From the NCBI GenBank assembly GCA_963715335.1, contig CAVQRZ010000025.1, positions 132,936-196,935 on the forward strand: a stretch of DNA of 64,000 nt. The letters are read 5' to 3'. The position numbers and the translations under genes are program-made. This stretch comes from an uncultured delta proteobacterium (GTDB lineage Bacteria > Desulfobacterota > Desulfuromonadia > Desulfuromonadales > BM103). Within the stretch, counting starts at the first letter, position 1. Each line of letters begins with the position of its first letter. Shown one piece after another: positions 1 through 64,000 of this stretch. The notes under the pieces were generated by a model that searched no databases, had not been told where the DNA came from, and saw nothing but the letters and a program-made list of their open reading frames with translations.

Positions 1-102
1 GTACAGGAAGATATTATCACCCTCGAGATTGCCAGCAATGTACGTATTAAAATCAACCGCCCCTCGATTGTCGGGACCAAAACCGACCAGCTGGAAGAAT
101 AG
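1..102 (+). CDS. yajC: Preprotein translocase subunit YajC, 3' end (partial)
   Basis: Frame 1 reads VQEDIITLEIASNVRIKINRPSIVGTKTDQLEE*, a typical YajC C-terminus, directly upstream of secD-secF. Confidence 0.85.
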   Translation, partial: VQEDIITLEIASNVRIKINRPSIVGTKTDQLEE

Positions 103-162
103 CGGCGCATACAGATTTGGACGATCCGTCGATGCGGGTCGGTTGAAAGGAGATCCAACATA

Positions 163-1761
163 ATGTCCAACAGCTTAAAGATTCGGGCCGGCGTGGTACT
201 GTGCTGCCTTGTCCTGGCCCTGGTCTCGCTCGGGCCGACACTCTTCGGTAGTAGTCTTCCGGACTGGTGGCGTAAGGCTTTTGACCCGATTCACCTTGGC
301 CTTGACCTCCAAGGTGGTATGCACCTTGTGCTTGGTGTTGACGTTGACAAGGCCGTAGAAAGCCGCCTCGATACGATCGTAGACCAGACTGAGGAGCTGC
401 TTCGCGAACAGGACGTGATTTTCAAACGCGTTGACCGCTCTTCCGGTGAACGCATTGTGGTCACCGTTTACGACGAAGAGGCGGGTGGTCAGGTTGATGC
501 CTTCATGGATGAGACTTTCCCCAACCTGGAAGCGATGACGTTTACGTCTGACGGTGGCTATATCCAGAAAAACTATCGCCTGAGCGATAATGAGATCAAT
601 TCTGTTCAGGATTATGCGGTGCGCCAGGCGCTCGAAACATTGCGTAACCGCGTCGATCAGTTCGGTGTCAGCGAGCCGACCCTGCAGCGTCAGGCCGACA
701 ACCGTATCCTTATTCAATTGCCCGGAGTCAAGGACCCTCAAAGGGCCATTGATCTGCTTGGCAAGACAGCCCGTCTCGAATTCAAAATGGTCATGGAAAA
801 CGCCAACCCGCAGGATGCCGTTGCAGGGAACTTGCCCCAGGGTGGACAGCTCATCTATGAGCGACGGGTCGACCCGCGCACCGGGGCGACTTCCGAGACT
901 CCGATCGTTGTTGAAACCAAGACCATACTCACCGGCGATCTTCTTTCCAATGCCCAGGTGCGCATCGACACCCGTTTCAACGACCCTTACGTTGCGATCG
1001 ATTTCAATTCGGTCGGTGCCAAGCGCTTCGACCAGATCACCGCGGCCAATGTCGGCAAACGCATGGCCATCGTTCTGGATGACACAGTCTATTCTGCGCC
1101 GGTGATTCGTGAGCGCATCTCCGGCGGCAGCGCCCAGATCAGCGGTAGTTTCACCGAACAGGAAGCGACTGACCTGGCCATCGTACTGCGGGCCGGTTCC
1201 CTGCCGGCGCCGGTCAATATCATGGAAAACCGCACGGTTGGTCCGTCTCTCGGTCAGGATTCGATCAATCAGGGAATCATGTCGATTCTGATCGGCAGTT
1301 TCCTGGTCATTCTGGCGATGCTCGCCTATTACAAGTTATCAGGTCTGGTTGCCAACTTTGTGCTGATCCTCAATATCGTTTTTATCATGGCCATACTCTC
1401 GATCTTTGGTGCAACCCTGACCTTGCCAGGCCTCGCCGGTATCGTCCTGACGGTCGGTATGGCCGTTGATGCCAACGTGCTGATCTTTGAGCGCATCCGT
1501 GAAGAAATACGTCTGGGAAGAACCGCCAGGGCAGCCCTGGAGGCTGGCTATGAAAAAGCCAAGCTGACGATCCTCGATGCCAACATCACCACCCTGATTG
1601 CCGCGCTGGTTCTCTTCCAGTTCGGCACCGGTCCGGTCAAAGGCTTTGCTGTGACCTTGTCAATTGGCATCATTTCTTCGCTCTTTACCGCAGTGGTCGT
1701 TTCGCGACTGATCTTCGACTTTTTCCTGTCGCGGAGCAAAACCAATCGTCTGAGTATCTAG
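163..1761 (+). CDS. secD: Protein translocase subunit SecD
   Basis: LGLDLQGG, RVDQFGVSEP, GMAVDANVLIFERIREE motifs; SD AAGGAG. Confidence 0.98.
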   Translation: MSNSLKIRAGVVLCCLVLALVSLGPTLFGSSLPDWWRKAFDPIHLGLDLQGGMHLVLGVDVDKAVESRLDTIVDQTEELLREQDVIFKRVDRSSGERIVVTVYDEEAGGQVDAFMDETFPNLEAMTFTSDGGYIQKNYRLSDNEINSVQDYAVRQALETLRNRVDQFGVSEPTLQRQADNRILIQLPGVKDPQRAIDLLGKTARLEFKMVMENANPQDAVAGNLPQGGQLIYERRVDPRTGATSETPIVVETKTILTGDLLSNAQVRIDTRFNDPYVAIDFNSVGAKRFDQITAANVGKRMAIVLDDTVYSAPVIRERISGGSAQISGSFTEQEATDLAIVLRAGSLPAPVNIMENRTVGPSLGQDSINQGIMSILIGSFLVILAMLAYYKLSGLVANFVLILNIVFIMAILSIFGATLTLPGLAGIVLTVGMAVDANVLIFERIREEIRLGRTARAALEAGYEKAKLTILDANITTLIAALVLFQFGTGPVKGFAVTLSIGIISSLFTAVVVSRLIFDFFLSRSKTNRLSI

Positions 1762-1773
1762 GAGCTTTCAAAA

Positions 1774-2706
1774 ATGCAGATTATCAAGCACGATATAAAT
1801 ATAGATTTTGTCGGCAAGCGCAAACTGGCCCTGATCGTGTCTGCGGTGGTGATATTCATCGGCCTGGCGTCATTGGTTGTCAACGGCGGGCCGAACTACG
1901 GTATCGATTTTGTCGGCGGCACCCTGGTTCAGGTCAAGTTTGCCGAGAATACCGATGCCGCCAGGATCAAGGACGGTCTCGCCTCGCTTGATCTGGGCTC
2001 GGTTGTTGTCCAGCGCTTTGGCGACGATCCCAATGAGTTCCTGATCCGGGTTCAGCAGGGCGGCGAAGGCAAGGACCTTTCCGGCTTGATTTCGACAAGC
2101 CTCGAAGCAGTTTACGGCGCGGGGCAGGTCGATATCCGCCGGGTCGAGATGGTCGGTCCGCAGGTTGGTAAAGATCTTCGCCAGAAAGGCCTGCTGTCGA
2201 TTTCCTATGCAATGATCGGTATCCTGGTCTACATCGCCTGGCGTTTTGAACTACGCTATGCAGTCGGAGCCATCATCGCCCTGTTGCATGACGTGCTGAT
2301 CACTCTCGGGGCCTTCTCGATAACCGGGCGGGAAATCGACCTGCCGATTGTCGCAGCTTTCCTTGCGATCATCGGTTATTCGCTGAACGATACGATTATC
2401 GTTTACGATCGCATCCGCGAGAATTATGGTAAACACCAGAAGCTTGGCTTTGTCGAAGTCGTGAACCGGTCGATCAACGAAACCCTGTCACGGACTATCC
2501 TGACTTCCGGGACGACCGTGCTGGTGGTTCTGGCTCTCTTCATCTTCGGTGGCGGTGTGATCCATAATTTCGCATTCGCCATGCTGGTCGGCATCCTGGT
2601 CGGCACCTACTCATCTATTTTTGTTGCCAGCCCTTTACTGATCATCTGGCAGGATATGCGTTCCGGAGGGCAGAAGAAACCGAGTGCCGTAGAGGGGAGG
2701 GCGTAA
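1774..2706 (+). CDS. secF: Protein translocase subunit SecF
   Basis: GIDFVGG, GYSLNDTIIVYDRIREN motifs; follows secD. Confidence 0.98.
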   Translation: MQIIKHDINIDFVGKRKLALIVSAVVIFIGLASLVVNGGPNYGIDFVGGTLVQVKFAENTDAARIKDGLASLDLGSVVVQRFGDDPNEFLIRVQQGGEGKDLSGLISTSLEAVYGAGQVDIRRVEMVGPQVGKDLRQKGLLSISYAMIGILVYIAWRFELRYAVGAIIALLHDVLITLGAFSITGREIDLPIVAAFLAIIGYSLNDTIIVYDRIRENYGKHQKLGFVEVVNRSINETLSRTILTSGTTVLVVLALFIFGGGVIHNFAFAMLVGILVGTYSSIFVASPLLIIWQDMRSGGQKKPSAVEGRA

Positions 2707-3285
2707 ATGAAAAAGGAAACCGTTCTGGTTGCCGTTGTGACGTTGGTGGCCGGTTTTGTCATCGGTTTGCTGGCGGGTGAAAAAACCTCCGGGCCAGGCA
2801 TACAGGCGACTTCCGGTGTCCCGACCGGGCCGCCGCCGATGGTGAATTTGCAGCAGAAATTAGGCGAATTGAAAAATATCGTTGCCGCGGACCCGACCAA
2901 TTTCCAGGCCTGGGTTGCACTTGGCAATGAGTATTTCGATAGCAACCAGTTCATGGACGCAATCGAGGCTTACGACAAGGCTCTGGCAATCCAGCCGAAT
3001 TCTCCGGATGTGCTGACTGACCAGGGAGTCATGTTCAAACGCCTTGGCTGGTTCGACCGTGCCATTCAGAATTTCAGCAAGGCGAATGAACTTGACCCTA
3101 CCCACGCCACGAGTGTTTACAACCTGGGTGTCGTCTACCGTTATGACCTGCAGGATTTTGCCAAGGCACAGGTGGCATGGACACGCTTCCTTGAAATCAA
3201 TCCAACCGGCCCTGGGTCCGACCGGGTGCGACAGGACCTCGAATCAATGCGGGCCCAAGTACCGGTTCAGCAACAACAGAAATAG
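2707..3285 (+). CDS. Membrane-anchored tetratricopeptide repeat protein
   Basis: N-terminal hydrophobic helix, then TPR-like repeats (AWVALGNEYF...AIEAYDKAL; VYNLGVVY). Confidence 0.85.
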   Translation: MKKETVLVAVVTLVAGFVIGLLAGEKTSGPGIQATSGVPTGPPPMVNLQQKLGELKNIVAADPTNFQAWVALGNEYFDSNQFMDAIEAYDKALAIQPNSPDVLTDQGVMFKRLGWFDRAIQNFSKANELDPTHATSVYNLGVVYRYDLQDFAKAQVAWTRFLEINPTGPGSDRVRQDLESMRAQVPVQQQQK

Positions 3286-3297
3286 TCAGATACGTTC

Positions 3298-3328
3298 CGG
3301 GCCGGAGCTTGCTTCCGGCCCGTTTTTT
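3298..3328 (+). terminator. Rho-independent terminator
   Basis: CGGGCCGGAG-cttg-CTTCCGGCCCG hairpin followed by T6. Confidence 0.8.
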
Positions 3329-3426
3329 ATCTGCAGGACAAATCTTTTTTTTGAAGGCAATGTGCGAAGACATGTTTGGCTTTCAGCTCTTATGTCTGCA
3401 GTCTCTTTCCCCTTTATTTTGTTACC

Positions 3427-3517
3427 CATGCCGTCAATATTGCGGCAGCAAAATACGAACTCTCCATGGGCGTTGCCCTGGTGAGGGCGATTCTGCGCAT
3501 CTGGCTGGTCTGTCTTG
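3427..3517 (+). repeat. Diverged inverted copy of an internal FNT gene fragment (partner at 5585..5675)
   Basis: 80/91 nt identical by hand alignment to the reverse complement of 5585..5675, no indels. Confidence 0.9.
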
Positions 3518-5245
3518 AAGGCCATAATCAAGCGCCTGTGGGTACCCCGTCATGACTCTCCCGACTATTCCCTAGCCGGCGACTACGCAGACCAGTTAGG
3601 TGTCTCCAGCCTGGTCGCTCGTCTTCTGATCGGCCGACAATTCTCGCTTGAGTCCGCCCGTCAGTTCCTTGCCGTGCGGCTTGCCGATTTGCCCGATCCT
3701 TTTCTGCTCCCGGATATGGCTCTCGCTGTTAATCGCCTCTATGCTGCAATTGAGAATCGAGAAAAGATCGCCATTCACGGTGATTATGATGTCGACGGCA
3801 TCTCGGGAACGGTTCTGCTGACTGCTGTTTTCAAGGCTTTCGGGGCGGACGTTGAATACCATATCCCGCTGCGTTTGCGAGACGGCTACGGGCTCTCCGC
3901 GGAGGCAATAAAAGCGGCTGCAGCCAGGGACGTTAACGTCATCGTATCGGTTGACTGCGGCGTGTCGGCCCACGCAGAGGCTGATCTCGCCAGACAACAT
4001 GGTATCGATCTGATCGTTACCGATCATCATCAGCCACCAGCGACCCTGCCACAGGCTGTTGCTGTGATTAACCCGCAAAGGCAGGACTCCAATTTCCCCT
4101 TCCGGCCATTGGCCGGGGTCGGTGTGGCATTTTTCCTGCTGATTGCCTTGCGCAAAACAATGCGCGAAGCCGGTTGGTTTAAAGCACACCCGGAGCCGGA
4201 CCTGCGCGACTATCTCGATCTGGTGGCACTGGGGACGATTGCTGACCTTGTTCCTCTACAGGGAGTCAACCGAACGCTTGCCAGTCATGGCCTCAGGTTG
4301 ATCGAAAACGGCCCTCGCATCGGTTTGCGAGCACTCAAGCAAGTGGCTTCGGTCAAGAATGTTTCCAGTGGGGTCGTCGGCTTCCAGTTGGCTCCTCGCC
4401 TGAACGCCGCTGGACGTATGGAAGATGCCGCTCTCGGTGTAGAGCTCTTGCTCGAAGAAGATCTGGTGCGTGCCATGAATACGGCACGTTACCTTGACCA
4501 GTGTAATCGTGCGCGCCAGGAACTGGAAAAGCAGACCTTGCGCGAAGCAGAGACGGCTGTTGCCAGGCTATCCGACCAGCATACCCACACGATCGTCCTC
4601 GGCGGCGAAGGTTGGCATCCGGGCGTAATCGGGATTGTCGCCAGCCGTCTCGTGGAACGTTATCATCGGCCGACCGTTTTGGTGGCTCTTGACGGAGATG
4701 GCGGTAAAGGGTCGGCGAGGTCAATTCGCGGCTATCACCTGTACCAGGGGCTGCAATCATGTGCCGAACATCTCATGGCCTTTGGCGGACATGAAATGGC
4801 CGCAGGTCTGAGTCTTAGCAGGCAGGAGTTGCCGGCTTTTGCCTTAGCTCTGGAAGCCCATGCTCGTGGAAAACTAGGCGATGACGATCTGCTCCCCAAA
4901 TTGCGCCACGACGGCACTGTGTTACTCGAAGAGATAGATCTCGATGCTCTTCGCCAAATGGAAAGTATGGCGCCGTTCGGCATGGAAAACCCGGAACCGC
5001 TGATGGTTGTCGAGGCTGTGCGTGCCATGCGGGTCCAGGAACTCGAGGGCGGACATTTGCGATTTACGGTTTGCCAGGGTGCGTTCAGCCATCCGGCGAT
5101 TGCCTTTGGCATGCAAGAGCGGCGGCAGGAGTTCCAGGGTGAGATTGATCTGCTGGTTGCGCCACAGATCAATTATTACCAGGGGCGTGAGACAGTGCAG
5201 TTGCGGGTCAGGGACGTCAGGAAATCAGTCAAATGTGAAAAATGA
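3515..5245 (+). CDS. recJ: Single-stranded-DNA-specific exonuclease RecJ
   Basis: GDYDVDG, VDCG, TDHH, APRLNAAGR, GGHEMAAG DHH/DHHA1 motifs; TTG start. Confidence 0.97.
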   Translation: MKAIIKRLWVPRHDSPDYSLAGDYADQLGVSSLVARLLIGRQFSLESARQFLAVRLADLPDPFLLPDMALAVNRLYAAIENREKIAIHGDYDVDGISGTVLLTAVFKAFGADVEYHIPLRLRDGYGLSAEAIKAAAARDVNVIVSVDCGVSAHAEADLARQHGIDLIVTDHHQPPATLPQAVAVINPQRQDSNFPFRPLAGVGVAFFLLIALRKTMREAGWFKAHPEPDLRDYLDLVALGTIADLVPLQGVNRTLASHGLRLIENGPRIGLRALKQVASVKNVSSGVVGFQLAPRLNAAGRMEDAALGVELLLEEDLVRAMNTARYLDQCNRARQELEKQTLREAETAVARLSDQHTHTIVLGGEGWHPGVIGIVASRLVERYHRPTVLVALDGDGGKGSARSIRGYHLYQGLQSCAEHLMAFGGHEMAAGLSLSRQELPAFALALEAHARGKLGDDDLLPKLRHDGTVLLEEIDLDALRQMESMAPFGMENPEPLMVVEAVRAMRVQELEGGHLRFTVCQGAFSHPAIAFGMQERRQEFQGEIDLLVAPQINYYQGRETVQLRVRDVRKSVKCEK

Positions 5246-5306
5246 AATGTAAAAAGTAACGACAAAAGCAACATTCCTTTCACACTTCTCACCTTTCACC
5301 TTTCAC
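5232..5306. repeat. Heptamer inverted-repeat element (AT-rich GTGAAAR-type variant) between convergent recJ and FNT
   Basis: aatgtga aaaatga aatgtaa aaagtaa ... ttctcac ctttcac ctttcac; the arms overlap both stop codons. Confidence 0.6.
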
Positions 5307-6101
5307 ACCCTTCAAATAAGCAAACCAGTAGGCAAATCCGACGAAAAACGCCCCGCCGATAATGTTGCCGAGGGTGACCGGGATCAGGTTGCCGATAAAA
5401 AAGTTCGACCAGGTCAGGGCGGGGACCGTCAGTCCGAGTTCTGCCTTTAGCAGTAGCCCGCTGGGGATGAAATACATATTGGCAACGTTATGCTCAAAAC
5501 CACTGGCGACAAAAGCCATGATCGGAGCGTAGCAGGCCAGCATCTTGCCAGGGATGTCACGCGCTGCGGTGGCCATGAAAACCGCCAGGCAGACCAGCCA
5601 GTTGCACAGAATCCCTCTGACCAGGGCAACGCCGAAGGACAGTTCGCATTTTGCTGCCGCAATATTGACGGCATGCTCTGCGACACGACCGATTTGCCAG
5701 AGTTCCGACTCGACCATCAGCCAGGCCAGGAAGAGGGAGCCTACCAGGTTGCCGATGATCACGATTGCCCAGTTCTCAGCGATCTTGTGCCAGGGAATCT
5801 GGCCATGCAGGGCCGTCTTGGTGAGCAGGCTGTTGCCGGTGAAGAGTTCCGCGCCGCAGATGACGACCAGCATCAACCCAAGAGAAAAAACGCTGCCACC
5901 GAGCAGGCGCGATATGCCGACACCGACATGCTGTGCGGTGTCAGATGTGACCAAGGTGGCAAGCTCGGCGCCGAAGGCAATGTAGAAACCGGCCAAGAGA
6001 CTCAAAACCCAGGTTCGGGACGCGGGTTGGGTCAGAACCCGGCGGCCGTTATCGGCAATCAGCTGGGTCGTCTCGATCGGTGTCAGAAAACGTTTTTCCA
6101 T
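5289..6101 (-). CDS. Formate/nitrite transporter (FNT, FocA/NirC family) channel
   Basis: GAELFTGN, GILCNWLVCLA, GFEHNVANM, GNIIGG motifs; about six TM helices. Confidence 0.93.
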   Translation of the reverse strand: MEKRFLTPIETTQLIADNGRRVLTQPASRTWVLSLLAGFYIAFGAELATLVTSDTAQHVGVGISRLLGGSVFSLGLMLVVICGAELFTGNSLLTKTALHGQIPWHKIAENWAIVIIGNLVGSLFLAWLMVESELWQIGRVAEHAVNIAAAKCELSFGVALVRGILCNWLVCLAVFMATAARDIPGKMLACYAPIMAFVASGFEHNVANMYFIPSGLLLKAELGLTVPALTWSNFFIGNLIPVTLGNIIGGAFFVGFAYWFAYLKGVKGER

Positions 6102-6108
6102 TGCGGGT

Positions 6109-6131
6109 TGAAACGCGTGGCGCGAAGCACA
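6109..6131 (-). repeat. Solo heptamer arm just upstream of the FNT start codon
   Basis: Plus strand tgaaacg cgtggcg cgaagca; on the FNT sense strand it is the C-rich arm ending about 7 nt before ATG. Confidence 0.5.
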
Positions 6132-6162
6132 GAAAGCTGCTCCGGCCTGCGTCCTCCTTCAT

Positions 6163-7353
6163 CTATGCGAGGCCGATGTCCTTTGCCAGCTTTTCCCACG
6201 CGGGCAGGCTGCGTTTGATAATCCCCATCTCAACGCAGTAAGCGATGCGGAAATAACCCGGGGCGCCGAACCCGGAGCCGGGGACAAGCAGAATGTTGTG
6301 TTGCTGTGCCCGTCGAACGAACGCAACATCGTCTTTAATCGGGGCCTTTGGGAAGAAATAGAAGCCGCCGCCCGGCTTGATCAACTCAAAGCCGAGGCCG
6401 GTCAGATGGTTGTAGAGGATGTCGCGTTTCTCCTGGTATTCGGTGACGTCAACACTCTCGCTTTGAAGCTTTGCGACCAGCCGTTGCATCAGGGCGGGTG
6501 CGTTGACAAAGCCAAGCACGCGGTTGCAGAAAACGGCACCTTCTATGAACAGGCCCGCGTCATCCATGGATGGATTGGCGGCCAGGTAGCCGATGCGCTC
6601 TCCGGGAAGGGCCAGGTCTTTGGAATGTGACGTGACCAGAATGGAGTTGCGTATATATTTGAAAACCGGGGGGACGCTGTTGCCGTCAAACGCCAACCGT
6701 GCGTAAGGTTCATCGGAGATCGTGTAGATGGTGCTGCCGAGCTCTTTTTGCTTTCGTTCGAGCATCCGGCCCAGATCAGCCAGGGTGTCGGCGCTGTAAA
6801 CCGCTCCGGTCGGATTGTTTGGCGAGTTGATGATGATGACGCGAGTGTTGTGCGTGATCGCAGCTTCAATGGCAGCGATGTCGGGCTGGAATGTCTCAGG
6901 ATCAGTCCAGACCTCTTTCGTAACCCCTCCATGATTATCTGCGTAGAATTTATATTCGACAAAAAACGGCGTCAGGACAATAACTTCTTCACCAGGATTG
7001 AGGACCGTTTTTAATGTAACATTTAAGGCCCCGCCGGCACCGCAGGTCATGACAATGTGTTTTGCGCTGATTGGTATGCCGGATGTTTCTTCGAGATGTT
7101 TGGCTACCGATGCGCGTGTCTCCTCATAGCCCGCATTGTTCATGTACCTGTGCATCCCAAGGTCCGGATGTTCCGCCAGCAGGCGTAATTCGCGCTGAAA
7201 CGCCGCCGGTGGTTCTACGGAAGGGTTCCCCAGGGTGAAATCATAGACGTTTTCAGCTCCGCATTCGGCAATTAACGCTGCACCTTCTTCAAACATGCGA
7301 CGAATCCAGGATGAATGTTCTATCGCACGCTGAACCTTGAGTGAAATTGACAT
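6163..7353 (-). CDS. PLP-dependent class I/II aminotransferase (aspartate aminotransferase-like)
   Basis: NSPNNPTG, SDEPY, SHSKDLALPGERIG motifs; start moved to ATG 7353 after SD GAGGAG. Confidence 0.93.
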   Translation of the reverse strand: MSISLKVQRAIEHSSWIRRMFEEGAALIAECGAENVYDFTLGNPSVEPPAAFQRELRLLAEHPDLGMHRYMNNAGYEETRASVAKHLEETSGIPISAKHIVMTCGAGGALNVTLKTVLNPGEEVIVLTPFFVEYKFYADNHGGVTKEVWTDPETFQPDIAAIEAAITHNTRVIIINSPNNPTGAVYSADTLADLGRMLERKQKELGSTIYTISDEPYARLAFDGNSVPPVFKYIRNSILVTSHSKDLALPGERIGYLAANPSMDDAGLFIEGAVFCNRVLGFVNAPALMQRLVAKLQSESVDVTEYQEKRDILYNHLTGLGFELIKPGGGFYFFPKAPIKDDVAFVRRAQQHNILLVPGSGFGAPGYFRIAYCVEMGIIKRSLPAWEKLAKDIGLA

Positions 7354-7622
7354 GGCCTGCTCCTCTATCTCGAACCTAACTGAATTGAAAAGTTGCGCTG
7401 TGAGTGTAACTGCGGCGCAGTCGTCGGTCAATGAAATCCGGCAAAATCATCGTGACCGGTTGCCCGTGCAAAGCTCTTACGAAGATCTCAGGATTCTGTA
7501 AGTCATAAATGAGCGAGTTGCCTGATCTTTCAGGGGGTTCGCAATGTCTTAAGGGTCAGGCCTTTGACTTGCTTTTTCACCGCTCATGGGATAGATTCAC
7601 TAATTCTGAAAGGACGAATTCC

Positions 7623-8696
7623 GTGGACGAAAAGAAACTTCGGCAATTACGACAACAGATCGATTCGCTGGATGACCAGGTTCTGGACCTGCTCAATCGC
7701 CGGGCCGAAGTCGTCGTCGAGGTCGGCAAGGCCAAGGATGACTCTCAAGGCGTCTACTACGTGCCGAGCCGGGAAAAGGCGATTTTCGAAAGACTGATTA
7801 AAAGGAACGCCGGGCCCTTTCCGGACGAAGGTGTACGTCGGGTTTTCCGCGAGATTATCTCTGCATCGCTCTCGCTCGAGCAGCCTCTCAAGGTTGCTTT
7901 CCTCGGCCCTCAGGCTACCTATACCCATGTCGCTGCGATGCGCCAGTTTGGCCTTTCCGCGCAACTGGTGCCGTTGAAGAGTATCTCGTCGATTTTCGAC
8001 GAAGTCAGCCGCGGACGTGCCAGCTACGGGGTTGTCCCGGTGGAAAACTCCAACGAGGGTGTCGTCTCCCACACGCTCGATATGTTCATGTCCTCGGAAC
8101 TCAAGGTCATTGCTGAAATCCTGTTACCTATATCCCATGACCTGTTGAATCTTTCCGGAGAGATCAACGATGTCCGCAAGGTGATCTCCCATCCCCAGGC
8201 CATTGGACAGTGTCGTGACTGGCTGGAGGAGAACCTGCCTGATATCCCGCTGGTCGATGCGTCGAGCACCGCGAACGCTGCACAGCAGGCTGCAGAAGAT
8301 GCCAGTGTGGCCGCGATCGCCAGCGAATCGGCTGCGTCGCTTTATGGTCTGCGGGTGGTTAAAAATAAAATCGAGGACAACCCGAACAATTTTACCCGTT
8401 TCCTGGTGATAGGTAGCGAGATGCAGGGCCCGAGCGGTAACGACAAGACATCAATCATGTTCAGTGTCAAGGACAAGGCGGGCGTCCTTTACCATATGCT
8501 GGAGCCTTTCAGCAAACGTGATATCAATCTGGCAAAGATAGAGAGCCGTCCCACGAAGGGCAAGGCATGGGAGTATATCTTCTTTCTCGACATGCTAGGG
8601 CATGTCGAAGATCAGAAGATTGCCGGAGCGCTTGAAGAACTGAAGGCCCATTGCCAGTTCCTTAAGGTGCTTGGTTCATATCCGAAGGCTAAATAA
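7623..8696 (+). CDS. pheA: Chorismate mutase/prephenate dehydratase (P-protein)
   Basis: N-terminal CM (LRQQIDSLDDQVL), PVENSNEG, NFTRF, IESRP ACT domain; GTG start. Confidence 0.96.
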   Translation: MDEKKLRQLRQQIDSLDDQVLDLLNRRAEVVVEVGKAKDDSQGVYYVPSREKAIFERLIKRNAGPFPDEGVRRVFREIISASLSLEQPLKVAFLGPQATYTHVAAMRQFGLSAQLVPLKSISSIFDEVSRGRASYGVVPVENSNEGVVSHTLDMFMSSELKVIAEILLPISHDLLNLSGEINDVRKVISHPQAIGQCRDWLEENLPDIPLVDASSTANAAQQAAEDASVAAIASESAASLYGLRVVKNKIEDNPNNFTRFLVIGSEMQGPSGNDKTSIMFSVKDKAGVLYHMLEPFSKRDINLAKIESRPTKGKAWEYIFFLDMLGHVEDQKIAGALEELKAHCQFLKVLGSYPKAK

Positions 8697-8724
8697 CGAG
8701 GCGCGAGGCACGTGGCGCGTGGCG
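8697..8724 (+). repeat. Heptamer tandem repeat, G-rich arm immediately after the pheA stop
   Basis: cgaggcg cgaggca cgtggcg cgtggcg. Confidence 0.85.
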
Positions 8725-8744
8725 AGAAAAACAATTTAGAGACA

Positions 8745-9611
8745 ATGGCTGATTTTTATATCGACAGGTTGGCGGTGGTCGGGGTCGGACTGATCGGCGG
8801 CTCTTTGGCTCTGGCCCTGAAAAAGGCCGGGGCGGTTGGCCACGTGGTTGGTATCGGCCGTGCCTTGCCAAATCTGGAGACAGCTCTGAAACTGGGCGTC
8901 GTGGACAGTTATACCCAGGATCTCGCCAAGGGCGTCGCTGATGCCGACGTGATTTTTCTGGCAACACCGGTACAGGCGCTTGGCGCAGCAGCGAAGCAAG
9001 CCATGCCGCACCTCAAGGCCGGCGCGATCATCACCGATGGAGGCAGCGTCAAGCAGGCTGTAATCGACGCTATCGAGCCGTACCTGCGAGACGATGTTCA
9101 CTTTGTCCCGGGCCATCCGATTGCCGGTACCGAAAACAGCGGGGCCGAAGCGGCCTTTGCCACACTCTATTGCGATCGTCGCTGCATTCTGACGCCGACC
9201 GTAAAGACCAAGGCCGAAGCTCTGGACCGTATCCAGCGCATGTGGCAACTGGTCGGCAGCCGGGTGGTCGTCATGGATGTTGAGAAACATGACCGGGTGC
9301 TCGCGGCGATCAGCCACTTGCCGCACATGGTTGCCTATGCTCTGGTGAATGCTGTCGGTTCCTATGACCGTTACAACGAGAATATCCTTGAATATTCAGC
9401 GGGGGGGTTTCGTGATTTTACCCGTATTGCCTCATCGGATCCTACGATGTGGCGCGATATCGCCATGACCAACCGCGAGGCATTGATCGAAATGATGGAA
9501 CAGTTCGAGACTTTCTTTGCCGAACTGAAAGAAGATGTTGCGATCGGCTCCGGGGAGAGGCTCTTCGAGTTCTTCCGGCGCTCCAAAGAAAGTCGGGACG
9601 AAATCCTCTAG
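8745..9611 (+). CDS. tyrA: Prephenate/arogenate dehydrogenase
   Basis: GVGLIGGS Rossmann motif, HPIAGTE, SHLPH, GFRDFTRIASSDP; lies between pheA and aroA. Confidence 0.93.
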   Translation: MADFYIDRLAVVGVGLIGGSLALALKKAGAVGHVVGIGRALPNLETALKLGVVDSYTQDLAKGVADADVIFLATPVQALGAAAKQAMPHLKAGAIITDGGSVKQAVIDAIEPYLRDDVHFVPGHPIAGTENSGAEAAFATLYCDRRCILTPTVKTKAEALDRIQRMWQLVGSRVVVMDVEKHDRVLAAISHLPHMVAYALVNAVGSYDRYNENILEYSAGGFRDFTRIASSDPTMWRDIAMTNREALIEMMEQFETFFAELKEDVAIGSGERLFEFFRRSKESRDEIL

Positions 9612-9674
9612 AATAGGGTGCGCTGGACTGAGCAAGAGAACGCGGATAGCTTAATAATCAAAAGAACAACACTA

Positions 9675-10982
9675 ATGAGCGAAAAAACCTTTCAGAAAAG
9701 AATCGTATCTCCGGCAAAAGTCTTGCGGGGAGAGATATCCGTTCCGGGTGACAAATCGATTTCGCACCGCTCGATCATGCTTGGATCGCTGGCGGAAGGC
9801 ACGACCCGTGTCAGCGGTTTCCTCATGGGCGAAGACAACCTGTCTACCTGGAAAGCATTCGAGGCCATGGGCGTGGCGATTAGTCAGACCGGTGCCGATG
9901 CGCTCGAAATAACAGGTGTCGGGATCGACGGACTTGCAGAGCCTGGAAACGTGATCGATTGCGGTAATTCAGGAACGACAATGCGCCTGATGTCAGGGTT
10001 GCTCGCCGGACAGAACTTTTTCTCAGTCCTCACAGGTGACAAGTACCTCCGAAAAAGGCCAATGAAGAGAGTCGTCACGCCACTGACTGCCATGGGCGCC
10101 CGGATCTGGGGTCGTGATGGCGGTGAGAGGGCGCCACTGGCTATCCGGGGAGGTTCCCTCACACCGCTCAACTATGCATCGCCAGTCTCCAGTGCACAGG
10201 TGAAGTCTGCAATCCTTCTGGCCGGCCTGTCAGTGGAGGGAGAAACAACGGTGACGGAGCCACACTTGTCGCGTGATCACAGCGAGCGCATGCTGACATG
10301 TTTCGGGGCCGATGTCCGGCCGTTCGAGGGAGGCGTCACTTTGCTTGGCAGGCCTCGACTGGCTGCGCAGCAGATCACGGTTCCCGGAGACATTTCATCA
10401 GCAGCCTTTTTCATGGTTGCCGGGCTAATTACACCCGGTGCCGAGCTTCTGATCCGCAATGTTGGTATCAACCCGACCCGTAGCGGAGTGATTGATATCC
10501 TGACGGCCATGGGTGGGCGACTCGAATTGCACGATATCAGGGAGCAGTCGGGAGAACCGGTTGCCGATGTCCTGGTTCGCTATAGCCAACTCAAAGCAAT
10601 AGATATCCATGGTGACATGGTCCCTCGCGCCATAGATGAATTCCCGGTAATCAGTGTCGCCGCTGCCCTGGCAGAGGGAACGACCACCATCCGCGAAGCC
10701 GAAGAGCTGCGCGTTAAGGAAACCGACCGCATCGCCGCCATGGTCAGCGAGTTGACGAAGATTGGCGGACAGGTTGAAGCACGCCCCGATGGGATGGTGA
10801 TCAACGGGGTTGAGCGTTTTGACGGTGCGACCGTTTCTTCACACGGGGATCACCGTATTGCCATGAGCATGGCCGTGGCCGCTCTTTCCGCTGTCGGTGG
10901 GGTAACGATCGAGGATACGGGCTGCACGGAGACTTCGTTCCCCGGTTTCTGGGAACTGATTGAAAAGATTCGTGGCGCGTAG
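9675..10982 (+). CDS. aroA: 3-phosphoshikimate 1-carboxyvinyltransferase (EPSP synthase)
   Basis: PGDKSISHR, GNSGTTMRL, SAQVKSA, RVKETDRI, DHRIAMS motifs. Confidence 0.98.
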   Translation: MSEKTFQKRIVSPAKVLRGEISVPGDKSISHRSIMLGSLAEGTTRVSGFLMGEDNLSTWKAFEAMGVAISQTGADALEITGVGIDGLAEPGNVIDCGNSGTTMRLMSGLLAGQNFFSVLTGDKYLRKRPMKRVVTPLTAMGARIWGRDGGERAPLAIRGGSLTPLNYASPVSSAQVKSAILLAGLSVEGETTVTEPHLSRDHSERMLTCFGADVRPFEGGVTLLGRPRLAAQQITVPGDISSAAFFMVAGLITPGAELLIRNVGINPTRSGVIDILTAMGGRLELHDIREQSGEPVADVLVRYSQLKAIDIHGDMVPRAIDEFPVISVAAALAEGTTTIREAEELRVKETDRIAAMVSELTKIGGQVEARPDGMVINGVERFDGATVSSHGDHRIAMSMAVAALSAVGGVTIEDTGCTETSFPGFWELIEKIRGA

Positions 10983-11120
10983 CGCGTGGCGTGACAACCA
11001 AAATGCTAAAACTACGAGAGGAACAATTTCCAAGAATGTTTTTGACATACAAACAACTGAATTCATGCACTGATAAATATTCGTTTTTCCTCGCGCCACG
11101 CGCCACGTGCCACGCGCCAC
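10971..11120 (+). repeat. Heptamer inverted-repeat element with about 100-nt AT-rich spacer at the aroA-cmk junction
   Basis: Left arm cgtggcg cgtagcg cgtggcg (contains the aroA TAG); right arm cgccacg cgccacg tgccacg cgccac, ending 10 nt before the cmk ATG. Confidence 0.9.
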
Positions 11121-11130
11121 TTTTTCAACC

Positions 11131-11826
11131 ATGAAAAAATTCATCATCGCCATAGACGGTCCTTCCGGAGTCGGTAAAAGCACCCTCAGCAAGCTGCTTG
11201 CCCGGGAACTCGGTTATCTCAACCTGGACACAGGAGCGATGTACCGGGCGGTTGCTCTGGCGGCGTCCCGTGGCGGAATCGACGCCAATGACCACGCTGC
11301 CCTGCAAAAACTCTGCAAAGACATTTTTATAAAATTTGCCCGTAAGGGTAATGATGAGGTTGTCCTGTTGAACGGCGAAGATGTCTCCAGAGCAATCCGT
11401 ACCCCGGAAATCAGCCTTCTGACCGCAGCCGTTGCGGCCTGCCCGGAGGTACGCAAGGCGATGGTTGAACGACAGAGAGAACTTGGCAACGCGGGCGGAG
11501 TGGTTCTCGAGGGGCGTGATATCGGGACTGTGGTTTTCCCTCAGGCGGACGTGAAATTTTTTCTTAAGGCTTCCTCGGAAGTGCGCGGACAGAGGAGGTT
11601 TTTAGAGCTTCAGTCACAGGGCGCAGAGGTTGGCCTGGCACGGACTATTGCCGATGTTAAAGCACGCGACAATGCCGATATTAACCGTTTGACTTCACCG
11701 CTGAAGCAGGCTGATGATGCTGTACTGATCGATACCACAGAGCTCGATATCCCCCAGGTCCTCGAACATATGCTCACGGTCATTCATGAAACCTGCAACC
11801 CAGGTCAAGCTGGCCAGCCCGGTTGA
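11131..11826 (+). CDS. cmk: Cytidylate kinase
   Basis: IAIDGPSGVGKST P-loop, LDTGAMYRA, EGRDIGTVVFP. Confidence 0.97.
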   Translation: MKKFIIAIDGPSGVGKSTLSKLLARELGYLNLDTGAMYRAVALAASRGGIDANDHAALQKLCKDIFIKFARKGNDEVVLLNGEDVSRAIRTPEISLLTAAVAACPEVRKAMVERQRELGNAGGVVLEGRDIGTVVFPQADVKFFLKASSEVRGQRRFLELQSQGAEVGLARTIADVKARDNADINRLTSPLKQADDAVLIDTTELDIPQVLEHMLTVIHETCNPGQAGQPG

Positions 11827-11829
11827 TCC

Positions 11830-12669
11830 ATGGAAATTATTCTCGCCAAAAGCGCCGGCTTCTGCTTCGGCGTAAGACGTGCCACCCAAATGGCTTTCGA
11901 AGCTGCTGCTGAACATGAGCATATCTGCTCTCTCGGGCCGGTGATTCATTCACCACAGGTTGTCAAGGGCTTGGCTGAACAGGGAGTCAGGGTTGTTGCC
12001 AATGTTGAGGATATCCCCCCCGGTTCGGTGATTATCCGTTCCCATGGCGTGACTGCCGAAGAGATGGACAAGATCCAGAAAAACAACCTGACAATTGTCG
12101 ATGCCACCTGTCCGTTTGTCAAAAAAGCCCAGGAGTACGCATCCCGGCTCAGTGAAGAGGGGTACACCGTCGTCATTGTCGGTGAGCTTGAACATCCTGA
12201 AGTGCAGGGGATTGTTTCCTATTCGGACGGTGCCGTCGTGCATGTTGTAGCCGATGCCAAACAAGCTGAATCCCTGCCGCGAATGAAGAAGGTCGGGATC
12301 GTCGCACAGACTACGCAGCTTTATGAAAACCTTAAGGATATTATGGATGTTTGTCTGGCAAAAAGCCAGGAACTGAGGGTTTTCAATACTATCTGTGACG
12401 CAACATCGGTTCGCCAGAACGAAGCGAGAGAGATTGCCCGGGCCGTAGACCTGATGTTCGTAATCGGTGGTCAGGCCAGTGCCAACACATCACGCTTGGC
12501 AAGCATCTGCAGGGAAATCCAGCCGCAGACCTGGCATGTCGAAACTGCTGAAGAAATCAGCCCTGACTATTTTGAGGATATCCGGAAGGTCGGCGTGACT
12601 GCCGGCGCATCAACACCGCGCTGGTTGATTGATGAAGTTATTGCAAGGATTGCTGAACTGGGAAAATAA
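11830..12669 (+). CDS. ispH: 4-hydroxy-3-methylbut-2-enyl diphosphate reductase
   Basis: GFCFGV, DATCPFV, TICDAT, GVTAGASTP motifs. Confidence 0.97.
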   Translation: MEIILAKSAGFCFGVRRATQMAFEAAAEHEHICSLGPVIHSPQVVKGLAEQGVRVVANVEDIPPGSVIIRSHGVTAEEMDKIQKNNLTIVDATCPFVKKAQEYASRLSEEGYTVVIVGELEHPEVQGIVSYSDGAVVHVVADAKQAESLPRMKKVGIVAQTTQLYENLKDIMDVCLAKSQELRVFNTICDATSVRQNEAREIARAVDLMFVIGGQASANTSRLASICREIQPQTWHVETAEEISPDYFEDIRKVGVTAGASTPRWLIDEVIARIAELGK

Positions 12670-12770
12670 TAGTTTGAGTTTTCCCGGGACCTATGCTATC
12701 TTCGCCGACCAATGGCCTGAGAGCCATACCACCGTTTTTACGGTGGAAATTGCTAGGGGGTAACTGGTTA

Positions 12771-14486
12771 ATGGTGGAAAGTAACGACACAACCAACAAC
12801 GAAACAGAAGAAATGGAAATGGAGCAGGACTTCGAGTCACTGTTCGAAAGCAGCATGCAGGAATTGCATGTTGGCGATGTAGTCCGCGGAACAATTGTAC
12901 AGGTCAATGATGACAACGTAGTTGTCGATGTTGGGTACAAGTCGGAAGGGGTCATCCCCCTTGTCGAGTTCAAGGATGAAGCAGGCAAAATCGACGTAAA
13001 CGTCGGTGACGAAATCGATGTCCTTTTCGAACGCCGTGAGAATGAAAGCGGTTTAATCGGACTCTCTAAGGAAAAAGCAGATCGCCAGAAGATCTGGGGT
13101 TCTCTGGAAGAGGGCGCCGTTGTTGAAGGCAAGATTGTTGGCCGTATCAAGGGTGGCTTGACTGTCGATATCGGCATCAACGCGTTTCTGCCCGGGTCGC
13201 AGGTTGATCTACGCCCGGTTCGCAACCTTGAGAAGCTACTGGGTGCGACCTTCAAGTTCAAGATTATCAAGCTGAACAAGCGGCGGGGTAATATTGTGCT
13301 TTCCCGTCGTGTGCTCCTCGAAGAGCAACGCGAGACCATGCGTTCCGACACCTTGGAAACCCTTGCTGAAGAGCAGGTCATCGAGGGTATTGTCAAGAAC
13401 CTGACCGATTATGGTTCATTCATCGACCTCGGCGGCATTGATGGCCTTTTGCATATCACGGATATGTCCTGGGGCCGGGTCAACCACCCCTCCGATGTGC
13501 TCACCGTTGGTGAAAAGATCAAGGTCAAGATTCTCAAGTACGATCGCGAACGCGAGCGTGTCTCTCTCGGCTTGAAGCAGATTACTCCCGATCCATGGCT
13601 GGAAGTGGAAACCATCTACCCGGTCGACACCAAGGTCCAGGGCAAGGTGGTCAGCCTGACGGACTACGGCGCATTCGTCGAACTGCAAGATGGCGTTGAA
13701 GGCCTGATACACGTCTCCGAGATGAGTTGGACCAAACGCATCAAACATCCCAACAAACTCCTGACCGTAGGCGATGAGGTAGAAACCGTCGTCCTGGCAC
13801 TGGATACCCCTAACCGGCGCATTTCGCTCGGCCTCAAGCAGATTGAACCGAATCCATGGGAAGTGATCGGCGAGAAATTCCCGCTCGGCACGATTATCGA
13901 AGGTCAGGTCAAGAATATAACCGATTTCGGTGTTTTCGTCGGTGTTGATGAAGGCATTGACGGCCTGGTACATATTTCTGATCTGTCTTGGACGAAACGC
14001 GTCAAACACCCGTCTGAAATCTTTAAAAAAGGTGACACCGTCAAGGCTGTTGTTCTGAATATCGATCGTGAAAACGAACGGTTCTCTCTTGGCCTCAAGC
14101 AGCTTTCTCCCGATCCATGGGAGTCGATTCCCGTGAAGTATGCACCAGGGACCATCGTATCGGGCAAGGCGACTTCGGTCACGGATTTCGGCGTATTTCT
14201 GGAGATCGAAGAGGGGATTGAGGGCTTAATCCATGTCTCCGAACTGAGCCAGGAGAAGGTCGAGAGCCCGAAAGATATAGTCAAAGTCGGCGATGCACTT
14301 GAAGCTGCTGTACTGAACGTTGACACTATGGACCGCAAGATCGCGCTGTCGATCAAACAGCTGACGCAACACAAGGAAAAAGCCGAGGTCCAGGCATTCC
14401 TCGGTGCCCAGAAAAAGGCTACATCCAACCTGGGGGCCCTGCTTCAGGGTGCAATGGACCGCAACGGCGAAGAATCATCAGACTAG
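12771..14486 (+). CDS. rpsA: 30S ribosomal protein S1
   Basis: Repeated S1 domains (GLLHITDMSW, GLIHVSEMSW, GLVHISDLSW); cmk-ispH-rpsA context. Confidence 0.98.
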   Translation: MVESNDTTNNETEEMEMEQDFESLFESSMQELHVGDVVRGTIVQVNDDNVVVDVGYKSEGVIPLVEFKDEAGKIDVNVGDEIDVLFERRENESGLIGLSKEKADRQKIWGSLEEGAVVEGKIVGRIKGGLTVDIGINAFLPGSQVDLRPVRNLEKLLGATFKFKIIKLNKRRGNIVLSRRVLLEEQRETMRSDTLETLAEEQVIEGIVKNLTDYGSFIDLGGIDGLLHITDMSWGRVNHPSDVLTVGEKIKVKILKYDRERERVSLGLKQITPDPWLEVETIYPVDTKVQGKVVSLTDYGAFVELQDGVEGLIHVSEMSWTKRIKHPNKLLTVGDEVETVVLALDTPNRRISLGLKQIEPNPWEVIGEKFPLGTIIEGQVKNITDFGVFVGVDEGIDGLVHISDLSWTKRVKHPSEIFKKGDTVKAVVLNIDRENERFSLGLKQLSPDPWESIPVKYAPGTIVSGKATSVTDFGVFLEIEEGIEGLIHVSELSQEKVESPKDIVKVGDALEAAVLNVDTMDRKIALSIKQLTQHKEKAEVQAFLGAQKKATSNLGALLQGAMDRNGEESSD

Positions 14487-14503
14487 ATCCGCCCACAACT
14501 GTG

Positions 14504-14538
14504 GCGCGTCCCCGTTTTAGCGGGGGCGCGCTTTTTTT
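14504..14538 (+). terminator. Rho-independent terminator after rpsA
   Basis: GCGCGTCCCCG...CGGGGGCGCGC stem followed by T7. Confidence 0.8.
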
Positions 14539-14547
14539 CGGGAAACC

Positions 14548-15438
14548 ATGAAGAAACGACCGTTTCTGCTGGCTTCTGCCCTATTGGCCGGGTGTTTTGT
14601 GTTCTTTTTGGCCCTGGCTGTTACCGTTGCAAGTTTCATGGGGCAGCCAACCAACCTTGTCATTGGCGACAAGGTCGGGATTGTTGAGATTTATGGAGTT
14701 ATAGATGACTCCAAGCAGCTCATCGAACAACTTCACGATTTCCGCGATAATGACAGCATAAAGGCTCTGGTTCTGCGCGTTGATTCTCCCGGTGGCGGAG
14801 TCGGTCCGTCGCAGGAGATTTATGACGAGGTTTTAGCCCTGGACAAACTGAAACCTGTTGTTGTCTCGATGGGCTCGGTTGCCGCTTCGGGCGGCTATTA
14901 CGTCGCTGCGGCGGCCCGAGAGATCGTTGCCAATCCTGGGACGATTACCGGCAGCATCGGCGTCATCATGGAGTTTGCCAATTTCCAGCAATTACTCGAA
15001 AAGATCGGCCTGAGCAGCGATGTTGTCAAGAGCGGTCCTTATAAGGACATCGGTTCGCCAACCCGTGAAATGTCAGCCGCGGAACGGGCAATCCTGCAGG
15101 ATCTGATCGACGATGTGCACAGCCAGTTTGTCAGTTCGGTTGCTGAAGGCAGAGCGCTGGATGAACAGGCTGTCAGGTTAATTGCTGACGGGCGAATTTT
15201 TTCCGGGCGCAAGGCAATGGAACTCGGCCTGGTCGACAGGATGGGCAACCTGCAGGTAGCTATTAATCGTGCCGCTGAACTGGCTGGCCTCGATGCCGAT
15301 CCGAAGGTTGTTTATCCCCCGGGCAAAAAGCCCAGTTTTATTGACCTGTTCATAGAGGAAACATTGAACCGGCTGCATTACGCCGTGCAGAAGCAGCGGT
15401 CGGTCGGTTTGCAATATCTTTGGCCAGGATTTGATTAG
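14548..15438 (+). CDS. sppA: Signal peptide peptidase SppA (S49 family, short form)
   Basis: VDSPGGGVGPSQEI, AASGGYY, TGSIGV motifs. Confidence 0.95.
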   Translation: MKKRPFLLASALLAGCFVFFLALAVTVASFMGQPTNLVIGDKVGIVEIYGVIDDSKQLIEQLHDFRDNDSIKALVLRVDSPGGGVGPSQEIYDEVLALDKLKPVVVSMGSVAASGGYYVAAAAREIVANPGTITGSIGVIMEFANFQQLLEKIGLSSDVVKSGPYKDIGSPTREMSAAERAILQDLIDDVHSQFVSSVAEGRALDEQAVRLIADGRIFSGRKAMELGLVDRMGNLQVAINRAAELAGLDADPKVVYPPGKKPSFIDLFIEETLNRLHYAVQKQRSVGLQYLWPGFD

Positions 15439-15448
15439 GAGGTCTGCC

Positions 15449-15730
15449 ATGACTAAGAGTGAGTTGATTGAACAACTGACAGTGGACAATGATGTTCTCA
15501 ACAAGCGGGAAGCCGAACTGATCGTCAATTCCATATTTGACAGCATCGGCCAGGCTCTTGTTGGAGGGGACCGGGTCGAGATACGTGGTTTTGGCTCTTT
15601 CACCGTGCGCGAGCGTGGTGCCCGAGAGGCACGCAACCCGAAAAGTGGTGATATTGTCAAGATTACTGCGAAAAAGACGCCATTTTTCAAAACCGGTAAA
15701 GAATTGCGCGAACGCGTCAATGTGGACTGA
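15449..15730 (+). CDS. ihfB: Integration host factor beta subunit
   Basis: MTKSELIE, RVEIRGFGSF, ARNPKSG, FKTGKELRERV; SD AGGAGG. Confidence 0.93.
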   Translation: MTKSELIEQLTVDNDVLNKREAELIVNSIFDSIGQALVGGDRVEIRGFGSFTVRERGAREARNPKSGDIVKITAKKTPFFKTGKELRERVNVD

Positions 15731-15768
15731 TTTGCTGAGTTCTTGAATTTTGTTGTCGGCGTAAAACA

Positions 15769-15806
15769 AGCGAGGCCCCGTTCATAAAACGGGGCCTCGC
15801 TATTTT
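15769..15806. terminator. Bidirectional terminator between ihfB and 6S RNA
   Basis: AGCGAGGCCCCGTT / AACGGGGCCTCGCT 14-bp stem flanked by A and T runs. Confidence 0.8.
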
Positions 15807-15810
15807 CAAG

Positions 15811-15990
15811 CAACCTCCGGAATACCGAAGCATACTCCCTAGAGAGGACCTGTGAATCTTCATATTACCCGGGATGGGTGTTTCAGGCTTCCCACTCGTG
15901 GGTGGGCTTGCTCACCACAGCCCGACTCCAGGCAAGAAATCGTTCAGTTGGTCAGCACAATCAGGAATAAGTCGCGCATTCCAGAGGTTG
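15811..15990 (-). ncRNA. ssrS: 6S RNA
   Basis: 180 nt with complementary ends (CAACCTCTGGAATGC...GTATTCCGGAGGTTG). Internal TGTGGTGAGCAAGCCC...GGGAAGCCTGAAAC resembles the E. coli 6S segment GTTGGTGAGCATGCTC...GAGAAGCCTTAAAAC. Has its own sigma70 promoter upstream. Confidence 0.85.
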
Positions 15991-16018
15991 TCAAAGATCT
16001 TGGTGGCATCTGACTCAC

Positions 16019-16046
16019 ATGCTAGCATAGCTTATCCCCCTGTCAA
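16019..16046 (-). promoter_or_regulatory. Sigma70-type promoter of 6S RNA
   Basis: Minus strand TTGACA-16 nt-TAGCAT with extended TG. Confidence 0.6.
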
Positions 16047-16105
16047 CAGTGCCCGTGAGGTTTTTTTAGAATTCATTCATGATGGGTCTGCTCCGGTAGA
16101 ATGAA

Positions 16106-17047
16106 ATGAAACAGTCGAACAAAACGATTCAATCCGGTGTTTACCGTTTTACGGTGACGGATGAGTATTCCGGACTCCGTCTCGACCAGTATCTTAATGA
16201 GGCCGGTGCAGATTTTTCAAGGACCCTCGCGCGCCAGGTTATCGACATTGGCGGCGTTCACCTGTCTGGCAGACGTGTGCGTCGCTGCAGCGAGGCGGTC
16301 AGTGCCGGCGACAAAATTGAAGTATATATTGACACTCTGCCCCTGGATCCAATCCCGCTCAATCATGAAAGAGTCATCTACCGCGACCAGTACCTGATAG
16401 TTCTGGACAAGCCTGCAGGTATGCCAACCCAGCCGACCCCGGCTCGCTACAAAGGCACCGTTTATTCGGAGTTGCAGAAGTTGCTCGGTGATCCGCAGCG
16501 CAGGGGGCAGCGCCCGAGCATCGGCATGGTTCAGCGCCTCGATCAGGACACTTCTGGAGTAATGGTCTTTTCGATTCACCCCAGGGCACACAAGAAGATG
16601 ACGGAACAGTTCCGTGGTCACCAGATCGACAAGACCTACTGGGCGTTGATCGATGGGGTGCCGGATGCAGCGGAAGGGAAATTCTGTTCTCAACTGGCCA
16701 GACGTCGCTCTACCAACCTGATGGTGTCCGTGGCAAAGGGTGGCAAGCCGTCGGAAACCCGCTACCGTCTGCTTAAGTCGATGAATGGCGTCAGCATGGT
16801 GGAAGTCGATCTCATAACCGGGCGTTCGCACCAGATCCGGGTACATTTCTCCGAAGCGGGCTTGCCGTTACTGGGTGACCCGGCATATGGAGGACCGAAG
16901 CGCGTTGCTGAACTTGTCATTCCCCGCCAGATGCTGCATGCCAGGGCGTTGGCCTTCCTACACCCGGTAACCGGTGAAAAAAGGCTTTTCACCGCGCCAC
17001 TGCCAGAGGATTTCTCATCCGTTCTGCAATCTCTTGATGTTGCTTGA
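16106..17047 (+). CDS. RluA/RluD family pseudouridine synthase
   Basis: N-terminal S4-like RLDQYL, KPAG, catalytic QRLDQDTSG, TGRSHQIRVH, GDPAYG. Confidence 0.93.
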   Translation: MKQSNKTIQSGVYRFTVTDEYSGLRLDQYLNEAGADFSRTLARQVIDIGGVHLSGRRVRRCSEAVSAGDKIEVYIDTLPLDPIPLNHERVIYRDQYLIVLDKPAGMPTQPTPARYKGTVYSELQKLLGDPQRRGQRPSIGMVQRLDQDTSGVMVFSIHPRAHKKMTEQFRGHQIDKTYWALIDGVPDAAEGKFCSQLARRRSTNLMVSVAKGGKPSETRYRLLKSMNGVSMVEVDLITGRSHQIRVHFSEAGLPLLGDPAYGGPKRVAELVIPRQMLHARALAFLHPVTGEKRLFTAPLPEDFSSVLQSLDVA

Positions 17048-17082
17048 ACGGCTACCAAGGATAAGGTATTGTATCGCCCGTC

Positions 17083-17868
17083 ATGATGACTTCTCCGCAC
17101 ATTGATCCGGTTATCTTTCAAATAGGCCCCCTGGCCGTACGTTGGTACGGGTTGATGTACCTGCTTGGTTTTGCCGCGTCGTACACGCTGATTCGACACC
17201 TTGCGCGGCTGCGCAACCTGGCCCTGGACAAAGAGGGTGTCTCGGATCTATTGTTTTACGGGGTCCTCGGTGTCGTATTCGGCGGTCGTCTTGGATATGT
17301 CCTCTTCTACAACCCGGCGCAATATCTGTCCCGTCCTCAGGATATCTTTGCCATATGGCAAGGGGGAATGAGTTTCCACGGCGGATTGCTGGGCGTCGTG
17401 GTCGCGTCGCTGATATTTTGTCGACGCAGAAGACTGCCGGTCCTGCTGACCGGGGACATCCTGGTTGCTTCTGCGCCTATCGGCCTCGGCCTCGGGCGTT
17501 TGGGCAATTTTATTAATGGCGAATTGTGGGGGCGGGTGACAGATCACCCATGGGGGATGGTTTTCCCTGGCGGGGGCGCATTGCCGCGCCACCCCAGCCA
17601 GCTGTACGAAGCTTTTTTCGAAGGGCTAGTCCTGTTTATCATCCTCTATGTGCTGCACCGACGCAAGGCCGCTGCCGGGATACCATTCTTCAGCTTTTTT
17701 ATCGGTTACGGGTTGTTTCGGTTCTTGATTGAATTCGTTCGGCAACCGGATACACACCTCGGTTTTCTCTGGGGCGGGGCGACGATGGGCCAGCTGCTTT
17801 CGCTGCCGATGATCCTATTCGGGCTGATCGGCTGTGTCTACATCTCTCGCCGGAGACACCACTCATGA
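17083..17868 (+). CDS. lgt: Prolipoprotein diacylglyceryl transferase
   Basis: RWYGLMY, GGRLGYVLFY, GMSFHGG, GRLGNFINGELWG, HPSQLYE. Confidence 0.97.
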   Translation: MMTSPHIDPVIFQIGPLAVRWYGLMYLLGFAASYTLIRHLARLRNLALDKEGVSDLLFYGVLGVVFGGRLGYVLFYNPAQYLSRPQDIFAIWQGGMSFHGGLLGVVVASLIFCRRRRLPVLLTGDILVASAPIGLGLGRLGNFINGELWGRVTDHPWGMVFPGGGALPRHPSQLYEAFFEGLVLFIILYVLHRRKAAAGIPFFSFFIGYGLFRFLIEFVRQPDTHLGFLWGGATMGQLLSLPMILFGLIGCVYISRRRHHS

Positions 17869-18488
17869 ATGGGGTTCAGGGGATCGTTTTCGATTGTGAC
17901 GGTGTCCTTTTCGAAAGTCGTAAAGCCAACCTGGCGTATTACAACACCGTCCTGGCACATTTCGACGAGCCTCCGGTGAACGAATCCGATCGTGCGAAGG
18001 CACATCTCTGCCACACTGCAGCCAGCACAAGTGTCCTTTTGCACCTGTTGGGTGAGCAACGTGCAACACAGGCCTTGTCCGTAGCTGCGGAGCTCGATTA
18101 TCGACAGTTCATACCCTACATGGAACCTGAGCCGGGTGTGCGCGAGGCGCTCGCAAAACTGTCCGGATCTTATCCTCTGGCGATCGCAACGAACCGAGGG
18201 GACAGCATGCTCGTCATCCTTGAACATTTTGGCTTGAGCAGTTACTTCTCTGCGGTTGTCACCAGTCGTGACGTTACTCACCCAAAGCCCGCACCAGATA
18301 TGCTTTACGAGGCTGCAAAAAGGCTGCAACTAGTGCCAAGCGAGCTGCTGTTTGTGGGTGATTCCGAGTTGGATCAGGCTGCAGCGAAATCCGCCGGGAT
18401 GCCTTTCGCTGTCTATCGCCAAGACCTTCTGGCCGACCTGCGGCTGGAACATCATGCAGAATTGGTGACACTGTTTGCCAGTGCATGA
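17865..18488 (+). CDS. HAD-superfamily hydrolase (phosphoglycolate phosphatase-like)
   Basis: FDCDGVL motif I, ATN, KPAP, VGDS..D. Confidence 0.9.
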   Translation: MNGVQGIVFDCDGVLFESRKANLAYYNTVLAHFDEPPVNESDRAKAHLCHTAASTSVLLHLLGEQRATQALSVAAELDYRQFIPYMEPEPGVREALAKLSGSYPLAIATNRGDSMLVILEHFGLSSYFSAVVTSRDVTHPKPAPDMLYEAAKRLQLVPSELLFVGDSELDQAAAKSAGMPFAVYRQDLLADLRLEHHAELVTLFASA

Positions 18489-18528
18489 AGAAATGTCCGG
18501 AAGCGCGGGCATGCACACCTGATTTGAA

Positions 18529-18568
18529 AACAGAAAGGACGCCCTGACAGCAGGACGTCCTTTCTGTT
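18529..18568. terminator. Bidirectional terminator between convergent operons
   Basis: AACAGAAAGGACG...CGTCCTTTCTGTT inverted repeat. Confidence 0.75.
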
Positions 18569-18591
18569 AATAAATGCTCAATGGGCTCGAT

Positions 18592-19011
18592 TTAGAGGGC
18601 CTTTCGCATCTCGAGCACATTGCCGTTGTCGGTCGGCAGATAGGTGATCTCGTCCATGATCGTATGCATGAGATAAATGCCGCGGCCGTGATCGTCGAGC
18701 GGCTTGCCTGGCTCAACGTATTGCTTGATATCAAAGCCCTGCCCGAAATCGAAGACCTTGATGAACAGGTTTTTTTTAAAGATACTGATTTCTATGTGCA
18801 CTTCTTTGGCCGGGTCGCCTTCATTGGCATGCAGAATCGCATTGGCCATTGCTTCGGTCAGCACCAGGTTCAGGTCGTAGGCAAGTTTTTCCCGGTCGCC
18901 ACCGTAGTTGCGGAGTGTGTGTGCAATGTTTTCGCCGATATGACCGATCAGGCAGAGGTAGCGTGTCTGGTTGGGTACTTTTATATCGACTGCAATCCGG
19001 TCAGTTGTCAT
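18592..19011 (-). CDS. RsbW/SpoIIAB-like anti-sigma factor Ser/Thr kinase (HATPase_c)
   Basis: EAMANAILHAN N-box, DFGQGF G1-box, GRGIYLM G2-box. Confidence 0.9.
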   Translation of the reverse strand: MTTDRIAVDIKVPNQTRYLCLIGHIGENIAHTLRNYGGDREKLAYDLNLVLTEAMANAILHANEGDPAKEVHIEISIFKKNLFIKVFDFGQGFDIKQYVEPGKPLDDHGRGIYLMHTIMDEITYLPTDNGNVLEMRKAL

Positions 19012-19056
19012 GACAATAAACTCGAATGCTGTTTGAGGTTTGCTCCGCCTGCCAGG

Positions 19057-19398
19057 CTACTGCTGAAAGCTGGCCAGCGCTTCAACGGAGTCCGTATAGA
19101 TCTCAAAGACCCGGTGCAGACGGGTCAGTTCAAACATTGATTTGACCTGCAGTTGTAGTCCGGCGAGCTTCAGGTTACCATTTCGGGAACTGGCATTTTT
19201 AAATCCTGAGACCAGTGCCCCGAGTCCTGACGAATCAACAAAACGCACCGCCTGAAGATCGACGACCAGGTTGTGTTTTCCTTCTTCAAAGAGCTTGAGC
19301 ATTTGGTTTTTCAACTCTCCGCTGTTATGCGCATCCAGTCGCTCCTCTTCAACCAACAGCAAAACCGCTGCCCCTTTGTCCTCGATCTGCAAATTCAT
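19057..19398 (-). CDS. STAS-domain anti-sigma factor antagonist (RsbV/SpoIIAA-like)
   Basis: RLDA, FVDSSGLGALV phospho-acceptor motif, FELTRL. Confidence 0.93.
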   Translation of the reverse strand: MNLQIEDKGAAVLLLVEEERLDAHNSGELKNQMLKLFEEGKHNLVVDLQAVRFVDSSGLGALVSGFKNASSRNGNLKLAGLQLQVKSMFELTRLHRVFEIYTDSVEALASFQQ

Positions 19399-19503
19399 CT
19401 TGATATGCTCCTTAAATTATTGTGACGATCCTGAAACCGTAGCTTATGCCGTATATAGTACCATAATGCAACTTTGATTCAGAACATTCTCTTGTTGTGG
19501 GAT

Positions 19504-22500
19504 TCATTCAGCCTGCAGCACAATCATCGATACATCATCAGTGAAATTCTGGTGACCGGTAAAGCATCTTACCTGGTCAACGACATAATTGATCAGTTCC
19601 TGTGGTTGCAAATGGTGGTTCTCCCTGAGAATTCCGATCAGGCGCTCCTCACCGAAGAGTTCATTCTCAGCGTTTTCCGCTTCGATCAGACCGTCGGTGT
19701 ACAGAATCATCACGTCGCCACTTGCCAACTTGTACGAGTCCCTTTCAAAAGGGAATTCTTTGATGACGCCTATAATCAATCCCTCGGGGTCGAGCCTGAG
19801 ACATTGGCCCTTCGCGGCCTGCCATAGCAGGGTAGGAGAATGGCCGGCGCTTGCGTATTCGATGATCCGCGTATCAGGTCGATACTGCAGATAGAAAAGC
19901 GTGATAAAGAGCTCGGCTTTGGTCAGATCTTCATACAGGAACTGGTTCAGTTCACTAAGCAGGTCTTCGGGATGGCCGAACTGCCCGCTACGGGATCGAA
20001 TCATGGTGCGTGCTTCTGACATAATCAGGGCAGCGCCAACGTTATGTCCGGAGACATCGGCGATCACCAGGTCGAGGCGACCATCATCATGGGAGAGGTA
20101 ATCATAATAATCACCCCCGACCTCTTTGGCCGGGATGCAGATTCCGCCCAGCCTGATGCCGGAGACCTCGGGTATCCTGGTTGGCAACAGGCTGAGTTGG
20201 ATGTTCTTGGCAATTTCGAGTTCCCGTTGCTGCTCTCTGGCGGCAATCAGATGAGCGGTCTGCTCAGCATTTCTAAAGGCGACGCCGACCTGTCCGGCCA
20301 GGCTCGAGAAGAGTTCGAGGAACTCCTTGGTAAATATACCTTTTGCCGTCCTGGAGAAAGCGGAGATGACACCGATCGGCTGTCCTTCGACGCTGATCGG
20401 CGCATGGGCAAAAGAAAGAATCTTCTCGCGGTGGATGATTGCTGCAGTTTGCGGTTTGGTGGTGAAATCAGTGTCATTGACCACACAGACGGTATTGGTC
20501 AGGAAGGCTTCGCCGATAAAGGTGTCCGTGGTCAAGTCCCGTTCCGACTCACCGAAATGTTCTGAAGTCATGCCGCTCTGGCTGCGGACCGTCAAGGTTT
20601 GTCGGTCTTCGTCAAGGATGCGGATGACGCAGAGATCAAACTTGAACTGGTCCGTGAAGATTTTGAGTATATCATCGAGTATCGACTGCAGGTCATTGCC
20701 GCTTGCCACAAACCGGGCTGCGTCATAAAGGACGCTGAGTTGCTCGCGACTGGCCGTGCGGCTGATATTGATCGAGCCGAACAGGTCGAAGACGTCTTCC
20801 ATGTGACTGCCGCGTGCAGAAAGGTAGTTTTCGACGATGATGCGTGCCGGAGCTGCGCCGACCGAGCCAGCCAAGGTCAGTTCCGTGAAACGTTTCAGTT
20901 TGGGCAGCTCGTATTCGGACAGGCTGCCTTTCTCATCGATATCGCGGTTTCCGAGGTAATCGCTGATAGCTGTGTGGGCAGGTTTCTCGCCGATGAACTT
21001 GGCCATCAAATCGACGAATTCAATAATCGAAGGGGCTCGGGTGATCCGGGTTTTCGCGCTGACGACCGGCATGGGGCGATAAACGTCGACAAATTTACGC
21101 ACCTGTTCCCGTTCCCCTTCTTGTGGAGCAGTAAGGAGGGAAATGGCCAGGTAGCTGCCGAGGTTGAAAAACATGGTCCAGAAGAGCGAGTGGGTCCAGA
21201 TGTCGAAGCCGCTCAGGCCAAACAGCTCGGTCGGTTTAAGGAAACCCAGCCCCAAGAGCCCGTGGTTGACAATTTCCGGGCCGATCCATCCGGACTCGAC
21301 GAATGACGGTATCAGCAAAGTATAAAACCAGACGACGAAGCCGAGAATCAGACCGGTTGTGGCTCCCCGTTGGGTCGCCTGTCGCCAGTACAATCCGCCG
21401 ATAACGGCCGGTGCAAACTGGGTTGCGGCGACAAAAGAGATCAGGCCGATATTGACCAGGGCTGCCGATTCACCGAGGAACCTGTAGTAGATATAGCCGA
21501 GTAAGATGACAACGATAATCCCGATCCGCTTGAGATTGATCAATAGCGGAGACAGGCTCTGGGCCTTGGAGTGGAATCTCAGAATGACTGGTATGACCAG
21601 GTGGTTGAGGATCATCGTTGACAGCGCCACGGACGAAACCATAACCATCCCTGCCGAGGCAGAAAACCCGCCGATAAAAACCAGCATTGCCAGCCATGGC
21701 TGGCCGTACTGCAAGGGCAGGGTCAGGACAAAAAAGTCAGCATTGTGGGTGTCGCCATTGCCGAGCAACAAGCCACCCAGGGCGATCGGAATGACAAACA
21801 GGTTGAGGACAAACATGTAAGCAGGAAAGCGCCACATGGCACTGCGGATGTGTTCCTCACGACAATTCTCAATAACCATGATGTGAAATTGACGAGGAAG
21901 GAACATGACAGCCATCATTGAAATAACGGTCATCGACAGCCAATGTGCGTAGGAGTTCGTTTCTGTGCCGAGTCGTAGCAGGTGCCCACGTTCCGGAAAA
22001 CGTAGCAGGAAATCATGAAATATTTCAGAAAACCCGTCAAACAGACCGTATGTCACAAAGATCCCCGCTGCGACAAAAGCAACAATCTTGACCAGGGACT
22101 CAAGTGCGATTGCCGCAACCAGCCCTTCATGACGCTCCGACGTGTCGAGATGCCTTGCGCCGAAAAGTACACCGAATAGCCCCAGGATCAAGGCCACGGC
22201 GAGTGCAGAATCGAAGTGCAAGTCGAGCTTCGGCAGGAAATGCATGGTGTTGCTGGTGTTAAGGGGGTAGACAAGCAGGTCGAAGCTGCGGGCAACGGCC
22301 TTTAGCTGCAGGGCAATGTACGGCATGATGCCGAGGACCGCAAAGATTGTGACGATCGCTCCGAGCATGGATGATTTGCCGTAACGGCTGGAAATGAAGT
22401 CGGCTATGCTGGTGACGTTCTGTTCCTTGCTGATACGGACGATTTTGCGCAGCAGGAACCACCATGAAAAGGCGATCAGGGTCGGGCCGAGATAGATCGT

Positions 22501-22710
22501 AAGAAAGTCGATGCCGGTCGTCGCGGCCCTGCCGACGCTGCCGTAGAAAGTCCAGGAAGTACAATAGACAGCCAGGGATAAAGAATAGACGGATGGGTTG
22601 TCGATCAGGCTCCGGCCGCGTTTGCGCTGCCGATCAGCATAGTAGGCAACGCCGAAAAGGATGCCGAAGTAAATCAGTGAAACCAGGGCGACAATCTTGA
22701 GCGAAATCAT
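19504..22710 (-). CDS. SLC5/SSS-like membrane sensor fused to STAC, GAF and SpoIIE/PP2C phosphatase domains
   Basis: N-terminal multi-TM region with CbrA/CrbS-like YSLSLAVYCTSWTFYGSVG and LPRQFH; STAC-like LAGSVGAAPARII; GAF; PP2C motifs VGGDYYD, ADVSGH, YTDGL, DDVS. Confidence 0.9.
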   Translation of the reverse strand: MISLKIVALVSLIYFGILFGVAYYADRQRKRGRSLIDNPSVYSLSLAVYCTSWTFYGSVGRAATTGIDFLTIYLGPTLIAFSWWFLLRKIVRISKEQNVTSIADFISSRYGKSSMLGAIVTIFAVLGIMPYIALQLKAVARSFDLLVYPLNTSNTMHFLPKLDLHFDSALAVALILGLFGVLFGARHLDTSERHEGLVAAIALESLVKIVAFVAAGIFVTYGLFDGFSEIFHDFLLRFPERGHLLRLGTETNSYAHWLSMTVISMMAVMFLPRQFHIMVIENCREEHIRSAMWRFPAYMFVLNLFVIPIALGGLLLGNGDTHNADFFVLTLPLQYGQPWLAMLVFIGGFSASAGMVMVSSVALSTMILNHLVIPVILRFHSKAQSLSPLLINLKRIGIIVVILLGYIYYRFLGESAALVNIGLISFVAATQFAPAVIGGLYWRQATQRGATTGLILGFVVWFYTLLIPSFVESGWIGPEIVNHGLLGLGFLKPTELFGLSGFDIWTHSLFWTMFFNLGSYLAISLLTAPQEGEREQVRKFVDVYRPMPVVSAKTRITRAPSIIEFVDLMAKFIGEKPAHTAISDYLGNRDIDEKGSLSEYELPKLKRFTELTLAGSVGAAPARIIVENYLSARGSHMEDVFDLFGSINISRTASREQLSVLYDAARFVASGNDLQSILDDILKIFTDQFKFDLCVIRILDEDRQTLTVRSQSGMTSEHFGESERDLTTDTFIGEAFLTNTVCVVNDTDFTTKPQTAAIIHREKILSFAHAPISVEGQPIGVISAFSRTAKGIFTKEFLELFSSLAGQVGVAFRNAEQTAHLIAAREQQRELEIAKNIQLSLLPTRIPEVSGIRLGGICIPAKEVGGDYYDYLSHDDGRLDLVIADVSGHNVGAALIMSEARTMIRSRSGQFGHPEDLLSELNQFLYEDLTKAELFITLFYLQYRPDTRIIEYASAGHSPTLLWQAAKGQCLRLDPEGLIIGVIKEFPFERDSYKLASGDVMILYTDGLIEAENAENELFGEERLIGILRENHHLQPQELINYVVDQVRCFTGHQNFTDDVSMIVLQAE

Positions 22711-22973
22711 TCCTGTCCCCCGCGCTTGTTGTTGTGCACATCCTGGTCGGTGAACTCCTGGTCTGGGTTGCGGCCCATGTAGATTGAAAAAAGATAAATG
22801 ACGAAGATTGAAACTGGCCAGCCGATGAAGAAATAAAGGATAACCAGCGGAACACCAAAAATCAGAATAGTCTTGTTGAAGATATGCATGAACGGGTAGT
22901 TCAGCATGACCACGCCGAGTACGAACCAGATAACCCAGGCATCTTTCAGTGGCAGTTTGCGTTCGATTCTCAT
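22707..22973 (-). CDS. Small two-TM membrane protein, probable accessory subunit of the SSS-like sensor
   Basis: Two hydrophobic segments; stop overlaps the sensor start (ATGA). Confidence 0.75.
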   Translation of the reverse strand: MRIERKLPLKDAWVIWFVLGVVMLNYPFMHIFNKTILIFGVPLVILYFFIGWPVSIFVIYLFSIYMGRNPDQEFTDQDVHNNKRGGQE

Positions 22974-23311
22974 GATGACTGCTCCCGGTTGTTCATGGCT
23001 CTGCGAAAGAGTGACGGGGCATTATAATCAACCGGGTTTGATATGTCGATCTCGATGAGAGGATCGAGTTGTGGCTTGTGAAGTGGGTCCATGGCAGTTC
23101 TATGATCACAGGGGAAGAGGCAGACAGCAGCGTTCCGGATTCGAATCAGGTTGTCCCGCGACCTTACCAGTTCCTTTTTAACGAATTTCACTAAAGATTA
23201 TCAGAAGATATATACATGTAAAGCTGTTGTATCGAGCCGTTGCCCGATTGACCGACCATAGCGTCTGTGCTACTTTCAGTTTTCATCTTTCTCTTACTCC
23301 ATGGATCCTGT

Positions 23312-25033
23312 ATGACCCTGTCCTGTCTCAGCAGACTGACCCTTTTGCTAGCGGTTTTTTCAAGTGGTTGCATCACGTCCGGTGTTAACGTCCCTACCGA
23401 CATGACCGCTTCATCCGTAGTTCCTTATGTGTCACGCCTGAACGAACCCCAGTCCAATGCCTATTATCATTATATGAGAGCGAGGATGCTGTTGGCCGAG
23501 GGCGACCGTGACAGGTCTGCCGCAGCATATCAGGCTGCTATCGATTATGCTCCGAACGATGGAACAATGCGTTTTGAACTTGCAGAACTCTACTTTGATA
23601 TGGGGCAACCTGAAAAAGCTGTCCGTATGCTGGAAGATCTCCTGTTCCGCGACCCTGATTCGGTCAGGGCGAACATGGCCCTGGGCAATGCATATTTCGC
23701 TAATCGCCAGCCGGGCAAGGCGATCCCTTATTTCCGCCGTGTTATGGAGTTGGAGCCAGACAATGGCCAGGTCCATCTACATCTTGCCATCGCCCTGGTG
23801 AGGATTGGTGAGGTCGACCAGGCTGCGGACCAGCTAAAAGAGCTTTTGCGCCTTAACCCCGAGTCCAGTCTCGCCCGTCTGGCCATGGCCAGGCTTTATC
23901 GGGAAACCGGCCTCAACCATCGTGCCGTTGCAGAATATCGCAGTTTAATAGACCAAAATCCAGATCTTGACCAGGCCTCCCTGGAATTGGGCCTGCTCTA
24001 TGAAGAGTTGGAAGAGTGGCAGAATGCTCTGGATGTTTTTACCGGGGTACTCGAACAACGTCCCTTGGATTTCACTCTGCGGCATCACCTGGCCCGCGTT
24101 TATATCGGTATGCAGCGCTATGACGATGCTTTGGAAGAGTTGAATATCATTGTCGAGCTTAAGCCGGACGATTTCGAAGCTCGGCGCAAGATCGGTCTGA
24201 TTTATCTCGAGCAGCAACGCTGGTCGGATGCAATTCCTGTTTTCAAGGAAATCCTGGATCTGAACCCGCATCTGGAACCAGTGCGCTATTACCTTGGCAG
24301 CGCCTACGAAAAGCTTTCGGAATGGGATCTGGCGCTGGAGGCGTTCGAGGGAATCGACAAGGATTCGGCGCTGTACGATGATGCCCTGTCCCATATTGGT
24401 TTTATTTACCTGGAGAATGATCGACTGGACGAAGCGATCACGCTGCTCGAAGCGAGAAAGGCTACGGGGAGTCCAAGGCCCCAGATTTTTCACTACCTGT
24501 CAGCACTGTACATGGCCAACGACCAGAACGATAAGGCCGCCTCGGTTATAGAGGAAGGTGTGCAGCGTAATCCGAATAATTCCGAGTTGCTCTATCAAAA
24601 GGGGCTGATTCTCGAACGTTCCGGGCGTCATGAGGAAGCAAGTCAGACGATGAAGGACGTGCTTGCACTTGAAGATGAACACGCCGAAGCACTGAACTTC
24701 CTCGCCTACGCGTTTGCCGTGGAAAATCGCAACCTCGACGAAGCACTGGAATACGCAGAGCGTGCCATCAGCCTGGATCGGGCCCCCCATATTCTTGATA
24801 CGCTTGGATGGGTGTATTACCGACTGGGTCGTTTTCAGGAAGCGCTCGAAGTTATCGAGGAAGCCAGCCGGCAGTTGAACGGAGATGCGGTTGTTCTTGA
24901 ACACCTGGGTGAAATCAATCTCGCATTGGGAAACCGGGCCGAGGCGCGCGCCGCTTTCGAGAAGGCTCTCCAGTTGCAGCCTGGCAACCATGATCTGCGC
25001 GACAGGCTTGAAAACCTTTTCGGCCATCCGTGA
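23312..25033 (+). CDS. TPR-repeat lipoprotein
   Basis: Lipobox-like FSSGC; many TPR repeats; C-terminal ALNFLAY...LDTLGWVYYRLG...EHLGE. Confidence 0.88.
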   Translation: MTLSCLSRLTLLLAVFSSGCITSGVNVPTDMTASSVVPYVSRLNEPQSNAYYHYMRARMLLAEGDRDRSAAAYQAAIDYAPNDGTMRFELAELYFDMGQPEKAVRMLEDLLFRDPDSVRANMALGNAYFANRQPGKAIPYFRRVMELEPDNGQVHLHLAIALVRIGEVDQAADQLKELLRLNPESSLARLAMARLYRETGLNHRAVAEYRSLIDQNPDLDQASLELGLLYEELEEWQNALDVFTGVLEQRPLDFTLRHHLARVYIGMQRYDDALEELNIIVELKPDDFEARRKIGLIYLEQQRWSDAIPVFKEILDLNPHLEPVRYYLGSAYEKLSEWDLALEAFEGIDKDSALYDDALSHIGFIYLENDRLDEAITLLEARKATGSPRPQIFHYLSALYMANDQNDKAASVIEEGVQRNPNNSELLYQKGLILERSGRHEEASQTMKDVLALEDEHAEALNFLAYAFAVENRNLDEALEYAERAISLDRAPHILDTLGWVYYRLGRFQEALEVIEEASRQLNGDAVVLEHLGEINLALGNRAEARAAFEKALQLQPGNHDLRDRLENLFGHP

Positions 25034-25043
25034 GGGCCGTATC

Positions 25044-25817
25044 TTGGGCCGTTTCCCTGTCATAATCATTCTCTTCGTCCTGCTCTTATCGGCCTGTGCA
25101 CCGGTCCGGCCAAATCTTGGTGAGCCGGTCAGCCAGGGTTTTGCTGACGGCCTGATGCAGGACTGGGCAGCAAATTCCGCCCTGATTTCGTCGGTGCAGG
25201 GACTGGCCACGGTCAAGGTGAAGGCTCCGATGACGTCGATCAACAATGTCCATGTCGTGATCGCCGAAAAGCCTGACAGGCTGCGTGCCGAGGCTCTGAG
25301 CCCTTTTGGCACACCTCTGGTGTCGCTCACCGCAGCCGACGGCCAGCTTGGCGTCCTGCTAGCGGCACAAAACCTCTATTATACGGGGTCTGCAACACCA
25401 GAAAACCTTGAGCAATTCGTCCACATTCCGTTGGATGTGCCTGACCTGGTCGGCCTGCTGTTGTACCAACCGCCTCTGATTGATGCCTGGAAGGAAGAGG
25501 CATTCGATCTCAAGGATGGCGGCTGGCTGCTGCTGCGTTACGGGACCTTGCAGCGCCAGGAGTTGGTTTTCAATCAGATGCGGCGACTTGTCGAAGTGTC
25601 TTATTTCAAGAGTAACGATTTGCTGGTCAAGGCCGAGTATGCAAAATTCAGAGAGCAGGGCACACTTTTTCCCGCTCTGCTGGTCCTCGATCTTCCCGAA
25701 AAGTATGCTACGGTCAGCCTGGAGTTCTCAGACGTAGAGACAAACGGCCGGCTGCGCTCCGGCGTCTTTGATGTAAAACCGCCGGTCGGGGCGAAGGTGG
25801 TTTATCTGCCTGAATGA
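25044..25817 (+). CDS. Lipoprotein, LolB-like/DUF4292-type
   Basis: Lipobox LSAC; KPDRLRAEALSPFG; follows the TPR lipoprotein, as in TPR-lolB pairs; start uncertain. Confidence 0.6.
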   Translation: MGRFPVIIILFVLLLSACAPVRPNLGEPVSQGFADGLMQDWAANSALISSVQGLATVKVKAPMTSINNVHVVIAEKPDRLRAEALSPFGTPLVSLTAADGQLGVLLAAQNLYYTGSATPENLEQFVHIPLDVPDLVGLLLYQPPLIDAWKEEAFDLKDGGWLLLRYGTLQRQELVFNQMRRLVEVSYFKSNDLLVKAEYAKFREQGTLFPALLVLDLPEKYATVSLEFSDVETNGRLRSGVFDVKPPVGAKVVYLPE

Positions 25818-25878
25818 AAACCGGGCGGGAAATGACCACGTTGCTGGTTGACCTACGGTGCGCTTCCCAAAGGAGAAA

Positions 25879-27492
25879 ATGGTGAGATATCTTTTGTTTT
25901 TCCTGTTGTCGGTACTCGTTGGCTGTGAACAACAACAGGCCGTTGTTCCCGCGGAAGGGGACGCCGCAAAGCCGGTGCATGGAGATACTTTTATCGAGGC
26001 GTCGATCGGCGAGCCGAACAATCTGCTGCCGGTGCTTTCATCGGATTCGGCATCAAGCGATATCAATCGTCTGGTCTACAATGGCCTGATTCGCTACGAC
26101 AAGGACCTTCAACTCGAAGGAGAGCTGGCCGAGTCCTGGGAAATCTCCGAGGACAATCTGACCTTCACTTTCCATCTTCGCAAGGATGTGACCTGGCATG
26201 ACGGGAGCCCGTTCACCAGCGCAGATGTGCTCTTTACCTACCAGATGTATATCAACCCGAATGTGCCGACCTCATATGCAGAGGATTTTCTGCAAGTTGC
26301 CAAGGCCGAAGCTCCTGATCCCTACACCTTTCGGGTCACCTACGAAAAGCCCTATGCGCCGGCTCTTGAGAGTTGGGGAACGTCGATACATCCCAAGCAT
26401 CTTCTTGAAGGGCAAGATGTCACCAAGAGCCCTTTATCGCGAAGCCCTGTCGGGACCGGGCCATACAAGTTTGTCAAGTGGGTTGCCGGTGAGAAGATTG
26501 AGCTGCTTGCCAATCCTGATTACTTTGAAGCACAGCCCTATATTCACCGGGTAGTCTACAGGGTCATTCCTGACACCTCGACTCAATTTCTCGAACTTCA
26601 AGCAGGTGGGCTGGACCTTATGGGTCTTACGCCGATCCAGTACAAGACGCAAACCGATTCCCCGGCGTTTACCCGCAGCTTCAACAAATACCGCTATCTG
26701 TCTTTCAGTTACACCTATCTCGGGTATAACTTGATCAAGCCTCTCTTTCAGGACATTCGTGTGCGCCAGGCCATTTCCTATGCGATTGACAAACAGGAAA
26801 TTATCGATGGGGTCCTGCTTGGGCTTGGCCACATCGCAACCGGCCCCTACAAACCGGATACCTGGGTGTACAATGCAGACGTCAAACGCTACGCATACAA
26901 CCCCGAGATGGCCCGCACCTTGCTCGCAGCGGCGGGCTGGAACGACAGTGATGGTGACGGTGTCCTGGATAAGAATGGTGAACCGTTGGCTTTTACGATT
27001 GTCACCAACCAGGGTAACGATCTGCGTTCCAAAACTGCGGAAATTATCCAGCGCCGGCTGAAGGAAGTCGGCATTAAAATCGAAATACGCATCGTCGAAT
27101 GGGCGACATTTCTGAAGGAATTCATCTTTCCTGGCAATTTCGATGCGACTATTCTTGGCTGGAGCGGCGGTCCGGAACCGGACCAGTTCAATATCTGGCA
27201 TTCCAGCAAAATCGCTCCAAGGGAACTAAACTTTACCAAGTACAAAAACCCCGAAGTTGACGCTTTGCTGGAGAAGGGCCGACGGGTTTTTGACCGCGGG
27301 GAACGGAAGAAGATCTACGACCGTTTCCAGGAGATTCTGGCTGAAGAGCAGCCTTATACCTTCCTGTATGTCGGTGAAGCGCTCCCTGCTGTTGCCAGGC
27401 GCTTCCGTGGCATTGAGCCGGCACCGGCCGGGATCACCTATAACTTCATCAAATGGTACGTGCCAGAAAGTGAGCAGAAATATACTCGTTGA
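25879..27492 (+). CDS. ABC transporter peptide-binding lipoprotein (family 5, OppA/AppA-like)
   Basis: Lipobox LVGC, LAESWE, WHDG.PFTS.DV.FT, GTGPY, VRQAI; no permease genes adjacent. Confidence 0.93.
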   Translation: MVRYLLFFLLSVLVGCEQQQAVVPAEGDAAKPVHGDTFIEASIGEPNNLLPVLSSDSASSDINRLVYNGLIRYDKDLQLEGELAESWEISEDNLTFTFHLRKDVTWHDGSPFTSADVLFTYQMYINPNVPTSYAEDFLQVAKAEAPDPYTFRVTYEKPYAPALESWGTSIHPKHLLEGQDVTKSPLSRSPVGTGPYKFVKWVAGEKIELLANPDYFEAQPYIHRVVYRVIPDTSTQFLELQAGGLDLMGLTPIQYKTQTDSPAFTRSFNKYRYLSFSYTYLGYNLIKPLFQDIRVRQAISYAIDKQEIIDGVLLGLGHIATGPYKPDTWVYNADVKRYAYNPEMARTLLAAAGWNDSDGDGVLDKNGEPLAFTIVTNQGNDLRSKTAEIIQRRLKEVGIKIEIRIVEWATFLKEFIFPGNFDATILGWSGGPEPDQFNIWHSSKIAPRELNFTKYKNPEVDALLEKGRRVFDRGERKKIYDRFQEILAEEQPYTFLYVGEALPAVARRFRGIEPAPAGITYNFIKWYVPESEQKYTR

Positions 27493-27603
27493 GTGTCGGA
27501 ATTCAATATCCAACACAAAGTATCCCGTATGCAGAAGAAGGGTCTTTCAGGATATTTGCATACTGAATTCTGACTACTTGATTCTCCTTTTTCCTTTCTA
27601 TTC
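27491..27603 (+). repeat. Degenerate heptamer inverted element (CAGAATT/AATTCTG type) at the oppA-ridA junction
   Basis: Left gagtgtcggaattcaatat; right period-7 ctgaatt ctgacta cttgatt ctccttt ttccttt. Confidence 0.45.
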
Positions 27604-27615
27604 ATGGAGTCCACG

Positions 27616-28002
27616 ATGTTGAAAAAGCAGATTCAGACCACAGCCGCCCCTGCCGCAATCGGCCCGTACTCTCAAGCGGTCCGGGCGGGGGAGTTTATCT
27701 TTTACTCCGGGCAGATCCCACTCGATCCTGCAACAGGCGCCATCGTCGAAGGCGGAATTGAAGCGCAGACCGGTCAGGTTATGACGAACATGCGTGCCAT
27801 GTTGCATGCCTCTGGTTGCGACTTCTCCGATGTCGTCAAAACCACCATCTACCTGACGGATCTTGCTGATTTTGCAACGGTCAATGAGATCTACGGCGAG
27901 TCTTTCAGCGAAGTGCCTCCGGCGCGGGCCTGTGTACAGGTGGCCGCACTGCCCAAAGGGGCAATGATCGAGATCGAATGGATTGCGACCGTGAAACAAT
28001 AA
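27616..28002 (+). CDS. ridA: RidA/YjgF family enamine deaminase
   Basis: APAAIGPYSQAV, SGQIPLDP, PPARACVQVAALPKG..IEIE. Confidence 0.9.
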   Translation: MLKKQIQTTAAPAAIGPYSQAVRAGEFIFYSGQIPLDPATGAIVEGGIEAQTGQVMTNMRAMLHASGCDFSDVVKTTIYLTDLADFATVNEIYGESFSEVPPARACVQVAALPKGAMIEIEWIATVKQ

Positions 28003-28055
28003 AACGAGTGTGTCAGGAGCGCAGTCTTGAGTCATTAGTTAACACGCATGAACTT

Positions 28056-28094
28056 ATGGCAAAGATTGACAAATGGCAAAGATTGTCATAGCGT
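28056..28094 (+). promoter_or_regulatory. Promoter/operator of the ParDE-like TA operon
   Basis: Two ATGGCAAAGATTG repeats 17 bp apart, each an imperfect palindrome, overlapping TTGACA-17-TAGCGT. Confidence 0.65.
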
Positions 28095-28128
28095 AATGAT
28101 ATCCTCTGCCAATCTGAAGGAGACCGTT

Positions 28129-28362
28129 ATGGCCACTATGAATATATCTTTACCAGAGCAAATGAAGGCTTGGGTAGAAGAATGCGTGCATTCTGGGAGA
28201 TACTCAAACTCCTCTGATTACATCCGGGACTTGATCAGAAAAGACCACTTGAAGTTGGAAGAGCTACGTCAAGCCTTAATTGAAGGCGAAAAATCAGGCC
28301 CTTCTGCAGGCTTGGACATTGAAGCTTTTATCGCTGACAAGAAGAAGTCCTTGTCATTATGA
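28129..28362 (+). CDS. Type II antitoxin, ParD (RHH, CC2985-like) family
   Basis: MATMNISLPEQMKAWVE...SGRYSNSSDYIRDLIR...LRQALIEGEKSG; SD AAGGAG. Confidence 0.92.
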   Translation: MATMNISLPEQMKAWVEECVHSGRYSNSSDYIRDLIRKDHLKLEELRQALIEGEKSGPSAGLDIEAFIADKKKSLSL

Positions 28363-28652
28363 GTGGGATTGTTTTATCCCCCAAAGCAAAAGCGGACCTC
28401 TCAGAAATTTGGGATTACACATACTCTGAATGGGGTGTTGAGCAAGCCGAGAAATATGTTCGTGACCTATGGTCTGTGATGCAAGAAAAGACTCGTGAGC
28501 TCACAAAATCTGTTGATATTGGTGACGTGAGAAAAGGATATAGGAAAGTAAGATCAGGCTCTCATGTCGTTTTCTTTAAGGTAACCAGAGAAGGTGTCGT
28601 TGACGTAGTGAGAATATTGCACCAGAAAATGGATTTTGACAGGCATCTTTAG
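28359..28652 (+). CDS. Type II toxin, ParE family
   Basis: LSPKAKADLSEIWDYT...WGVEQAEKY...VVRILHQKMD; ATGA overlap with the antitoxin. Confidence 0.92.
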   Translation: MSGIVLSPKAKADLSEIWDYTYSEWGVEQAEKYVRDLWSVMQEKTRELTKSVDIGDVRKGYRKVRSGSHVVFFKVTREGVVDVVRILHQKMDFDRHL

Positions 28653-28840
28653 CCCATTTGTGTGTGTCAGTAGCTTGGTGAATGAGAATTTATGGGGGAT
28701 ATGACTTATAACTACAGGCCATCCTCACGATAACGGGTGGCTTTGTTTTTGCAGACTAGAAGTGTCTAAAAATAAGGGACGATTCAAGTTTTCATGGCTC
28801 CTGAGCAATTGCCCGGAGCCCTTTGTTTGACAAAAACCCC

Positions 28841-28888
28841 TTGTCCTTGCTCTCTAGCTCCGATATAATGTAACGCAAATGCAACGCA
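28841..28888 (+). promoter_or_regulatory. Promoter/operator of the second TA operon
   Basis: TTGTCC-17-TATAAT followed by the direct repeat TGTAACGCA-aa-TGCAACGCA. Confidence 0.55.
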
Positions 28889-28899
28889 AGGAGCGAGTT

Positions 28900-29184
28900 A
28901 TGAAAACAGCAAGCATGCCATCTCTCCGAGTAGACCCCGATCTACGCCATGATGCAGAAAGTGTTTTGCGTGATGGAGAAACTCTGTCCAGTTTTATGGA
29001 ACAGGCACTTCGGTCTAGCATCCAGTCCCGTCGCGCGCAAAAAGAGTTTATAGCTCGTGGACTCTCCTCTCGTGAAGAAGCACAACGAACCGGCGAATAT
29101 TTTTCTTCTGAGGATGTTATGAGTGAAGTGGAAGACATGTTGTCGCGGGCAGAATCTAAGGCTCGCAAGTGCAGTATCGGGTAA
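28900..29184 (+). CDS. RHH antitoxin, YlcI/YnfO-like family
   Basis: MKTASMPSLRVDPDLR..AESVL..GETLSSF....R..Q.EFIARGL. Confidence 0.85.
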   Translation: MKTASMPSLRVDPDLRHDAESVLRDGETLSSFMEQALRSSIQSRRAQKEFIARGLSSREEAQRTGEYFSSEDVMSEVEDMLSRAESKARKCSIG

Positions 29185-29468
29185 GGTACACAAAAGCGGC
29201 CAAAGAAGATCTCCTGCGACTTTATGAATTTCTAGTAGAGAATGATCTTGAAGTGGCACGAAGAGCACTTGAATCGATCAGAAAGAGCATAACTCTCCTT
29301 CAGGACTTTCCATTTACTTGTAGAAAGGCCTCTCCAGACAATCCTTTTCTAAGAGAGATGGTGATAGGTTTTGGCGGAGGTGGATATGTTGCCCTTTTTG
29401 AGATTGAGGCAGATAATCTTGTGACCGTTTTAGCAGTTCGGCATCAAAGGGAAGAGGATTACCATTAG
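29169..29468 (+). CDS. RelE/ParE family toxin
   Basis: YRVRYTKAAKEDLLRLYEFL...LREMVIGFG..GYVALFEI...VLAVRHQREEDYH. Confidence 0.88.
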   Translation: MQYRVRYTKAAKEDLLRLYEFLVENDLEVARRALESIRKSITLLQDFPFTCRKASPDNPFLREMVIGFGGGGYVALFEIEADNLVTVLAVRHQREEDYH

Positions 29469-29737
29469 AAGAGTGTGTCAGCTGCACGCTTTTGACACAC
29501 TTCAAAGCAGCATCATTGCCCCTGCTTACAATTGGCTTCGCATTTGTGCAAAATTCCTAAAACCCTCGTCCCTGACACACTGCCTATAAATTTTTTTAGA
29601 AGTTATGCCAGCAAGAATTTCCTGAATTACCTTAGACTTATAAGACCAATCATTTATCAACACAGAACGCAAACAGAACCCAAAATAAAAGAGGCGACCT
29701 TGTCAGGCCGCCCCTTTAAAATTTTTCGCCAGCCAAT

Positions 29738-29929
29738 TTAGCTGGCTTTTTGCACTGCCCCTGAACGGATGCAACGCGTGCACACTTTCACGCTGCGCAC
29801 GGAGCCGTTCTTGACGGCACGCACCTTCTGCAGGTTTGGCTTAAAAACCTTCTTGGTTTTATTGTGTGCATGGCTGACATTACAGCCGGTCATGCGTTTT
29901 TTTCCGCAAACATCACATACGTTAGCCAT
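29738..29929 (-). CDS. rpmB: 50S ribosomal protein L28 (Zn-ribbon form)
   Basis: [23 protein letters not shown]...[17 protein letters not shown]. Confidence 0.97.
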
Positions 29930-29997
29930 TTCTTACTCCTCCTAAACGTTCTGAACGGAACCTTCTAACATGGATGAAATAGCTTTGCAAGCATTTC

Positions 29998-31251
29998 TTA
30001 CTCTTTTCCGGGCTTTGTCCTGCTCCCAAGGTTTGCAAAGAGCGTCCATGCCAGCAGTGCTGCACCGGCACCGTCCATCTCCGGGAGCAGGATGGTGTTG
30101 TCCGCCCAGTACAGGTTCCTGCCGGCCCGCAACGGCAGTCCGGCTAGCAGCATGGTTTCTTGACGCTGCGCTTGCGGCATTGGCCCCTGTTCGCGGCCTA
30201 ATGCGTCGAGCCGGTACTTGGCAAAGGGGAGGACCGGTCCGAGTTGTGTTCTGATCTCGTCAACCGTTGCATCCACGGTGCTGTGGACCAGTCCATGCAG
30301 CTGTTCGTCAGTCTGTTCAATCGCCATCCGCAATGGCAGGCGGCCTCCGCAGATCACCCGCGTTCCCAGCAACCTGGATAATTGCCCGGCAAGATTGTCG
30401 GTTTGCCATGCGGCACGGACAGGGGGAGAGGGAATCTGCACCGGCTCGCCGGCCGCGAACAATCCAGCCAGTCGCCGGTCGCCGATGAGGAAGTTGTCGG
30501 CGCTGAACCGGCCGCCCGATGCGAGCTGCCCGCCTGTCCATCGCGAGCCGTCGAATTCGAAGGGCCTCAAATCCTCCAACTGGGCTCTTGCCCCGTGAAA
30601 CTGGTCGAAACGTTTCTCCAGCGTCTGGCTGAACTCGGCTCCTCTGACGTTCTCAGGTCTCTGGGCCTGCGCCCACAAGATCGCGGCACGGGCTGTGGAC
30701 AGGTTGTCGACCGGGGTCAACGCTAGCCCCTGCAACAGATCGGTCAGGAATGCTCTCGACGGGTCCGCGAAGCCTGAGAGCTGATCCGCGATCGGTCGTT
30801 CCAGCACAGACTGATTCACTCTGTGGCGCACGCAGAGCAGTTTAAAACGCGCCTTTGCCTTGAACGATGGCCAGGGTAGGCCGCCGTTCTCCCAGAACAG
30901 CTCTTCCAGTCGCTGCCCCTGCTCCTGGAGCCCGGCCAGCCAGCCACTGATGGCGGGTCCGGAGGCCCCGAACTCACGCTGCAACTCTTTGTCGAGGGAG
31001 ATATCGTTGCTGACAGTCAACCGTGATTTCTCGGAAACGATTTGGATCGGTCGCTGGGCCATAAAGCAGGAGCGGCCGCCCAGTACGCCGAGGATTTTTT
31101 CCAGGAAAAGAGAAGAATGAAACCAGGTCGGGGACTTCATCCCGGTTTCGCTCAGAAACAGGACCCTGCTACCCTGTTTGACCAACAGGGCGGCGGCGAT
31201 CTGCGCCGCCAGGGAGCTGCCGACGATAGCGATATCGTAATGTGTGCTCAT
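29998..31251 (-). CDS. Hypothetical protein with a degenerate N-terminal FAD/NAD-binding motif
   Basis: YDIAIVGSSLAAQIAAALL..G..V beta-alpha-beta-like start; 417-aa ORF in the purM-purN operon orientation. Confidence 0.6.
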   Translation of the reverse strand: MSTHYDIAIVGSSLAAQIAAALLVKQGSRVLFLSETGMKSPTWFHSSLFLEKILGVLGGRSCFMAQRPIQIVSEKSRLTVSNDISLDKELQREFGASGPAISGWLAGLQEQGQRLEELFWENGGLPWPSFKAKARFKLLCVRHRVNQSVLERPIADQLSGFADPSRAFLTDLLQGLALTPVDNLSTARAAILWAQAQRPENVRGAEFSQTLEKRFDQFHGARAQLEDLRPFEFDGSRWTGGQLASGGRFSADNFLIGDRRLAGLFAAGEPVQIPSPPVRAAWQTDNLAGQLSRLLGTRVICGGRLPLRMAIEQTDEQLHGLVHSTVDATVDEIRTQLGPVLPFAKYRLDALGREQGPMPQAQRQETMLLAGLPLRAGRNLYWADNTILLPEMDGAGAALLAWTLFANLGSRTKPGKE

Positions 31252-31287
31252 GGTTGTTGGCCTTGCGGAACCAGGTGTCCAGGATGA

Positions 31288-31322
31288 AGAATTCAGTATT
31301 CAGAATCTAGAATACAGAATTT
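31288..31322 (-). repeat. Five-unit heptamer tandem repeat (AGAATWC type), solo arm
   Basis: Plus strand agaattc agtattc agaatct agaatac agaattt, between two minus-strand genes. Confidence 0.75.
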
Positions 31323-31331
31323 AGCAGGATT

Positions 31332-31808
31332 TTAAATGTCCTGTTCAGAGAAGACCTCAATGCCTTCTTTGATTAAAAGGGCAGTAGTGATCCCGGAGCC
31401 TGAGACTTTACTCGCGCCCCGGTAAATCTCATGTACGCCGCACGATGGGCTACGCTCCTTGAGGAGCGCACGACGACAATTGCACAAACGGGCCACCTGA
31501 AGAGTAACCCTTGCGCCGCGACAAAACACATCATTCATCGGCTGCCCCGTTGCCGAGACTACCTGGCCGTCACCGTTTAGCACAGTGTGTCCGTCTCCGG
31601 ATTGAAAAAAAGTTTTTTGCCGTGGGGTAGTCATGCCGGCAAGCTGTTCCGGGCAGACCGGGATAGGCAGCAGGTTTTCTCTCTGCAGGAAATCCATAAC
31701 CTTTTGGGAACGTTTGGCTTTGCCATCATAACGCGTCGGCAGGCCGAGCAGGCAGGCGCTGACCAGGATCGGCTTGTTGTTGACGTCATCAAGCGCTCCA
31801 TTTTTCAT
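31332..31808 (-). CDS. DUF523 / 2-thiouracil desulfurase (TudS)-like Fe-S protein
   Basis: ILVSACLLG..RYDG, VCPEQ.AG..TPR, LKERSPSCG. Confidence 0.88.
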   Translation of the reverse strand: MKNGALDDVNNKPILVSACLLGLPTRYDGKAKRSQKVMDFLQRENLLPIPVCPEQLAGMTTPRQKTFFQSGDGHTVLNGDGQVVSATGQPMNDVFCRGARVTLQVARLCNCRRALLKERSPSCGVHEIYRGASKVSGSGITTALLIKEGIEVFSEQDI

Positions 31809-31811
31809 GAA

Positions 31812-32474
31812 TCAATCCTCCAGGGCCGGGTTGACAAGCGTTGCAGGATCGGGCGGGCAGGCGGGGTCTATGGTGATTTGTCGGCCGTTGACGTGTACCC
31901 GTTTTTCAGCGATCAGCTGAATTGCCCGTGGGTAGATCCTGTGTTCCTGTTCGAGGATCCGGGCGGCCAGCGTCTCAGCCGTGTCATCCTGAAGAATCGG
32001 CACGACAGCCTGGATGAGGATCGGGCCGGTATCAACACCGCCATCGACGAAGTGAACGGTGCATCCGGAGAATCGGGCACCGTAATCGATGGCCTGCTGC
32101 TGAACCTGCAGTCCGGGAAAGGATGGCAACAGGGCAGGGTGGATATTGATGATACGGCAGGGAAATGCGTCGATAAATGTCTGGGTAATGATGCGCATGA
32201 AACCGGCCAAAACGACAAGTTCCACACCGGCTCCCTGCAGGGCCCTGACGACAGCGGTATCGAAGTCCTCGCGCCTGGTAAATCCACGATGGTTGATGCA
32301 TTGGGTGGCAATCCCGGCCTGAGCAGCGCGGTTGAGAGCCCCGGCCTCCGGGTTATTGCTTATGACAACGGCAATGACGGCATCGATGCTGCCATCCTGG
32401 CAGCAGTCGATGATCGACTGCAGATTAGTCCCGCCACCCGAGGCGAGCACCCCTATGCGCAACAGTTTTGACAT
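31812..32474 (-). CDS. purN: Phosphoribosylglycinamide formyltransferase
   Basis: ASGGGTNLQ, LAGFMR, NIHPALLP.F.G, GCTVHFV...DTGPI. Confidence 0.97.
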   Translation of the reverse strand: MSKLLRIGVLASGGGTNLQSIIDCCQDGSIDAVIAVVISNNPEAGALNRAAQAGIATQCINHRGFTRREDFDTAVVRALQGAGVELVVLAGFMRIITQTFIDAFPCRIINIHPALLPSFPGLQVQQQAIDYGARFSGCTVHFVDGGVDTGPILIQAVVPILQDDTAETLAARILEQEHRIYPRAIQLIAEKRVHVNGRQITIDPACPPDPATLVNPALED

Positions 32475-32516
32475 GGAATTTCCTCAGGATTATCCAAAAG
32501 GTTCTTACGGTTTGTT

Positions 32517-33566
32517 TTATACCAATTCAACCTGCGTCGCACCGTCTTCGCACGCCGCAATCTCACCGATCACATAAGCTTGCTCATGCAGGCCTTGCAA
32601 GCGCGAGATGATGTCCTCGGTATCTTCCTTGCGTACAACCAAAACCATGCCGATGCCATAGTTAAAAGTGCGGTACAATTCCTTCTCTTCGAGGTTGCCG
32701 GCCTCACGCAATAGCTCGAAAAGGGGCAACTTCGGCCAGGAACCCTTGTGGATGACTGCCTTGCAGTGACGCGGCAAAACCCTCGGCACATTCTCCAACA
32801 AGCCGCCGCCGGTGATGTGAGCCATCCCCTGGATTGTAAAGCTGCGCAGCAGATTGAGAATTGACTTGACGTAAATCCTGGTCGGCCGGAGCATTGCGTC
32901 GCCGAGCGACTCGCCAAGTTCCGGCAGGACGGCGTCAAGCCCCCCCTCCAGTCGCTCGCTGGCAATCCTGCGTGCCAGGGAATAGCCGTTCGAGTGCAGA
33001 CCGTTCGAAGCGATCCCGATCAGCACTTCGCCGACCTGGATGGTTGAACCGTCGATGATGGCATCGCGGTCAACTACGCCGACCGTAAATCCGGCAAGGT
33101 CATATTCTCCGTCACTGTAGAAGCCTGGCAGCTCTGCGGTCTCACCACCGATCAGAGCGCAGCCAGCCTGGCGGCAACCCTCGGCGATTCCTTCGATGAC
33201 TTTGGCCGCTTTTTCCGGAGCGAGCATGCCGGTTGCCAGGTAGTCGAGAAAAAAGAGTGGCTCGGCACCCTGGACGATGATGTCGTTGACACACATGGCA
33301 ACCAGGTCGATGCCTACCGTATTGTGGCGGTCAAGCTCGAATGCGAGTTTCAGCTTGGTGCCGACTCCATCCGTGGATGAGACCAGTACCGGTGACTTGT
33401 ATTTGTCCTTGTTCAGTGAGAACAGGCCGCCGAAACCACCGATATCGGTGAGAACCTCCGGACGGCTGGTTGACTTGACCAGAGGTTTGATCATATCGAC
33501 GAAACGGTTGCCGGCTTCGATATCGACGCCGGCGCCTTTATAGGTCATGCTGGAACGATCAGACAA
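32517..33566 (-). CDS. purM: Phosphoribosylformylglycinamidine cyclo-ligase
   Basis: TYKGAGVDI, GGFGGLF, TDGVGTK, GGETAE, HSNGYSL, TFNYGIG. Confidence 0.98.
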   Translation of the reverse strand: MSDRSSMTYKGAGVDIEAGNRFVDMIKPLVKSTSRPEVLTDIGGFGGLFSLNKDKYKSPVLVSSTDGVGTKLKLAFELDRHNTVGIDLVAMCVNDIIVQGAEPLFFLDYLATGMLAPEKAAKVIEGIAEGCRQAGCALIGGETAELPGFYSDGEYDLAGFTVGVVDRDAIIDGSTIQVGEVLIGIASNGLHSNGYSLARRIASERLEGGLDAVLPELGESLGDAMLRPTRIYVKSILNLLRSFTIQGMAHITGGGLLENVPRVLPRHCKAVIHKGSWPKLPLFELLREAGNLEEKELYRTFNYGIGMVLVVRKEDTEDIISRLQGLHEQAYVIGEIAACEDGATQVELV

Positions 33567-33723
33567 GAGGGATCTCCTTGTATGTAAAAGGTCGCGCTAT
33601 TAAATAAATCACCCCCCTGCGGGTTGTCAATCGCAAAGCATTAAATGAGCGGTAATCTGCGCCTGGCAGTCAACCGTGACCGGATTGATTCAGCCCTTTA
33701 CAGGTTGGGGCCGGTATCCTATT

Positions 33724-34254
33724 ATGAACCACCTTTTTGACGTTCAAGACGATGTGGAAAGCGTGCCCTTGCTTCACAACGATCAACTCATTGTTCTGCC
33801 ACGTGATGACAGGATCGCGCCGATGACCCGGGCTGACCTGCCTGCTGTCTGCCGGCTTGAATGTGCCAGTCAGCGCGATTCATGGAGTCCGCAGCACTTT
33901 GTTGACGAATTTGCCAATCCGGCGGCGAAGATCGATCTGTACTGGCGCCGGGAGGTCCTCGCCGGCTTCCTCTGCTCGTGGCTGATCGCCGGGGAATTAC
34001 AGATCCAGAACCTAGCAACTCTGCCGAGCATGCGTCGTCAGGGCATTGCCGCCCGGTTGCTTGAATACGTTATCGAACGCAGCCGCAGATCTGGCCTGAA
34101 CTCGGTCTGCCTCGAAGTGCGCACCGGCAATGCGCCGGCGATTGGGCTCTATCAGCGATTCGGCTTCGTTGCGGCAGGTAGGCGACCCGCTTACTACCCG
34201 GATGGTGAAGACGCACTGTTGATGACATACCAGGTGGATGCTGGGTTCGCATAA
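33724..34254 (+). CDS. rimI: RimI-like GNAT N-acetyltransferase
   Basis: RRQGIA, LEVRTGNAPAIGLYQRFGF, RRPAYYPDGEDALLM; start uncertain. Confidence 0.85.
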   Translation: MNHLFDVQDDVESVPLLHNDQLIVLPRDDRIAPMTRADLPAVCRLECASQRDSWSPQHFVDEFANPAAKIDLYWRREVLAGFLCSWLIAGELQIQNLATLPSMRRQGIAARLLEYVIERSRRSGLNSVCLEVRTGNAPAIGLYQRFGFVAAGRRPAYYPDGEDALLMTYQVDAGFA

Positions 34255-34285
34255 GACAGTGTCCCGATCAGGAGAAATCTTTCGA

Positions 34286-35140
34286 ATGAAGAACTACAGG
34301 ACCAAGATTATTTCCAACCAGGAGATTTCGCCCGGATGTTACCGGATGCGGATCCTGGCGCCAGGCTTCAGCGAAACGGCCCATCCCGGGCAGTTTGTCA
34401 TGTTCCGTGTGCAGCGCTCGCTGCCGCCACTGTTGCGGCGGCCGTTCGGCATTTTTCGTACCGGTTTTCTGCCGGCGGATTGCGATGGCCTGCCGCCCAA
34501 GGAGTATGTCGAGATCGTCTACAAGGTCGTAGGCTGGGGCACGACGATCATGGCGGAGCTGCATGAAGGGGACAAGGTGGAGCTGCTCGGCCCGCTCGGC
34601 AACGGTTTCGATGTCCCATCATGTGACGGGGAACGGATTCTGGTCGGAGGGGGGATCGGCCTGGTTCCCCTCTACATGCTGGCTGGCGAACTGGTTGAAA
34701 AAGGCTGCAGTGTCCGGCTGTTGATGGGTGGCCGTACGCGCGACGATATCTTTGCGGTGACCGAATTCGAACGACTCGGTGTCGAGACCTATGTTTCCAC
34801 TGATGACGGCAGCCTCGGCGAAGAGGGGCTGGTGACCCAGGTCCTGGAGCGCAAGCTGCAACAATTCCCCAAAGCTGAAGTGTTTGCCTGCGGACCAATG
34901 CCGATGCTCTGCGCCGTGCGTAACATCTGCGCAGCCAACAAGACGCCGTTGCAGGTCTCCCTGGAAGAGTCGATGGCCTGCGGCGTCGGTGCCTGCCTCG
35001 GCTGTGTGGTCAAGGGGGCCGGGCATACCGAGGAGCGGCCGAGCTATCTTTGCACCTGCAAGGTCGGGCCGGTTTTCAAAGCCCAATATCTCGATTGGAA
35101 TGCTCTGGCACAGAGTCATGGCTGCGGGGGGTGTGAGTGA
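34286..35140 (+). CDS. pyrK: Dihydroorotate dehydrogenase B electron transfer subunit
   Basis: PGQF, LRRP, GPLGNGF, GGGIG, CGP.PM, MACGVGACLGC. Confidence 0.93.
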   Translation: MKNYRTKIISNQEISPGCYRMRILAPGFSETAHPGQFVMFRVQRSLPPLLRRPFGIFRTGFLPADCDGLPPKEYVEIVYKVVGWGTTIMAELHEGDKVELLGPLGNGFDVPSCDGERILVGGGIGLVPLYMLAGELVEKGCSVRLLMGGRTRDDIFAVTEFERLGVETYVSTDDGSLGEEGLVTQVLERKLQQFPKAEVFACGPMPMLCAVRNICAANKTPLQVSLEESMACGVGACLGCVVKGAGHTEERPSYLCTCKVGPVFKAQYLDWNALAQSHGCGGCE

Positions 35141-36081
35141 TGGGTAAGCTGATCAAGACAACAGTCAAAAAACCCAACATGGCGGTCGAGATTGCCGGCA
35201 TCAAACTGCGCAACCCGGTCATGCCCGCTTCAGGGACCTTCGGCTACGGCGAAGAGTACGCACCTTTCCTCGACCTGGAAAAGATTGGCGCAATCGTCAC
35301 CAAGGGTTTGTCATTGAAGCCGAAGGCCGGAAATCCGACTCCGCGAATCGCCGAGACAGTCAGTGGCATGCTGAACGCCATCGGCCTGCAGAATGTCGGC
35401 ATCGAGGCGTTTATCCAGTACAAAATGCCTTTCCTGCGCACTGTCAACACTCCGGTCATTGTCAACTTTTTCGGCAACACCCTGGAAGAGTATGGCGAAG
35501 TCGCAAAACGCCTGAACGACATCCCTGAGATTGCGGCTGGAGAGCTTAATATCTCCTGTCCGAACGTCAAACAGGGCGGGATTGTTTTCGGCACAGACCC
35601 CAAGGCTGCCAGCGAAGTCGTTGCGCTGGTGCGCAAGAACCTGCAAAAGCCGTTGATCGTCAAATTGACACCAAACGTGACCGATATCACGGTCGTGGCA
35701 AGGGCGGTGGAAGAGGCCGGCGCCGATGCGATTGCCTGCATCAACACCATCACCGGTATGTCAGTGGATGTCCGCACCCGCAAGCCGAGAATAGCCAACC
35801 GCACCGGCGGTCTTTCCGGCCCGGCGATCCGTCCGATAGCCGTGCGCATGGTGCACCAGGTCGTGCAGACCGTCTCGGTGCCGGTCATCGGCATCGGTGG
35901 CATCTCACGTCCGATGGATGCCCTTGAATTCCTGATTGTCGGTGCCAGGGCGGTACAGGTCGGCACGGCCAATTTTGTCGACCCCTCAGTCATGCAGACG
36001 ATTATCGACGGGATCGAGGAGTTCTGTCTTGACGAGGGAATCGAGGATATCCACGAACTGATTGGTAGCCTCAAGCTCTGA
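35137..36081 (+). CDS. pyrD: Dihydroorotate dehydrogenase B catalytic subunit
   Basis: ASGTFG, GN.TPRI.ET, NISCPNV, KLTPN, GGLSGPAI.P. Confidence 0.96.
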   Translation: MMGKLIKTTVKKPNMAVEIAGIKLRNPVMPASGTFGYGEEYAPFLDLEKIGAIVTKGLSLKPKAGNPTPRIAETVSGMLNAIGLQNVGIEAFIQYKMPFLRTVNTPVIVNFFGNTLEEYGEVAKRLNDIPEIAAGELNISCPNVKQGGIVFGTDPKAASEVVALVRKNLQKPLIVKLTPNVTDITVVARAVEEAGADAIACINTITGMSVDVRTRKPRIANRTGGLSGPAIRPIAVRMVHQVVQTVSVPVIGIGGISRPMDALEFLIVGARAVQVGTANFVDPSVMQTIIDGIEEFCLDEGIEDIHELIGSLKL

Positions 36082-36217
36082 GTGGCGCGTGGCGCGTGGC
36101 GAGAGAAGGCATGATCAACGTTTTTTATGAAAATCAGTGCCAAAATTCTGAGATGGTAGACTGTACAGATAATCCACCAGTCTTGAATCATTAAGTTTTT
36201 TCGCGCCACGCGCCACG
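36081..36217 (+). repeat. Heptamer inverted-repeat element with about 100-nt AT-rich spacer at the pyrD-nucleotidyltransferase junction
   Basis: Left agtggcg cgtggcg cgtggcg starting at the pyrD TGA; right cgccacg cgccacg ending 8 nt before ATG. Confidence 0.88.
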
Positions 36218-36225
36218 GATTTCCA

Positions 36226-38916
36226 ATGGACGTCATCACGACCCATATCAACGCCGATTTTGATTGCCTCGGATCGATGATTGCTGCTAGGCGATTGTAC
36301 CCCGATGCCGTGATGGTCTTCCCCGGCGGCCAGGAACGCAGCCTCCGCGAATTCTTCCTCAACAGCGCCCAATATGCCTTCGGTTTCAAAAGAGTCCGCG
36401 ACATCGATCTTAATGCCGTGACCCGCCTGATCCTGGTCGATGTCCGCCAGGCTGCCCGGATTGGCCCCTTTGCCGATGTGGCCAAGCGCCCCGGTGTCGA
36501 TATCCACATCTACGATCATCACACGGTCAAGAAAGGCAGCCTGAAAGGCTCGCTCGAGGTTGTTGAGTCAGTCGGGTCGACTGTTACGATCATGGCCCAT
36601 CTCTTTATGCAGAAGCAGATCAAGGTCTCCGCCGATGAAGCGACGATGATGATGCTCGGCCTGTATGAAGACACCGGCAGTCTGACCTTTCACACGACCA
36701 CGGTCAGGGATTACCAGGCCGCCGCCTATCTTCTTGAGCACGGCGCCAACCTGAATATCGTCGCCGACCTGATCGTCCAGGAGCTGACTCCGGATCAGGT
36801 CCGACTGCTCAACGACCTGATCGCGAGCCGGACCATTCTCAATATCCATGGTATCAATGTCGCTATCGCTCATGCCACGGTCGATCATTTTGTCGGCGAT
36901 ATTGCAACTCTTGCGCACAAGCTCAAGGACATGGAAAACCTTGATGTCCTGTTCATAATTATTCGCATGGAAAGCCGGGTCTTCATCGTCGCCCGTTCAC
37001 GGCTGAAGGAAGTACACGTCGGAGACGTTATGAGCGAATTCGGTGGCGGTGGGCATGCTTCAGCGGCCTCCTGCGCAGTGCGTGACATGACCCTGGTCCA
37101 GGTTCTTGAGCGGTTACCGACCATCCTGCAGGAGCATGTCCAGCCACAGTGGGAGGCTTTGCACCTCATGTCGACGCCGGTCAAGTCGGTATCGGTCGAT
37201 CAGACTGTTGCCGACGCCCACCAGGTCCTGTCCCGTTTCAATATCAACACGGTACCGGTTGTCAACAAGCAGGAAGTGGTCGGCATTATCTCCCGCCAGC
37301 TGGTCGACAAGGCGGTGTATCACGGCCTGCAGAAACAGCAGGTCGGCGAGATTATGACCAGCGATTTCCATCATGTCGCACCCCAGACGACAGTGGCCGT
37401 TCTCAAGTCACTGATCGTCGAGAGCAACCAGCGATTCGTCCCGGTTGTCGAAGAGGGCAAGCTGGTCGGTGCCGTCACCCGCACCGACCTGTTGCGTCAT
37501 CTGGCCAGCAGCGTCGGTACGCCGCCGCGGTCCGGGGAACGCAGTCTGGTCAGCAGGGGCGGGCGCAGCTACAAATCGGGCCAGATCCAGCGTCTGATCC
37601 GCAATCGCCTGCCGGGTCGGATTCAGGAAATTCTCACCCAACTCGGCAAGATTGGTGACGAACTCGGTTTGGCTGTGTTCGTGGTCGGTGGCTTCGTGCG
37701 GGACATGCTGCTCAACAAGGAAAACTTCGATGTTGATATCGTCGTTGAAGGTGATGGAATCGCCTTTGCCGAGCGTTTTGCCCGTGATCACGAATGCCGG
37801 GTCCGCTGCCATCGCAAGTTCGGTACCGCAGTTCTCATCTATCCGGATGGTTTCAAGGTAGACATCGCTTCAGCGCGCATGGAGTATTACCTGAAGCCCG
37901 GCGCCCTGCCCGATATCGAGCATGCTTCGGTGAAGATGGATTTGAGCCGTCGGGATTTTACTGTCAACACGCTGGCGATCTGTCTCAATCAGAAGGCCTA
38001 TGGTGAGCTGCTCGATTACTACGGTGGTCAGCGTGATATCGACGACAAGGCGATCCGCGTGCTGCATAACCTCAGCTTTGTTGAAGACCCGACCCGGGTG
38101 TTTAGAGCTGTGCGCTTTGAGCAACGTCTTGGCTTCCATATCGGCAAACAGACGGAGCACCTCCTGAATAGCGCCGTGCGTCTCGGGCTGCTGGATAAAG
38201 TCAGCGGCAAACGGATTTTCGCCGAGCTTTACCTGATCATGAACGAGCACAGGCCGCTTCCGGCAATCACGCGCCTGGCAAACCTCAATGTCCTGAGCAC
38301 TCTGCATCCGGCCTTGTCGAAGAAGGTCGATTATGCCAGGTTCTTTGACGAAGCCAGGCGAGCCATAGACTGGTACGATCTGCTCTATACCGGGCAACCG
38401 TGTGAACGCTGGCTCTGCTATTTCCTTGTCTGCACTTCGGTTCTGGACCGGGCAGGGATCAGGAGCCTTTGCGACCGGCTGCAGATCATGCCGCGGTATC
38501 GTGACGTAATGATCGACCAGCGCAGGACGGCCCTCGGTGTCCTGAAGCAACTGGAGCGGCGCAACCCGGCCACCCGACCGCCTCGTAACAGCAGCCTGTA
38601 TCGCTGGTTCCAGCCACTGTCGACTGAAGTCATGCTGTTGATGATGGCCAGGGCATCGAATGAGACCGTGCGCCAGTGGATTTCGCGGTACATAACGCAT
38701 CTGCGGGCCGTCCAGCCGATCCTGACCGGCCGTGATCTGGAAAACCTCGACTTCCCTCCAGGGCCTCTGTTTCGGACTATTCTTGATGACCTGCTCTGTG
38801 CACGACTCGATGAACGCGTTGCGACGGTAGAGGAAGAGAGGGCGTACGTATTGCGGAAGTATGGCAAGGAGATTCAGGGGCGCGTGACGCGTGGTGCGCG
38901 GCGCGGGAAATCTTGA
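36226..38916 (+). CDS. tRNA nucleotidyltransferase with DHH-DHHA1-CBS N-terminus (probably the A-adding type)
   Basis: H.NADFD, YDHH, GGGH.SAAS, two CBS domains, VGG.VRD.LL, DVDIVV, RRDFTVN, EDPTR..RA.RFE. Confidence 0.9.
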   Translation: MDVITTHINADFDCLGSMIAARRLYPDAVMVFPGGQERSLREFFLNSAQYAFGFKRVRDIDLNAVTRLILVDVRQAARIGPFADVAKRPGVDIHIYDHHTVKKGSLKGSLEVVESVGSTVTIMAHLFMQKQIKVSADEATMMMLGLYEDTGSLTFHTTTVRDYQAAAYLLEHGANLNIVADLIVQELTPDQVRLLNDLIASRTILNIHGINVAIAHATVDHFVGDIATLAHKLKDMENLDVLFIIIRMESRVFIVARSRLKEVHVGDVMSEFGGGGHASAASCAVRDMTLVQVLERLPTILQEHVQPQWEALHLMSTPVKSVSVDQTVADAHQVLSRFNINTVPVVNKQEVVGIISRQLVDKAVYHGLQKQQVGEIMTSDFHHVAPQTTVAVLKSLIVESNQRFVPVVEEGKLVGAVTRTDLLRHLASSVGTPPRSGERSLVSRGGRSYKSGQIQRLIRNRLPGRIQEILTQLGKIGDELGLAVFVVGGFVRDMLLNKENFDVDIVVEGDGIAFAERFARDHECRVRCHRKFGTAVLIYPDGFKVDIASARMEYYLKPGALPDIEHASVKMDLSRRDFTVNTLAICLNQKAYGELLDYYGGQRDIDDKAIRVLHNLSFVEDPTRVFRAVRFEQRLGFHIGKQTEHLLNSAVRLGLLDKVSGKRIFAELYLIMNEHRPLPAITRLANLNVLSTLHPALSKKVDYARFFDEARRAIDWYDLLYTGQPCERWLCYFLVCTSVLDRAGIRSLCDRLQIMPRYRDVMIDQRRTALGVLKQLERRNPATRPPRNSSLYRWFQPLSTEVMLLMMARASNETVRQWISRYITHLRAVQPILTGRDLENLDFPPGPLFRTILDDLLCARLDERVATVEEERAYVLRKYGKEIQGRVTRGARRGKS
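38883..38906 (+). repeat. G-rich heptamer arm encoding the C-terminus of the nucleotidyltransferase
   Basis: cgtgacg cgtggtg cgcggcg cgg, translated RVTRGARRG. Confidence 0.65.
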
Positions 38917-38930
38917 AATCAAACTTTTTA

Positions 38931-39038
38931 TCACGCAGAGTCGCAGAGGAAATCAAAGAGACTTTCCAGAGTCAAAAAACATATTGTTTTACTCTTTGTC
39001 CTCTGCGTCTCGAGTGAGTATAACGAACGGGCGTGAAA
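38931..39038. repeat. CGCAGAG-family stem-loop element (copy 1)
   Basis: tcacgcagagtcgcagagga...tcctctgcgtctcgagtgagtataacgaacgggcgtgaaa. Confidence 0.8.
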
Positions 39039-39196
39039 AGTTCATATTATAGTTTCAGAATAAAAAATAGGCTAATTATATTACTCTTTAATTTCAGATA
39101 TTTATGAAGGCTGTCTGGTTTGTGGCCCATTGACTCCTGGCAGCGCATCTGCTAAAAATACCCATCCTTTTTATTGATCGGTAGACGCCACTCCCT

Positions 39197-39880
39197 ATGG
39201 AACATATCCTGCTGAAAATTTCCATTATGCTGGTGCCGGCGCTGCTGGCCGTCACCCTGCATGAAGTGGCGCATGGCTTCTCTGCCGAAAAGCTCGGAGA
39301 CCCGACCGCGAGGCTGCTCGGCCGCCTGACGTTGAACCCGCTCAAACACCTCGATCCGATCGGAACCATAGCGCTGCTGGTTTTCGGTTTTGGCTGGGCC
39401 CGTCCGGTTCCGGTCAATGCGAACAACCTGCGCCATCCGCAGAAGGACATGATCTGGGTCTCCCTTTCCGGTCCTCTGGCGAACCTGATGCTGGCGCTCT
39501 TTTGTGCGTTGCTGCTGCGTGTGGTCGTCTATGTTGCGGCCTCCCTTCCCGAGACCAGTGAAGTGTTGTCATTCATTAAACCGGTCGGCCTGATGGCGGC
39601 CTTCGGTCTCTATATCAACGTCATCCTTTGCCTCTTCAACCTGCTGCCGATCCCGCCGCTCGACGGCGGCCGTGTGCTGATGGGGATTCTGCCGGAGAAA
39701 CAATCGCTGATGCTGCGACGCATCGAACCCTTCGGGATGTTACTGATCGTCTTTTTGATTTTTGGTACGTCGATCTGGAGTAAGGCTTTCGGACCAGCCG
39801 TCCACAACGTGGTGTCTTTGATGGCCGGTCCGCATATGGATGTCGTCGAACAGACCATGCGCCTGCTCTTTTACCGGTGA
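39197..39880 (+). CDS. Site-2 protease (M50 family, YwhC-like)
   Basis: HEVAH zinc motif, GD.TAR..GRLTLNP..H.DP.GT, NLLPIPPLDGG. Confidence 0.93.
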   Translation: MEHILLKISIMLVPALLAVTLHEVAHGFSAEKLGDPTARLLGRLTLNPLKHLDPIGTIALLVFGFGWARPVPVNANNLRHPQKDMIWVSLSGPLANLMLALFCALLLRVVVYVAASLPETSEVLSFIKPVGLMAAFGLYINVILCLFNLLPIPPLDGGRVLMGILPEKQSLMLRRIEPFGMLLIVFLIFGTSIWSKAFGPAVHNVVSLMAGPHMDVVEQTMRLLFYR

Positions 39881-40656
39881 TGATGATGAGTGGCTACGAT
39901 ATCCACCTGGAGAATTTCGAGGGGCCGCTCGACCTTCTGCTCCATCTCATCAAGAAGAACGAGATGGATATTTCCGATATCCCGATCGCTGCAGTCACCG
40001 AGCAGTACCTCGGCATCCTCGATGCCATGAAGACCCTCAATCTCGACATAGCAGGAGAGTTCCTGCTGATGGCGGCCACCTTGCTGCACATCAAGTCGAA
40101 GATGCTCCTGCCTAGTATCGTTGAAGACGAAACGGAGGAAGAGGAAGAAGATCCGCGCGCGGAACTGGTCCGGAGACTGCTCGAGTACCAGAAGTACAAG
40201 GACGTTTCGGAGACTCTCGAAGCCAGGCCCCTGCTGGGACGCGACCTGTTTACCCGAGCAGTTCCCGAGCCGGAGGTGCTGGAAGAGGCTGAGACGGGGT
40301 TTGTCGCAGTCGGCCTGTTTGACCTGTTGGCCGCATTGAGGGACGTCCTTGAGGAAAAGCCCGAGGAGCTTGTTCACGAAGTCAATATGGAAAAACTTTC
40401 CGTGACGGATCGCATCAACGCGATTTTGACCGGATTGCAGGGGAAGGAAAGTGTAGCTTTCCTCGACCTTTTCAGTGACGGCATCAAGCGTTCGGAGGTC
40501 ATTGTGACTTTTCTGGCCCTGCTGGAACTGGTCAAGATGCGCATGGTCCGCTTCATGCAGAATACTCATCACGGAACCATCTGGCTCTTCCTGTCCGTTG
40601 CGGTTGACGACACTGCAACGCTGGAAGTCGGAGAAGACAGTCTTGGATATACATGA
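39880..40656 (+). CDS. scpA: Segregation and condensation protein A
   Basis: FEGPLDLLLHLI, EFLLMAATLL.IKSKMLLP, TFLALLEL. Confidence 0.96.
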   Translation: MMMSGYDIHLENFEGPLDLLLHLIKKNEMDISDIPIAAVTEQYLGILDAMKTLNLDIAGEFLLMAATLLHIKSKMLLPSIVEDETEEEEEDPRAELVRRLLEYQKYKDVSETLEARPLLGRDLFTRAVPEPEVLEEAETGFVAVGLFDLLAALRDVLEEKPEELVHEVNMEKLSVTDRINAILTGLQGKESVAFLDLFSDGIKRSEVIVTFLALLELVKMRMVRFMQNTHHGTIWLFLSVAVDDTATLEVGEDSLGYT

Positions 40657-41242
40657 TCTCATACCATTGGCAGAAGCCCTGATCTTTGCTGCCGACGGGC
40701 CGATCAAAGCCGAACGTATGGCTGAAGCGCTGGATGTGCCTCTGACAGATGTCAGGGAAGCTATAACGGCGCTTGAGGTGGATTACGCCGAGCGTCCGCG
40801 CGGGTTCTTCCTGCAGGAAGTTGCCGGTGGCTACCAGTTGAGGACCCGCCCGGAATATGCTGATTACCTGAGAAAGCTTGGTCGCAGCCGGCCATTCCGT
40901 TTTTCACGCCCCGCCCTGGAGAGCCTGGCGATCGTCGCTTACCGCCAGCCGGTCACCCGTTCGGAAATCGAATACCTGCGTGGCGTCGATTCCGGCAGCG
41001 TTCTGAAGACCTTATTGGAGAAGCATCTGGTGAGAATTCTGGGCAAGAAGGATGTCCCGGGCAAGCCGATGATCTACGGTACGACCAGGGAGTTCCTCGA
41101 ACTGTTTGGCCTGCCCGACCTGTCGTCACTGCCAACCCTCAGTGAGTTCAGCGAACTGGCACCTGATGCCGAAACAGAGGCGCTCATGGAAAGCCTACCG
41201 TTGCTGGTTGATGGGGAAGAATCAGGCCCGCGGGATACGTAA
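40643..41242 (+). CDS. scpB: Segregation and condensation protein B
   Basis: EALIFA, VAGGYQLRT, ALESLAIVAYRQPVTR.EIE..RGV, YGTT..FL..FGL; TTG start after GGAG. Confidence 0.96.
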   Translation: MDIHDLIPLAEALIFAADGPIKAERMAEALDVPLTDVREAITALEVDYAERPRGFFLQEVAGGYQLRTRPEYADYLRKLGRSRPFRFSRPALESLAIVAYRQPVTRSEIEYLRGVDSGSVLKTLLEKHLVRILGKKDVPGKPMIYGTTREFLELFGLPDLSSLPTLSEFSELAPDAETEALMESLPLLVDGEESGPRDT

Positions 41243-41383
41243 CGAAGTGCGAGGTGCGTAGCGCGATGTGCGAAAAGCATCATGCCTGACAACTTTTTAT
41301 ACCAAATGATTTTTGGGATAATCTGAGTTAAAGATGCTTTTGTAACGAATTCTTCTTTCGCACTTCGCACCTCTCACTTCGCG
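41243..41383 (+). repeat. Heptamer inverted-repeat element (CGAAGTG type) after scpB
   Basis: Left cgaagtg cgaggtg cgtagcg cgatgtg cgaaa; right tttcg cacttcg cacctct cacttcg; spacer about 85 nt. Confidence 0.88.
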
Positions 41384-41395
41384 GGTCACGCTTGT

Positions 41396-41428
41396 AAAAA
41401 AAAGCCGGCAACCAATTGGTTGCCGGCT
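41396..41428 (-). terminator. Rho-independent terminator of the PxxKW gene
   Basis: AGCCGGCAACC / GGTTGCCGGCT stem with A8 on the plus strand. Confidence 0.8.
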
Positions 41429-41457
41429 CTAAGTCTTTTACGTCGACGAGATTGCCG

Positions 41458-41736
41458 TTAACGACCAGCGCGCTTCGAAGCTTTGAGCGGGTTGACCTTG
41501 ACGTCTTCAATCTTGACTTCAACTTTCCGATGAGTGGCCATGTTGCAGAGGCCTGCGGACCATTTCTTGATCGGGGCAGGGGCCTTGAGGCAGACCGGGC
41601 CGATGGTGCCTTCGGCGATATGATCGCAACCTACACACATTTCGATCACGTTCTGGCAGCTGCCGCCTTCGCAAATACAACCTTTTTTACTCCAGAAAGT
41701 ACATTCTGTTCCGGGAAGAACTGTTTGACACTGCAT
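41458..41736 (-). CDS. PxxKW-family cysteine-rich protein
   Basis: C-rich 92 aa with PIKKW, CNMATH and C-terminal NPLKASKR, typical of Deltaproteobacteria. Confidence 0.88.
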   Translation of the reverse strand: MQCQTVLPGTECTFWSKKGCICEGGSCQNVIEMCVGCDHIAEGTIGPVCLKAPAPIKKWSAGLCNMATHRKVEVKIEDVKVNPLKASKRAGR

Positions 41737-41873
41737 GGGGCACTCCTTTTACCTATTACTTGGTTCACGTTTACGAGGGGGATTTCTACCTCCTTTTGCA
41801 GAGCTTTGTCAACTTAAAAAATCCATAAGTTGTTGCCATTGACCGGATTTTTCACGTCAGGTAGTTTGTTGAT

Positions 41874-42176
41874 ATGACAAAACCAGGCAAACCGAATACG
41901 AAGAGCTGGGAGGCACTCTGCAGCCGATGCGGCCGATGCTGTTTCGAAAAGATCGATTTCGAGGGACGCATCTACTACACGGGACTGCCGTGTGAATATC
42001 TCGATACCGAGACGAAGCGCTGCCATGTCTACGATGAACGCGACGAGAAGCGTCCCGGCTGCGTGCGCCTGACATCTGAAAATATCAAAAAAGGGTTCCT
42101 GCCGGCAGACTGCGCTTACGTAGCCGACATCGAGGATTATCCTGCTCCGATAATGCCGGAAGATGAGGAAATATGA
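41874..42176 (+). CDS. YcgN/YkgJ-like CxxCxxCC cysteine-cluster protein
   Basis: WEALCSRCGRCC..K, C.YLD.ET.RC.VY..R, LPADCAY. Confidence 0.82.
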   Translation: MTKPGKPNTKSWEALCSRCGRCCFEKIDFEGRIYYTGLPCEYLDTETKRCHVYDERDEKRPGCVRLTSENIKKGFLPADCAYVADIEDYPAPIMPEDEEI

Positions 42177-42388
42177 AGTGCGAGGTGCGCTGTGTGAGAT
42201 GCGAAAACTCTAAAGTAAAAGCAAATATATCTCTCGCAGAGGCGCAGAGCGCGCAAAGAAAGAATAATAGACAGCTGTAAACTCTTGAAGTTTTGGAAGC
42301 CTCTGTGCTCTCAGCGTCTCATCTGAATGATGCGAATGGGCGAAAGCTAAAGATTTTTCACGCCTCGCGCTTCGCACCTCACGTTTCA
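42174..42388 (+). repeat. Heptamer inverted-repeat element containing a nested CGCAGAG-family element (42232-42345)
   Basis: Left tgaagtg cgaggtg cgctgtg tgagatg cgaaaa (starts at the TGA stop); right ttttca cgcctcg cgcttcg cacctca cgtttca. Confidence 0.85.
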
Positions 42389-42435
42389 TCTGCTATTCTT
42401 CAAACAGCACATGATCTCACCAAGGAGATAAACGC

Positions 42436-43857
42436 ATGCCCCAGATCAAGTTCGGTACTTCCGGCTGGCGCGGAATCCTGGCCGAGGATTTTACCCTGGA
42501 TAATGTCCGTGTGGTCGTTCAGGCGATTGCAGATTTTCTTAAGGCCGACAACGGTGGCGGCCGCGGCCTGGTGATCGGTCACGACAGCAGGTTCTTCGGT
42601 AAACGGTTTGCGCATGAATCGGCACGGGTCCTGGCCGGTTCAGGTGTGCGATCTTTCATCTGCAAGGACGACACGCCAACACCGGTCATTGCCTACGAGA
42701 TTATGCGACGTGTCACAGACGGTGCGATCAATTTCACCGCCAGTCACAATCCCAGCGAATACAACGGCATCAAATTCTCCACTGCCTGGGGAGGGCCGGC
42801 GCTACCGGAGGTGACCGCCGAGATCGAACGGCGCGCCAATGCCATGCTCGGCGAAGTCTGTTATCGCGAAAAGCCACTTGACCAGGCTGTGCGCTCTGGC
42901 CTGGTCGAAGAAATCGATCCGATGCCCGACTACCTTGACGTGATTCGCAAAAAGGTCAATCTCGATGCCATCGGCAGGTCCGGGATGACGGTGATCTTCG
43001 ACCCGATGTACGGTGCGGGGCGTAATTATGTCGATGGTCTGCTGGTAGAAGCCGGGCTTCGAGTACAGACGATCAACAATAGCCGCGACCCATACTTTGG
43101 CGGCATGCCGCCTGATCCTTCACCCGCCCATCTCAACGATCTGATCACCAGGGTCAAAGGTGACAAACGGGTTGCTCTCGGTCTGGCGACGGATGGAGAC
43201 GCCGATCGCTATGGCATTATCGATGCCGACGGTACATTCATCGAGCCGAACTATATCCTGGCCCTACTGTATGACTATTTGATCAGAAGGAAAGGGGAGT
43301 CGGGTGACGCCGCACGATCGGTGGCTACCTCGCATTTTATCGATGCCGTAGCGGCCCACCATGGCTACGCGGTGCGAGAGACCCCGGTCGGATTCAAATA
43401 TATCGGCGAGTTCATACGCGACAACCAGATCGTCATCGGTGGTGAAGAAAGCGCCGGCCTGAGCCTGCGTGGTCACGTCCCGGATAAGGACGGCGTGCTG
43501 GCCTGCCTGCTGGTCGCCGAGATGGTTGCCGTTGAGGGCAAGACGATCAAACAGTTGCTGCAAAATCTCTACGCACGTGTCGGTGCATTTCACACGTCCC
43601 GCAAGAACCTGCGCCTCTCCATATCGTTGGCAGAGAAGATCGGCGACAAGCTCGCCTCGCCCCCGGACCAACTCGCCGGCAGGCAGGTCACTGAGACGGT
43701 CACCACTGACGGCGTCAAGATGATCCTCGAAGACGGCTCATGGGCCTTGTTCCGCAAGTCGGGAACCGAACCGGTGGTTAGGGTCTACACTGAAGCAGGC
43801 AGCGTCGCAGCGCTGGAGGAGTTGACCTCTGCAGCGGTTGGGTTTGTTGAAAGCTGA
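42436..43857 (+). CDS. Phosphoglucomutase/phosphomannomutase family protein
   Basis: FGTSGWRG, TASHNP, DGDADR, GEESAG, RKSGTEP. Confidence 0.95.
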   Translation: MPQIKFGTSGWRGILAEDFTLDNVRVVVQAIADFLKADNGGGRGLVIGHDSRFFGKRFAHESARVLAGSGVRSFICKDDTPTPVIAYEIMRRVTDGAINFTASHNPSEYNGIKFSTAWGGPALPEVTAEIERRANAMLGEVCYREKPLDQAVRSGLVEEIDPMPDYLDVIRKKVNLDAIGRSGMTVIFDPMYGAGRNYVDGLLVEAGLRVQTINNSRDPYFGGMPPDPSPAHLNDLITRVKGDKRVALGLATDGDADRYGIIDADGTFIEPNYILALLYDYLIRRKGESGDAARSVATSHFIDAVAAHHGYAVRETPVGFKYIGEFIRDNQIVIGGEESAGLSLRGHVPDKDGVLACLLVAEMVAVEGKTIKQLLQNLYARVGAFHTSRKNLRLSISLAEKIGDKLASPPDQLAGRQVTETVTTDGVKMILEDGSWALFRKSGTEPVVRVYTEAGSVAALEELTSAAVGFVES

Positions 43858-44250
43858 TGTGTGGCATCGTGAAGTCAGTAAGTTAGAGGAAATTTAGGCT
43901 TGACAATTATTATTTGTATAAATTAACGTACAAGCAGTTGTCTTTATTCTTTTATTTAATTTGATTTGTTTTCTTTAGGAGGGGGCGCATGAACAAGGCT
44001 ACGGCTTGCGCTGTTGGCTGGTCCGGGACTAGAACCTTTGGTCCGGGATACCTCTTTTGCACCCTGTCTCTGGTGCACCACTCCCGCTTTTGTCAATTAT
44101 CAATAAAGCTTGTCCGTGGCGATTTTCCATGCAACCACGAAGACGGGATACCTATGTCTGAATTGTCATGATTACATGAGAATTGAATGGGAGGCGGCAT
44201 AAATCTAACCTGCTGCCATGTACTTGATTGCTATCAAAAAGGAGGAGCGT

Positions 44251-45074
44251 ATGAAGAAACCCGGATTCATCTTGATGTTGTTGCTTGTTGTCTGTCCGAT
44301 TGCGTCAACAGCCTCTGCGTTGGAAGTTATTGCTGAGGCGCGTTTCGAATCGGTCCGAGGAAAGCCGTTGCAGGAAGAGCTCAGATTTTCGAGCCAAGGC
44401 TATGAGGAGATTGTCCTTGCGGTTCAGAACGGTGCGGAAGATGGCACTGACCGGGTGTCGAGTGCAGTCATCAGCCTCAATGGTGTGAAGGTGCTGCAAC
44501 CTTCGGATTTCAGCCAGAAGGTTGCAAATTTGCAACGTGTCATTGTTCCCCATGAACTGGAAAATGTCCTGTCGGTCAGCGTGCGGAGCAAGCCGGACGG
44601 GTATCTCTTTGTTCAGATCCTGGGTGAGCCCTCCCTGAATCTGCCGCCTGATCCCGGCCCGGCAGGTGATGAAACCATAGAGGGTATCGACACGGATCAG
44701 AATGGAGTTCGTGATGACATAGATCGTTGGATCGGCCTGAATTATCGTAACTCCGAGAAAACCCGCATGGCGCTGACGCAGGCTTACTACCCATTACAAA
44801 ACTTTATGATTCATGCTCGTGAAGGTGATCGTGATGCTGTTCATAATGATATGAATCGATGCAGAGAGCCAACGAATGTCTCAATTTGTTCGTCCTGATG
44901 ATGCACATCACATCTGGTGAAGAGTTACATGCACAAGTAGTAAACACTACTGAGAGGACTTCACGCTTATTCGCGATTCGAGTCGAATTTTAGGTGGTGG
45001 GTCTTTTCCGCGAGTCCCATACTCAAAATGGAAAGCATAGTTGTACTTTTGATCCTGATGCTCTTGAAAATTAA
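44251..45074 (+). pseudogene. Secreted protein with LPPDPG..G..T..GID.D.NGVRDD motif; C-terminus broken by several indels
   Basis: Signal peptide and SD GGAGG. ORF ends at 44898, but coding-like text continues in shifted frames to ...CTFDPDALEN* at 45074. Confidence 0.6.
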
Positions 45075-45088
45075 TTGAGGAGGGGAAA

Positions 45089-46309
45089 ATGAAATGTTTT
45101 TGTAATGTAATGATTTTTCGATGGTTTTTTTGATGCAGTCATCAATAGTTGACAATTGTGACGCTAACTACTGTGCAATAAGAACAATGTATTCTTTTTG
45201 GCAATGGAATGTTCAACGACCAACACATGCGGATAGCAGCTGGGTTGAATATAGAAGACAGCAATTATGGTTAGAGTTGGAGATTTATCTGATGAAGGTT
45301 GGAAGTTTGAGCTTTCATATAATCATAACGAGAGATGTTTATTCGGTGTTAGAAGTATTTCGTCAACGATTGGGGGATCAAGCTTCATCATATTGGCGAT
45401 GGCTCAGTAATCTGGATGTTGCCCCAGATTGGTTTCAGTCTGTAGCTCAAACAGTAGCTTCCACTTTTGATTCTGTGGAGGCCTTATTGATGAGGATTTA
45501 CAGTCAACACATACAACGTTACCAAGCAGATGATGTTGGAAGGTAGGCGAATCCTGGTCGTTGCACACTCACAGGGCAATCTCTATGCGAATGCCGCCTA
45601 TACTAATCTGGCCGGAAATGATTTGCCGATGGATTCTTTCGGTATTGTTTCGATAGCCAATCCTGCAAGCTATGTGGCAGGCGGGGGACCATACTTCACC
45701 CTGGAGAACGACGTTGTCGTGAATGCCGTTCGTGCAGTTTTATCCAGCACATTACCAGGGAATATATATAATTCGAACGAAACTGCCGACTGGACACATC
45801 ACAACTTCATCGATTCCTACCTCAACGGCAATCAGAGCGGCCCGATGATCATTAACTCAATCCTTAGCGAGGCCAATGCCCTGATGTGGCCGCCGCCGTT
45901 GTTTGGCAGAGGCCCCATCACTGTAACACTGACCTGGGGTGAACAGCCGGATGTTGATCTACACGTCTTTGAACCCAGCCTGGAGCACGTCTACTATTCA
46001 AATATGATCGGCATGCCAGGAGTCCTGAGTCGTGATGATGTTGACTCATATGGCCCGGAGCACTACCTCGTCAATGAATGCAACCAGGTTGAAACCGGCA
46101 GATACAGGGTCGCGGTTAACTATTACCGCGGGGAAGGACCTGAAACCGCCCGCATCCAGATCATGGCAGGTGATATCGTCCGTAATTACTCCGCCCTGCT
46201 TGAGACAGCCTATGGGTCGGCCGGGAACTCCAGCCCTACGCCGGTGGCCAATATCGATGTGGTTGGAGACCCTGAGCAGGGTTATGTTTTCACGGTCAGT
46301 GGTTTATGA
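45089..46309 (+). pseudogene. Alpha/beta-hydrolase-like (AHSQG) protein with C-terminal YfaP/DUF2135-like domain; N-terminus frameshifted
   Basis: SD GAGGAGG plus ATG 45089; fragments 45121-45546 and 45530-46309; VVAHSQGNLYAN; TVTLTWGEQPDVDLHVFEP...DDVDSYGPEHY. Confidence 0.6.
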
Positions 46310-46555
46310 CTGATTGAACGGGTTTAGAGGAAGAGTAACGTTTTGCGACCAGGGTTATGCATGGTCGCTTTTGAGGGGGGCATGGTGTAGTTTCCCCAGA
46401 GCTGTACCTAAAGAAAGATCTCCGCACATGTGATGCAATGACTGCCACGGCAGTATGTCGAGCCGCTACGACCGAGGGGGGGGGCGGCAATGGAGGGGAC
46501 GCGGAGTCTTTCTACCCCATTTTGTGATGTCTCATTGTGATGAGACGATTGTTAT

Positions 46556-46585
46556 GGCCCGCCTGCAAAGGCGGGCCGATTTTTT
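46556..46585 (+). terminator. Rho-independent terminator
   Basis: GGCCCGCCT-gcaa-AGGCGGGCC followed by a T run. Confidence 0.75.
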
Positions 46586-46600
46586 ATAAATATTCTTTTC

Positions 46601-46719
46601 TCTCGCCGAGGCACGGGGCACACAGAGAAAGGTATGTTTACGCAATGTTGAAACCAATAATAAAGATGTTCCTCCAGTGACCTCTGCGCCTCGAGTGAGT
46701 GAAACGAACGGGCGTGAAA
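46601..46719. repeat. CGCAGAG-family stem-loop element (copy 3)
   Basis: 3' end cctctgcgcctcgagtgagtgaaacgaacgggcgtgaaa is 36/39 identical to 39000-39038. Confidence 0.8.
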
Positions 46720-46821
46720 CGGATGTTCAAAGCAGTATGTCGCAAGGTTACTTCTTCCATCAATATGAGAATTCTGCTATAAGCGAAGCAGTTTTTACCT
46801 TAGCGTTTTCGGAGGGCCTGG

Positions 46822-48174
46822 ATGGTTTCATTCGCGGATATTAAAAATGGTCACGCAAGAATCGCTGTTATCGGCCTCGGCTACGTCGGTCTGCCGCTGG
46901 CGGCAGCTTTCGGTCGCCATGTGCCGGTGATCGGTTTCGATATCAGCGAAACCAAGATCTCGGAACTGGAGGGAGGGCATGACAGCACCGGAGAGCTGAC
47001 GTCTGACGAACTGGCCGCAACGCAGATCAAATACACCACCGACTCGGCCCGTCTGCAAGACGCTTCATTCCTTATCGTGACCGTCCCCACGCCGCTCAAA
47101 TGTGACAAGACTCCCGACCTTGGCCCGCTGCAGGCTGCTTCGACGACCATCGGCCGCAATCTGAAACCGGGCAGCATCGTTGTTTATGAATCAACCGTTT
47201 ATCCCGGTGTAACCGAGGATGTCTGCGTACCGATTCTCGAAGCGGAATCTAGTCTGAAGTGTGGGCAGGACTTCAAGGTCGGTTATTCCCCTGAGCGCAT
47301 CAACCCCGGCGACAAGGTGCACACGGTCGACAAGATCATCAAGGTGGTCAGCGGTCAGGATGCGGAAACCCTGGATACTGTGGCTCTGGTCTACGGCATG
47401 ATCGTTACGGCCGGCGTACATCGTGCCTCTTCGATCAAGGTCGCGGAAGCCGCCAAGGTCATTGAGAATACCCAGCGCGATCTGAATATCGCCCTGATGA
47501 ACGAATTGGCCCTGATCTTCGACAAACTGAGGATATCCACCAGTGAAGTGCTCGAAGCAGCCGGCACCAAATGGAATTTCCTCAGGTTCACGCCCGGACT
47601 GGTCGGTGGCCACTGTATCGGCATCGACCCCTATTATCTCACCTACAAAGCCGAAAGCATCGGCTACTACCCGCAGGTCATCCTCTCAGGCCGCCGCATC
47701 AACGACGGCATGGGCAAGTACATTGCCGAAACCACGGTCAAGAAGATGATCGAGGCAGATAAGCCGATCAAGGGAAGCCGGGTGCTTGTACTTGGGCTGA
47801 CTTTCAAAGAGAATGTCCCGGATATTCGTAACACGCGGGTGATTGATATCATCGAGGAGCTGCGCAGCTACGGCGTGAACCCTCTTGTACATGACCCGAT
47901 GGCGAATGCCGATGAAGCGAAACATGAGTACGGTATTGAACTGATTGACCTGCAAGACCAGGATCCGTTTGATGCCGTTATCTATGCTGTCCCTCATACT
48001 GTATTTGAGTCTTTTTCCTCCGCAGATTTTGCAGTCCTTTGTGGATCCCGGAGTGCGGGACGCGAGACGCGAGAGCTGGACAATTGCACGCCCCTTGGGG
48101 TTGTGATTGACGTTAAGTCAAGACTTCACCGTGAGGCCGTTGAGGGAGAGGGGTTGGTTTATTGGGCTTTATGA
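46822..48174 (+). CDS. Nucleotide-sugar dehydrogenase (UDP-HexNAc 6-dehydrogenase, TviB/WbpO-like)
   Basis: [57 protein letters not shown]. Confidence 0.93.
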
Positions 48175-48184
48175 ATCCGGATAA

Positions 48185-48239
48185 GAGGAAAGGGGGAAGT
48201 GGAAAGAGGTATACCCTCTAACCCCTAACCGCTTTCCCC
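48185..48239 (+). repeat. Purine/pyrimidine heptamer-like inverted element with no spacer
   Basis: gaggaaa gggggaa gtggaaa gagg-tata-ccctct aacccct aaccgct ttcccc. Confidence 0.5.
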
Positions 48240-48280
48240 AAATGGTTCTCAACGTTTAATTTTCTAACTTTAATTTTAAT

Positions 48281-48310
48281 TTGACATAATAGTGTTTAAT
48301 TGTGTATAAC
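48281..48310 (+). promoter_or_regulatory. Sigma70-type promoter upstream of wza
   Basis: TTGACA-18 nt-TATAAC with upstream TG, in AT-rich context. Confidence 0.5.
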
Positions 48311-48413
48311 TAGCGGCAATAAGTCATCATGACTTCAGGGGGTTACCATATCTGGTCATGTTGCGAGCTGAACAGTTTCCTGTTAACATGCCTTTATTAT
48401 GAGCGGATTTGTC

Positions 48414-49481
48414 ATGAATAAAACATTTCTGATGGTGCTTGCAGGGGTTGGGTTTGTTCTTTCCCTGTGCGGTTGTGTGCGGTACGAAGAGTTGCCGCCG
48501 GGTACCGTAAGGGACATCAATGGTGGCAGCAGTGCGATCCTTGAACTTCAGGACGTCAAGGTGCCGCAGCCGACTCCGGAAGCGGAAGTCATCACTGAAT
48601 ATAGGGTTGGCCCGGGTGACGTCCTGACCATAAATGTCCCGGGGCTCATAGATACCCACGGCAATAACAACGAAAAAACCCAGAATTACCAGGGCTTCCG
48701 AGTCTCGAGCAGCGGCAGGATCCTGCTCCCCCTGGTCGGTGCTGTTGATGTTGATGGACTGACCATCGAAGAAATCCAGTCACTTCTCACCAAAGAAATC
48801 AAAACCTACATCAAGAAACCGATGGTCACGGTCGAGATTCGCGAATTTAAGTCGCAACCGCTCTACCTCCTTGGCAAGTTCAACATGCCCGGTCTTTATT
48901 ACATGGATCGTCCGACCAATGTGCTACATGGCGTCTCCATGGGCAATGGACTGCACGAAACGGCCAACCTGCGCAGCGCCCGTCTTTTGCGATCCGAACG
49001 GGTTCAGCCGGTTGATATTTATCATCTTCTTTATAACAATGACTTGCGGCAGAACGTGCAACTGCGACCTGGCGACACGATTTTTGTGCCAGGCAACGAA
49101 GAGCAGCAGGTGTTTGTCTTTGGCCAGGTCGACAAGCCAGGGCCGGTACAAATGGTGAACGGCCGGCTGAATCTCCTTCAGGCTTTGAGCACTGCGTCTG
49201 TAGGATCCGGGTCGAACAAATCTTACCCTTACGATCAAGAACGGGTTCGCATTATCCGGTCTCTTTCGCCGACCCAGGGTCAACTAATGGTGGTTGATTT
49301 AGGGAAGATGATGGATGGACATGCCATGCCGATGCCTTTGATGAATGGTGACATCATCTATGTCCCGACAAACGCTGCTGGTACCTGGAATGAAACGATC
49401 TCGCAGATTCTACCTTCCTTACAGCTAATATCGGGCCTTTTACAGCCGTTTGTGCAAATCGAATACCTTCAGGATAATTAA
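48414..49481 (+). CDS. wza: Polysaccharide export outer-membrane lipoprotein (Wza-like)
   Basis: Lipobox LCGC, YRVGPGDVL, G.I.LPLVG, SLBB repeats, C-terminal WN..ISQILP. Confidence 0.9.
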   Translation: MNKTFLMVLAGVGFVLSLCGCVRYEELPPGTVRDINGGSSAILELQDVKVPQPTPEAEVITEYRVGPGDVLTINVPGLIDTHGNNNEKTQNYQGFRVSSSGRILLPLVGAVDVDGLTIEEIQSLLTKEIKTYIKKPMVTVEIREFKSQPLYLLGKFNMPGLYYMDRPTNVLHGVSMGNGLHETANLRSARLLRSERVQPVDIYHLLYNNDLRQNVQLRPGDTIFVPGNEEQQVFVFGQVDKPGPVQMVNGRLNLLQALSTASVGSGSNKSYPYDQERVRIIRSLSPTQGQLMVVDLGKMMDGHAMPMPLMNGDIIYVPTNAAGTWNETISQILPSLQLISGLLQPFVQIEYLQDN

Positions 49482-49524
49482 TGGCTTGGTGTCATGAAGG
49501 CATGATTTTCAGATTAATTACTAC

Positions 49525-49563
49525 AAAGACCGCCGACCTGTTTGGTCGGGCGGTCTTTTCTTT
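49525..49563 (+). terminator. Rho-independent terminator-like hairpin after wza
   Basis: AAAGACCGCC.GACC...GGTCGGGCGGTCTTT followed by T-rich tail. Confidence 0.65.
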
Positions 49564-49589
49564 TCTGTCTGTTAGTGACTTGGTTGAGA

Positions 49590-51881
49590 ATGACTGTGAA
49601 GAAGCACGCCGATAGCCTCGCGCCGGATCTGGAGCCGATCCTCCTGCGCATGATCAATGTCATCCGCCGCAGGTTCAAGATCGTCCTGCTGATATTCTTC
49701 CTGTCCCTCCTCTCTGCGTGGAGCTTCATATCATTACAAACCCCGATCTACCAGGCCGTCGTTACCCTTGACCTGTCTCGCGCAGCGGAGCAGGGGCAGT
49801 CTTCCGAAGATATCGTCGAGATCCTGAAGTCACGTTCCCTGGCAAGCCAGGTTGTTCAACAGATGAATCTCGACTGGCAGGTTGCCAGCTTGTCACCGGG
49901 GCTCGACATCGAAATCGGCCGTTTCGCGGTCTCCAGAGACATCCCGGGACTGAGAATGGTCATTGACGAATTGCCACTCTACAAGGTCTCTGACCTTGGT
50001 GGCCGTTTTGTCGGTGAAGGCCGTAGCGGCGAGCCTTTCCGCGCCGCAGGAATCGACCTGTTGCTTGATATCCGCAAAGGGCAGGCCGGCCAGCAACTGA
50101 CTATCGAACATCGCCCCAACCTTGTAAATGCCGAGGAACTTATCAGCAACATAACTGTTGTTCATCGAGTTGGTGATGGTAATATCGTCAGAATCATCAG
50201 CTCCGGCCCCGTTCCCGAGCAGACCCGTGATCTGGCTAATGCCCTGATCGAGACCTACCGGGCTCAACGGTTATCGCAAGCGAACCAGTCTCTGCTAGAG
50301 ATCGAGGCGCAAATCACGGAAACCCGTGAGGCCCTGAACATTGTATCGAAGGACCTGCACAATGTTAGCCAGCAGGCCGGATTCGTCGGGTTGACGAGAG
50401 ATGCCGACACGCTGGCCGGCAACCTGGTCCAACTCGAACGGGAGCAGTCCCAACTCAAAGGCCAACGACTAAAGGTCGAACGTGCATTCGTGCAATTGCA
50501 GCAGTCCCTCAAAGATGGTTCAGTATTCCTCCCACCCGTTTTTAACGAATTCCCGCACATCGTCGAGGTTTCACTTCGCCTCGCCGAACTGAGGGCCAGG
50601 CAGAAGGAGCTCCTGATCGAATTTACTCCGGCTCACCCGGATGTTGCCGAGATCCAGGATGCAATCAACGAGACGCAAAGCAACCTGCTTGGCCGTTATG
50701 CAGCGGTTATCAACGAACTGGATAACGGGATTGAAAGTCTTGATGCCAGGATTGCCGAGAACTCGGCCCGAATCGATTCTCTGCCGGAAGCGGAGCTCCT
50801 CAGACTGGAAATGAGGCGCAGCACTCAGGCGGAAATCCTTGCCTCCCTGCAGCAGAGACAGCGTACCCTGCAGCTTGAACAGGCCCTGGTCGCTGATCTG
50901 GTTCGTATTGTAGATCCTGCCGTGACACCTCGCACGCCTGTCTGGCCAGATAAACGAAAAATCTTCGCCGTCAGTGGTGTCGCGGGTCTGTTGCTCGGTT
51001 TTCTCGCCGCGTTACTGCTCAGCGTGGCCGACCGGCGGTTCAACACCGTCGAGGAAATCCAGGCAAAACTGAAGCTGCCGATCTATGGCGTTATCCCGCG
51101 TATCCCCGATGTTGACGTCGAACCGGGGGTGCCGGTTGCCGTGCAGATACCCAAGGCTCCGGTGGTCGAAGCCTTCCGAGCCTTGCGGACTCGACTGCAT
51201 TTTGTGACTAACCGGGAGAAGCACCAAATCATCCTGGTGACCAGCTCGCTGCCCGGTGAAGGCAAGTCTACGACCTCCACCAACCTGGCTGTCGTTTTAG
51301 CGCAGACCCGGGCGAAGGTTCTGCTGATCGGCTGCGACCTGCGTCGGCCGTCGCTGCACGAGATGTTTGGCCAGACCAATGTCCCCGGCCTGGTTGATCT
51401 CCTGAACGATGATAGACAGGACGCCATTCGCCATATTGCCAGCCCACGCATCGATTTTCTGCCAGCCGGTTCGATCCCGTTGAACCCGTCGGAGATCCTC
51501 GATTCCGGGCGTATGCGCAACTTCCTCGACACAGTCCGCAGCCGTTATGATTACGTGGTGATTGATGCCCCGCCGGTGTTGCCGGTGACCGACGCGCAGA
51601 TTCTGTCACCGCTGGCCGACGTCACCCTGGCAGTCATTGAACCGTGCCGGGTGCCGGAAAAGGCGGCGATGCAGATGGTCGAATCGCTGCAGTCTGTAGG
51701 TGCGAAGATTTCGGGAGTGGTGATAAATGACCGCATGGGACGCGGGTTCAGGTATTACGGTTCTTATAACTACTACGGTAACAAGAATTACAGCGGCTAC
51801 TATGGCGAGAACCCTGACGACCTGGCCGACGGACCGATCAGCCGTACCGCAAAAAAGATCTGGGAGAAGCTGAATTACTGA
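49590..51881 (+). CDS. Polysaccharide copolymerase / BY-kinase (Wzc-like), copy 1
   Basis: Two TM helices, coiled-coil periplasmic region, PGEGKST Walker A, VVIDAPP Walker B, Tyr-rich tail. Confidence 0.9.
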   Translation: MTVKKHADSLAPDLEPILLRMINVIRRRFKIVLLIFFLSLLSAWSFISLQTPIYQAVVTLDLSRAAEQGQSSEDIVEILKSRSLASQVVQQMNLDWQVASLSPGLDIEIGRFAVSRDIPGLRMVIDELPLYKVSDLGGRFVGEGRSGEPFRAAGIDLLLDIRKGQAGQQLTIEHRPNLVNAEELISNITVVHRVGDGNIVRIISSGPVPEQTRDLANALIETYRAQRLSQANQSLLEIEAQITETREALNIVSKDLHNVSQQAGFVGLTRDADTLAGNLVQLEREQSQLKGQRLKVERAFVQLQQSLKDGSVFLPPVFNEFPHIVEVSLRLAELRARQKELLIEFTPAHPDVAEIQDAINETQSNLLGRYAAVINELDNGIESLDARIAENSARIDSLPEAELLRLEMRRSTQAEILASLQQRQRTLQLEQALVADLVRIVDPAVTPRTPVWPDKRKIFAVSGVAGLLLGFLAALLLSVADRRFNTVEEIQAKLKLPIYGVIPRIPDVDVEPGVPVAVQIPKAPVVEAFRALRTRLHFVTNREKHQIILVTSSLPGEGKSTTSTNLAVVLAQTRAKVLLIGCDLRRPSLHEMFGQTNVPGLVDLLNDDRQDAIRHIASPRIDFLPAGSIPLNPSEILDSGRMRNFLDTVRSRYDYVVIDAPPVLPVTDAQILSPLADVTLAVIEPCRVPEKAAMQMVESLQSVGAKISGVVINDRMGRGFRYYGSYNYYGNKNYSGYYGENPDDLADGPISRTAKKIWEKLNY

Positions 51882-52034
51882 CTCCAAAACGACCGCAACG
51901 TGGCAGGTTAGCCATATTGCATGGGTTAATCATTGATTGTTCTCTTCGGTTACATTCTGGTATATTGACACGCATACCGAGGATTCCTAACCACACGATA
52001 TAATTATCTTCCTTGTCGACCAGGTGATTTCAAC

Positions 52035-54365
52035 ATGTCAGACGACCAGTTAAATCCACTTCCTGAACAGGGCGAAAAAGAAGCCCACCTGCTTGACTAC
52101 CTGCATGTTGTCCAACGTCGCTGGAAGGTCGCTCTTGTGGTATTCCTGCTGGTCTTTGTCGTCGTGGCGATCAAGACCTTCCTTGAGACACCAATCTACC
52201 AGGCGACAGCGACGCTCAGGATCGGTCTGAAACCGGACACTTCGCAGGAAGTTCTGGAAAAGCGCAAAGAGCGCTACTACAGCATGGAATCCGAGCTTCA
52301 GATGTTGAGCTCATTCAAGGTCGCTGAACGTGCGGCGCAGCTTCTGCAGCTCAACTGGCATCTTCAGGGTAAATCGAAAGAATCCGTTCTGCAGATTCGT
52401 CGACTGATTGTTCAGGATAACATTGATTTGTTAAAGCTCCAGGTTCTCGACGGCGGGCGCTTCAGGCTCTTCACTGACTCCGACGTCCTGCTCGAAGATG
52501 GCCGGAGCGGAATCCCGTTCGCAGAAAAGGTCAAGGGCCTCATCGAACTTGCTGCAGTTACACCGGGAGACGTCTACGAACTGGTGCGCCTTACTTCCGA
52601 TCAGGCTGCCGGCATGATCAGCCAGGGGGTCAACGCCTACCCGATCGGTGATATGAGTTCGATGATCGGCATATCAGTGGAGAGAACCGACCCGAAGGCT
52701 GCCCGCGATGTTGCCAATGCGATCGCAACGGCTTACGTCAACCAGGATCGCGAACAGAAGCTCAATGAAGCCGCAACCATCCTGGATATGATCGATCAGC
52801 AGCTGGCAGCCCTGGGTGCCCAGTTGAACGTTTCCGAACAGAACCTCCAGAAATTCAAGATTCAAACCGGTCTGCAGCGACTCAGCCCCGAAGGCGCCAG
52901 CATGATCGATGTCGCCATAGCCCTCGAAAGACAGCGTGCCGACCTGCTCCTGAAGAGGCAGAAGATTGAAGAGTTTCAAAAGGATCCGGGCTACAGTGCT
53001 CTTGAACCCTCGATGGTCGAATCGCTCCCCGGAGTACCGGAACTGCTCACCCGGTTACTTGAGCTGCGTGGCATCAAGGGAGAATTATTGCGTGAGTACA
53101 CGCCGTCGCACCCGGATGTGATTGACGTCGAAGGCAAGATTGGTCTTCTGAAAGCAGAGATAGCGACGGCTGCAGGTGTTGCCATCAAGTCTCTTGATCA
53201 GGAATTAGTCGCGATAGACAGTGAACTGGCGATCAGCGGCAAGAAGCTGGAACAGGTCCCCGAGGAAGAACTTGAATTGGCCAGGTTGAGCAGGGCCAGT
53301 TCTGTCAACGCCGGGCTCTACAGCTACCTGCTGCAACGCCAGCAGGAAGAACGCATTGCCCAGGCGTCGATTACCAGCAAGGTCGAGATTGTCAATGAGG
53401 CGCTTCTTCCTGCATCACCGATCAAGCCGAACAAGAAGAAAGCTCTTGGTATGGGGCTGTTGATCGGCCTTCTGCTTGGTGTCGGTCTGACCTTCCTGCT
53501 CGAATACCTCGACCGGACGATCAAGGATGAAGATGAGATCGAGGAAAAGTTCGGCCTGACTGTGCTTGGTACCATACCGCGTATCTCGCAAGCCATCAAT
53601 AGCGACAAGCGACAGCTGGTGACGCATCTGGAACCACATTCGATCCCTGCCGAAGCCTTTCTGGCCTTGCGCACCAATATCCACTTTATCCTGACCAACC
53701 AGAAGCACAAGACGCTGATGCTGACCAGCTGCCTGCCCGGCGAAGGAAAGTCGACGGTTGCGGTGAATCTGGCTGCGACCATGGCGCAGACCGGTGCCAA
53801 AATCCTTCTGGTGGGATGCGACCTGCGCCGACCGTCCCTTTATGCCGCATTGGAACAATCTGACACACCGGGCTTATCCGACATGCTTTCAAAAGGTTCA
53901 AAATCGGCACTCCGGCGATTGGATGCTCTCGGCTTTGATTTCATCCCGGCGGGGACAGAGCCGCCCAACCCAACGCAATTGTTGAGTTCAGATGCAATGA
54001 AGCGATTCCTCGAAGTCGCCAAGCAGCAGTACGATTTTGTCATTCTCGATGTTCCGCCGTTGATACCGGTTACCGACACCTTGATCCTCTCCTCATTGGT
54101 TGATTTAAGCCTTATGGTTTTGGAGCCATGCCGTATCCCGGAAAAATTACTTAAGCGGGCCATACAGCTTTTACATAACCATGAAGCGGAAATTGCCGGT
54201 GTTGTCATCAACGACAAAACCGGGAAGGGGGCTAAATATTATGGCGGCTACAACTACTACAACAGCAAGTATTACGAGGGGTATTATCGTCGCGCTACTG
54301 ACGGACCCAAGCCTCCTCTGTTTATGAGGGTGATTGCGAAGGTCTGGAGGTTTATTAATGGTTAA
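52035..54365 (+). CDS. Polysaccharide copolymerase / BY-kinase (Wzc-like), copy 2
   Basis: HLLDYL Wzz-like start, YTPSHPDV, PGEGKST, VILDVPP, Tyr-rich tail. Confidence 0.92.
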   Translation: MSDDQLNPLPEQGEKEAHLLDYLHVVQRRWKVALVVFLLVFVVVAIKTFLETPIYQATATLRIGLKPDTSQEVLEKRKERYYSMESELQMLSSFKVAERAAQLLQLNWHLQGKSKESVLQIRRLIVQDNIDLLKLQVLDGGRFRLFTDSDVLLEDGRSGIPFAEKVKGLIELAAVTPGDVYELVRLTSDQAAGMISQGVNAYPIGDMSSMIGISVERTDPKAARDVANAIATAYVNQDREQKLNEAATILDMIDQQLAALGAQLNVSEQNLQKFKIQTGLQRLSPEGASMIDVAIALERQRADLLLKRQKIEEFQKDPGYSALEPSMVESLPGVPELLTRLLELRGIKGELLREYTPSHPDVIDVEGKIGLLKAEIATAAGVAIKSLDQELVAIDSELAISGKKLEQVPEEELELARLSRASSVNAGLYSYLLQRQQEERIAQASITSKVEIVNEALLPASPIKPNKKKALGMGLLIGLLLGVGLTFLLEYLDRTIKDEDEIEEKFGLTVLGTIPRISQAINSDKRQLVTHLEPHSIPAEAFLALRTNIHFILTNQKHKTLMLTSCLPGEGKSTVAVNLAATMAQTGAKILLVGCDLRRPSLYAALEQSDTPGLSDMLSKGSKSALRRLDALGFDFIPAGTEPPNPTQLLSSDAMKRFLEVAKQQYDFVILDVPPLIPVTDTLILSSLVDLSLMVLEPCRIPEKLLKRAIQLLHNHEAEIAGVVINDKTGKGAKYYGGYNYYNSKYYEGYYRRATDGPKPPLFMRVIAKVWRFING

Positions 54366-54375
54366 ATCCTTAACG

Positions 54376-54866
54376 CGTAGCGCGTAGCGAGTGGCGCGGA
54401 AGACAGATTTTCAATTTTATTTTATGGAGGGTTTGTTATGGCTTTTGAGGATTTGGAAGTATGGAAAAGATCAGCACGTCTTTCTGCTGATCTATACCGT
54501 GAATTTGCTCCCCTAAGAGATTATGGCTTTAAAGATCAAATAACCCGGTCTGGATTGTCAATACCAAGCAACATTTCAGAAGGTCATGAACGTGCTTCAG
54601 CAAAAGAGAATATGAACTTTTTAAATTATGCTAAAGGCTCTTGCGGTGAATTACGTACCCAGATTTATATCGGCATGGATATAGGTTACATAGACAGAGA
54701 TAAAGGGATATTCTGGCTAAAAGAAACGGAATCAATCTCAGCAATGATCGGTGGACTAATAAGGACAAAAAAGAACTACCTGCAAAGCAAAAAATAGAGC
54801 AGTTAACCTGTACCATTTCACACTAACTTTTGAAAAGTTTTTTCGCGCCACTCGCTACGCGCCACG
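54376..54866 (+). mobile_element. Putative four-helix-bundle cassette 1, bounded by mirrored heptamer inverted repeats
   Basis: Left 54376-54398 cgtagcg cgtagcg agtggcg cg versus right 54844-54866, 22/23 complementary; AT-rich interior carries the gene. Confidence 0.6.
54438..54797 (+). CDS. Four-helix-bundle protein (23S rRNA IVP family)
   Basis: FEDLEVWK, DQITRSGLSIPSNISEG.ER, FL.YAKGSCGEL.TQ; SD GGAGG. Confidence 0.93.
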   Translation: MAFEDLEVWKRSARLSADLYREFAPLRDYGFKDQITRSGLSIPSNISEGHERASAKENMNFLNYAKGSCGELRTQIYIGMDIGYIDRDKGIFWLKETESISAMIGGLIRTKKNYLQSKK

Positions 54867-54871
54867 AAATA

Positions 54872-55783
54872 ATGATAGATTTTCATACACATTTGTTGCC
54901 CGCCCTGGACGACGGCGCCCTAACGGTCGACGACTCAATAGCCATGGCGAAAGCATTGGAATCGTTCGGTTACAAGACCGTCTGCTGCACACCGCACTGC
55001 ATCAAGGGCTATTACGATCTTGTCCCGCAACGGGTGCGGGAAGCGACACTGATGCTGCAGGCAGACCTCGACAACGAAGGAATTCAACTCGAACTCTGGC
55101 CGGGCATGGAGTACATGCTCGACGAGTTTTTCCACGAATTCGCCGAGAATCTCCTGCCGCTCGGCAACACCAAACTCGTTCTCTGCGAAGCCCCGCCGCA
55201 GGCACATCCGGGATTTGTGCAGGAGGGGTTGGAATTGATTGTAGAGAAGGGGTTTGTGCCGTTGGTTGCTCATCCGGAGAGAACTCAATATTTCTATGAG
55301 AAAATAACGCAGCGCGTGGCGCGTGGCGCGTCGCGCGAAAAATCTGAAAAGATAAATAGTAAATTATCTTATGAATTTGAAGACTCCGTTGCCTCTAGTG
55401 CCAATCTCAGTTCACCGCTAGATTTTATTAAAAAATTATTCTCGCCACGCGCCACGCGCCACGCGCCACAAGACCATGACTCCTCAGCCCATCCCTCAAG
55501 TGCCTCTGCCCAGGAGAATTGCCTCTACCACGCCAATCTCGGCTCCTTCACTGGCTTCTACGGCCCAAAAGTCCAACGAAACGCCTACGAACTCCTGAAA
55601 CTTGGCGCCTATACCGCTCTCGCCAGCGACTTGCACGAAAGCCGGTCTGCTGCGGATGTCCTTGTGCAGGATAAGTTCGAGAATAATCCTTTTTTGAAAA
55701 AACTCTCGGAGTTTGATGGTGTCGTTCGGGAGATACAAAAGTCAGTTAAGCCTGGGGAAGGGGAGCAAATCGGATTGTTTTGA
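54872..55783 (+). CDS. CpsB/CapC (PHP-family) protein-tyrosine phosphatase with an in-frame repeat insertion
   Basis: MIDFHTHLLP.LDDGA, TPH, AHPER, ASD.H; 84 aa between HPER and NLGS. Confidence 0.9.
   Translation: MIDFHTHLLPALDDGALTVDDSIAMAKALESFGYKTVCCTPHCIKGYYDLVPQRVREATLMLQADLDNEGIQLELWPGMEYMLDEFFHEFAENLLPLGNTKLVLCEAPPQAHPGFVQEGLELIVEKGFVPLVAHPERTQYFYEKITQRVARGASREKSEKINSKLSYEFEDSVASSANLSSPLDFIKKLFSPRATRHAPQDHDSSAHPSSASAQENCLYHANLGSFTGFYGPKVQRNAYELLKLGAYTALASDLHESRSAADVLVQDKFENNPFLKKLSEFDGVVREIQKSVKPGEGEQIGLF
55308..55470 (+). repeat. Heptamer inverted-repeat element inside the cpsB-like CDS
   Basis: Left cgcagcg cgtggcg cgtggcg cgtcgcg; right (cgccacg)x3 cgccaca; AT-rich spacer about 107 nt. 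Confidence 0.9.
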
Positions 55784-55785
55784 TA

Positions 55786-56287
55786 TGAAGTGCGAAGCGC
55801 GAGGCGCGAAGTGCGATTTGATTCAATTATATTTTGGAGGGTTTTATGGGATTTGAGAATCTTGATGTTTGGAAGAGGGCAGTGAAGCTTAGTGCTGAGC
55901 TTTATAAGGAATTTAAGAATCTGAAAGATTATGGTTTTAAGGACCAAATTACTCGTTCAGGGTTGTCGATACCGAGTAATATAGCAGAGGGTGAAGAGCG
56001 CAAGTCTGATAAGGAATGCATTAACTTCCTTAATTACGCCAAAGGCTCTTGCGGAGAGCTGAAAACACAAATTTATATTGGGATGGATATTGCCTACATA
56101 GACCAAGCTATTGGTAAAAAATGGCTGGATGAAACAGATAAAATTTCATCTATGTTGGGCGGTTTGATGAGAAGAAAAGCACGAGATGCGAAATGCGATG
56201 TGCGAGGTGGGAAAAAACAAGAATCAAATTGATTCTTTTTGCTGGGTTTTAATTTATCTCACTTCGCGCCTCGCGCTTCGCACTTCA
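55786..56287 (+). mobile_element. Putative four-helix-bundle cassette 2, bounded by a perfect 28-bp heptamer inverted repeat
   Basis: tgaagtg cgaagcg cgaggcg cgaagtg (55786-55813) is the exact reverse complement of 56260-56287. Confidence 0.65.
55846..56232 (+). CDS. Four-helix-bundle protein (23S rRNA IVP family), paralog 2
   Basis: 80/111 aa identical to 54438-54797 by hand; the C-terminal tail is encoded by an extra heptamer arm at 56182-56209. Confidence 0.93.
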   Translation: MGFENLDVWKRAVKLSAELYKEFKNLKDYGFKDQITRSGLSIPSNIAEGEERKSDKECINFLNYAKGSCGELKTQIYIGMDIAYIDQAIGKKWLDETDKISSMLGGLMRRKARDAKCDVRGGKKQESN

Positions 56288-56310
56288 AAAAAGAAATCGG
56301 AGATTTTTTA

Positions 56311-57273
56311 ATGCGTCATTACGATTCAATTAAGCGCGTCCTGGTTACGGGCGGCGCAGGCTTCCTCGGCTCGCATCTTTGCGAACGCCTGATCAACGAT
56401 GGTCACGACGTACTTTGCGTCGATAATTTCTATACCGGCCGGCGGGCAAACATCGCTCATCTGATCGACCATGCGAACTTCGAGGTGATGCGGCATGACG
56501 TGACCTTCCCCCTGTACGTTGAGGTCGACGAGATCTACAACCTGGCGTGCCCGGCGGCGCCGATCCACTACCAGTTCGACCCGGTGGCGACGACCAAGGT
56601 GAGTGTCCACGGTGCGATCAACATGCTCGGCCTGGCCAAGCGAACCAAGGCGAAGATCTTTCAGGCTTCGACCAGCGAGGTCTACGGTGACCCGACCGTA
56701 CATCCGCAGAAGGAAGATTACTGGGGCAACGTTAACCCGATCGGCCTGCGTTCCTGCTACGACGAAGGCAAGCGCTGCGCCGAAACGCTCTTCTTCGATT
56801 ACCGCCGTCAGCACAAAGTTGCCATCAAGGTGGCACGCATCTTCAATACCTACGGTCCGCGCATGCATATCAACGATGGCCGGGTGGTCTCCAATTTCAT
56901 TGTCCAGGCTTTGAAAGGGGAGGATATCACCATCTACGGCGATGGCTCCCAAACCCGCTCTTTCTGCTACTGCGATGACCTGATTGAAGGCTTTATTCGT
57001 CTCATGGACACCCCTGATGAGATCACCGGACCGATGAACCTCGGCAACCCCGGTGAATTCACCATCAAGCAACTCGCTGAAATCGTTATCGAGATGGTCG
57101 GTTCAGGCTCGAAGCTGATCTATAAGCCGCTGCCGAGTGATGACCCGAAGCAGCGGCAGCCGGATATCTCTTTTGCGCAGGCAACTCTTGATGGTTGGTC
57201 CCCGAATATTAAGCTCAGGGATGGTCTGCAGAAAACGATCGAGTATTTTGATGATTATCTGAAAAACGGATAA
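56311..57273 (+). CDS. UDP-glucuronic acid decarboxylase family (UDP-xylose synthase-like) SDR
   Basis: [52 protein letters not shown]. Confidence 0.95.
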
Positions 57274-57280
57274 TAGTGTT

Positions 57281-57310
57281 TCTCGCAGAGGCGCGGAGTG
57301 CGCAGAGAAA
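57281..57310 (+). repeat. CGCAGAG-family left arm (partial copy 4)
   Basis: tctcgcagaggcgcggagtgcgcagagaaa, near-identical to 42232-42261. Confidence 0.7.
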
Positions 57311-57354
57311 GATTGAGCTATTGTTTGTGTTAAAACATTAATGCGCTATCTCTT

Positions 57355-57381
57355 TGGGACAGGCTTGATAAGCCTGTCCCA
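57355..57381. terminator. Hairpin (probable terminator) after the SDR gene
   Basis: TGGGACAGGCTT-gat-AAGCCTGTCCCA 12-bp stem. Confidence 0.6.
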
Positions 57382-57394
57382 TTCTGTTTCACGA

Positions 57395-57450
57395 TTGACA
57401 ATACTCAATGATACGACTTAAGATGCAAGTGCGTTCAACCGTTGAACGCA
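57395..57450 (+). promoter_or_regulatory. Sigma70 promoter plus palindromic operator upstream of the EPS-associated MarR gene
   Basis: TTGACA-18-TAAGAT followed by perfect TGCGTTCAA-ccg-TTGAACGCA (57430-57450). Confidence 0.65.
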
Positions 57451-57541
57451 TATAAGTTTCTGATATAAGAGCCATTCTTATAACAAAGTAATGTTAGTTA
57501 TTATACTCTTGGCATTGCGCGTCCCGCGTCCCGGTTTTTAT

Positions 57542-57879
57542 ATGAGTGAAGAATTAAGCTACAAAGTCATCAAACTGATCGAGCAGGATGCCGAGATCTC
57601 CCAACGGGAACTTTCCAGGGAACTGGGAGTAAGCCTTGGTAAGGTCAACTATTGCCTGCGTGCGTTGATCGACAAGGGGTGGGTGAAGGCGAAGAACTTT
57701 AAAAATAGTTCGAACAAAATGGCTTATCGTTATCTGTTGACCCCTCACGGGGTGCAGGAGAAAGCCGCTCTGACGATCAATTTTTGAAGAGGAAGTTGGT
57801 GGAATATGAGGTTTTGCATCGAGAGATTGAGAGCTTGCGGAGTGAGGTGGAGGAGTTATCGTTAAAAGACAGGTTGTAA
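57542..57879 (+). CDS. EPS-associated MarR-family transcriptional regulator (one frameshift in a T run near 57780)
   Basis: SQRELS.ELGVSLGKVNYCL.AL..KGWVK..NF.NS.NK..Y.Y.LTP.G..EK; adding one T restores FLKRKLVEYEVL..EIE.L. Confidence 0.88.
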
Positions 57880-57905
57880 CTCTTTAAACTGAATCGATTG
57901 AGACA

Positions 57906-59075
57906 ATGAAAAAAATCCTTTCAATATTTGGGACCCGCCCCGAAGCGATCAAGATGGCTCCAGTCATCAAAGAACTAGAGAAACATCCTAATCGATTTCA
58001 GAGTGTTGTCTGTGTGACTGCCCAGCACCGACAGATGCTCGACCAGGTACTCGACTTATTTGAAATCGTTCCCGATTACGATCTTGACCTGATGCGGCCC
58101 GGGCAGGATCTGTTTGATATTACGACCAATATCTTGCTTAGAATCAAGCCTGTTCTGGAAGAGGTCAGCCCGGATATTGTCCTTGTCCATGGCGACACGA
58201 CAACCACTATGGCGACTTCTTTGGCAGCTTTTTACACTAAGATCCCTGTTGGTCATGTCGAAGCAGGCCTGAGAACTCGTAATAAATATGCTCCGTTCCC
58301 GGAAGAGATCAACCGTAGAGTCGCCGGTGTGGTTGCAGATCTGCACTTCGCTCCGACCGAAACCGCCAGGCAGAACCTGCTGTGCGAAGGCATACCTGAC
58401 GAATCTATCCACGTCACTGGCAACACTGTCATAGATGCCCTGATGATGACCGTCAAAAAGATCAAAAATGAGAATCTAAACGAGCGTATCGAAAAAGACC
58501 TTATCGACCGATTCCCCTCCCTTATAAAGATTTTTTCTCGCCACATGCCATGCGCTGCACGCCTCGTCCTGGTCACAGGGCACCGCCGTGAGAATTTCGG
58601 CGAAGGTTTTGAAAATATTTGCAGGGCTCTGAAACAGATCGCTGATCGGTATGATGATGTCGAAATCGTCTATCCGGTGCATCTTAATCCCAATGTTCAT
58701 GGCCCAGTGAATCGCATTTTAGCCAACCATCCTCGCATCCATTTGATCGACCCGATTGACTATCTGCCTTTTGTCTACATGATGGACAAGTCTTACCTGA
58801 TTATTACAGATAGTGGAGGGGTCCAGGAAGAAGCGCCTTCACTGGGTAAACCGGTATTGGTGATGCGCGATATGACTGAGCGTCCAGAGGCCTTGGATGC
58901 TGGGACTGTGCAGCTGGTTGGTGCTAATACTACACAGATTGTTACGGAGTCGGTACGGCTGCTTGACAACTCAAATGCTTATGAATTGATGGCGCATGCT
59001 CATAATCCATTCGGTGATGGCAAGGCAGGTGTGAAGATTATTGAGGTCTTAGGCTCTTGGTGTCATTCGCTCTAA
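57906..59075 (+). CDS. wecB: UDP-N-acetylglucosamine 2-epimerase (non-hydrolysing)
   Basis: [44 protein letters not shown]. Confidence 0.96.
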
Positions 59076-60564
59076 AAAAACTGGCATATTCAGTCAGCCC
59101 ATCTTTTTTCATCCCTTTCTTCAGAGAGTCGAATCTTCCGACCTCGGTTCTCGATTAGCTTCCGGAATTTTTTGGTCCATGTCAGGTTCAATAATTTCGA
59201 GGGGATTGATGCTTTGCGCGACAATACTGGTCGCGCGAATGCTTGGTAAAACTGTTTATGGTGAATTGGGCATGATTCAGTCCACTGTCGGAATGTTTGG
59301 CGTTTTTGCTGGCTTCGGACTTGGTCTGACAGCCATCAAGCATGTAGCCGAATATCGACTTAGCGATCCTGAACGTGCCGGTCGTATCATTTGCCTCTCA
59401 GGTATTGTAGCTCTGGGTACTGGGGGGCTCATGGCATTGGGGCTGTTTGTTTTTGCTCCTTGGCTTGCTGAGCAAACCATTAACGCACCACACTTGACCA
59501 ACATTCTCCGTGTCGGCGCTTTGATCCTTTTTATTAATGCTATTAATGGCGCTCAAACCGGTGCTTTGTCAGGTTTTGAAGCATTCAAAACAATAGCACA
59601 TGTAAACCTTTATATAGGTCTGTTGTCGTTCCCTGTCCTTATTTGCGGAGCATACTTCGGAGGTTTGTCTGGTGCTGTTTGGGCTATGGTTATTAACCTT
59701 TGTTTTAATTGGTTGCTCAACCACCTTGCTTTACGAAAAGAGGCTCAAAGGCATTGCATAAAGCTTAACTTTAAGGGCTATCGGCAGGAACTGCCTATTT
59801 TGTGGCGTTTTGCACTCCCTGCAACACTTTCCGGAATCATGGTTGGACCAGCAAACTGGGTGTGCCGTGCAATGCTATCTAAACAGAGTAATGGCTATGA
59901 TGAAATGGGGGTTTTTAACGGCAGCACTTGTGTTCCAGGGCCTATTGCTGTTTGTTGGTGGTATGCTAAGCGGTCCATTGTTGTCTATGGTTTCCAGCGC
60001 GAGTGAAGAAATCTCCAATGAGCTTGGAACGGTCAATATTCTCTCGACTTGGGCGCTTGGCGTTATTACCGCAATTCCATTGCTCTGTTTTCCAGAGATA
60101 GTCCTGTTGGCATTAGGTGATGATTATGCCACAGGTGGCTTTAGACTTACATTTGCCCTGATTGTATTTTGTACAACGATCGTAATGTACAAGGAAGGTC
60201 TTTCAAGAGTTTTGACTGCCAAAAGTTTACTTTGGTGGGGTTTTTTCAGTAATTTATTTTGGGCCATCATTTTGATCGCTTGCACTGTTTTTATGGTTCG
60301 TTGGGGAGCTGTTGGTCTGGCAGCTTCACTAACCATAGCTTATATACTGAATACTCTCATTCTTGTCCCTCTTTACTCTTCGCGCAATTGGTACCCAAAG
60401 GGACTCTTCTTTCCTATGAATCGGCTTCCATTTGGGCTGCGATTGTTTTTTTGTTGTTTCTGAATATTGTCGATGCATCGTTGGTTCTCAGAAGTTTTTC
60501 ATTCATCATAAGTCTGTTGATAGTTACAATATCATTCAGAAAAATGTTAAAACATTCAGAATAA
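59060..60564 (+). CDS. Wzx-type oligosaccharide flippase (about three apparent frameshifts)
   Basis: Hydrophobic multi-TM fragments 59179-60006, 59810-60463 and 60259-60564 tile in different frames; ARMLG...YGELG.IQST. Confidence 0.75.
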
Positions 60565-60575
60565 TGAGTCTGTGA

Positions 60576-61800
60576 ATGATGAACATCTTAATGATTTCAC
60601 CTGATTCTCCGCCAAAGAATTCACCAGAAGCGATTCAGGTCGGTCGTTATTTGCATGAATTAGACAAGAGACATCACATTTCTCTTGTCACAACTCCTGT
60701 TGGAACGTGGTTGGGTAGAAGAAGACTCTGGCCTCACTTTAATGTTGTCCAATACGGATGTTTTCATCCTAAAATTGCCTTTTCACAAAATAATTTCCCG
60801 GATATTGGCCTCTCGGCATTTTAAATTTCTATCGGTACCTGACAAAGATTTCTGGCTTAAGTCAAGAACGTCCTGGGTCACAAAACGTCTGCACCAGAGA
60901 CCTGATTTAATTTACTCACGTTCATTGCCTGTGAGTTCAGCGACAATTGCGTTTGGATTGAAAAAAAAACTATGCATCCCGTGGGTTATGCATTTAAGTG
61001 ACCCTTGGAGTGATAGCCCTTACTTGGCTTTTGGGCCATTGAAAAGGAAATTGTTAAACTTTGAAATGAAGTACTTTAATGCAGCTGACGCTATAACTGT
61101 CACAACGGAGGGGCTTGCAGAGTTTTATAGGTCCAAATACCCTCTCTGGGCTGAAAAGATATCTGTTTCGCATAATGTTATGCCAGAAATATCACCAAAG
61201 ACTTCAAGACAAAATATTTACGGGAAAAAGCTCACTCTGGTTTATACGGGAGCTTTATATGGGCAACGTCGACCAACAACGATTCTGAGAGCCATCGATA
61301 GTTTGAAAAAATCGAATGTGAATATTCTTGAGCGATTGGAAGTTAAATTTGTAGGAAACATAACGGAAGACATCCGAAAAGAGATAAACAGTTTTATGCT
61401 GTCAAATATATCAGTTCTTGGCCAGCGAAATTATTCTGAGGTGCTTGAATTACAGTCGCATGCCGACATTATGATTTCGTTTGAGCCCGAGGGTGACGAC
61501 CAGTTATTGAAAACGTTCTTGCCTTCAAAAGTGCTTGATTATATAGCCGGTCATAAGCCAGTCATTGCTATCACGCCAGAAAATAGTGAATCTTGGAAAT
61601 TATGTAATCGTGGATATGGTTGGGCTATTAAGCCAGACGACTACAAAGGTTTGGCGTTATTGTTAAGTGGTTTTGTTGAGAAGGTAGGCTGTGGAGATAG
61701 AACACTGTTAAGCTTTACATCATCAACATTGGAAGAATATTCAGTAACTTATTGCGTCGAAAAGTTGTCAAAGCTTATGGACTCGCTCGTAAAAAGTTGA
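60576..61800 (+). CDS. GT-B (family 4-like) glycosyltransferase (one frameshift near 60700)
   Basis: MNILMISP..PP; PWVMHLSDPW; YTGALYGQR; PSKVLDY. Confidence 0.78.
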
Positions 61801-61942
61801 GAGCTTTTAGCGAATAAGGTGATTAATGCTTTTGATCGGCAAGAAGGTTACGGCCTTTAATGAATTTGATTAATTCGGAGAAAATAAAATTTAGGCTTAC
61901 TTCGAATATTATAGAAAGGATTGTAGCCGCAAGGACTCATCT

Positions 61943-62635
61943 ATGGAAAATAAATATGAACAGGTAATAAATTTCTTCGATAAAAGCAATTATCTTGAGA
62001 ATAGATTCAATATAGAAATTCGTAAAAAAATAATCGAAGAGATCTCTAATATCGATAATTCTTACTGTATTTTGGATATTGGTTGCGGAGACGGGTCTTT
62101 ATCTATCGATTATTGCAAAAAAAACAAAGTTACTTTTATTGATGGCTCAAAAAAAATGATAAATGAATTAAAATTAAATTTAAATAGAATAGGTTTCAAA
62201 AATAATACAACCATAATAAATGATGATTTTATGAATTATGAATTCAAATGTAAATATGACTATATACTATGCGTTGGTGTTTTTTCACATATAAAAGAAC
62301 CTTCAATTATGTTGAATAAAATACATAAAATATTAAAAAAAAACGGTTATCTTATTATACAAATATCAGATAGAGATCATTATAGATACAAAAGATCTAA
62401 AGAAAAATTCAGTGGATACGGTTATCCGCTCAATAAGACAAACAGGTTGGAACTCTTTTATTTATTAGAATGTCATGGCTTTTATATTGAACAGGAGGAG
62501 GGCTATTCATGGAGCTTTTTCCCCCTGAACAGATTGTCACAAAATTTTCAATTTAAAGTGCTTAACTTTTTGAGAAAACATAATATTTTCAAAAGGTTGA
62601 ACAGTGAATTTATTTATAAATGTTCAATAAGATAA
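61943..62635 (+). CDS. Class I SAM-dependent methyltransferase
   Basis: ILDIGCGDG motif I, YD.I, LKKNG; very AT-rich. Confidence 0.88.
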   Translation: MENKYEQVINFFDKSNYLENRFNIEIRKKIIEEISNIDNSYCILDIGCGDGSLSIDYCKKNKVTFIDGSKKMINELKLNLNRIGFKNNTTIINDDFMNYEFKCKYDYILCVGVFSHIKEPSIMLNKIHKILKKNGYLIIQISDRDHYRYKRSKEKFSGYGYPLNKTNRLELFYLLECHGFYIEQEEGYSWSFFPLNRLSQNFQFKVLNFLRKHNIFKRLNSEFIYKCSIR

Positions 62636-62689
62636 TATGATTGTTTTGGTTAATATCATTTATGTTTGACGAATTAATCATGTTAGGGC

Positions 62690-63792
62690 TTGCCTTTGAA
62701 AATTCTTTTAATCGGATATTACGGAAAAGCAAATTTCGGCGATGATGTCTTGTTGAAGGTGACACACGGCCTTGTGCGCGAGTGGCTACCAGATGCCGAT
62801 ATCTCCGTTTTTGCGATCAGTATAAAGTTAATTACTTGCCAACCCTTCTGGGGGAAAACCCGTGTATTTTAAGGCCCGGAGACAGCGAACATTTTGACCT
62901 GATTATTCACGGTGGGGGGGGGGGACTTTTTTTGATTTTTCTGCCCAAGCGACTTGTCAATTGTGTGTCAACAAATCAATAAGTTCTCTTGGTTTTGAAA
63001 ACTATGTAGCAATAGATGGTTTTATTCGCAGGCTTTTAGGCAAACAGCGGTTTTCAGGAGGTAGGCGAATAGGGTGGGGCGTAGGTGTCGGAACTTATAC
63101 ACCAAGTTCGAAGAAACTAAGACACCACATCCCAACGATTTTAAGACTTCGACATGCTTTCGGTCCGTGATTCAGAGAGTTTAAAAAATCTCGAATATTT
63201 CAAAATGAGTGAGCGTGCAGTATTAGGTTCTGACCTTGCTTTTTTATCAAACTTCTGGATGCCTCCATCTCTTTTGCATAAGAATCACCACTCAGGCACG
63301 AGACCGAGACTTGGAGTTATTTTGCGGGATTGGCATTATGGCCATAATACAAACTATCTGGAATCATTTGTTGAAATGCTTCCCCAACTTCAGAATACGT
63401 ATGAACTTTCGCTCTTCATTTTTGATAAGCGAGTTGATAAGGATCTTTTAGCTGTAGCTAAGAGCTACGAGACGCATGTTTGGAACCCTCCCAAAACAAG
63501 TTTCGATGGTTTTTGCTCAATACTTGCTCAGCAGGACGTACTTGTGAGTAGTCGTGCCCACGGCGTTATTTGTGGAGCTGTCCTGGGGATTCCTTCTGTG
63601 TTGATCGAGATCGAACCGAAACTCAGAACGATTCACGAGATGCTACCGCAGTCCACAGTGTTGCACCCCCCTGATGAATTGTCTCTTCAAGCATTGCTTC
63701 GTGCGATTGATGCCATGTTAGAGTGTGAAAAATCCGTACTCTTTGCTGAGGTAGAACATAATCGTCTCCAAGCTGGTAATGCCGTAGATTAA
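62690..63792 (+). CDS. Polysaccharide pyruvyl transferase family protein (several frameshifts)
   Basis: GYYG..NFGDD, HGGGG, GVGVG, SVRDSES, DLAF, SSRAHG..C...G.P across four ORF fragments. Confidence 0.75.
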
Positions 63793-63824
63793 CATGAGAG
63801 CAAATGCCTGAATCAGCGAAAATA

Positions 63825-64000
63825 ATGAGACGTCGCATTCTCATGCTCATTCCCGAACTCGGTTTTGGTGGAGCGGAAAAGTCTTTTCTTCGTCTTGCTA
63901 GGTTGTTGTCAGAATATCATGATGTGTCCTTGGCTGTTTTTAAACGTCACTATGCGAGTGGTAATTATTCAAAAGAAGAAGAGGATATTAGCCTGTCATT
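63825..64000 (+). CDS. Glycosyltransferase N-terminus (partial, runs off the window)
   Basis: MRRRILMLIPELGFGGAEKSFLRLARLL, a GT4-like GGAE motif. Confidence 0.7.
   Translation, partial: MRRRILMLIPELGFGGAEKSFLRLARLLSEYHDVSLAVFKRHYASGNYSKEEEDISLS

Follow-up and report, generated by a model that had tools for sequence, protein, structure and literature searches.

Inverted heptamer arms at core-operon junctions likely bracket blocks swapped between lineages, rather than emptied small-gene cassettes

Introduction

At several junctions between core-operon genes of this uncultured delta proteobacterium, tandem heptamers form pairs of inverted arms around a spacer that holds no gene, while similar arms enclose small four-helix-bundle (PF05635) genes elsewhere in the same 64,000-nt stretch of DNA (hereafter the window). 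Are the gene-less pairs derived from the gene-bearing cassettes, or are they elements of another kind? A first-pass annotation took them for MITE-like or cargo-deleted derivatives of these cassettes. We find this reading not supported: the bracketed stretch is likely exchanged whole, as a block, and is likely not what remains of a nearby small-gene cassette that lost its gene.

Heptamer arms in the window

The first-pass annotation had placed gene-less pairs at five sites, and each was found in its place; gene names at the junctions were confirmed with NCBIfam/Pfam. Between aroA and cmk, the left arm (10971..10991, + strand; three class A units, CGTGGCG type) overlaps the final codons and the stop of aroA. 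It is followed by a 102-nt spacer (10992..11093, 33% GC), unique in the genome, and by a right arm of four class A units (11094..11121, - strand), with the cmk start 9 nt further on. At the pyrD junction, the class A left arm (36081..36101, +) begins at the pyrD stop, and the right arm (36204..36217, -; two class A units) is followed 8 nt on by the start codon of an A-adding nucleotidyltransferase gene. The spacer in between (36102..36203) is again 102 nt long (35% GC) and contains an extended -10-type motif, TGnTAnnnT (36154..36162, +). An identical contig across 35839-36217 was recovered from an independent run, possibly of the source sample, which speaks against an assembly artefact.

After scpB, class B arms (CGAGGTG/CGAAGTG; 41243..41270, +, immediately after the stop, and 41361..41381, -) flank a unique 90-nt spacer (41271..41360, 33% GC). 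A terminator-like hairpin (41396..41429), conserved in 18/18 resolved junctions, lies outside the element, and a remnant class C unit is visible within the last scpB codons. The ycgN-pgm junction starts with a degenerate class B left arm (42174..42201, +), whose first unit contains the ycgN stop, and ends with a class B right arm (42359..42388, -). The approximately 153 nt between them house a nested element (42230..42347) that belongs to a different inverted-repeat family, itself multicopy and built of 8-9 nt units with a small hairpin; this element is more intact in the sister species. The extended -10-type motif for pgm (42391..42399, +), found in 20/25 junctions compared, is outside the arms. 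Finally, the AT-type pair between the convergent recJ and FNT genes (5232..5306) has a short spacer, and its left arm is retained in three congeners.

Two cassettes carry genes: one at wzc-cpsB (54374..54866, +; class A arms, PF05635/TIGR02436 gene at 54438-54797) and one at 55786..56287 (+; class B arms, PF05635 gene at 55846-56232), which has an extra left arm at 56182-56209. A class A pair inside the CpsB/CapC gene (55308..55470, +) is in frame and brackets a host loop motif that is conserved family-wide, and a solitary class A left arm (8697..8724, +) sits directly behind the pheA stop. The window totals 19 arm calls, in agreement with the more than 12 arms reported at first, and empty elements and gene-bearing cassettes do share unit classes, as had been claimed. 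The aroA-cmk, pyrD and scpB elements fold better than all of 200 shuffles (z = -4.1 to -5.6; 0/200 as good); the recJ variant folds weakly when read on the + strand (z -0.7) and significantly when read on the - strand (z -3.1). An Rfam search of the window gave zero matches.

A genome-wide family of arms

The genome carrying the window (G000; listed contamination 6.9%) contains 130 period-7 arrays, versus 3-43 for periods 5, 6 and 8-11. At a threshold of at least 20 bits we called 177 arms, versus none in a Markov null, a comparison made favourable by profiles trained on the genome's own arrays. Adjacent arms are ordered G-rich then C-rich 60 times and in reverse order 5 times. There are 72 inverted-arm pairs, built of tandem-periodic units in five classes; 68 are gene-less, as against three intact four-helix-bundle genes, so that the wide spread proposed by the first-pass annotation is borne out. 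Its spacer length of about 90-110 nt, by contrast, does not characterise the family: the 68 gene-less pairs have a median spacer of 31 nt, with 37 below 40 nt and 12 at 85-115 nt.

Arms lie at gene edges. Among solitary arms, 45 of 48 unambiguous cases are directed away from the nearest gene, the median distance is 5 nt from stop to arm and 21 nt from arm to start, and 56 of the 72 pairs lie between co-directional genes and 4 between divergent ones (background 1249/317/247). Arms of the same class cluster within 3 kb (22/61 vs 12.6). Class ratios are genome-specific, and class C is dominant in most genomes of the family. Partners match in subclass more often than shuffled partners do in the A/B/C group (0.83 vs 0.71; 0/2000), whereas for classes D and E matching was no better than in within-class shuffles.

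Spacer content and block replacement

TGnTAnnnT occurs in 15/28 pyrD junctions (2 antisense, 4.1 expected) and, depending on the relative, is surrounded by arms of class A, B, C or D, or by none. Such conservation suggests that the motif is likely the promoter of the nucleotidyltransferase gene; a consensus scan of this spacer returned no -35/-10 pair. Similarly, CpsB loops of 168-300 nt occur with or without arms, and their F/W-x-K/R-K/R-L motif is flanked by arms of several classes. At both places, sequence comparison identifies the spacer as junction-specific, host-type DNA. The case is weaker at aroA-cmk, and scpB stands outside the supported sites.

Because only about 1.5 of the 3.2 Mb of the sister genome (G002) are covered, 35 of the 68 pairs could be compared with it. 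On manual reading, the class is unchanged at 20 junctions, and at the other 15 both arms and spacer have been replaced together, in one block; automatic scoring of the same junctions gives 16 with the same class, 5 with both arms switched, 8 with one arm changed or lost, and 6 in which the element is absent. Median spacer scores are 0.83 at kept and 0.12 at replaced junctions. Coding-flank identity at replaced junctions is lower in the last 30 nt only (0.84 vs 0.91), a modest effect (p 0.03, with flanks that are not independent), and is equal beyond. The repeats mark gene gaps, promoters included, that are replaced as blocks at 15/35 sites between genomes whose flanking genes are still about 92% identical, and turnover resembles that of mobile DNA. 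Some gaps of the sister species are lost or occupied by unrelated repeat families.

At the pyrD junction, the flanks are 93% identical between the two genomes and the gap 47%. The sister's gap matches those of other congeners at 72-83%, as well as that of a contig with 79% identical flanks (69%), while the spacer of our genome is closest to two genomes from other genera (G032 and G014; z 8.7 and 6.5) and not to congeners. Four congeners share one homologous short allele, and our genome, nested among them as a sister, carries a long one. Even a population about 96% identical to it has 159 nt in place of 131 nt, with a class C left arm. As these alleles cut across the host tree, we infer that blocks pass laterally between lineages, either through recombination at short homology or by gene conversion. 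A gene-bearing cassette points the same way: in the wzc cassette, which has switched class, the four-helix gene and its counterpart in the sister are 75% identical, whereas identity is 96% in the cassette that has not switched.

One spacer is inverted between the two genomes, and in another genome (G017) the arms and spacer of the CpsB loop have been copied into a gap 420 nt downstream, each being a single case. At aroA-cmk, relatives show an armed gap of 148-170 nt, a short gap or an ATGA overlap; compared with the overlap, our genome has gained about 130 nt.

On balance, and with moderate confidence, we favour the following account: the pairs are genome-wide junction hairpins whose enclosed block is likely exchanged between lineages in the manner of rRNA intervening sequences, with arms likely kept paired by template switching. 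The arms, with their G-rich strand pointing away from the gene, lie at gene edges: the first begins at the stop codon, and the second finishes some 20 nt ahead of the following start. At pyrD and the CpsB loop they enclose host-type DNA of that junction, not four-helix cargo. A junction remains nearly unchanged or is replaced as a block, touching only about 30 nt of coding flank; the term short-homology exchange combines a description with an inference as to mechanism. The one inversion, the one local copy and partner matching suggest that template switching or recombination between arms may homogenise partners and occasionally flip or copy the block, and slippage could change unit number. Four-helix genes may be the one recurring passenger of these brackets and, in the most speculative step, their products might bind the units. 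A four-helix gene in the genome is dispensable for arm persistence, as one 99% complete genome (G015) has zero PF05635 matches, yet 40 arm-pattern hits; across 44 genomes, PF05635 and arms are not significantly correlated (rho 0.19, p 0.21). The net effect is probably that promoters, leaders and protein tails are remodelled fast and almost neutrally. Ordinary homologous recombination with donors of only 75-80% identity would be inefficient and expected to leave tracts longer than 30 nt, which counts against this account, as do the DNA gained at aroA-cmk and the strong tie between four-helix genes and arms (30/36 have an array on at least one side and 17/36 on both, versus 1% of 3028 genes), which it explains only as passenger or binder.

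Should this account hold, cis-regulatory and protein-tail changes in core operons would have their hotspots at heptamer junctions, and a concrete candidate ligand would be at hand for the four-helix family. An exchange that truly required no more than about 30 nt of homology would be an unusual recombination route.

Alternative explanations

One alternative, which we regard as unlikely, makes the arms recognition ends of an uncharacterised homing-like system that swaps whole intergenic blocks and needs only about 30 nt of flanking homology to do so. Promoters, leaders, protein loops and sometimes the four-helix gene itself would be swapped between species, and the four-helix protein would serve for annealing or binding, in trans or transiently.

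It seems improbable to us that the gene-less pairs are non-autonomous (MITE-like) or cargo-deleted copies of the cassettes, with the four-helix protein or some partner moving them in trans, even though several observations connect the two. The unit classes are shared (arms of classes A, B and D flank the three intact PF05635 genes, those of class E the pseudogene), four-helix genes are closely tied to arms, and a frameshifted four-helix gene with one arm lies on contig C1. The dominant class follows that of the C/A-armed cassette in 6/6 genomes checked, and DNA was gained at aroA-cmk. Some junctions are gene-filled in other genomes: wzm-wzt in G028 and G065 (a short arm only in our genome) and cysD-cysN, once, in G024 (gene-less in ours). 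Against this, arm classes at cysD-cysN differ between the filled and gene-less states, class C is dominant in most family genomes anyway, and arm-rich genomes with no detected four-helix gene exist. Relatives have no four-helix gene at aroA-cmk (0/89), pyrD (0/29), scpB (0/17) or ycgN-pgm (0/24). Nor do the spacers hold relics: nhmmer on 51 spacers found none at E 10, the best tblastn match (E 0.006) was equalled by 8/40 shuffles, and GGAGG occurs in 3/51 only. Finally, the spacers are single-copy, as an all-versus-all and genome search with 37 of them (25-200 nt) found multicopy sequence only in nested other repeats, and no target duplication of fixed length is evident (the longest shared word averages 3.97, against 3.76 after shuffling; 20/500), although a CG duplication could hide in arm ends. 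Matched arms enclose no genes other than those of PF05635, and a transposase search of our genome covering the Y1, RT and GxxExxY families yielded no cognate with heptamer-arm ends.

Two of the three outcomes that the first-pass annotation had itself set against its reading were thus found wholly or largely, namely junctions without cargo in relatives and promoter or UTR sequence in the spacer, at pyrD at least; the third, arms pairing no better than shuffled ones, applies to classes D and E and not to A/B/C. What stands of its interpretation is the shared classes, the genome-wide spread, the mobile-like turnover, the A/B/C pairing and the one gene-filled case at cysD-cysN. The proposed origin is not supported for these sites, where relics, filled alleles and multicopy spacers are all absent and the pyrD spacer is promoter-like.

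Quite improbable, in our view, is rewriting in place, in which a hairpin or cruciform is cut and filled by error-prone repair and template switching, so that the spacer mutates heavily and a new unit is taken from an arm of the same genome with no lateral transfer. The restriction of replacement to the gap, the residual local homology of switched spacers (e.g. C1:351728), genome-specific class ratios, local clustering of classes and the local copy would all fit. The distribution of short and long pyrD alleles does not, however, and our genome lacks a PF00078 (reverse transcriptase) match. Repair errors also hardly reach about 40% divergence in a single event.

Least probable is that the arms are selected RNA stems that pair in the polycistronic mRNA, comparable to rRNA intervening sequences (IVS), and tune operon expression through RNase III cutting or transcript stabilisation. 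Such stems would suit arms that start at a stop codon and end shortly ahead of the following ribosome-binding region, as well as their co-directional setting, strong predicted folding and the complementarity restored after class changes. On the mRNA strand, however, A.C mismatches (87) outnumber G.T pairs (45), the mRNA strand is favoured by 11 elements and the other by 27, folding energy is symmetric (26 vs 28), an inter-arm promoter would yield a one-armed transcript, many arms are solitary, and sister-species gaps are lost or filled by unrelated repeats.

Comparison with known systems

REPINs/RAYT and bacterial MITEs are, like the arms described here, short inverted intergenic repeats with many copies and fast turnover. 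The 72 pairs do have terminal inverted repeats, but these are tandem-periodic and of five classes, and the elements differ from both systems in having no shared internal sequence and no evident target duplication of fixed length. We rejected a REPIN/RAYT identity, as the two Y1 genes of the genome are flanked by a different palindromic repeat with no heptamer arm within 1.5 kb. A diversity-generating retroelement, with its Avd-like protein, was likewise rejected on the missing PF00078 match and because the two window cassette proteins match only PF05635 in Pfam.

The IVS of 23S rRNA (Warrier et al. 2016, PMC4990558), some of which carry an S23p four-helix ORF, share with our elements, in the passages concerned, a hairpin-bounded block at a fixed site, sporadic occurrence, ORF-bearing and ORF-less forms, and the protein family PF05635, for which Xanthomonas structure 2GSC was hit at E 2e-12. 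Lateral transfer is inferred there, and the pyrD and wzc alleles conflict with the host tree here. Unlike IVS, the elements lie between or inside protein genes, not in rRNA, their arms are tandem heptamers, transcript-strand pairing gives no sign of selection, and a promoter may make up the interior. Template switching across the arms of inverted repeats (PMC5941160, which we take to be Lavi et al. 2018) and spacer inversion (PMC8604942) are on record; as presented in the parts concerned, template switching predicts the arm homogenisation and spacer inversion seen here, and leaves the 7-nt period, the shared unit vocabulary and block replacement unexplained.

The closest likeness is to published heptamer pairs. 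The relevant passages of Rehm et al. (2015, PMC4692102) report that heptamer repeats are over-represented in bacteria with no accepted cause. They describe convergent G-rich pairs in Xanthomonas (GGGAATC) and Nostoc: intergenic arrays of about four units, 70-75 convergent inverted pairs per genome, function unknown. As there, our arms lie close to ORF ends, follow the same strand rule and vary in length between species. Aklujkar et al. (2009, PMC2700814) describe the class 3 repeats of Geobacter metallireducens as five tandem heptamers whose pairs occupy opposite strands, and multicopy sequences are also described in G. bemidjiensis (PMC2996986). According to these passages, Geobacter repeats are paired 7-9 nt tandems on opposite strands at variable distance, nested and between core genes, and at proBA a sister species has another repeat in their place, as in our case; the class 3 consensus resembles our class E when compared by eye. 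They were proposed as binding sites of unidentified global regulators (IHF/HU), in passages that contain no spacer analysis.

Period-7 convergent inverted pairs in gene gaps and the strand rule, which define the Xanthomonas and Geobacter types, were both found in our genome. Gene-less convergent heptamer pairs, as the passages cited indicate, were already published for both genera, with no function assigned. In Xanthomonas and Nostoc, as far as the passages of PMC4692102 go, each genus has one unit type and a site usually preserves its type between species. Here, at least five coexisting classes replace one another, spacers are replaced as blocks, and the GGG tracts that quadruplexes need are missing from units of classes A, B and E. 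The four-helix link is found here and is absent from the passages of PMC4692102, PMC2700814 and PMC2996986 concerned. What our elements add to these systems is host-derived spacers and swapping confined to the junction.

Heptamer elements in the window and across the genome

The first-pass annotation had claimed gene-less elements, each consisting of two inverted runs of 7-nt units (arms) around a spacer, at aroA-cmk (10971-11120), pyrD-nucleotidyltransferase (36081-36217), the 3' side of scpB (41243-41383) and ycgN-pgm (42174-42388), plus an AT-type variant at recJ/FNT (5232-5306). All five were found in the sequence as described, and these elements are real, not an artefact. Their neighbour genes are aroA, cmk, pyrD, an A-adding tRNA nucleotidyltransferase gene, scpB, a DUF6811 gene, ycgN, a phosphomutase gene, recJ and an FNT channel gene. 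Spacers (102, 102, 90 and ~153 nt) have 33-42% GC, versus 55.5% for the genome. Folding is far above shuffles for the first three elements (z -4.1 to -5.6), while the recJ variant beats shuffles on the minus strand only. The elements sit at gene edges: left arms start at the upstream gene's stop codon or within it, and the final aroA codons are themselves arm sequence.

The whole assembly (G000; 3.3 Mb in 43 contigs, window included) contains 130 period-7 arrays, compared with 3-43 for neighbouring periods. Five unit-class profiles (A, CGTGGCG; B, CGAGGTG; C, CGGGACG; D, TGGGGGC; E, CAGAATC), trained on G000 itself, yielded 177 arm calls of at least 20 bits in G000 and none in a Markov null. 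These include 72 left-right pairs, 68 of which have a spacer of at most 200 nt, and among 65 opposite neighbours the G-rich arm comes before the C-rich one in 60. According to a rough in-house gene caller, 56 of the 72 pairs lie between co-directional genes, 7 between convergent and 4 between divergent ones, one is intragenic and 4 are long. As for solitary arms, 45 of the 48 unambiguous ones are directed away from the nearest gene (a further 29 are ambiguous and one is intragenic). Neither class clustering at distances above 3 kb nor a stem continuing beyond the arms was detected. A class C-like left arm also occurs at 48049-48074, in the 3' part of ORF 46822-48174, with no partner called.

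A shared spacer length of about 90-110 nt is not seen, as spacers are broadly spread (median 31 nt; 85-115 nt in 12/68). Arms pair better than shuffled partners in classes A, B and C (0.83 vs 0.71, 0/2000), but no better than within-class shuffles in D and E. Class ratios differ by genome, A:C pattern matches being 52:26 in G000, 28:75 in its sister species (G002) and 8:103 in another relative (G017). A metagenome pattern scan yielded one locus. Very long single arms, of up to ~18 units, occur at C30:60599-60718 and C43:64395-64475 in G000 and at three loci of relatives (L152, L162, L164); such expansions are consistent with slippage.

Replacement of blocks between relatives

In the syntenic region of the window, arm-bearing gaps are less conserved than other gaps, relative to both G002 (median 0.59 vs ~0.85, p 0.006) and a second relative, G004 (p 0.002). 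Genome-wide, ~1.5 of the 3.2 Mb of G002 could be compared, so that 35 of 68 pairs were comparable. Automatic classification gave 16 pairs of the same class, 5 with both arms switched, 8 with one arm changed or lost and 6 absent; manual reading gave 20 same and 15 replaced, 4 of the latter by a non-heptamer repeat family. The outcome is bimodal, with a median spacer score of 0.83 at same-class sites versus 0.12 at changed ones (18 spacers of at least 40 nt). Coding-flank identity is 0.84 at changed versus 0.91 at same-class sites in the last 30 nt (p 0.03) and equal at 30-300 nt.

The pyrD junction illustrates this turnover. Two runs of one study bear on it: in a contig of X6, ~96% identical on both sides, 159 other letters replace 36078-36208, and X8 has a class C left arm at this junction. 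Between G000 and G002, identity is 93% in the flanks and 47% in the gap. A short class D allele is common to all four congeners, and G000 differs although G002 is its sister (100/98 support). This pattern is at odds with sisterhood and thus requires either lateral exchange or a wrong tree. Elsewhere, in a single case, the spacer of a class D pair (G000 C1:67447-67593), which contains a terminator-like hairpin, has the opposite orientation in the sister species (L269).

A pair also lies in frame within the CpsB/CapC phosphatase gene (55308-55470). The CpsB gene has a variable loop throughout the family, in which a kept amphipathic motif is flanked by arms of several classes or by none; the loop is nearly always in frame (28/29). 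In the G002 copy it is frameshifted, with class C arms and stops. In G017 (L127), the loop arms and spacer (~1950-2100, gene orientation) have been copied 420 nt downstream into a gene gap (~2370-2520).

A second inverted-repeat family, with 8-9 nt units and a small terminal hairpin, has 14 strict copies in the genome and lies in the window at ~38925-39035, 46600-46720, 42230-42347 and 57280-57320. In relatives, a given junction may hold either this family or heptamer arms, and no accompanying GxxExxY gene was found. In addition, ~1.7 kb with small ORFs (28002-29738) has no counterpart in G002 and G004, whose gap there is below 90 nt.

Content of the spacers

Of 28 pyrD junctions compared, 15 have the motif TGnTAnnnT (36154-36162 in the G000 spacer) in sense orientation; 4.1 would be expected, and the antisense strand has it in 2. 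The genomes bearing it have arms of class A, B, C, D or none. As a sigma-70 consensus scan of the plus strand gave no -35/-10 pair, a candidate promoter is proposed solely from conservation of the extended -10. The G000 spacer aligns best with those of G032 and of G014, a relative without arms here (z 8.7 and 6.5); among the other 25, G007 reaches 3.6 and 24 stay below 1.3. A motif of this type lies outside the arms at ycgN-pgm (20/25 junctions). No promoter is proposed for the aroA-cmk spacer, the -10-like hexamer aligned in some relatives being degenerate in G000.

Among 29 relatives at aroA-cmk, the two genes overlap by ATGA in 5, lie 11-35 nt apart in 9 and are separated by 150-170 nt with arms in 9 (mostly class C in both arms), and others carry unrelated repeat families; 60 further genomes added one more class A gap. 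Because overlap, short-gap and armed-gap states all exist, this site has gained DNA. Rfam gave no match within the window. This includes, at gathering score, a 375-nt gap at 15730-16106 that is ~90% conserved over congeners and has a structured look; going by its position, it may be a non-coding RNA such as 6S.

Four-helix genes and the origin of gene-less pairs

Profile searches (Pfam/TIGR) detected three intact four-helix (PF05635/TIGR02436) genes and one frameshifted copy in G000, and these are its only genes with matched arms around them and an AT-rich interior. Across genomes, a heptamer array adjoins four-helix genes on at least one side in 30/36 cases and on both sides in 17/36, against 1% of G000 genes. 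The frameshifted copy (C1:62.0-62.7 kb, outside the window) has a left arm only, of class E; its junction holds an intact gene and both arms in G019, G033 and G028. Arm abundance does not correlate with four-helix gene count over 44 genomes, a comparison limited by incomplete assemblies, and one 99% complete genome (G015) has many arms and no PF05635 match. In the wzc-cpsB cassette, the arms are of five different unit types among seven genomes; its four-helix gene is 75% identical between G000 and G002, versus 96% in an unswitched cassette. The protein tree is weakly supported, some clades having a common unit type. In class D cassettes of G004 (L176) and G001 (L159), the 3' half of the gene and the right arm are tandemly duplicated.

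It had been suggested that gene-less pairs are MITE-like or cargo-emptied derivatives of such cassettes, a reading that we now consider only partly right and, as the origin of these spacers, unlikely. The reverse comparison (43 profile matches, 20 of them in rows without synteny) did reveal one supporting junction outside the window: at cysD-cysN, G024 has the gene and G000 lacks it, but the arm class differs and G000 has no relic. Two relatives also carry the gene at wzm-wzt, where G000 shows one short arm. At the window junctions, however, relatives never carry a four-helix gene (0/89 at aroA-cmk, from 29 and 60 genomes; 0/29 at pyrD; 0/17 at scpB; 0/24 at ycgN-pgm), and remnants sought by tblastn match no better than shuffles. 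DNA profiles from 35 family cassettes gave no match in 51 spacers at E 10, yet recovered the pseudogene. When 37 spacers were compared with each other and with the genome, their common content was confined to nested repeats of other families, interiors being otherwise site-specific; nor was a target duplication of fixed length, pertinent to MITEs, seen, although one of CG could be masked by the arm ends. There is thus no evidence that G000 spacers are emptied cassettes. Two sets of candidates were discarded: a 10-residue match in the pyrD spacer (E 0.01, equalled by 10/40 shuffles), and matches in L067, L080, L098 and L108, which hit the frameshifted tail (residues 90-115) of one family protein and not the domain.

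Neither a reverse transcriptase nor a GxxExxY gene (TIGR04256, PF13366) was found in G000. Two Y1 (RAYT-like) transposase genes (C10:40073-40402 and C9:68347-68679) each have palindromic repeats of their own on either side; these recur within some heptamer spacers.

Possible mechanisms

Template switching between arms, a mechanism described in PMC5941160, would keep partners matched, and blocks may pass laterally between lineages by short-homology recombination or conversion. In this account the four-helix gene would be a passenger and possibly a binder of the units. Jointly, these three components form the account towards which we lean slightly. That blocks are instead rewritten mutagenically in place seems slightly less probable than the emptying of cassettes. 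Least likely is that the arms are selected RNA stems. Pairing and energies argue against it: over 54 elements there is no preference for the mRNA strand, which has 45 G.T pairs vs 87 A.C mismatches (a count that left-arm stop codons may bias), and the folding energies of the two strands are symmetric.

Comparison with known systems

The gene-less architecture is already in print, unexplained, and the G000 elements are a variant of it. Convergent gene-less pairs of G-rich heptamers following the same strand rule are described in Xanthomonas (PMC4692102), and those of G. metallireducens, heptamer sites occurring in pairs, were interpreted as regulator sites (PMC2700814, PMC2996986). The main text of PMC3543383 makes no mention of heptamers, although its supplements may list these units. 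The literature searched, with most subscription papers outside reach, gave no published link between heptamer arms and TIGR02436/PF05635, and nothing was found on class switching or block replacement. Of more interest than the emptied-cassette reading is this replacement of host regulatory DNA in blocks confined to the junctions. The four-helix protein has a structure match in 2GSC. Closest in working is the 23S rRNA intervening sequence (PMC4990558), a block bounded by a hairpin and exchanged laterally, in which a gene of this protein family may be present or absent; the G000 elements are likened to it as analogues rather than as members of that kind.

What the first reader, a model, noticed from the sequence alone, without database searches (positions are those of the whole stretch)
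54376..56287. Four-helix-bundle genes packaged in mirrored heptamer inverted repeats: a candidate mRNA 'intervening sequence' or mobile cassette system
Seen: two paralogous four-helix-bundle genes (80/111 aa identical by hand) are each enclosed by inverted arms of 7-nt tandem units. In cassette 2, tgaagtg-cgaagcg-cgaggcg-cgaagtg (55786-55813) is the exact reverse complement of 56260-56287. In cassette 1 (54376-54398 versus 54844-54866) the match is 22/23. The unit variants (cgtagcg, agtggcg, cgaggcg, cgaagcg) are mirrored in order on the partner arm and differ between the two cassettes, which points to selection for pairing or to an arm-copying mechanism. Both interiors are AT-rich in a GC-rich operon and share a leader (gattt..tcaatt.tattt.tggagggttt..ATG). 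Established: this protein family (23S_rRNA_IVP) is known from intervening sequences in 23S rRNA hairpins that are excised by RNase III, and it is related in fold to the DGR accessory protein Avd. Inference: these are hairpin-looped cassettes inserted into protein-coding operons. They may be mobile, or excised from mRNA, with the small protein recognising the arms. No transposase, integrase or reverse transcriptase is present in the window.
Basis: partly seen in the sequence, partly recalled or inferred. Interest (0 to 1): 0.9.

Follow-up and report, generated by a model that had tools for sequence, protein, structure and literature searches.

The report
Swappable four-helix gene with heptamer arms
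Two small genes of unknown function sit in gaps of a sugar-coat operon, each wrapped in mirror-image runs of a 7-base repeat; related bacteria fill the same gaps with other such gene-plus-arms units or leave them empty, so these look like exchangeable DNA cassettes tied to the unexplained 7-base repeats that litter many bacterial genomes.

Summary
In detail: arms match 28/28 and 22/23, the proteins 80/111, both PF05635/TIGR02436. Arms flank 92 of 133 scored family genes across phyla, against 2 of 118 control genes. The cassettes turn over as DNA: within the genus, host genes are 82-93% identical but the slot-1 gene only 62-69%; slot 2 holds GxxExxY nuclease cassettes in two congeners; one Bacteroidaceae junction is filled in 2 of 30 genomes. 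Excision from mRNA is unshown: no G-U bias, no clean skip in RNA contigs, cleavage untestable here. Best reading: promoterless, junction-filling cassettes exchanged by homing-like replacement, the pentameric protein probably reading its own heptamer. The parts are in print (Coxiella IVS; Geobacter and Xanthomonas heptamer pairs); I found the link in none of 10 searches. This scan has noted it before on other DNA (340 findings).

The parts
52035..54365 (+). wzc-type tyrosine autokinase (host gene; its stop lies 10 nt before arm 1L)
   Evidence: TIGR01007 domain hit
54376..54398 (+). cassette 1 left arm, purine-rich heptamers of the CGTGGCG class
54438..54797 (+). four-helix-bundle gene H1 (119 aa, PF05635 / TIGR02436 / PRK12275)
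   Evidence: model pLDDT 97.5, best folds 2GSC and 2RLD
54844..54866 (-). cassette 1 right arm (22/23 complement of left arm), ends 5 nt before the cpsB ATG
54872..55783 (+). cpsB/CapC PHP phosphatase (host gene) with an arm-bounded in-frame insert
55435..55469 (-). in-frame right arm inside cpsB; the pair brackets a conserved amphipathic-looking segment (F/L-K-K-L-F/W)
55786..55813 (+). cassette 2 left arm, four heptamers of the CGAAGTG/CGAGGTG class, 2 nt after the cpsB stop
55846..56232 (+). four-helix-bundle gene H2 (128 aa, PF05635 / TIGR02436)
56182..56209 (+). degenerate inner purine-rich array in the tail of H2; an alternative partner for the right arm 50 nt away
56260..56287 (-). cassette 2 right arm (28/28 complement), ends 23 nt before the next ATG
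56311..57273 (+). NAD-dependent sugar epimerase/decarboxylase (uxs-like host gene)
10971..11121 (.). gene-less CGTGGCG-class doublet filling the aroA-cmk junction
36081..36217 (.). gene-less CGTGGCG-class doublet filling the junction after pyrD (right arm short, end approximate)
41243..41381 (.). gene-less CGAAGTG-class doublet
42174..42388 (.). gene-less CGAAGTG-class doublet before a phosphomutase gene; its spacer holds nonamer-like words of the type seen around GxxExxY genes

Best explanation
Each unit is a promoterless, junction-filling gene cassette: [4-5 purine-rich heptamers] - ribosome-binding leader - four-helix-bundle gene - [the complementary heptamers]. SHOWN: it starts at the upstream stop codon and ends at the next start, faces the way of the operon, is gained together with its arms, is swapped at a fixed slot for other alleles or for GxxExxY-nuclease cassettes with their own arms, and often breaks; gene-less arm doublets of the same polarity and placement fill other junctions. 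INFERRED: it is read from the host operon mRNA; the paired arms fold the insert out and bring the flanking stop and start close again, which makes the insert cheap (and would be an RNase III substrate, as in the Coxiella rRNA IVS). INFERRED: the protein is a homopentamer like 2GSC/2RLD/Avd that reads its own heptamer, about one unit per subunit, which would explain 4-5 units per arm and the tie between protein clade and unit. INFERRED and weakest: it spreads by homing-like replacement (a break or fold-back at the arms repaired from a donor allele), not by cut-and-paste; the cutting step, if any, comes from another protein. Gene-less doublets are mostly emptied shells and locally copied arms.
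For: Placement: left arm within 30 nt of the upstream stop in 68 of 87 measurable armed cassettes; outer ends of genome arrays touch a gene end in 91 of 178, inner ends in 25; no sigma-70-like promoter in 54250-56400 (0 vs 3.0 in shuffles). Orientation: of 16 armed loci that a crude ORF test called partly antisense, Pfam showed 12 sense, 1 antisense (L047), 1 with a convergent downstream gene, 2 unresolved. Turnover: congeners share 82-93% in wzc, both halves of cpsB and uxs, but 62-69% in the slot-1 gene, no more than other genera (59-74%), although the gene is under purifying selection (dN/dS median about 0.1 in the 19 unsaturated of 48 pairs); slot 2 holds H2 in G000 and G003 but GxxExxY genes with other inverted arms in G002 and G004, and is short or empty in L013, L016, L025; the araD-araA junction is filled with gene and arms in 2 of 30 Bacteroidaceae genomes and 31-99 nt long in 28, the 98%-identical neighbour included; 12 of 68 strong hits in relatives have a stop or are truncated. 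Gene-unit tie: nearest-protein unit distance 2.19 vs 3.42 in permutations (n = 68); four of five array classes of G000 have a matching gene or frameshifted relic; the supplement of PMC4692102 lists a 4-unit GGGAATC-type repeat 6 nt after the upstream gene and overlapping the start of XCC0516, the crystallised family member. Units per arm are 4-5 in 46 of 60 left and 41 of 60 right arms; 2GSC and 2RLD have five chains; all five Avd protomers contact one RNA element.
Against: No binding, cleavage or movement was measured. Protein clade and unit are largely confounded with a shared genomic site, and proteins 65-75% alike can carry different units. Arrays are abundant where no cognate gene was found: G007 (47 matches), G029 (27), G291 (107); in G291 the doublets multiplied inside a MITE-like unit with its own hairpins, so other routes spread them; the CGGGACG class of G000 has no matching gene. 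Spacers of gene-less doublets show no visible likeness to cassette remains. The in-frame pair in cpsB brackets a segment conserved across the family while its unit changes by lineage, which simple decay of a cassette does not explain. No G-U bias supports RNA pairing. Kin are not independent in any of the counts.
Confidence: 0.5

Rival explanations
1. mRNA intervening sequence: the arms are kept because RNase III cuts the stem, releases the small gene as its own RNA and splits or re-tunes the operon message; the protein chaperones or blocks that cut. (Compatible with the best explanation; here processing is the selected function.)
For: In Coxiella the IVS has a 28-bp terminal stem cut by RNase III at the first of several heptamer repeats (PMC4990558, passages); stems here are 23-28 bp; G000 has rnc; variant order is mirrored in gene-carrying cassettes; cassettes face the operon direction.
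Against: No G-U excess on the sense strand; gene-less doublets are not mirrored (own pair better in only 6 of 28); an in-frame pair in cpsB would cut a coding sequence; RNA contigs of four studies cover a related cassette without a clean skip, which speaks only against splicing.
Confidence: 0.2
2. REPIN/RAYT-like system: the gene-less doublet is the replicating unit and the flanked four-helix-bundle protein is its mobiliser or the adaptor that recruits a trans-acting nuclease or polymerase.
For: Same layout as RAYT genes and REPINs (PMC3116915, passages): few flanked genes, many inverted doublets with fixed polarity (31 vs 0 within 200 nt; 29 vs 0 weak partners), lineage-specific units; invariant polar residues Q34, R37, S41, N45, E48, R52, S68, E71; a PD-(D/E)xK-type gene uses the same slot.
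Against: Doublet spacers in G000 are unrelated and 3-159 nt long, so they are not copies of one unit; the protein has no known catalytic fold; the genome's two Y1 transposases are flanked by their own palindromes, not heptamers; doublets abound without the gene.
Confidence: 0.15
3. Mutational by-product: heptamer runs arise by slippage, are copied into inverted partners by template switching, and the small AT-rich genes merely land in such tolerant junctions; the protein has nothing to do with the arms.
For: No RNA wobble signal; neighbouring arrays share a class more than chance (43 of 104 vs 0.26 expected); arrays persist without the gene. Template-switch perfection of quasi-palindromes is recalled knowledge, from no call.
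Against: Arms arrive with the gene at a junction that has none in 28 of 30 relatives; 92 of 133 family genes vs 2 of 118 controls have them; period follows the gene family or clade (7 for most, 6 and 8 for two clades, about 9 for GxxExxY); absolute polarity.
Confidence: 0.1
4. Repeat writing: as Avd serves a reverse transcriptase, this protein serves an RT or polymerase that adds the same short template to both 3' ends of a chromosome break, giving purine-rich-first inverted arms around captured AT-rich DNA.
For: Polarity is what 3'-end addition on both chromosome ends would give; exact mirroring without wobble bias; Avd is the nearest fold after the S23p proteins; cpsB arms change unit in concert at fixed places.
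Against: No RVT_1 match in G000; gene-less doublets are not mirrored; the Avd match (Z 13.8, 12% identity) is little above unrelated bundles (Z 12.5).
Confidence: 0.05

Closest known systems
ORF-bearing intervening sequences of 23S rRNA (Coxiella burnetii S23p IVS; PMC4990558, passages read; also PMC11270868, passages)
   Same: Same protein family; about 0.45 kb; terminal inverted repeats of about 28 bp; heptamer repeats in the 5' arm; patchy presence and gene decay.
   Different: Here in protein-coding operons at stop-to-start junctions, several per genome with different units, exchangeable with other cargo, accompanied by over a hundred gene-less arrays; processing not shown.
REPIN-RAYT systems (PMC3116915, passages read)
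   Same: A few genes flanked by inverted repeats whose family also occurs genome-wide as inverted doublets; repeat type tied to gene clade.
   Different: Arms are tandem heptamers, not palindromic REPs; the gene is not an HUH transposase; spacers are unrelated; the gene is swapped rather than stably inherited.
Paired heptamer repeats of Geobacter metallireducens (PMC2700814, passages and supplement legends) and GGGAATC/GGGGA(C/T)T repeats of Xanthomonas and Nostoc (PMC4692102, passages and two supplement rows)
   Same: Four or five tandem heptamers, in pairs on opposite strands at variable distance, inside and between genes, close to stops and starts; overlapping unit types.
   Different: Those papers read them as regulator sites or G-quadruplexes; in the passages seen neither ties them to four-helix-bundle genes (0 hits for xcc0516, S23, four-helix in the main text of PMC4692102).
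Avd of diversity-generating retroelements (10.1101/2023.10.23.563531, passages and one section read)
   Same: Four-helix-bundle fold, pentameric barrel that binds RNA with all five protomers.
   Different: 12% identity; no RT in this genome; no template or variable repeat looked for.

Membership tests
PF05635 / TIGR02436 four-helix-bundle (S23p) proteins | HMM score over the curated cut-off | tested here: met
   PF05635 107 and 116 bits vs 33.8; TIGR02436 103 and 109 vs 24
PF05635 / TIGR02436 four-helix-bundle (S23p) proteins | four-helix fold like 2GSC/2RLD | tested here: met
   model pLDDT 97.5; Z 18.4, rmsd 1.4 over 110 to 2GSC; Z 16.1 to 2RLD
PF05635 / TIGR02436 four-helix-bundle (S23p) proteins | homopentamer | not testable with these tools
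   the complex tool takes at most four copies; homologues 2GSC and 2RLD have five chains
ORF-bearing rRNA intervening sequence | lies in an rRNA gene | tested here: not met
   flanks are wzc, cpsB, uxs-like; no Rfam hit in 44000-64000
ORF-bearing rRNA intervening sequence | terminal inverted repeats forming a long stem around the ORF | tested here: met
ORF-bearing rRNA intervening sequence | cut out by RNase III without ligation | not testable with these tools
   only contigs were offered for the one locus searched; they cannot show ends; rnc is present
REPIN-RAYT | flanked gene plus genome-wide inverted doublets of the same repeat | tested here: met
REPIN-RAYT | flanked gene is an HUH (Y1) tyrosine transposase | tested here: not met
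   gene is PF05635; the two PF01797 genes of G000 have other flanks
REPIN-RAYT | doublets are copies of one unit with conserved spacer length | tested here: not met
   spacers 3-159 nt and unrelated in G000; met only for a MITE-like unit in G291
Insertion sequence / MITE | terminal inverted repeats | tested here: met
Insertion sequence / MITE | target-site duplication | tested here: inconclusive
   no direct repeat over 4 nt in the 15 nt outside the arms; filled vs empty araD-araA alleles show the native spacer replaced, no duplication evident
Insertion sequence / MITE | own transposase or near-identical dispersed copies | tested here: not met
   three intact genes in G000, 67% and 37% alike to H1, with different arms
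Invertible (phase-variable) segment | both orientations common at one site | tested here: not met
   slot-1 genes all face the operon; 1 true antisense case among 16 suspects, with another gene clade and unit; no strand-change joint in RNA contigs; raw DNA reads were not seen
DGR accessory protein Avd | same fold | tested here: inconclusive
   Z 13.8/13.6, rmsd about 2, 12% identity, against 12.5 for the next unrelated bundle; Foldseek rank 11, E 0.028
DGR accessory protein Avd | reverse transcriptase partner gene | tested here: not met
   no PF00078 match in G000, 100% complete by markers
Integron gene cassette | attC site and integron integrase | not tested
   no integrase hit in the window; attC not searched; only the promoterless, co-oriented layout is alike

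The most novel reading that the evidence does not exclude
The S23p/four-helix-bundle family is a set of pentameric, sequence-specific readers of 7-base repeats that drive the insertion, exchange and local re-writing of their own arms at gene junctions. With the GxxExxY nuclease cassettes they would form a class of transposase-free 'armed' cassettes, of which rRNA intervening sequences are a special case, and they would be the source of the long-noted heptamer-repeat excess in bacterial genomes.
Probability: 0.3. Interest if true: 0.9.

Novelty: new variant of a known kind. Interest (0 to 1): 0.7.

Why it matters
It gives a widespread protein family with solved structures and no function a concrete, testable ligand (its own heptamer array, 4-5 units for 5 subunits) and ties together three loose ends in print: ORF-bearing rRNA intervening sequences, paired heptamer repeats in Geobacter, Xanthomonas and Nostoc, and small genes scattered through polysaccharide and housekeeping operons. 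This locus adds two things that sharpen tests: one slot that takes either a four-helix-bundle or a nuclease cassette in species of one genus, and an in-frame arm pair whose unit changes in step with the neighbouring cassette.

Tried and rejected
RNA-level pairing test (G-U vs A-C on the sense strand): 24 vs 20 in the first set and 67 vs 53 in 91 cassettes (L056 left out because its arms overlap a self-complementary array); no signal. First mirror test (53 of 60) was biased by choosing cassettes on arm score and was replaced. Crude ORF orientation (11 'antisense') was mostly shadow frames. Splicing: two joints skip the cassette but carry 51 and 134 other letters; the 51-letter one matches a gene-less sister doublet elsewhere in G292 (L266), the other was not traced exactly; neither is a splice. 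No raw reads were offered, so RNA ends and inversion frequency were not seen; the window's own organism was not searched for reads. Single-sequence fold failed (pLDDT 35). RAYT as the mobiliser: Y1 genes in G000, G007 and G291 have no heptamer arms. No GxxExxY gene in G000; a regex for nonamer arms found 0 though such words are visible by eye. No RT. The family is rare on mobile replicons: 25 of 72,556 plasmids, 0 of 50,697 phages, 22 IMG/VR loci (arms in 9 of 17 distinct ones). Paper searches found the parts but no paper joining the protein family to the arms, and no RNase III cleavage map to check; subscription journals and bioRxiv supplements were not searchable. Mrazek et al. 2007 (PMC1895974) was not held; its heptamer excess is cited through PMC4692102. 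No complex was predicted.
Full report
1. Observation. The sequence is as described. Cassette 2 has arms 55786-55813 and 56260-56287 that are exact complements (28/28); cassette 1 has 54376-54398 and 54844-54866 (22/23); the proteins share 80 of 111 residues. Both are PF05635/TIGR02436 members over cut-off, fold as four-helix bundles nearest 2GSC and 2RLD, then Avd at a weak margin. Interiors are 36-40% GC. They sit in a polysaccharide operon: wzc - cassette 1 - cpsB - cassette 2 - uxs-like gene.

2. The arms are a genome-wide family. G000 holds 178 arrays of three or more units in five classes that I defined from the units seen, against 2 in one shuffled copy. Same-class neighbours within 200 nt are always purine-rich arm first (31 vs 0), and 29 of 111 singlets have a weak partner inward, none outward. 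Outer ends touch a gene end in 91 of 178 cases, inner ends in 25: doublets fill junctions from stop to start just as the cassettes do. Their spacers are AT-rich (0.37 GC, n = 20, vs 0.49 in 1615 intergenic stretches), 3-159 nt and unrelated. G000 has three intact family genes, all armed, with three units, and a frameshifted fourth at the site where relatives carry the CAGAAT-type cassette.

3. The gene-arm link is general. An inverted-repeat score of 13 or more flanks 45 of 59 family genes in the order and 47 of 74 in other phyla, against 2 of 118 random small G000 genes (one scores 29 like H2 and may be H2, not checked). Of the 92 armed genes 69 have period 7, 5 period 6, 5 period 8, 3 period 9 and 10 no clear period; the left arm has more G than C in 78, fewer in 9. 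Arms have 4-5 units in 46 of 60 left and 41 of 60 right arms. The left arm starts within 30 nt of the upstream stop in 68 of 87. Cargo faces the operon: of 30 armed loci flagged by a crude test I checked 16 with Pfam, and 12 were sense, 1 antisense, 1 convergent downstream, 2 unresolved. Units follow protein clades (nearest-neighbour unit distance 2.19 vs 3.42), but most such clades share a genomic site, so this shows co-inheritance, not recognition.

4. The cassettes turn over as DNA. Among the 30 loci, slot 1 (wzc-cpsB) carries alleles with other units in several genomes and is short or gene-less in L006, L019, L022, L025, L027, L029, L031. Within the genus, wzc, both halves of cpsB and uxs are 82-93% identical, but the slot-1 gene is 62-69%, no closer than in other genera (59-74%), and the in-frame cpsB insert 42-58% except for one pair at 86%. 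As the gene is under purifying selection (dN/dS 0.04-0.44, median about 0.1, in 19 unsaturated of 48 pairs), this means replacement, with cross-overs close to the arms. Slot 2 holds H2 with the same arms in G003 (now with a stop), but GxxExxY genes (TIGR04256) with different inverted arms in G002 and G004; 19 of 29 scored GxxExxY genes in relatives have such arms, mostly of about 9-nt units. At the manC-manB junction one genome has a sense cassette and, at a paralogous junction, an antisense one of another clade and unit. In Bacteroidaceae the araD-araA junction is filled, gene and arms together, in 2 of 30 genomes and is a plain 31-99 nt spacer in 28; no target duplication is evident. Twelve of 68 strong hits in relatives have a stop or truncation (some may be assembly errors).

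5. Pairing and RNA. Both cassettes can fold into long stems. In 50 cassettes grouped by protein clade, not by arm score, a cassette's own two arms match better than arms swapped between relatives in 31, worse in 16 (p = 0.0013, kin not independent), so mirroring is real. Gene-less doublets are not mirrored (6 of 28); short perfect palindromes may be selected against (recalled, no call). Mismatches show no G-U preference on the sense strand (67 vs 53; 159 others), so copying at DNA level explains the mirroring as well as selection on RNA does. For the G292 araD-araA cassette, whose protein matches the 2RLD chain over the stretch shown, RNA contigs from four studies cover the cassette, one contig spanning both arms; the only joints carry other letters and one is a sister doublet. 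That argues against abundant splicing and says nothing on cleavage. G000 has RNase III and no RT match.

6. Against a simple story. Arrays are plentiful in genomes where no cognate gene was found (G007, G029, G291); in G291 they multiplied inside a MITE-like unit. The in-frame cpsB pair brackets a segment conserved across the family while its unit changes by lineage, often to the unit of the slot-1 cassette (G000, G002, G017, G025), and nearby arrays share a class more than chance (43 of 104 vs 0.26). Arms are therefore also copied or re-written locally, by a route I could not identify.

7. Mechanism. Best reading (0.5): promoterless, junction-filling cassettes, expressed from the host operon, folded out by their arms, exchanged by homing-like replacement, with a pentameric protein that reads its own heptamer. 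The placement, orientation, gain, swap and decay are shown; expression, looping-out, binding and the exchange chemistry are inferred. The pentamer argument rests on five-chain homologues, on Avd contacting RNA with all five protomers (10.1101/2023.10.23.563531, passages and section 8) and on 4-5 units per arm. Rivals: RNase III-processed mRNA IVS (0.2), REPIN/RAYT-like mobiliser (0.15), mutational by-product (0.1), RT-type repeat writing (0.05).

8. What is known. The Coxiella IVS has this protein family, a 28-bp stem and heptamer repeats at the RNase III site (PMC4990558, passages). Paired heptamer arrays were described in Geobacter metallireducens as regulator sites (PMC2700814, passages and supplement legends) and in Xanthomonas and Nostoc as quadruplex repeats with a preference for four units, 70 convergent pairs and the same placement at stops and starts (PMC4692102, passages); its supplement lists such a repeat at the start of XCC0516, the crystallised family member, with no partner arm recorded and without comment in the main text. 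The family was seen in CPR rRNA insertions (PMC11270868, passages) and in cas loci (PMC3936711, passages). REPIN-RAYT systems share the layout but not the enzyme or the repeat type (PMC3116915, passages). Ten searches found no paper that joins the protein family to the arms. Earlier agents of this scan reported the same link on other genomes (340 findings) and the GxxExxY parallel; these are unchecked notes and not counted as support.

9. Verdict. Real; a new variant of the ORF-bearing intervening sequence that lives in protein-coding operons and works in layout like a REPIN-RAYT system, while failing membership of both. Interest 0.7: the association is strong and testable, the mechanism is not shown.

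Noticed in passing
window 55308-55469 and loci L005-L033: cpsB orthologues of this family carry an in-frame insert with a conserved F/L-K-K-L-W/F segment bracketed by heptamer arms whose unit changes by lineage; G002 and G004 cpsB copies show frame breaks.
   Followed up: partly
L021:2473-2835 and L018:949-1328: GxxExxY (TIGR04256) genes with their own inverted arms occupy the slot of cassette 2 in two congeners; 19 of 29 scored GxxExxY genes in relatives have inverted arms, mostly about 9-nt units.
   Followed up: partly
window 42174-42388 and about 57277-57310: Nonamer-like words of the GxxExxY arm type occur without a GxxExxY gene, one set nested inside a heptamer doublet.
   Followed up: no
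L245 and L247 (G000 C10 and C9): Two Y1/RAYT-like transposase genes flanked by clusters of a GGGGACAC-type palindrome; the same palindrome sits in the spacer of a heptamer doublet on C14 near 12200.
   Followed up: partly
L252-L262 (G291): A MITE-like unit of about 170 nt, a heptamer doublet with fixed spacer between two small hairpins, in many near-identical copies in a genome with no four-helix-bundle gene found.
   Followed up: partly
G000, many contigs: An abundant gene-less element of about 530 nt with inverted hairpin ends (AGGGCAACAGATGG-type), unrelated to the heptamer arms; probably the repeat noted in earlier finding e1-7900539.
   Followed up: no
G000 C26 about 855-1450 and window 57491-57787: MarR_EPS regulator genes (TIGR04176): the C26 copy is bracketed by heptamer doublets; the window copy ends early at 98 codons while sequence resembling its C-terminus continues in another frame.
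   Followed up: no
window 49542-54365: Two tandem full-length wzc-type kinase genes.
   Followed up: no
window 28048-28649: ParD/ParE toxin-antitoxin pair.
   Followed up: no
window 44218-46309 and 59179-60564: Runs of short ORFs that look like frameshifted single genes (a lipoprotein-like gene and a Wzx-type flippase).
   Followed up: no
L086-L092 and L072/L076: Two divergent clades of the family use 6-nt and 8-nt units instead of 7, natural controls for a ring-geometry model.
   Followed up: partly
L249-L251: Longer proteins (224-368 aa open frames) with only the first half of the four-helix-bundle match; L250 has repeated TATAGGTC/TATGAC-type words in and after the gene.
   Followed up: no
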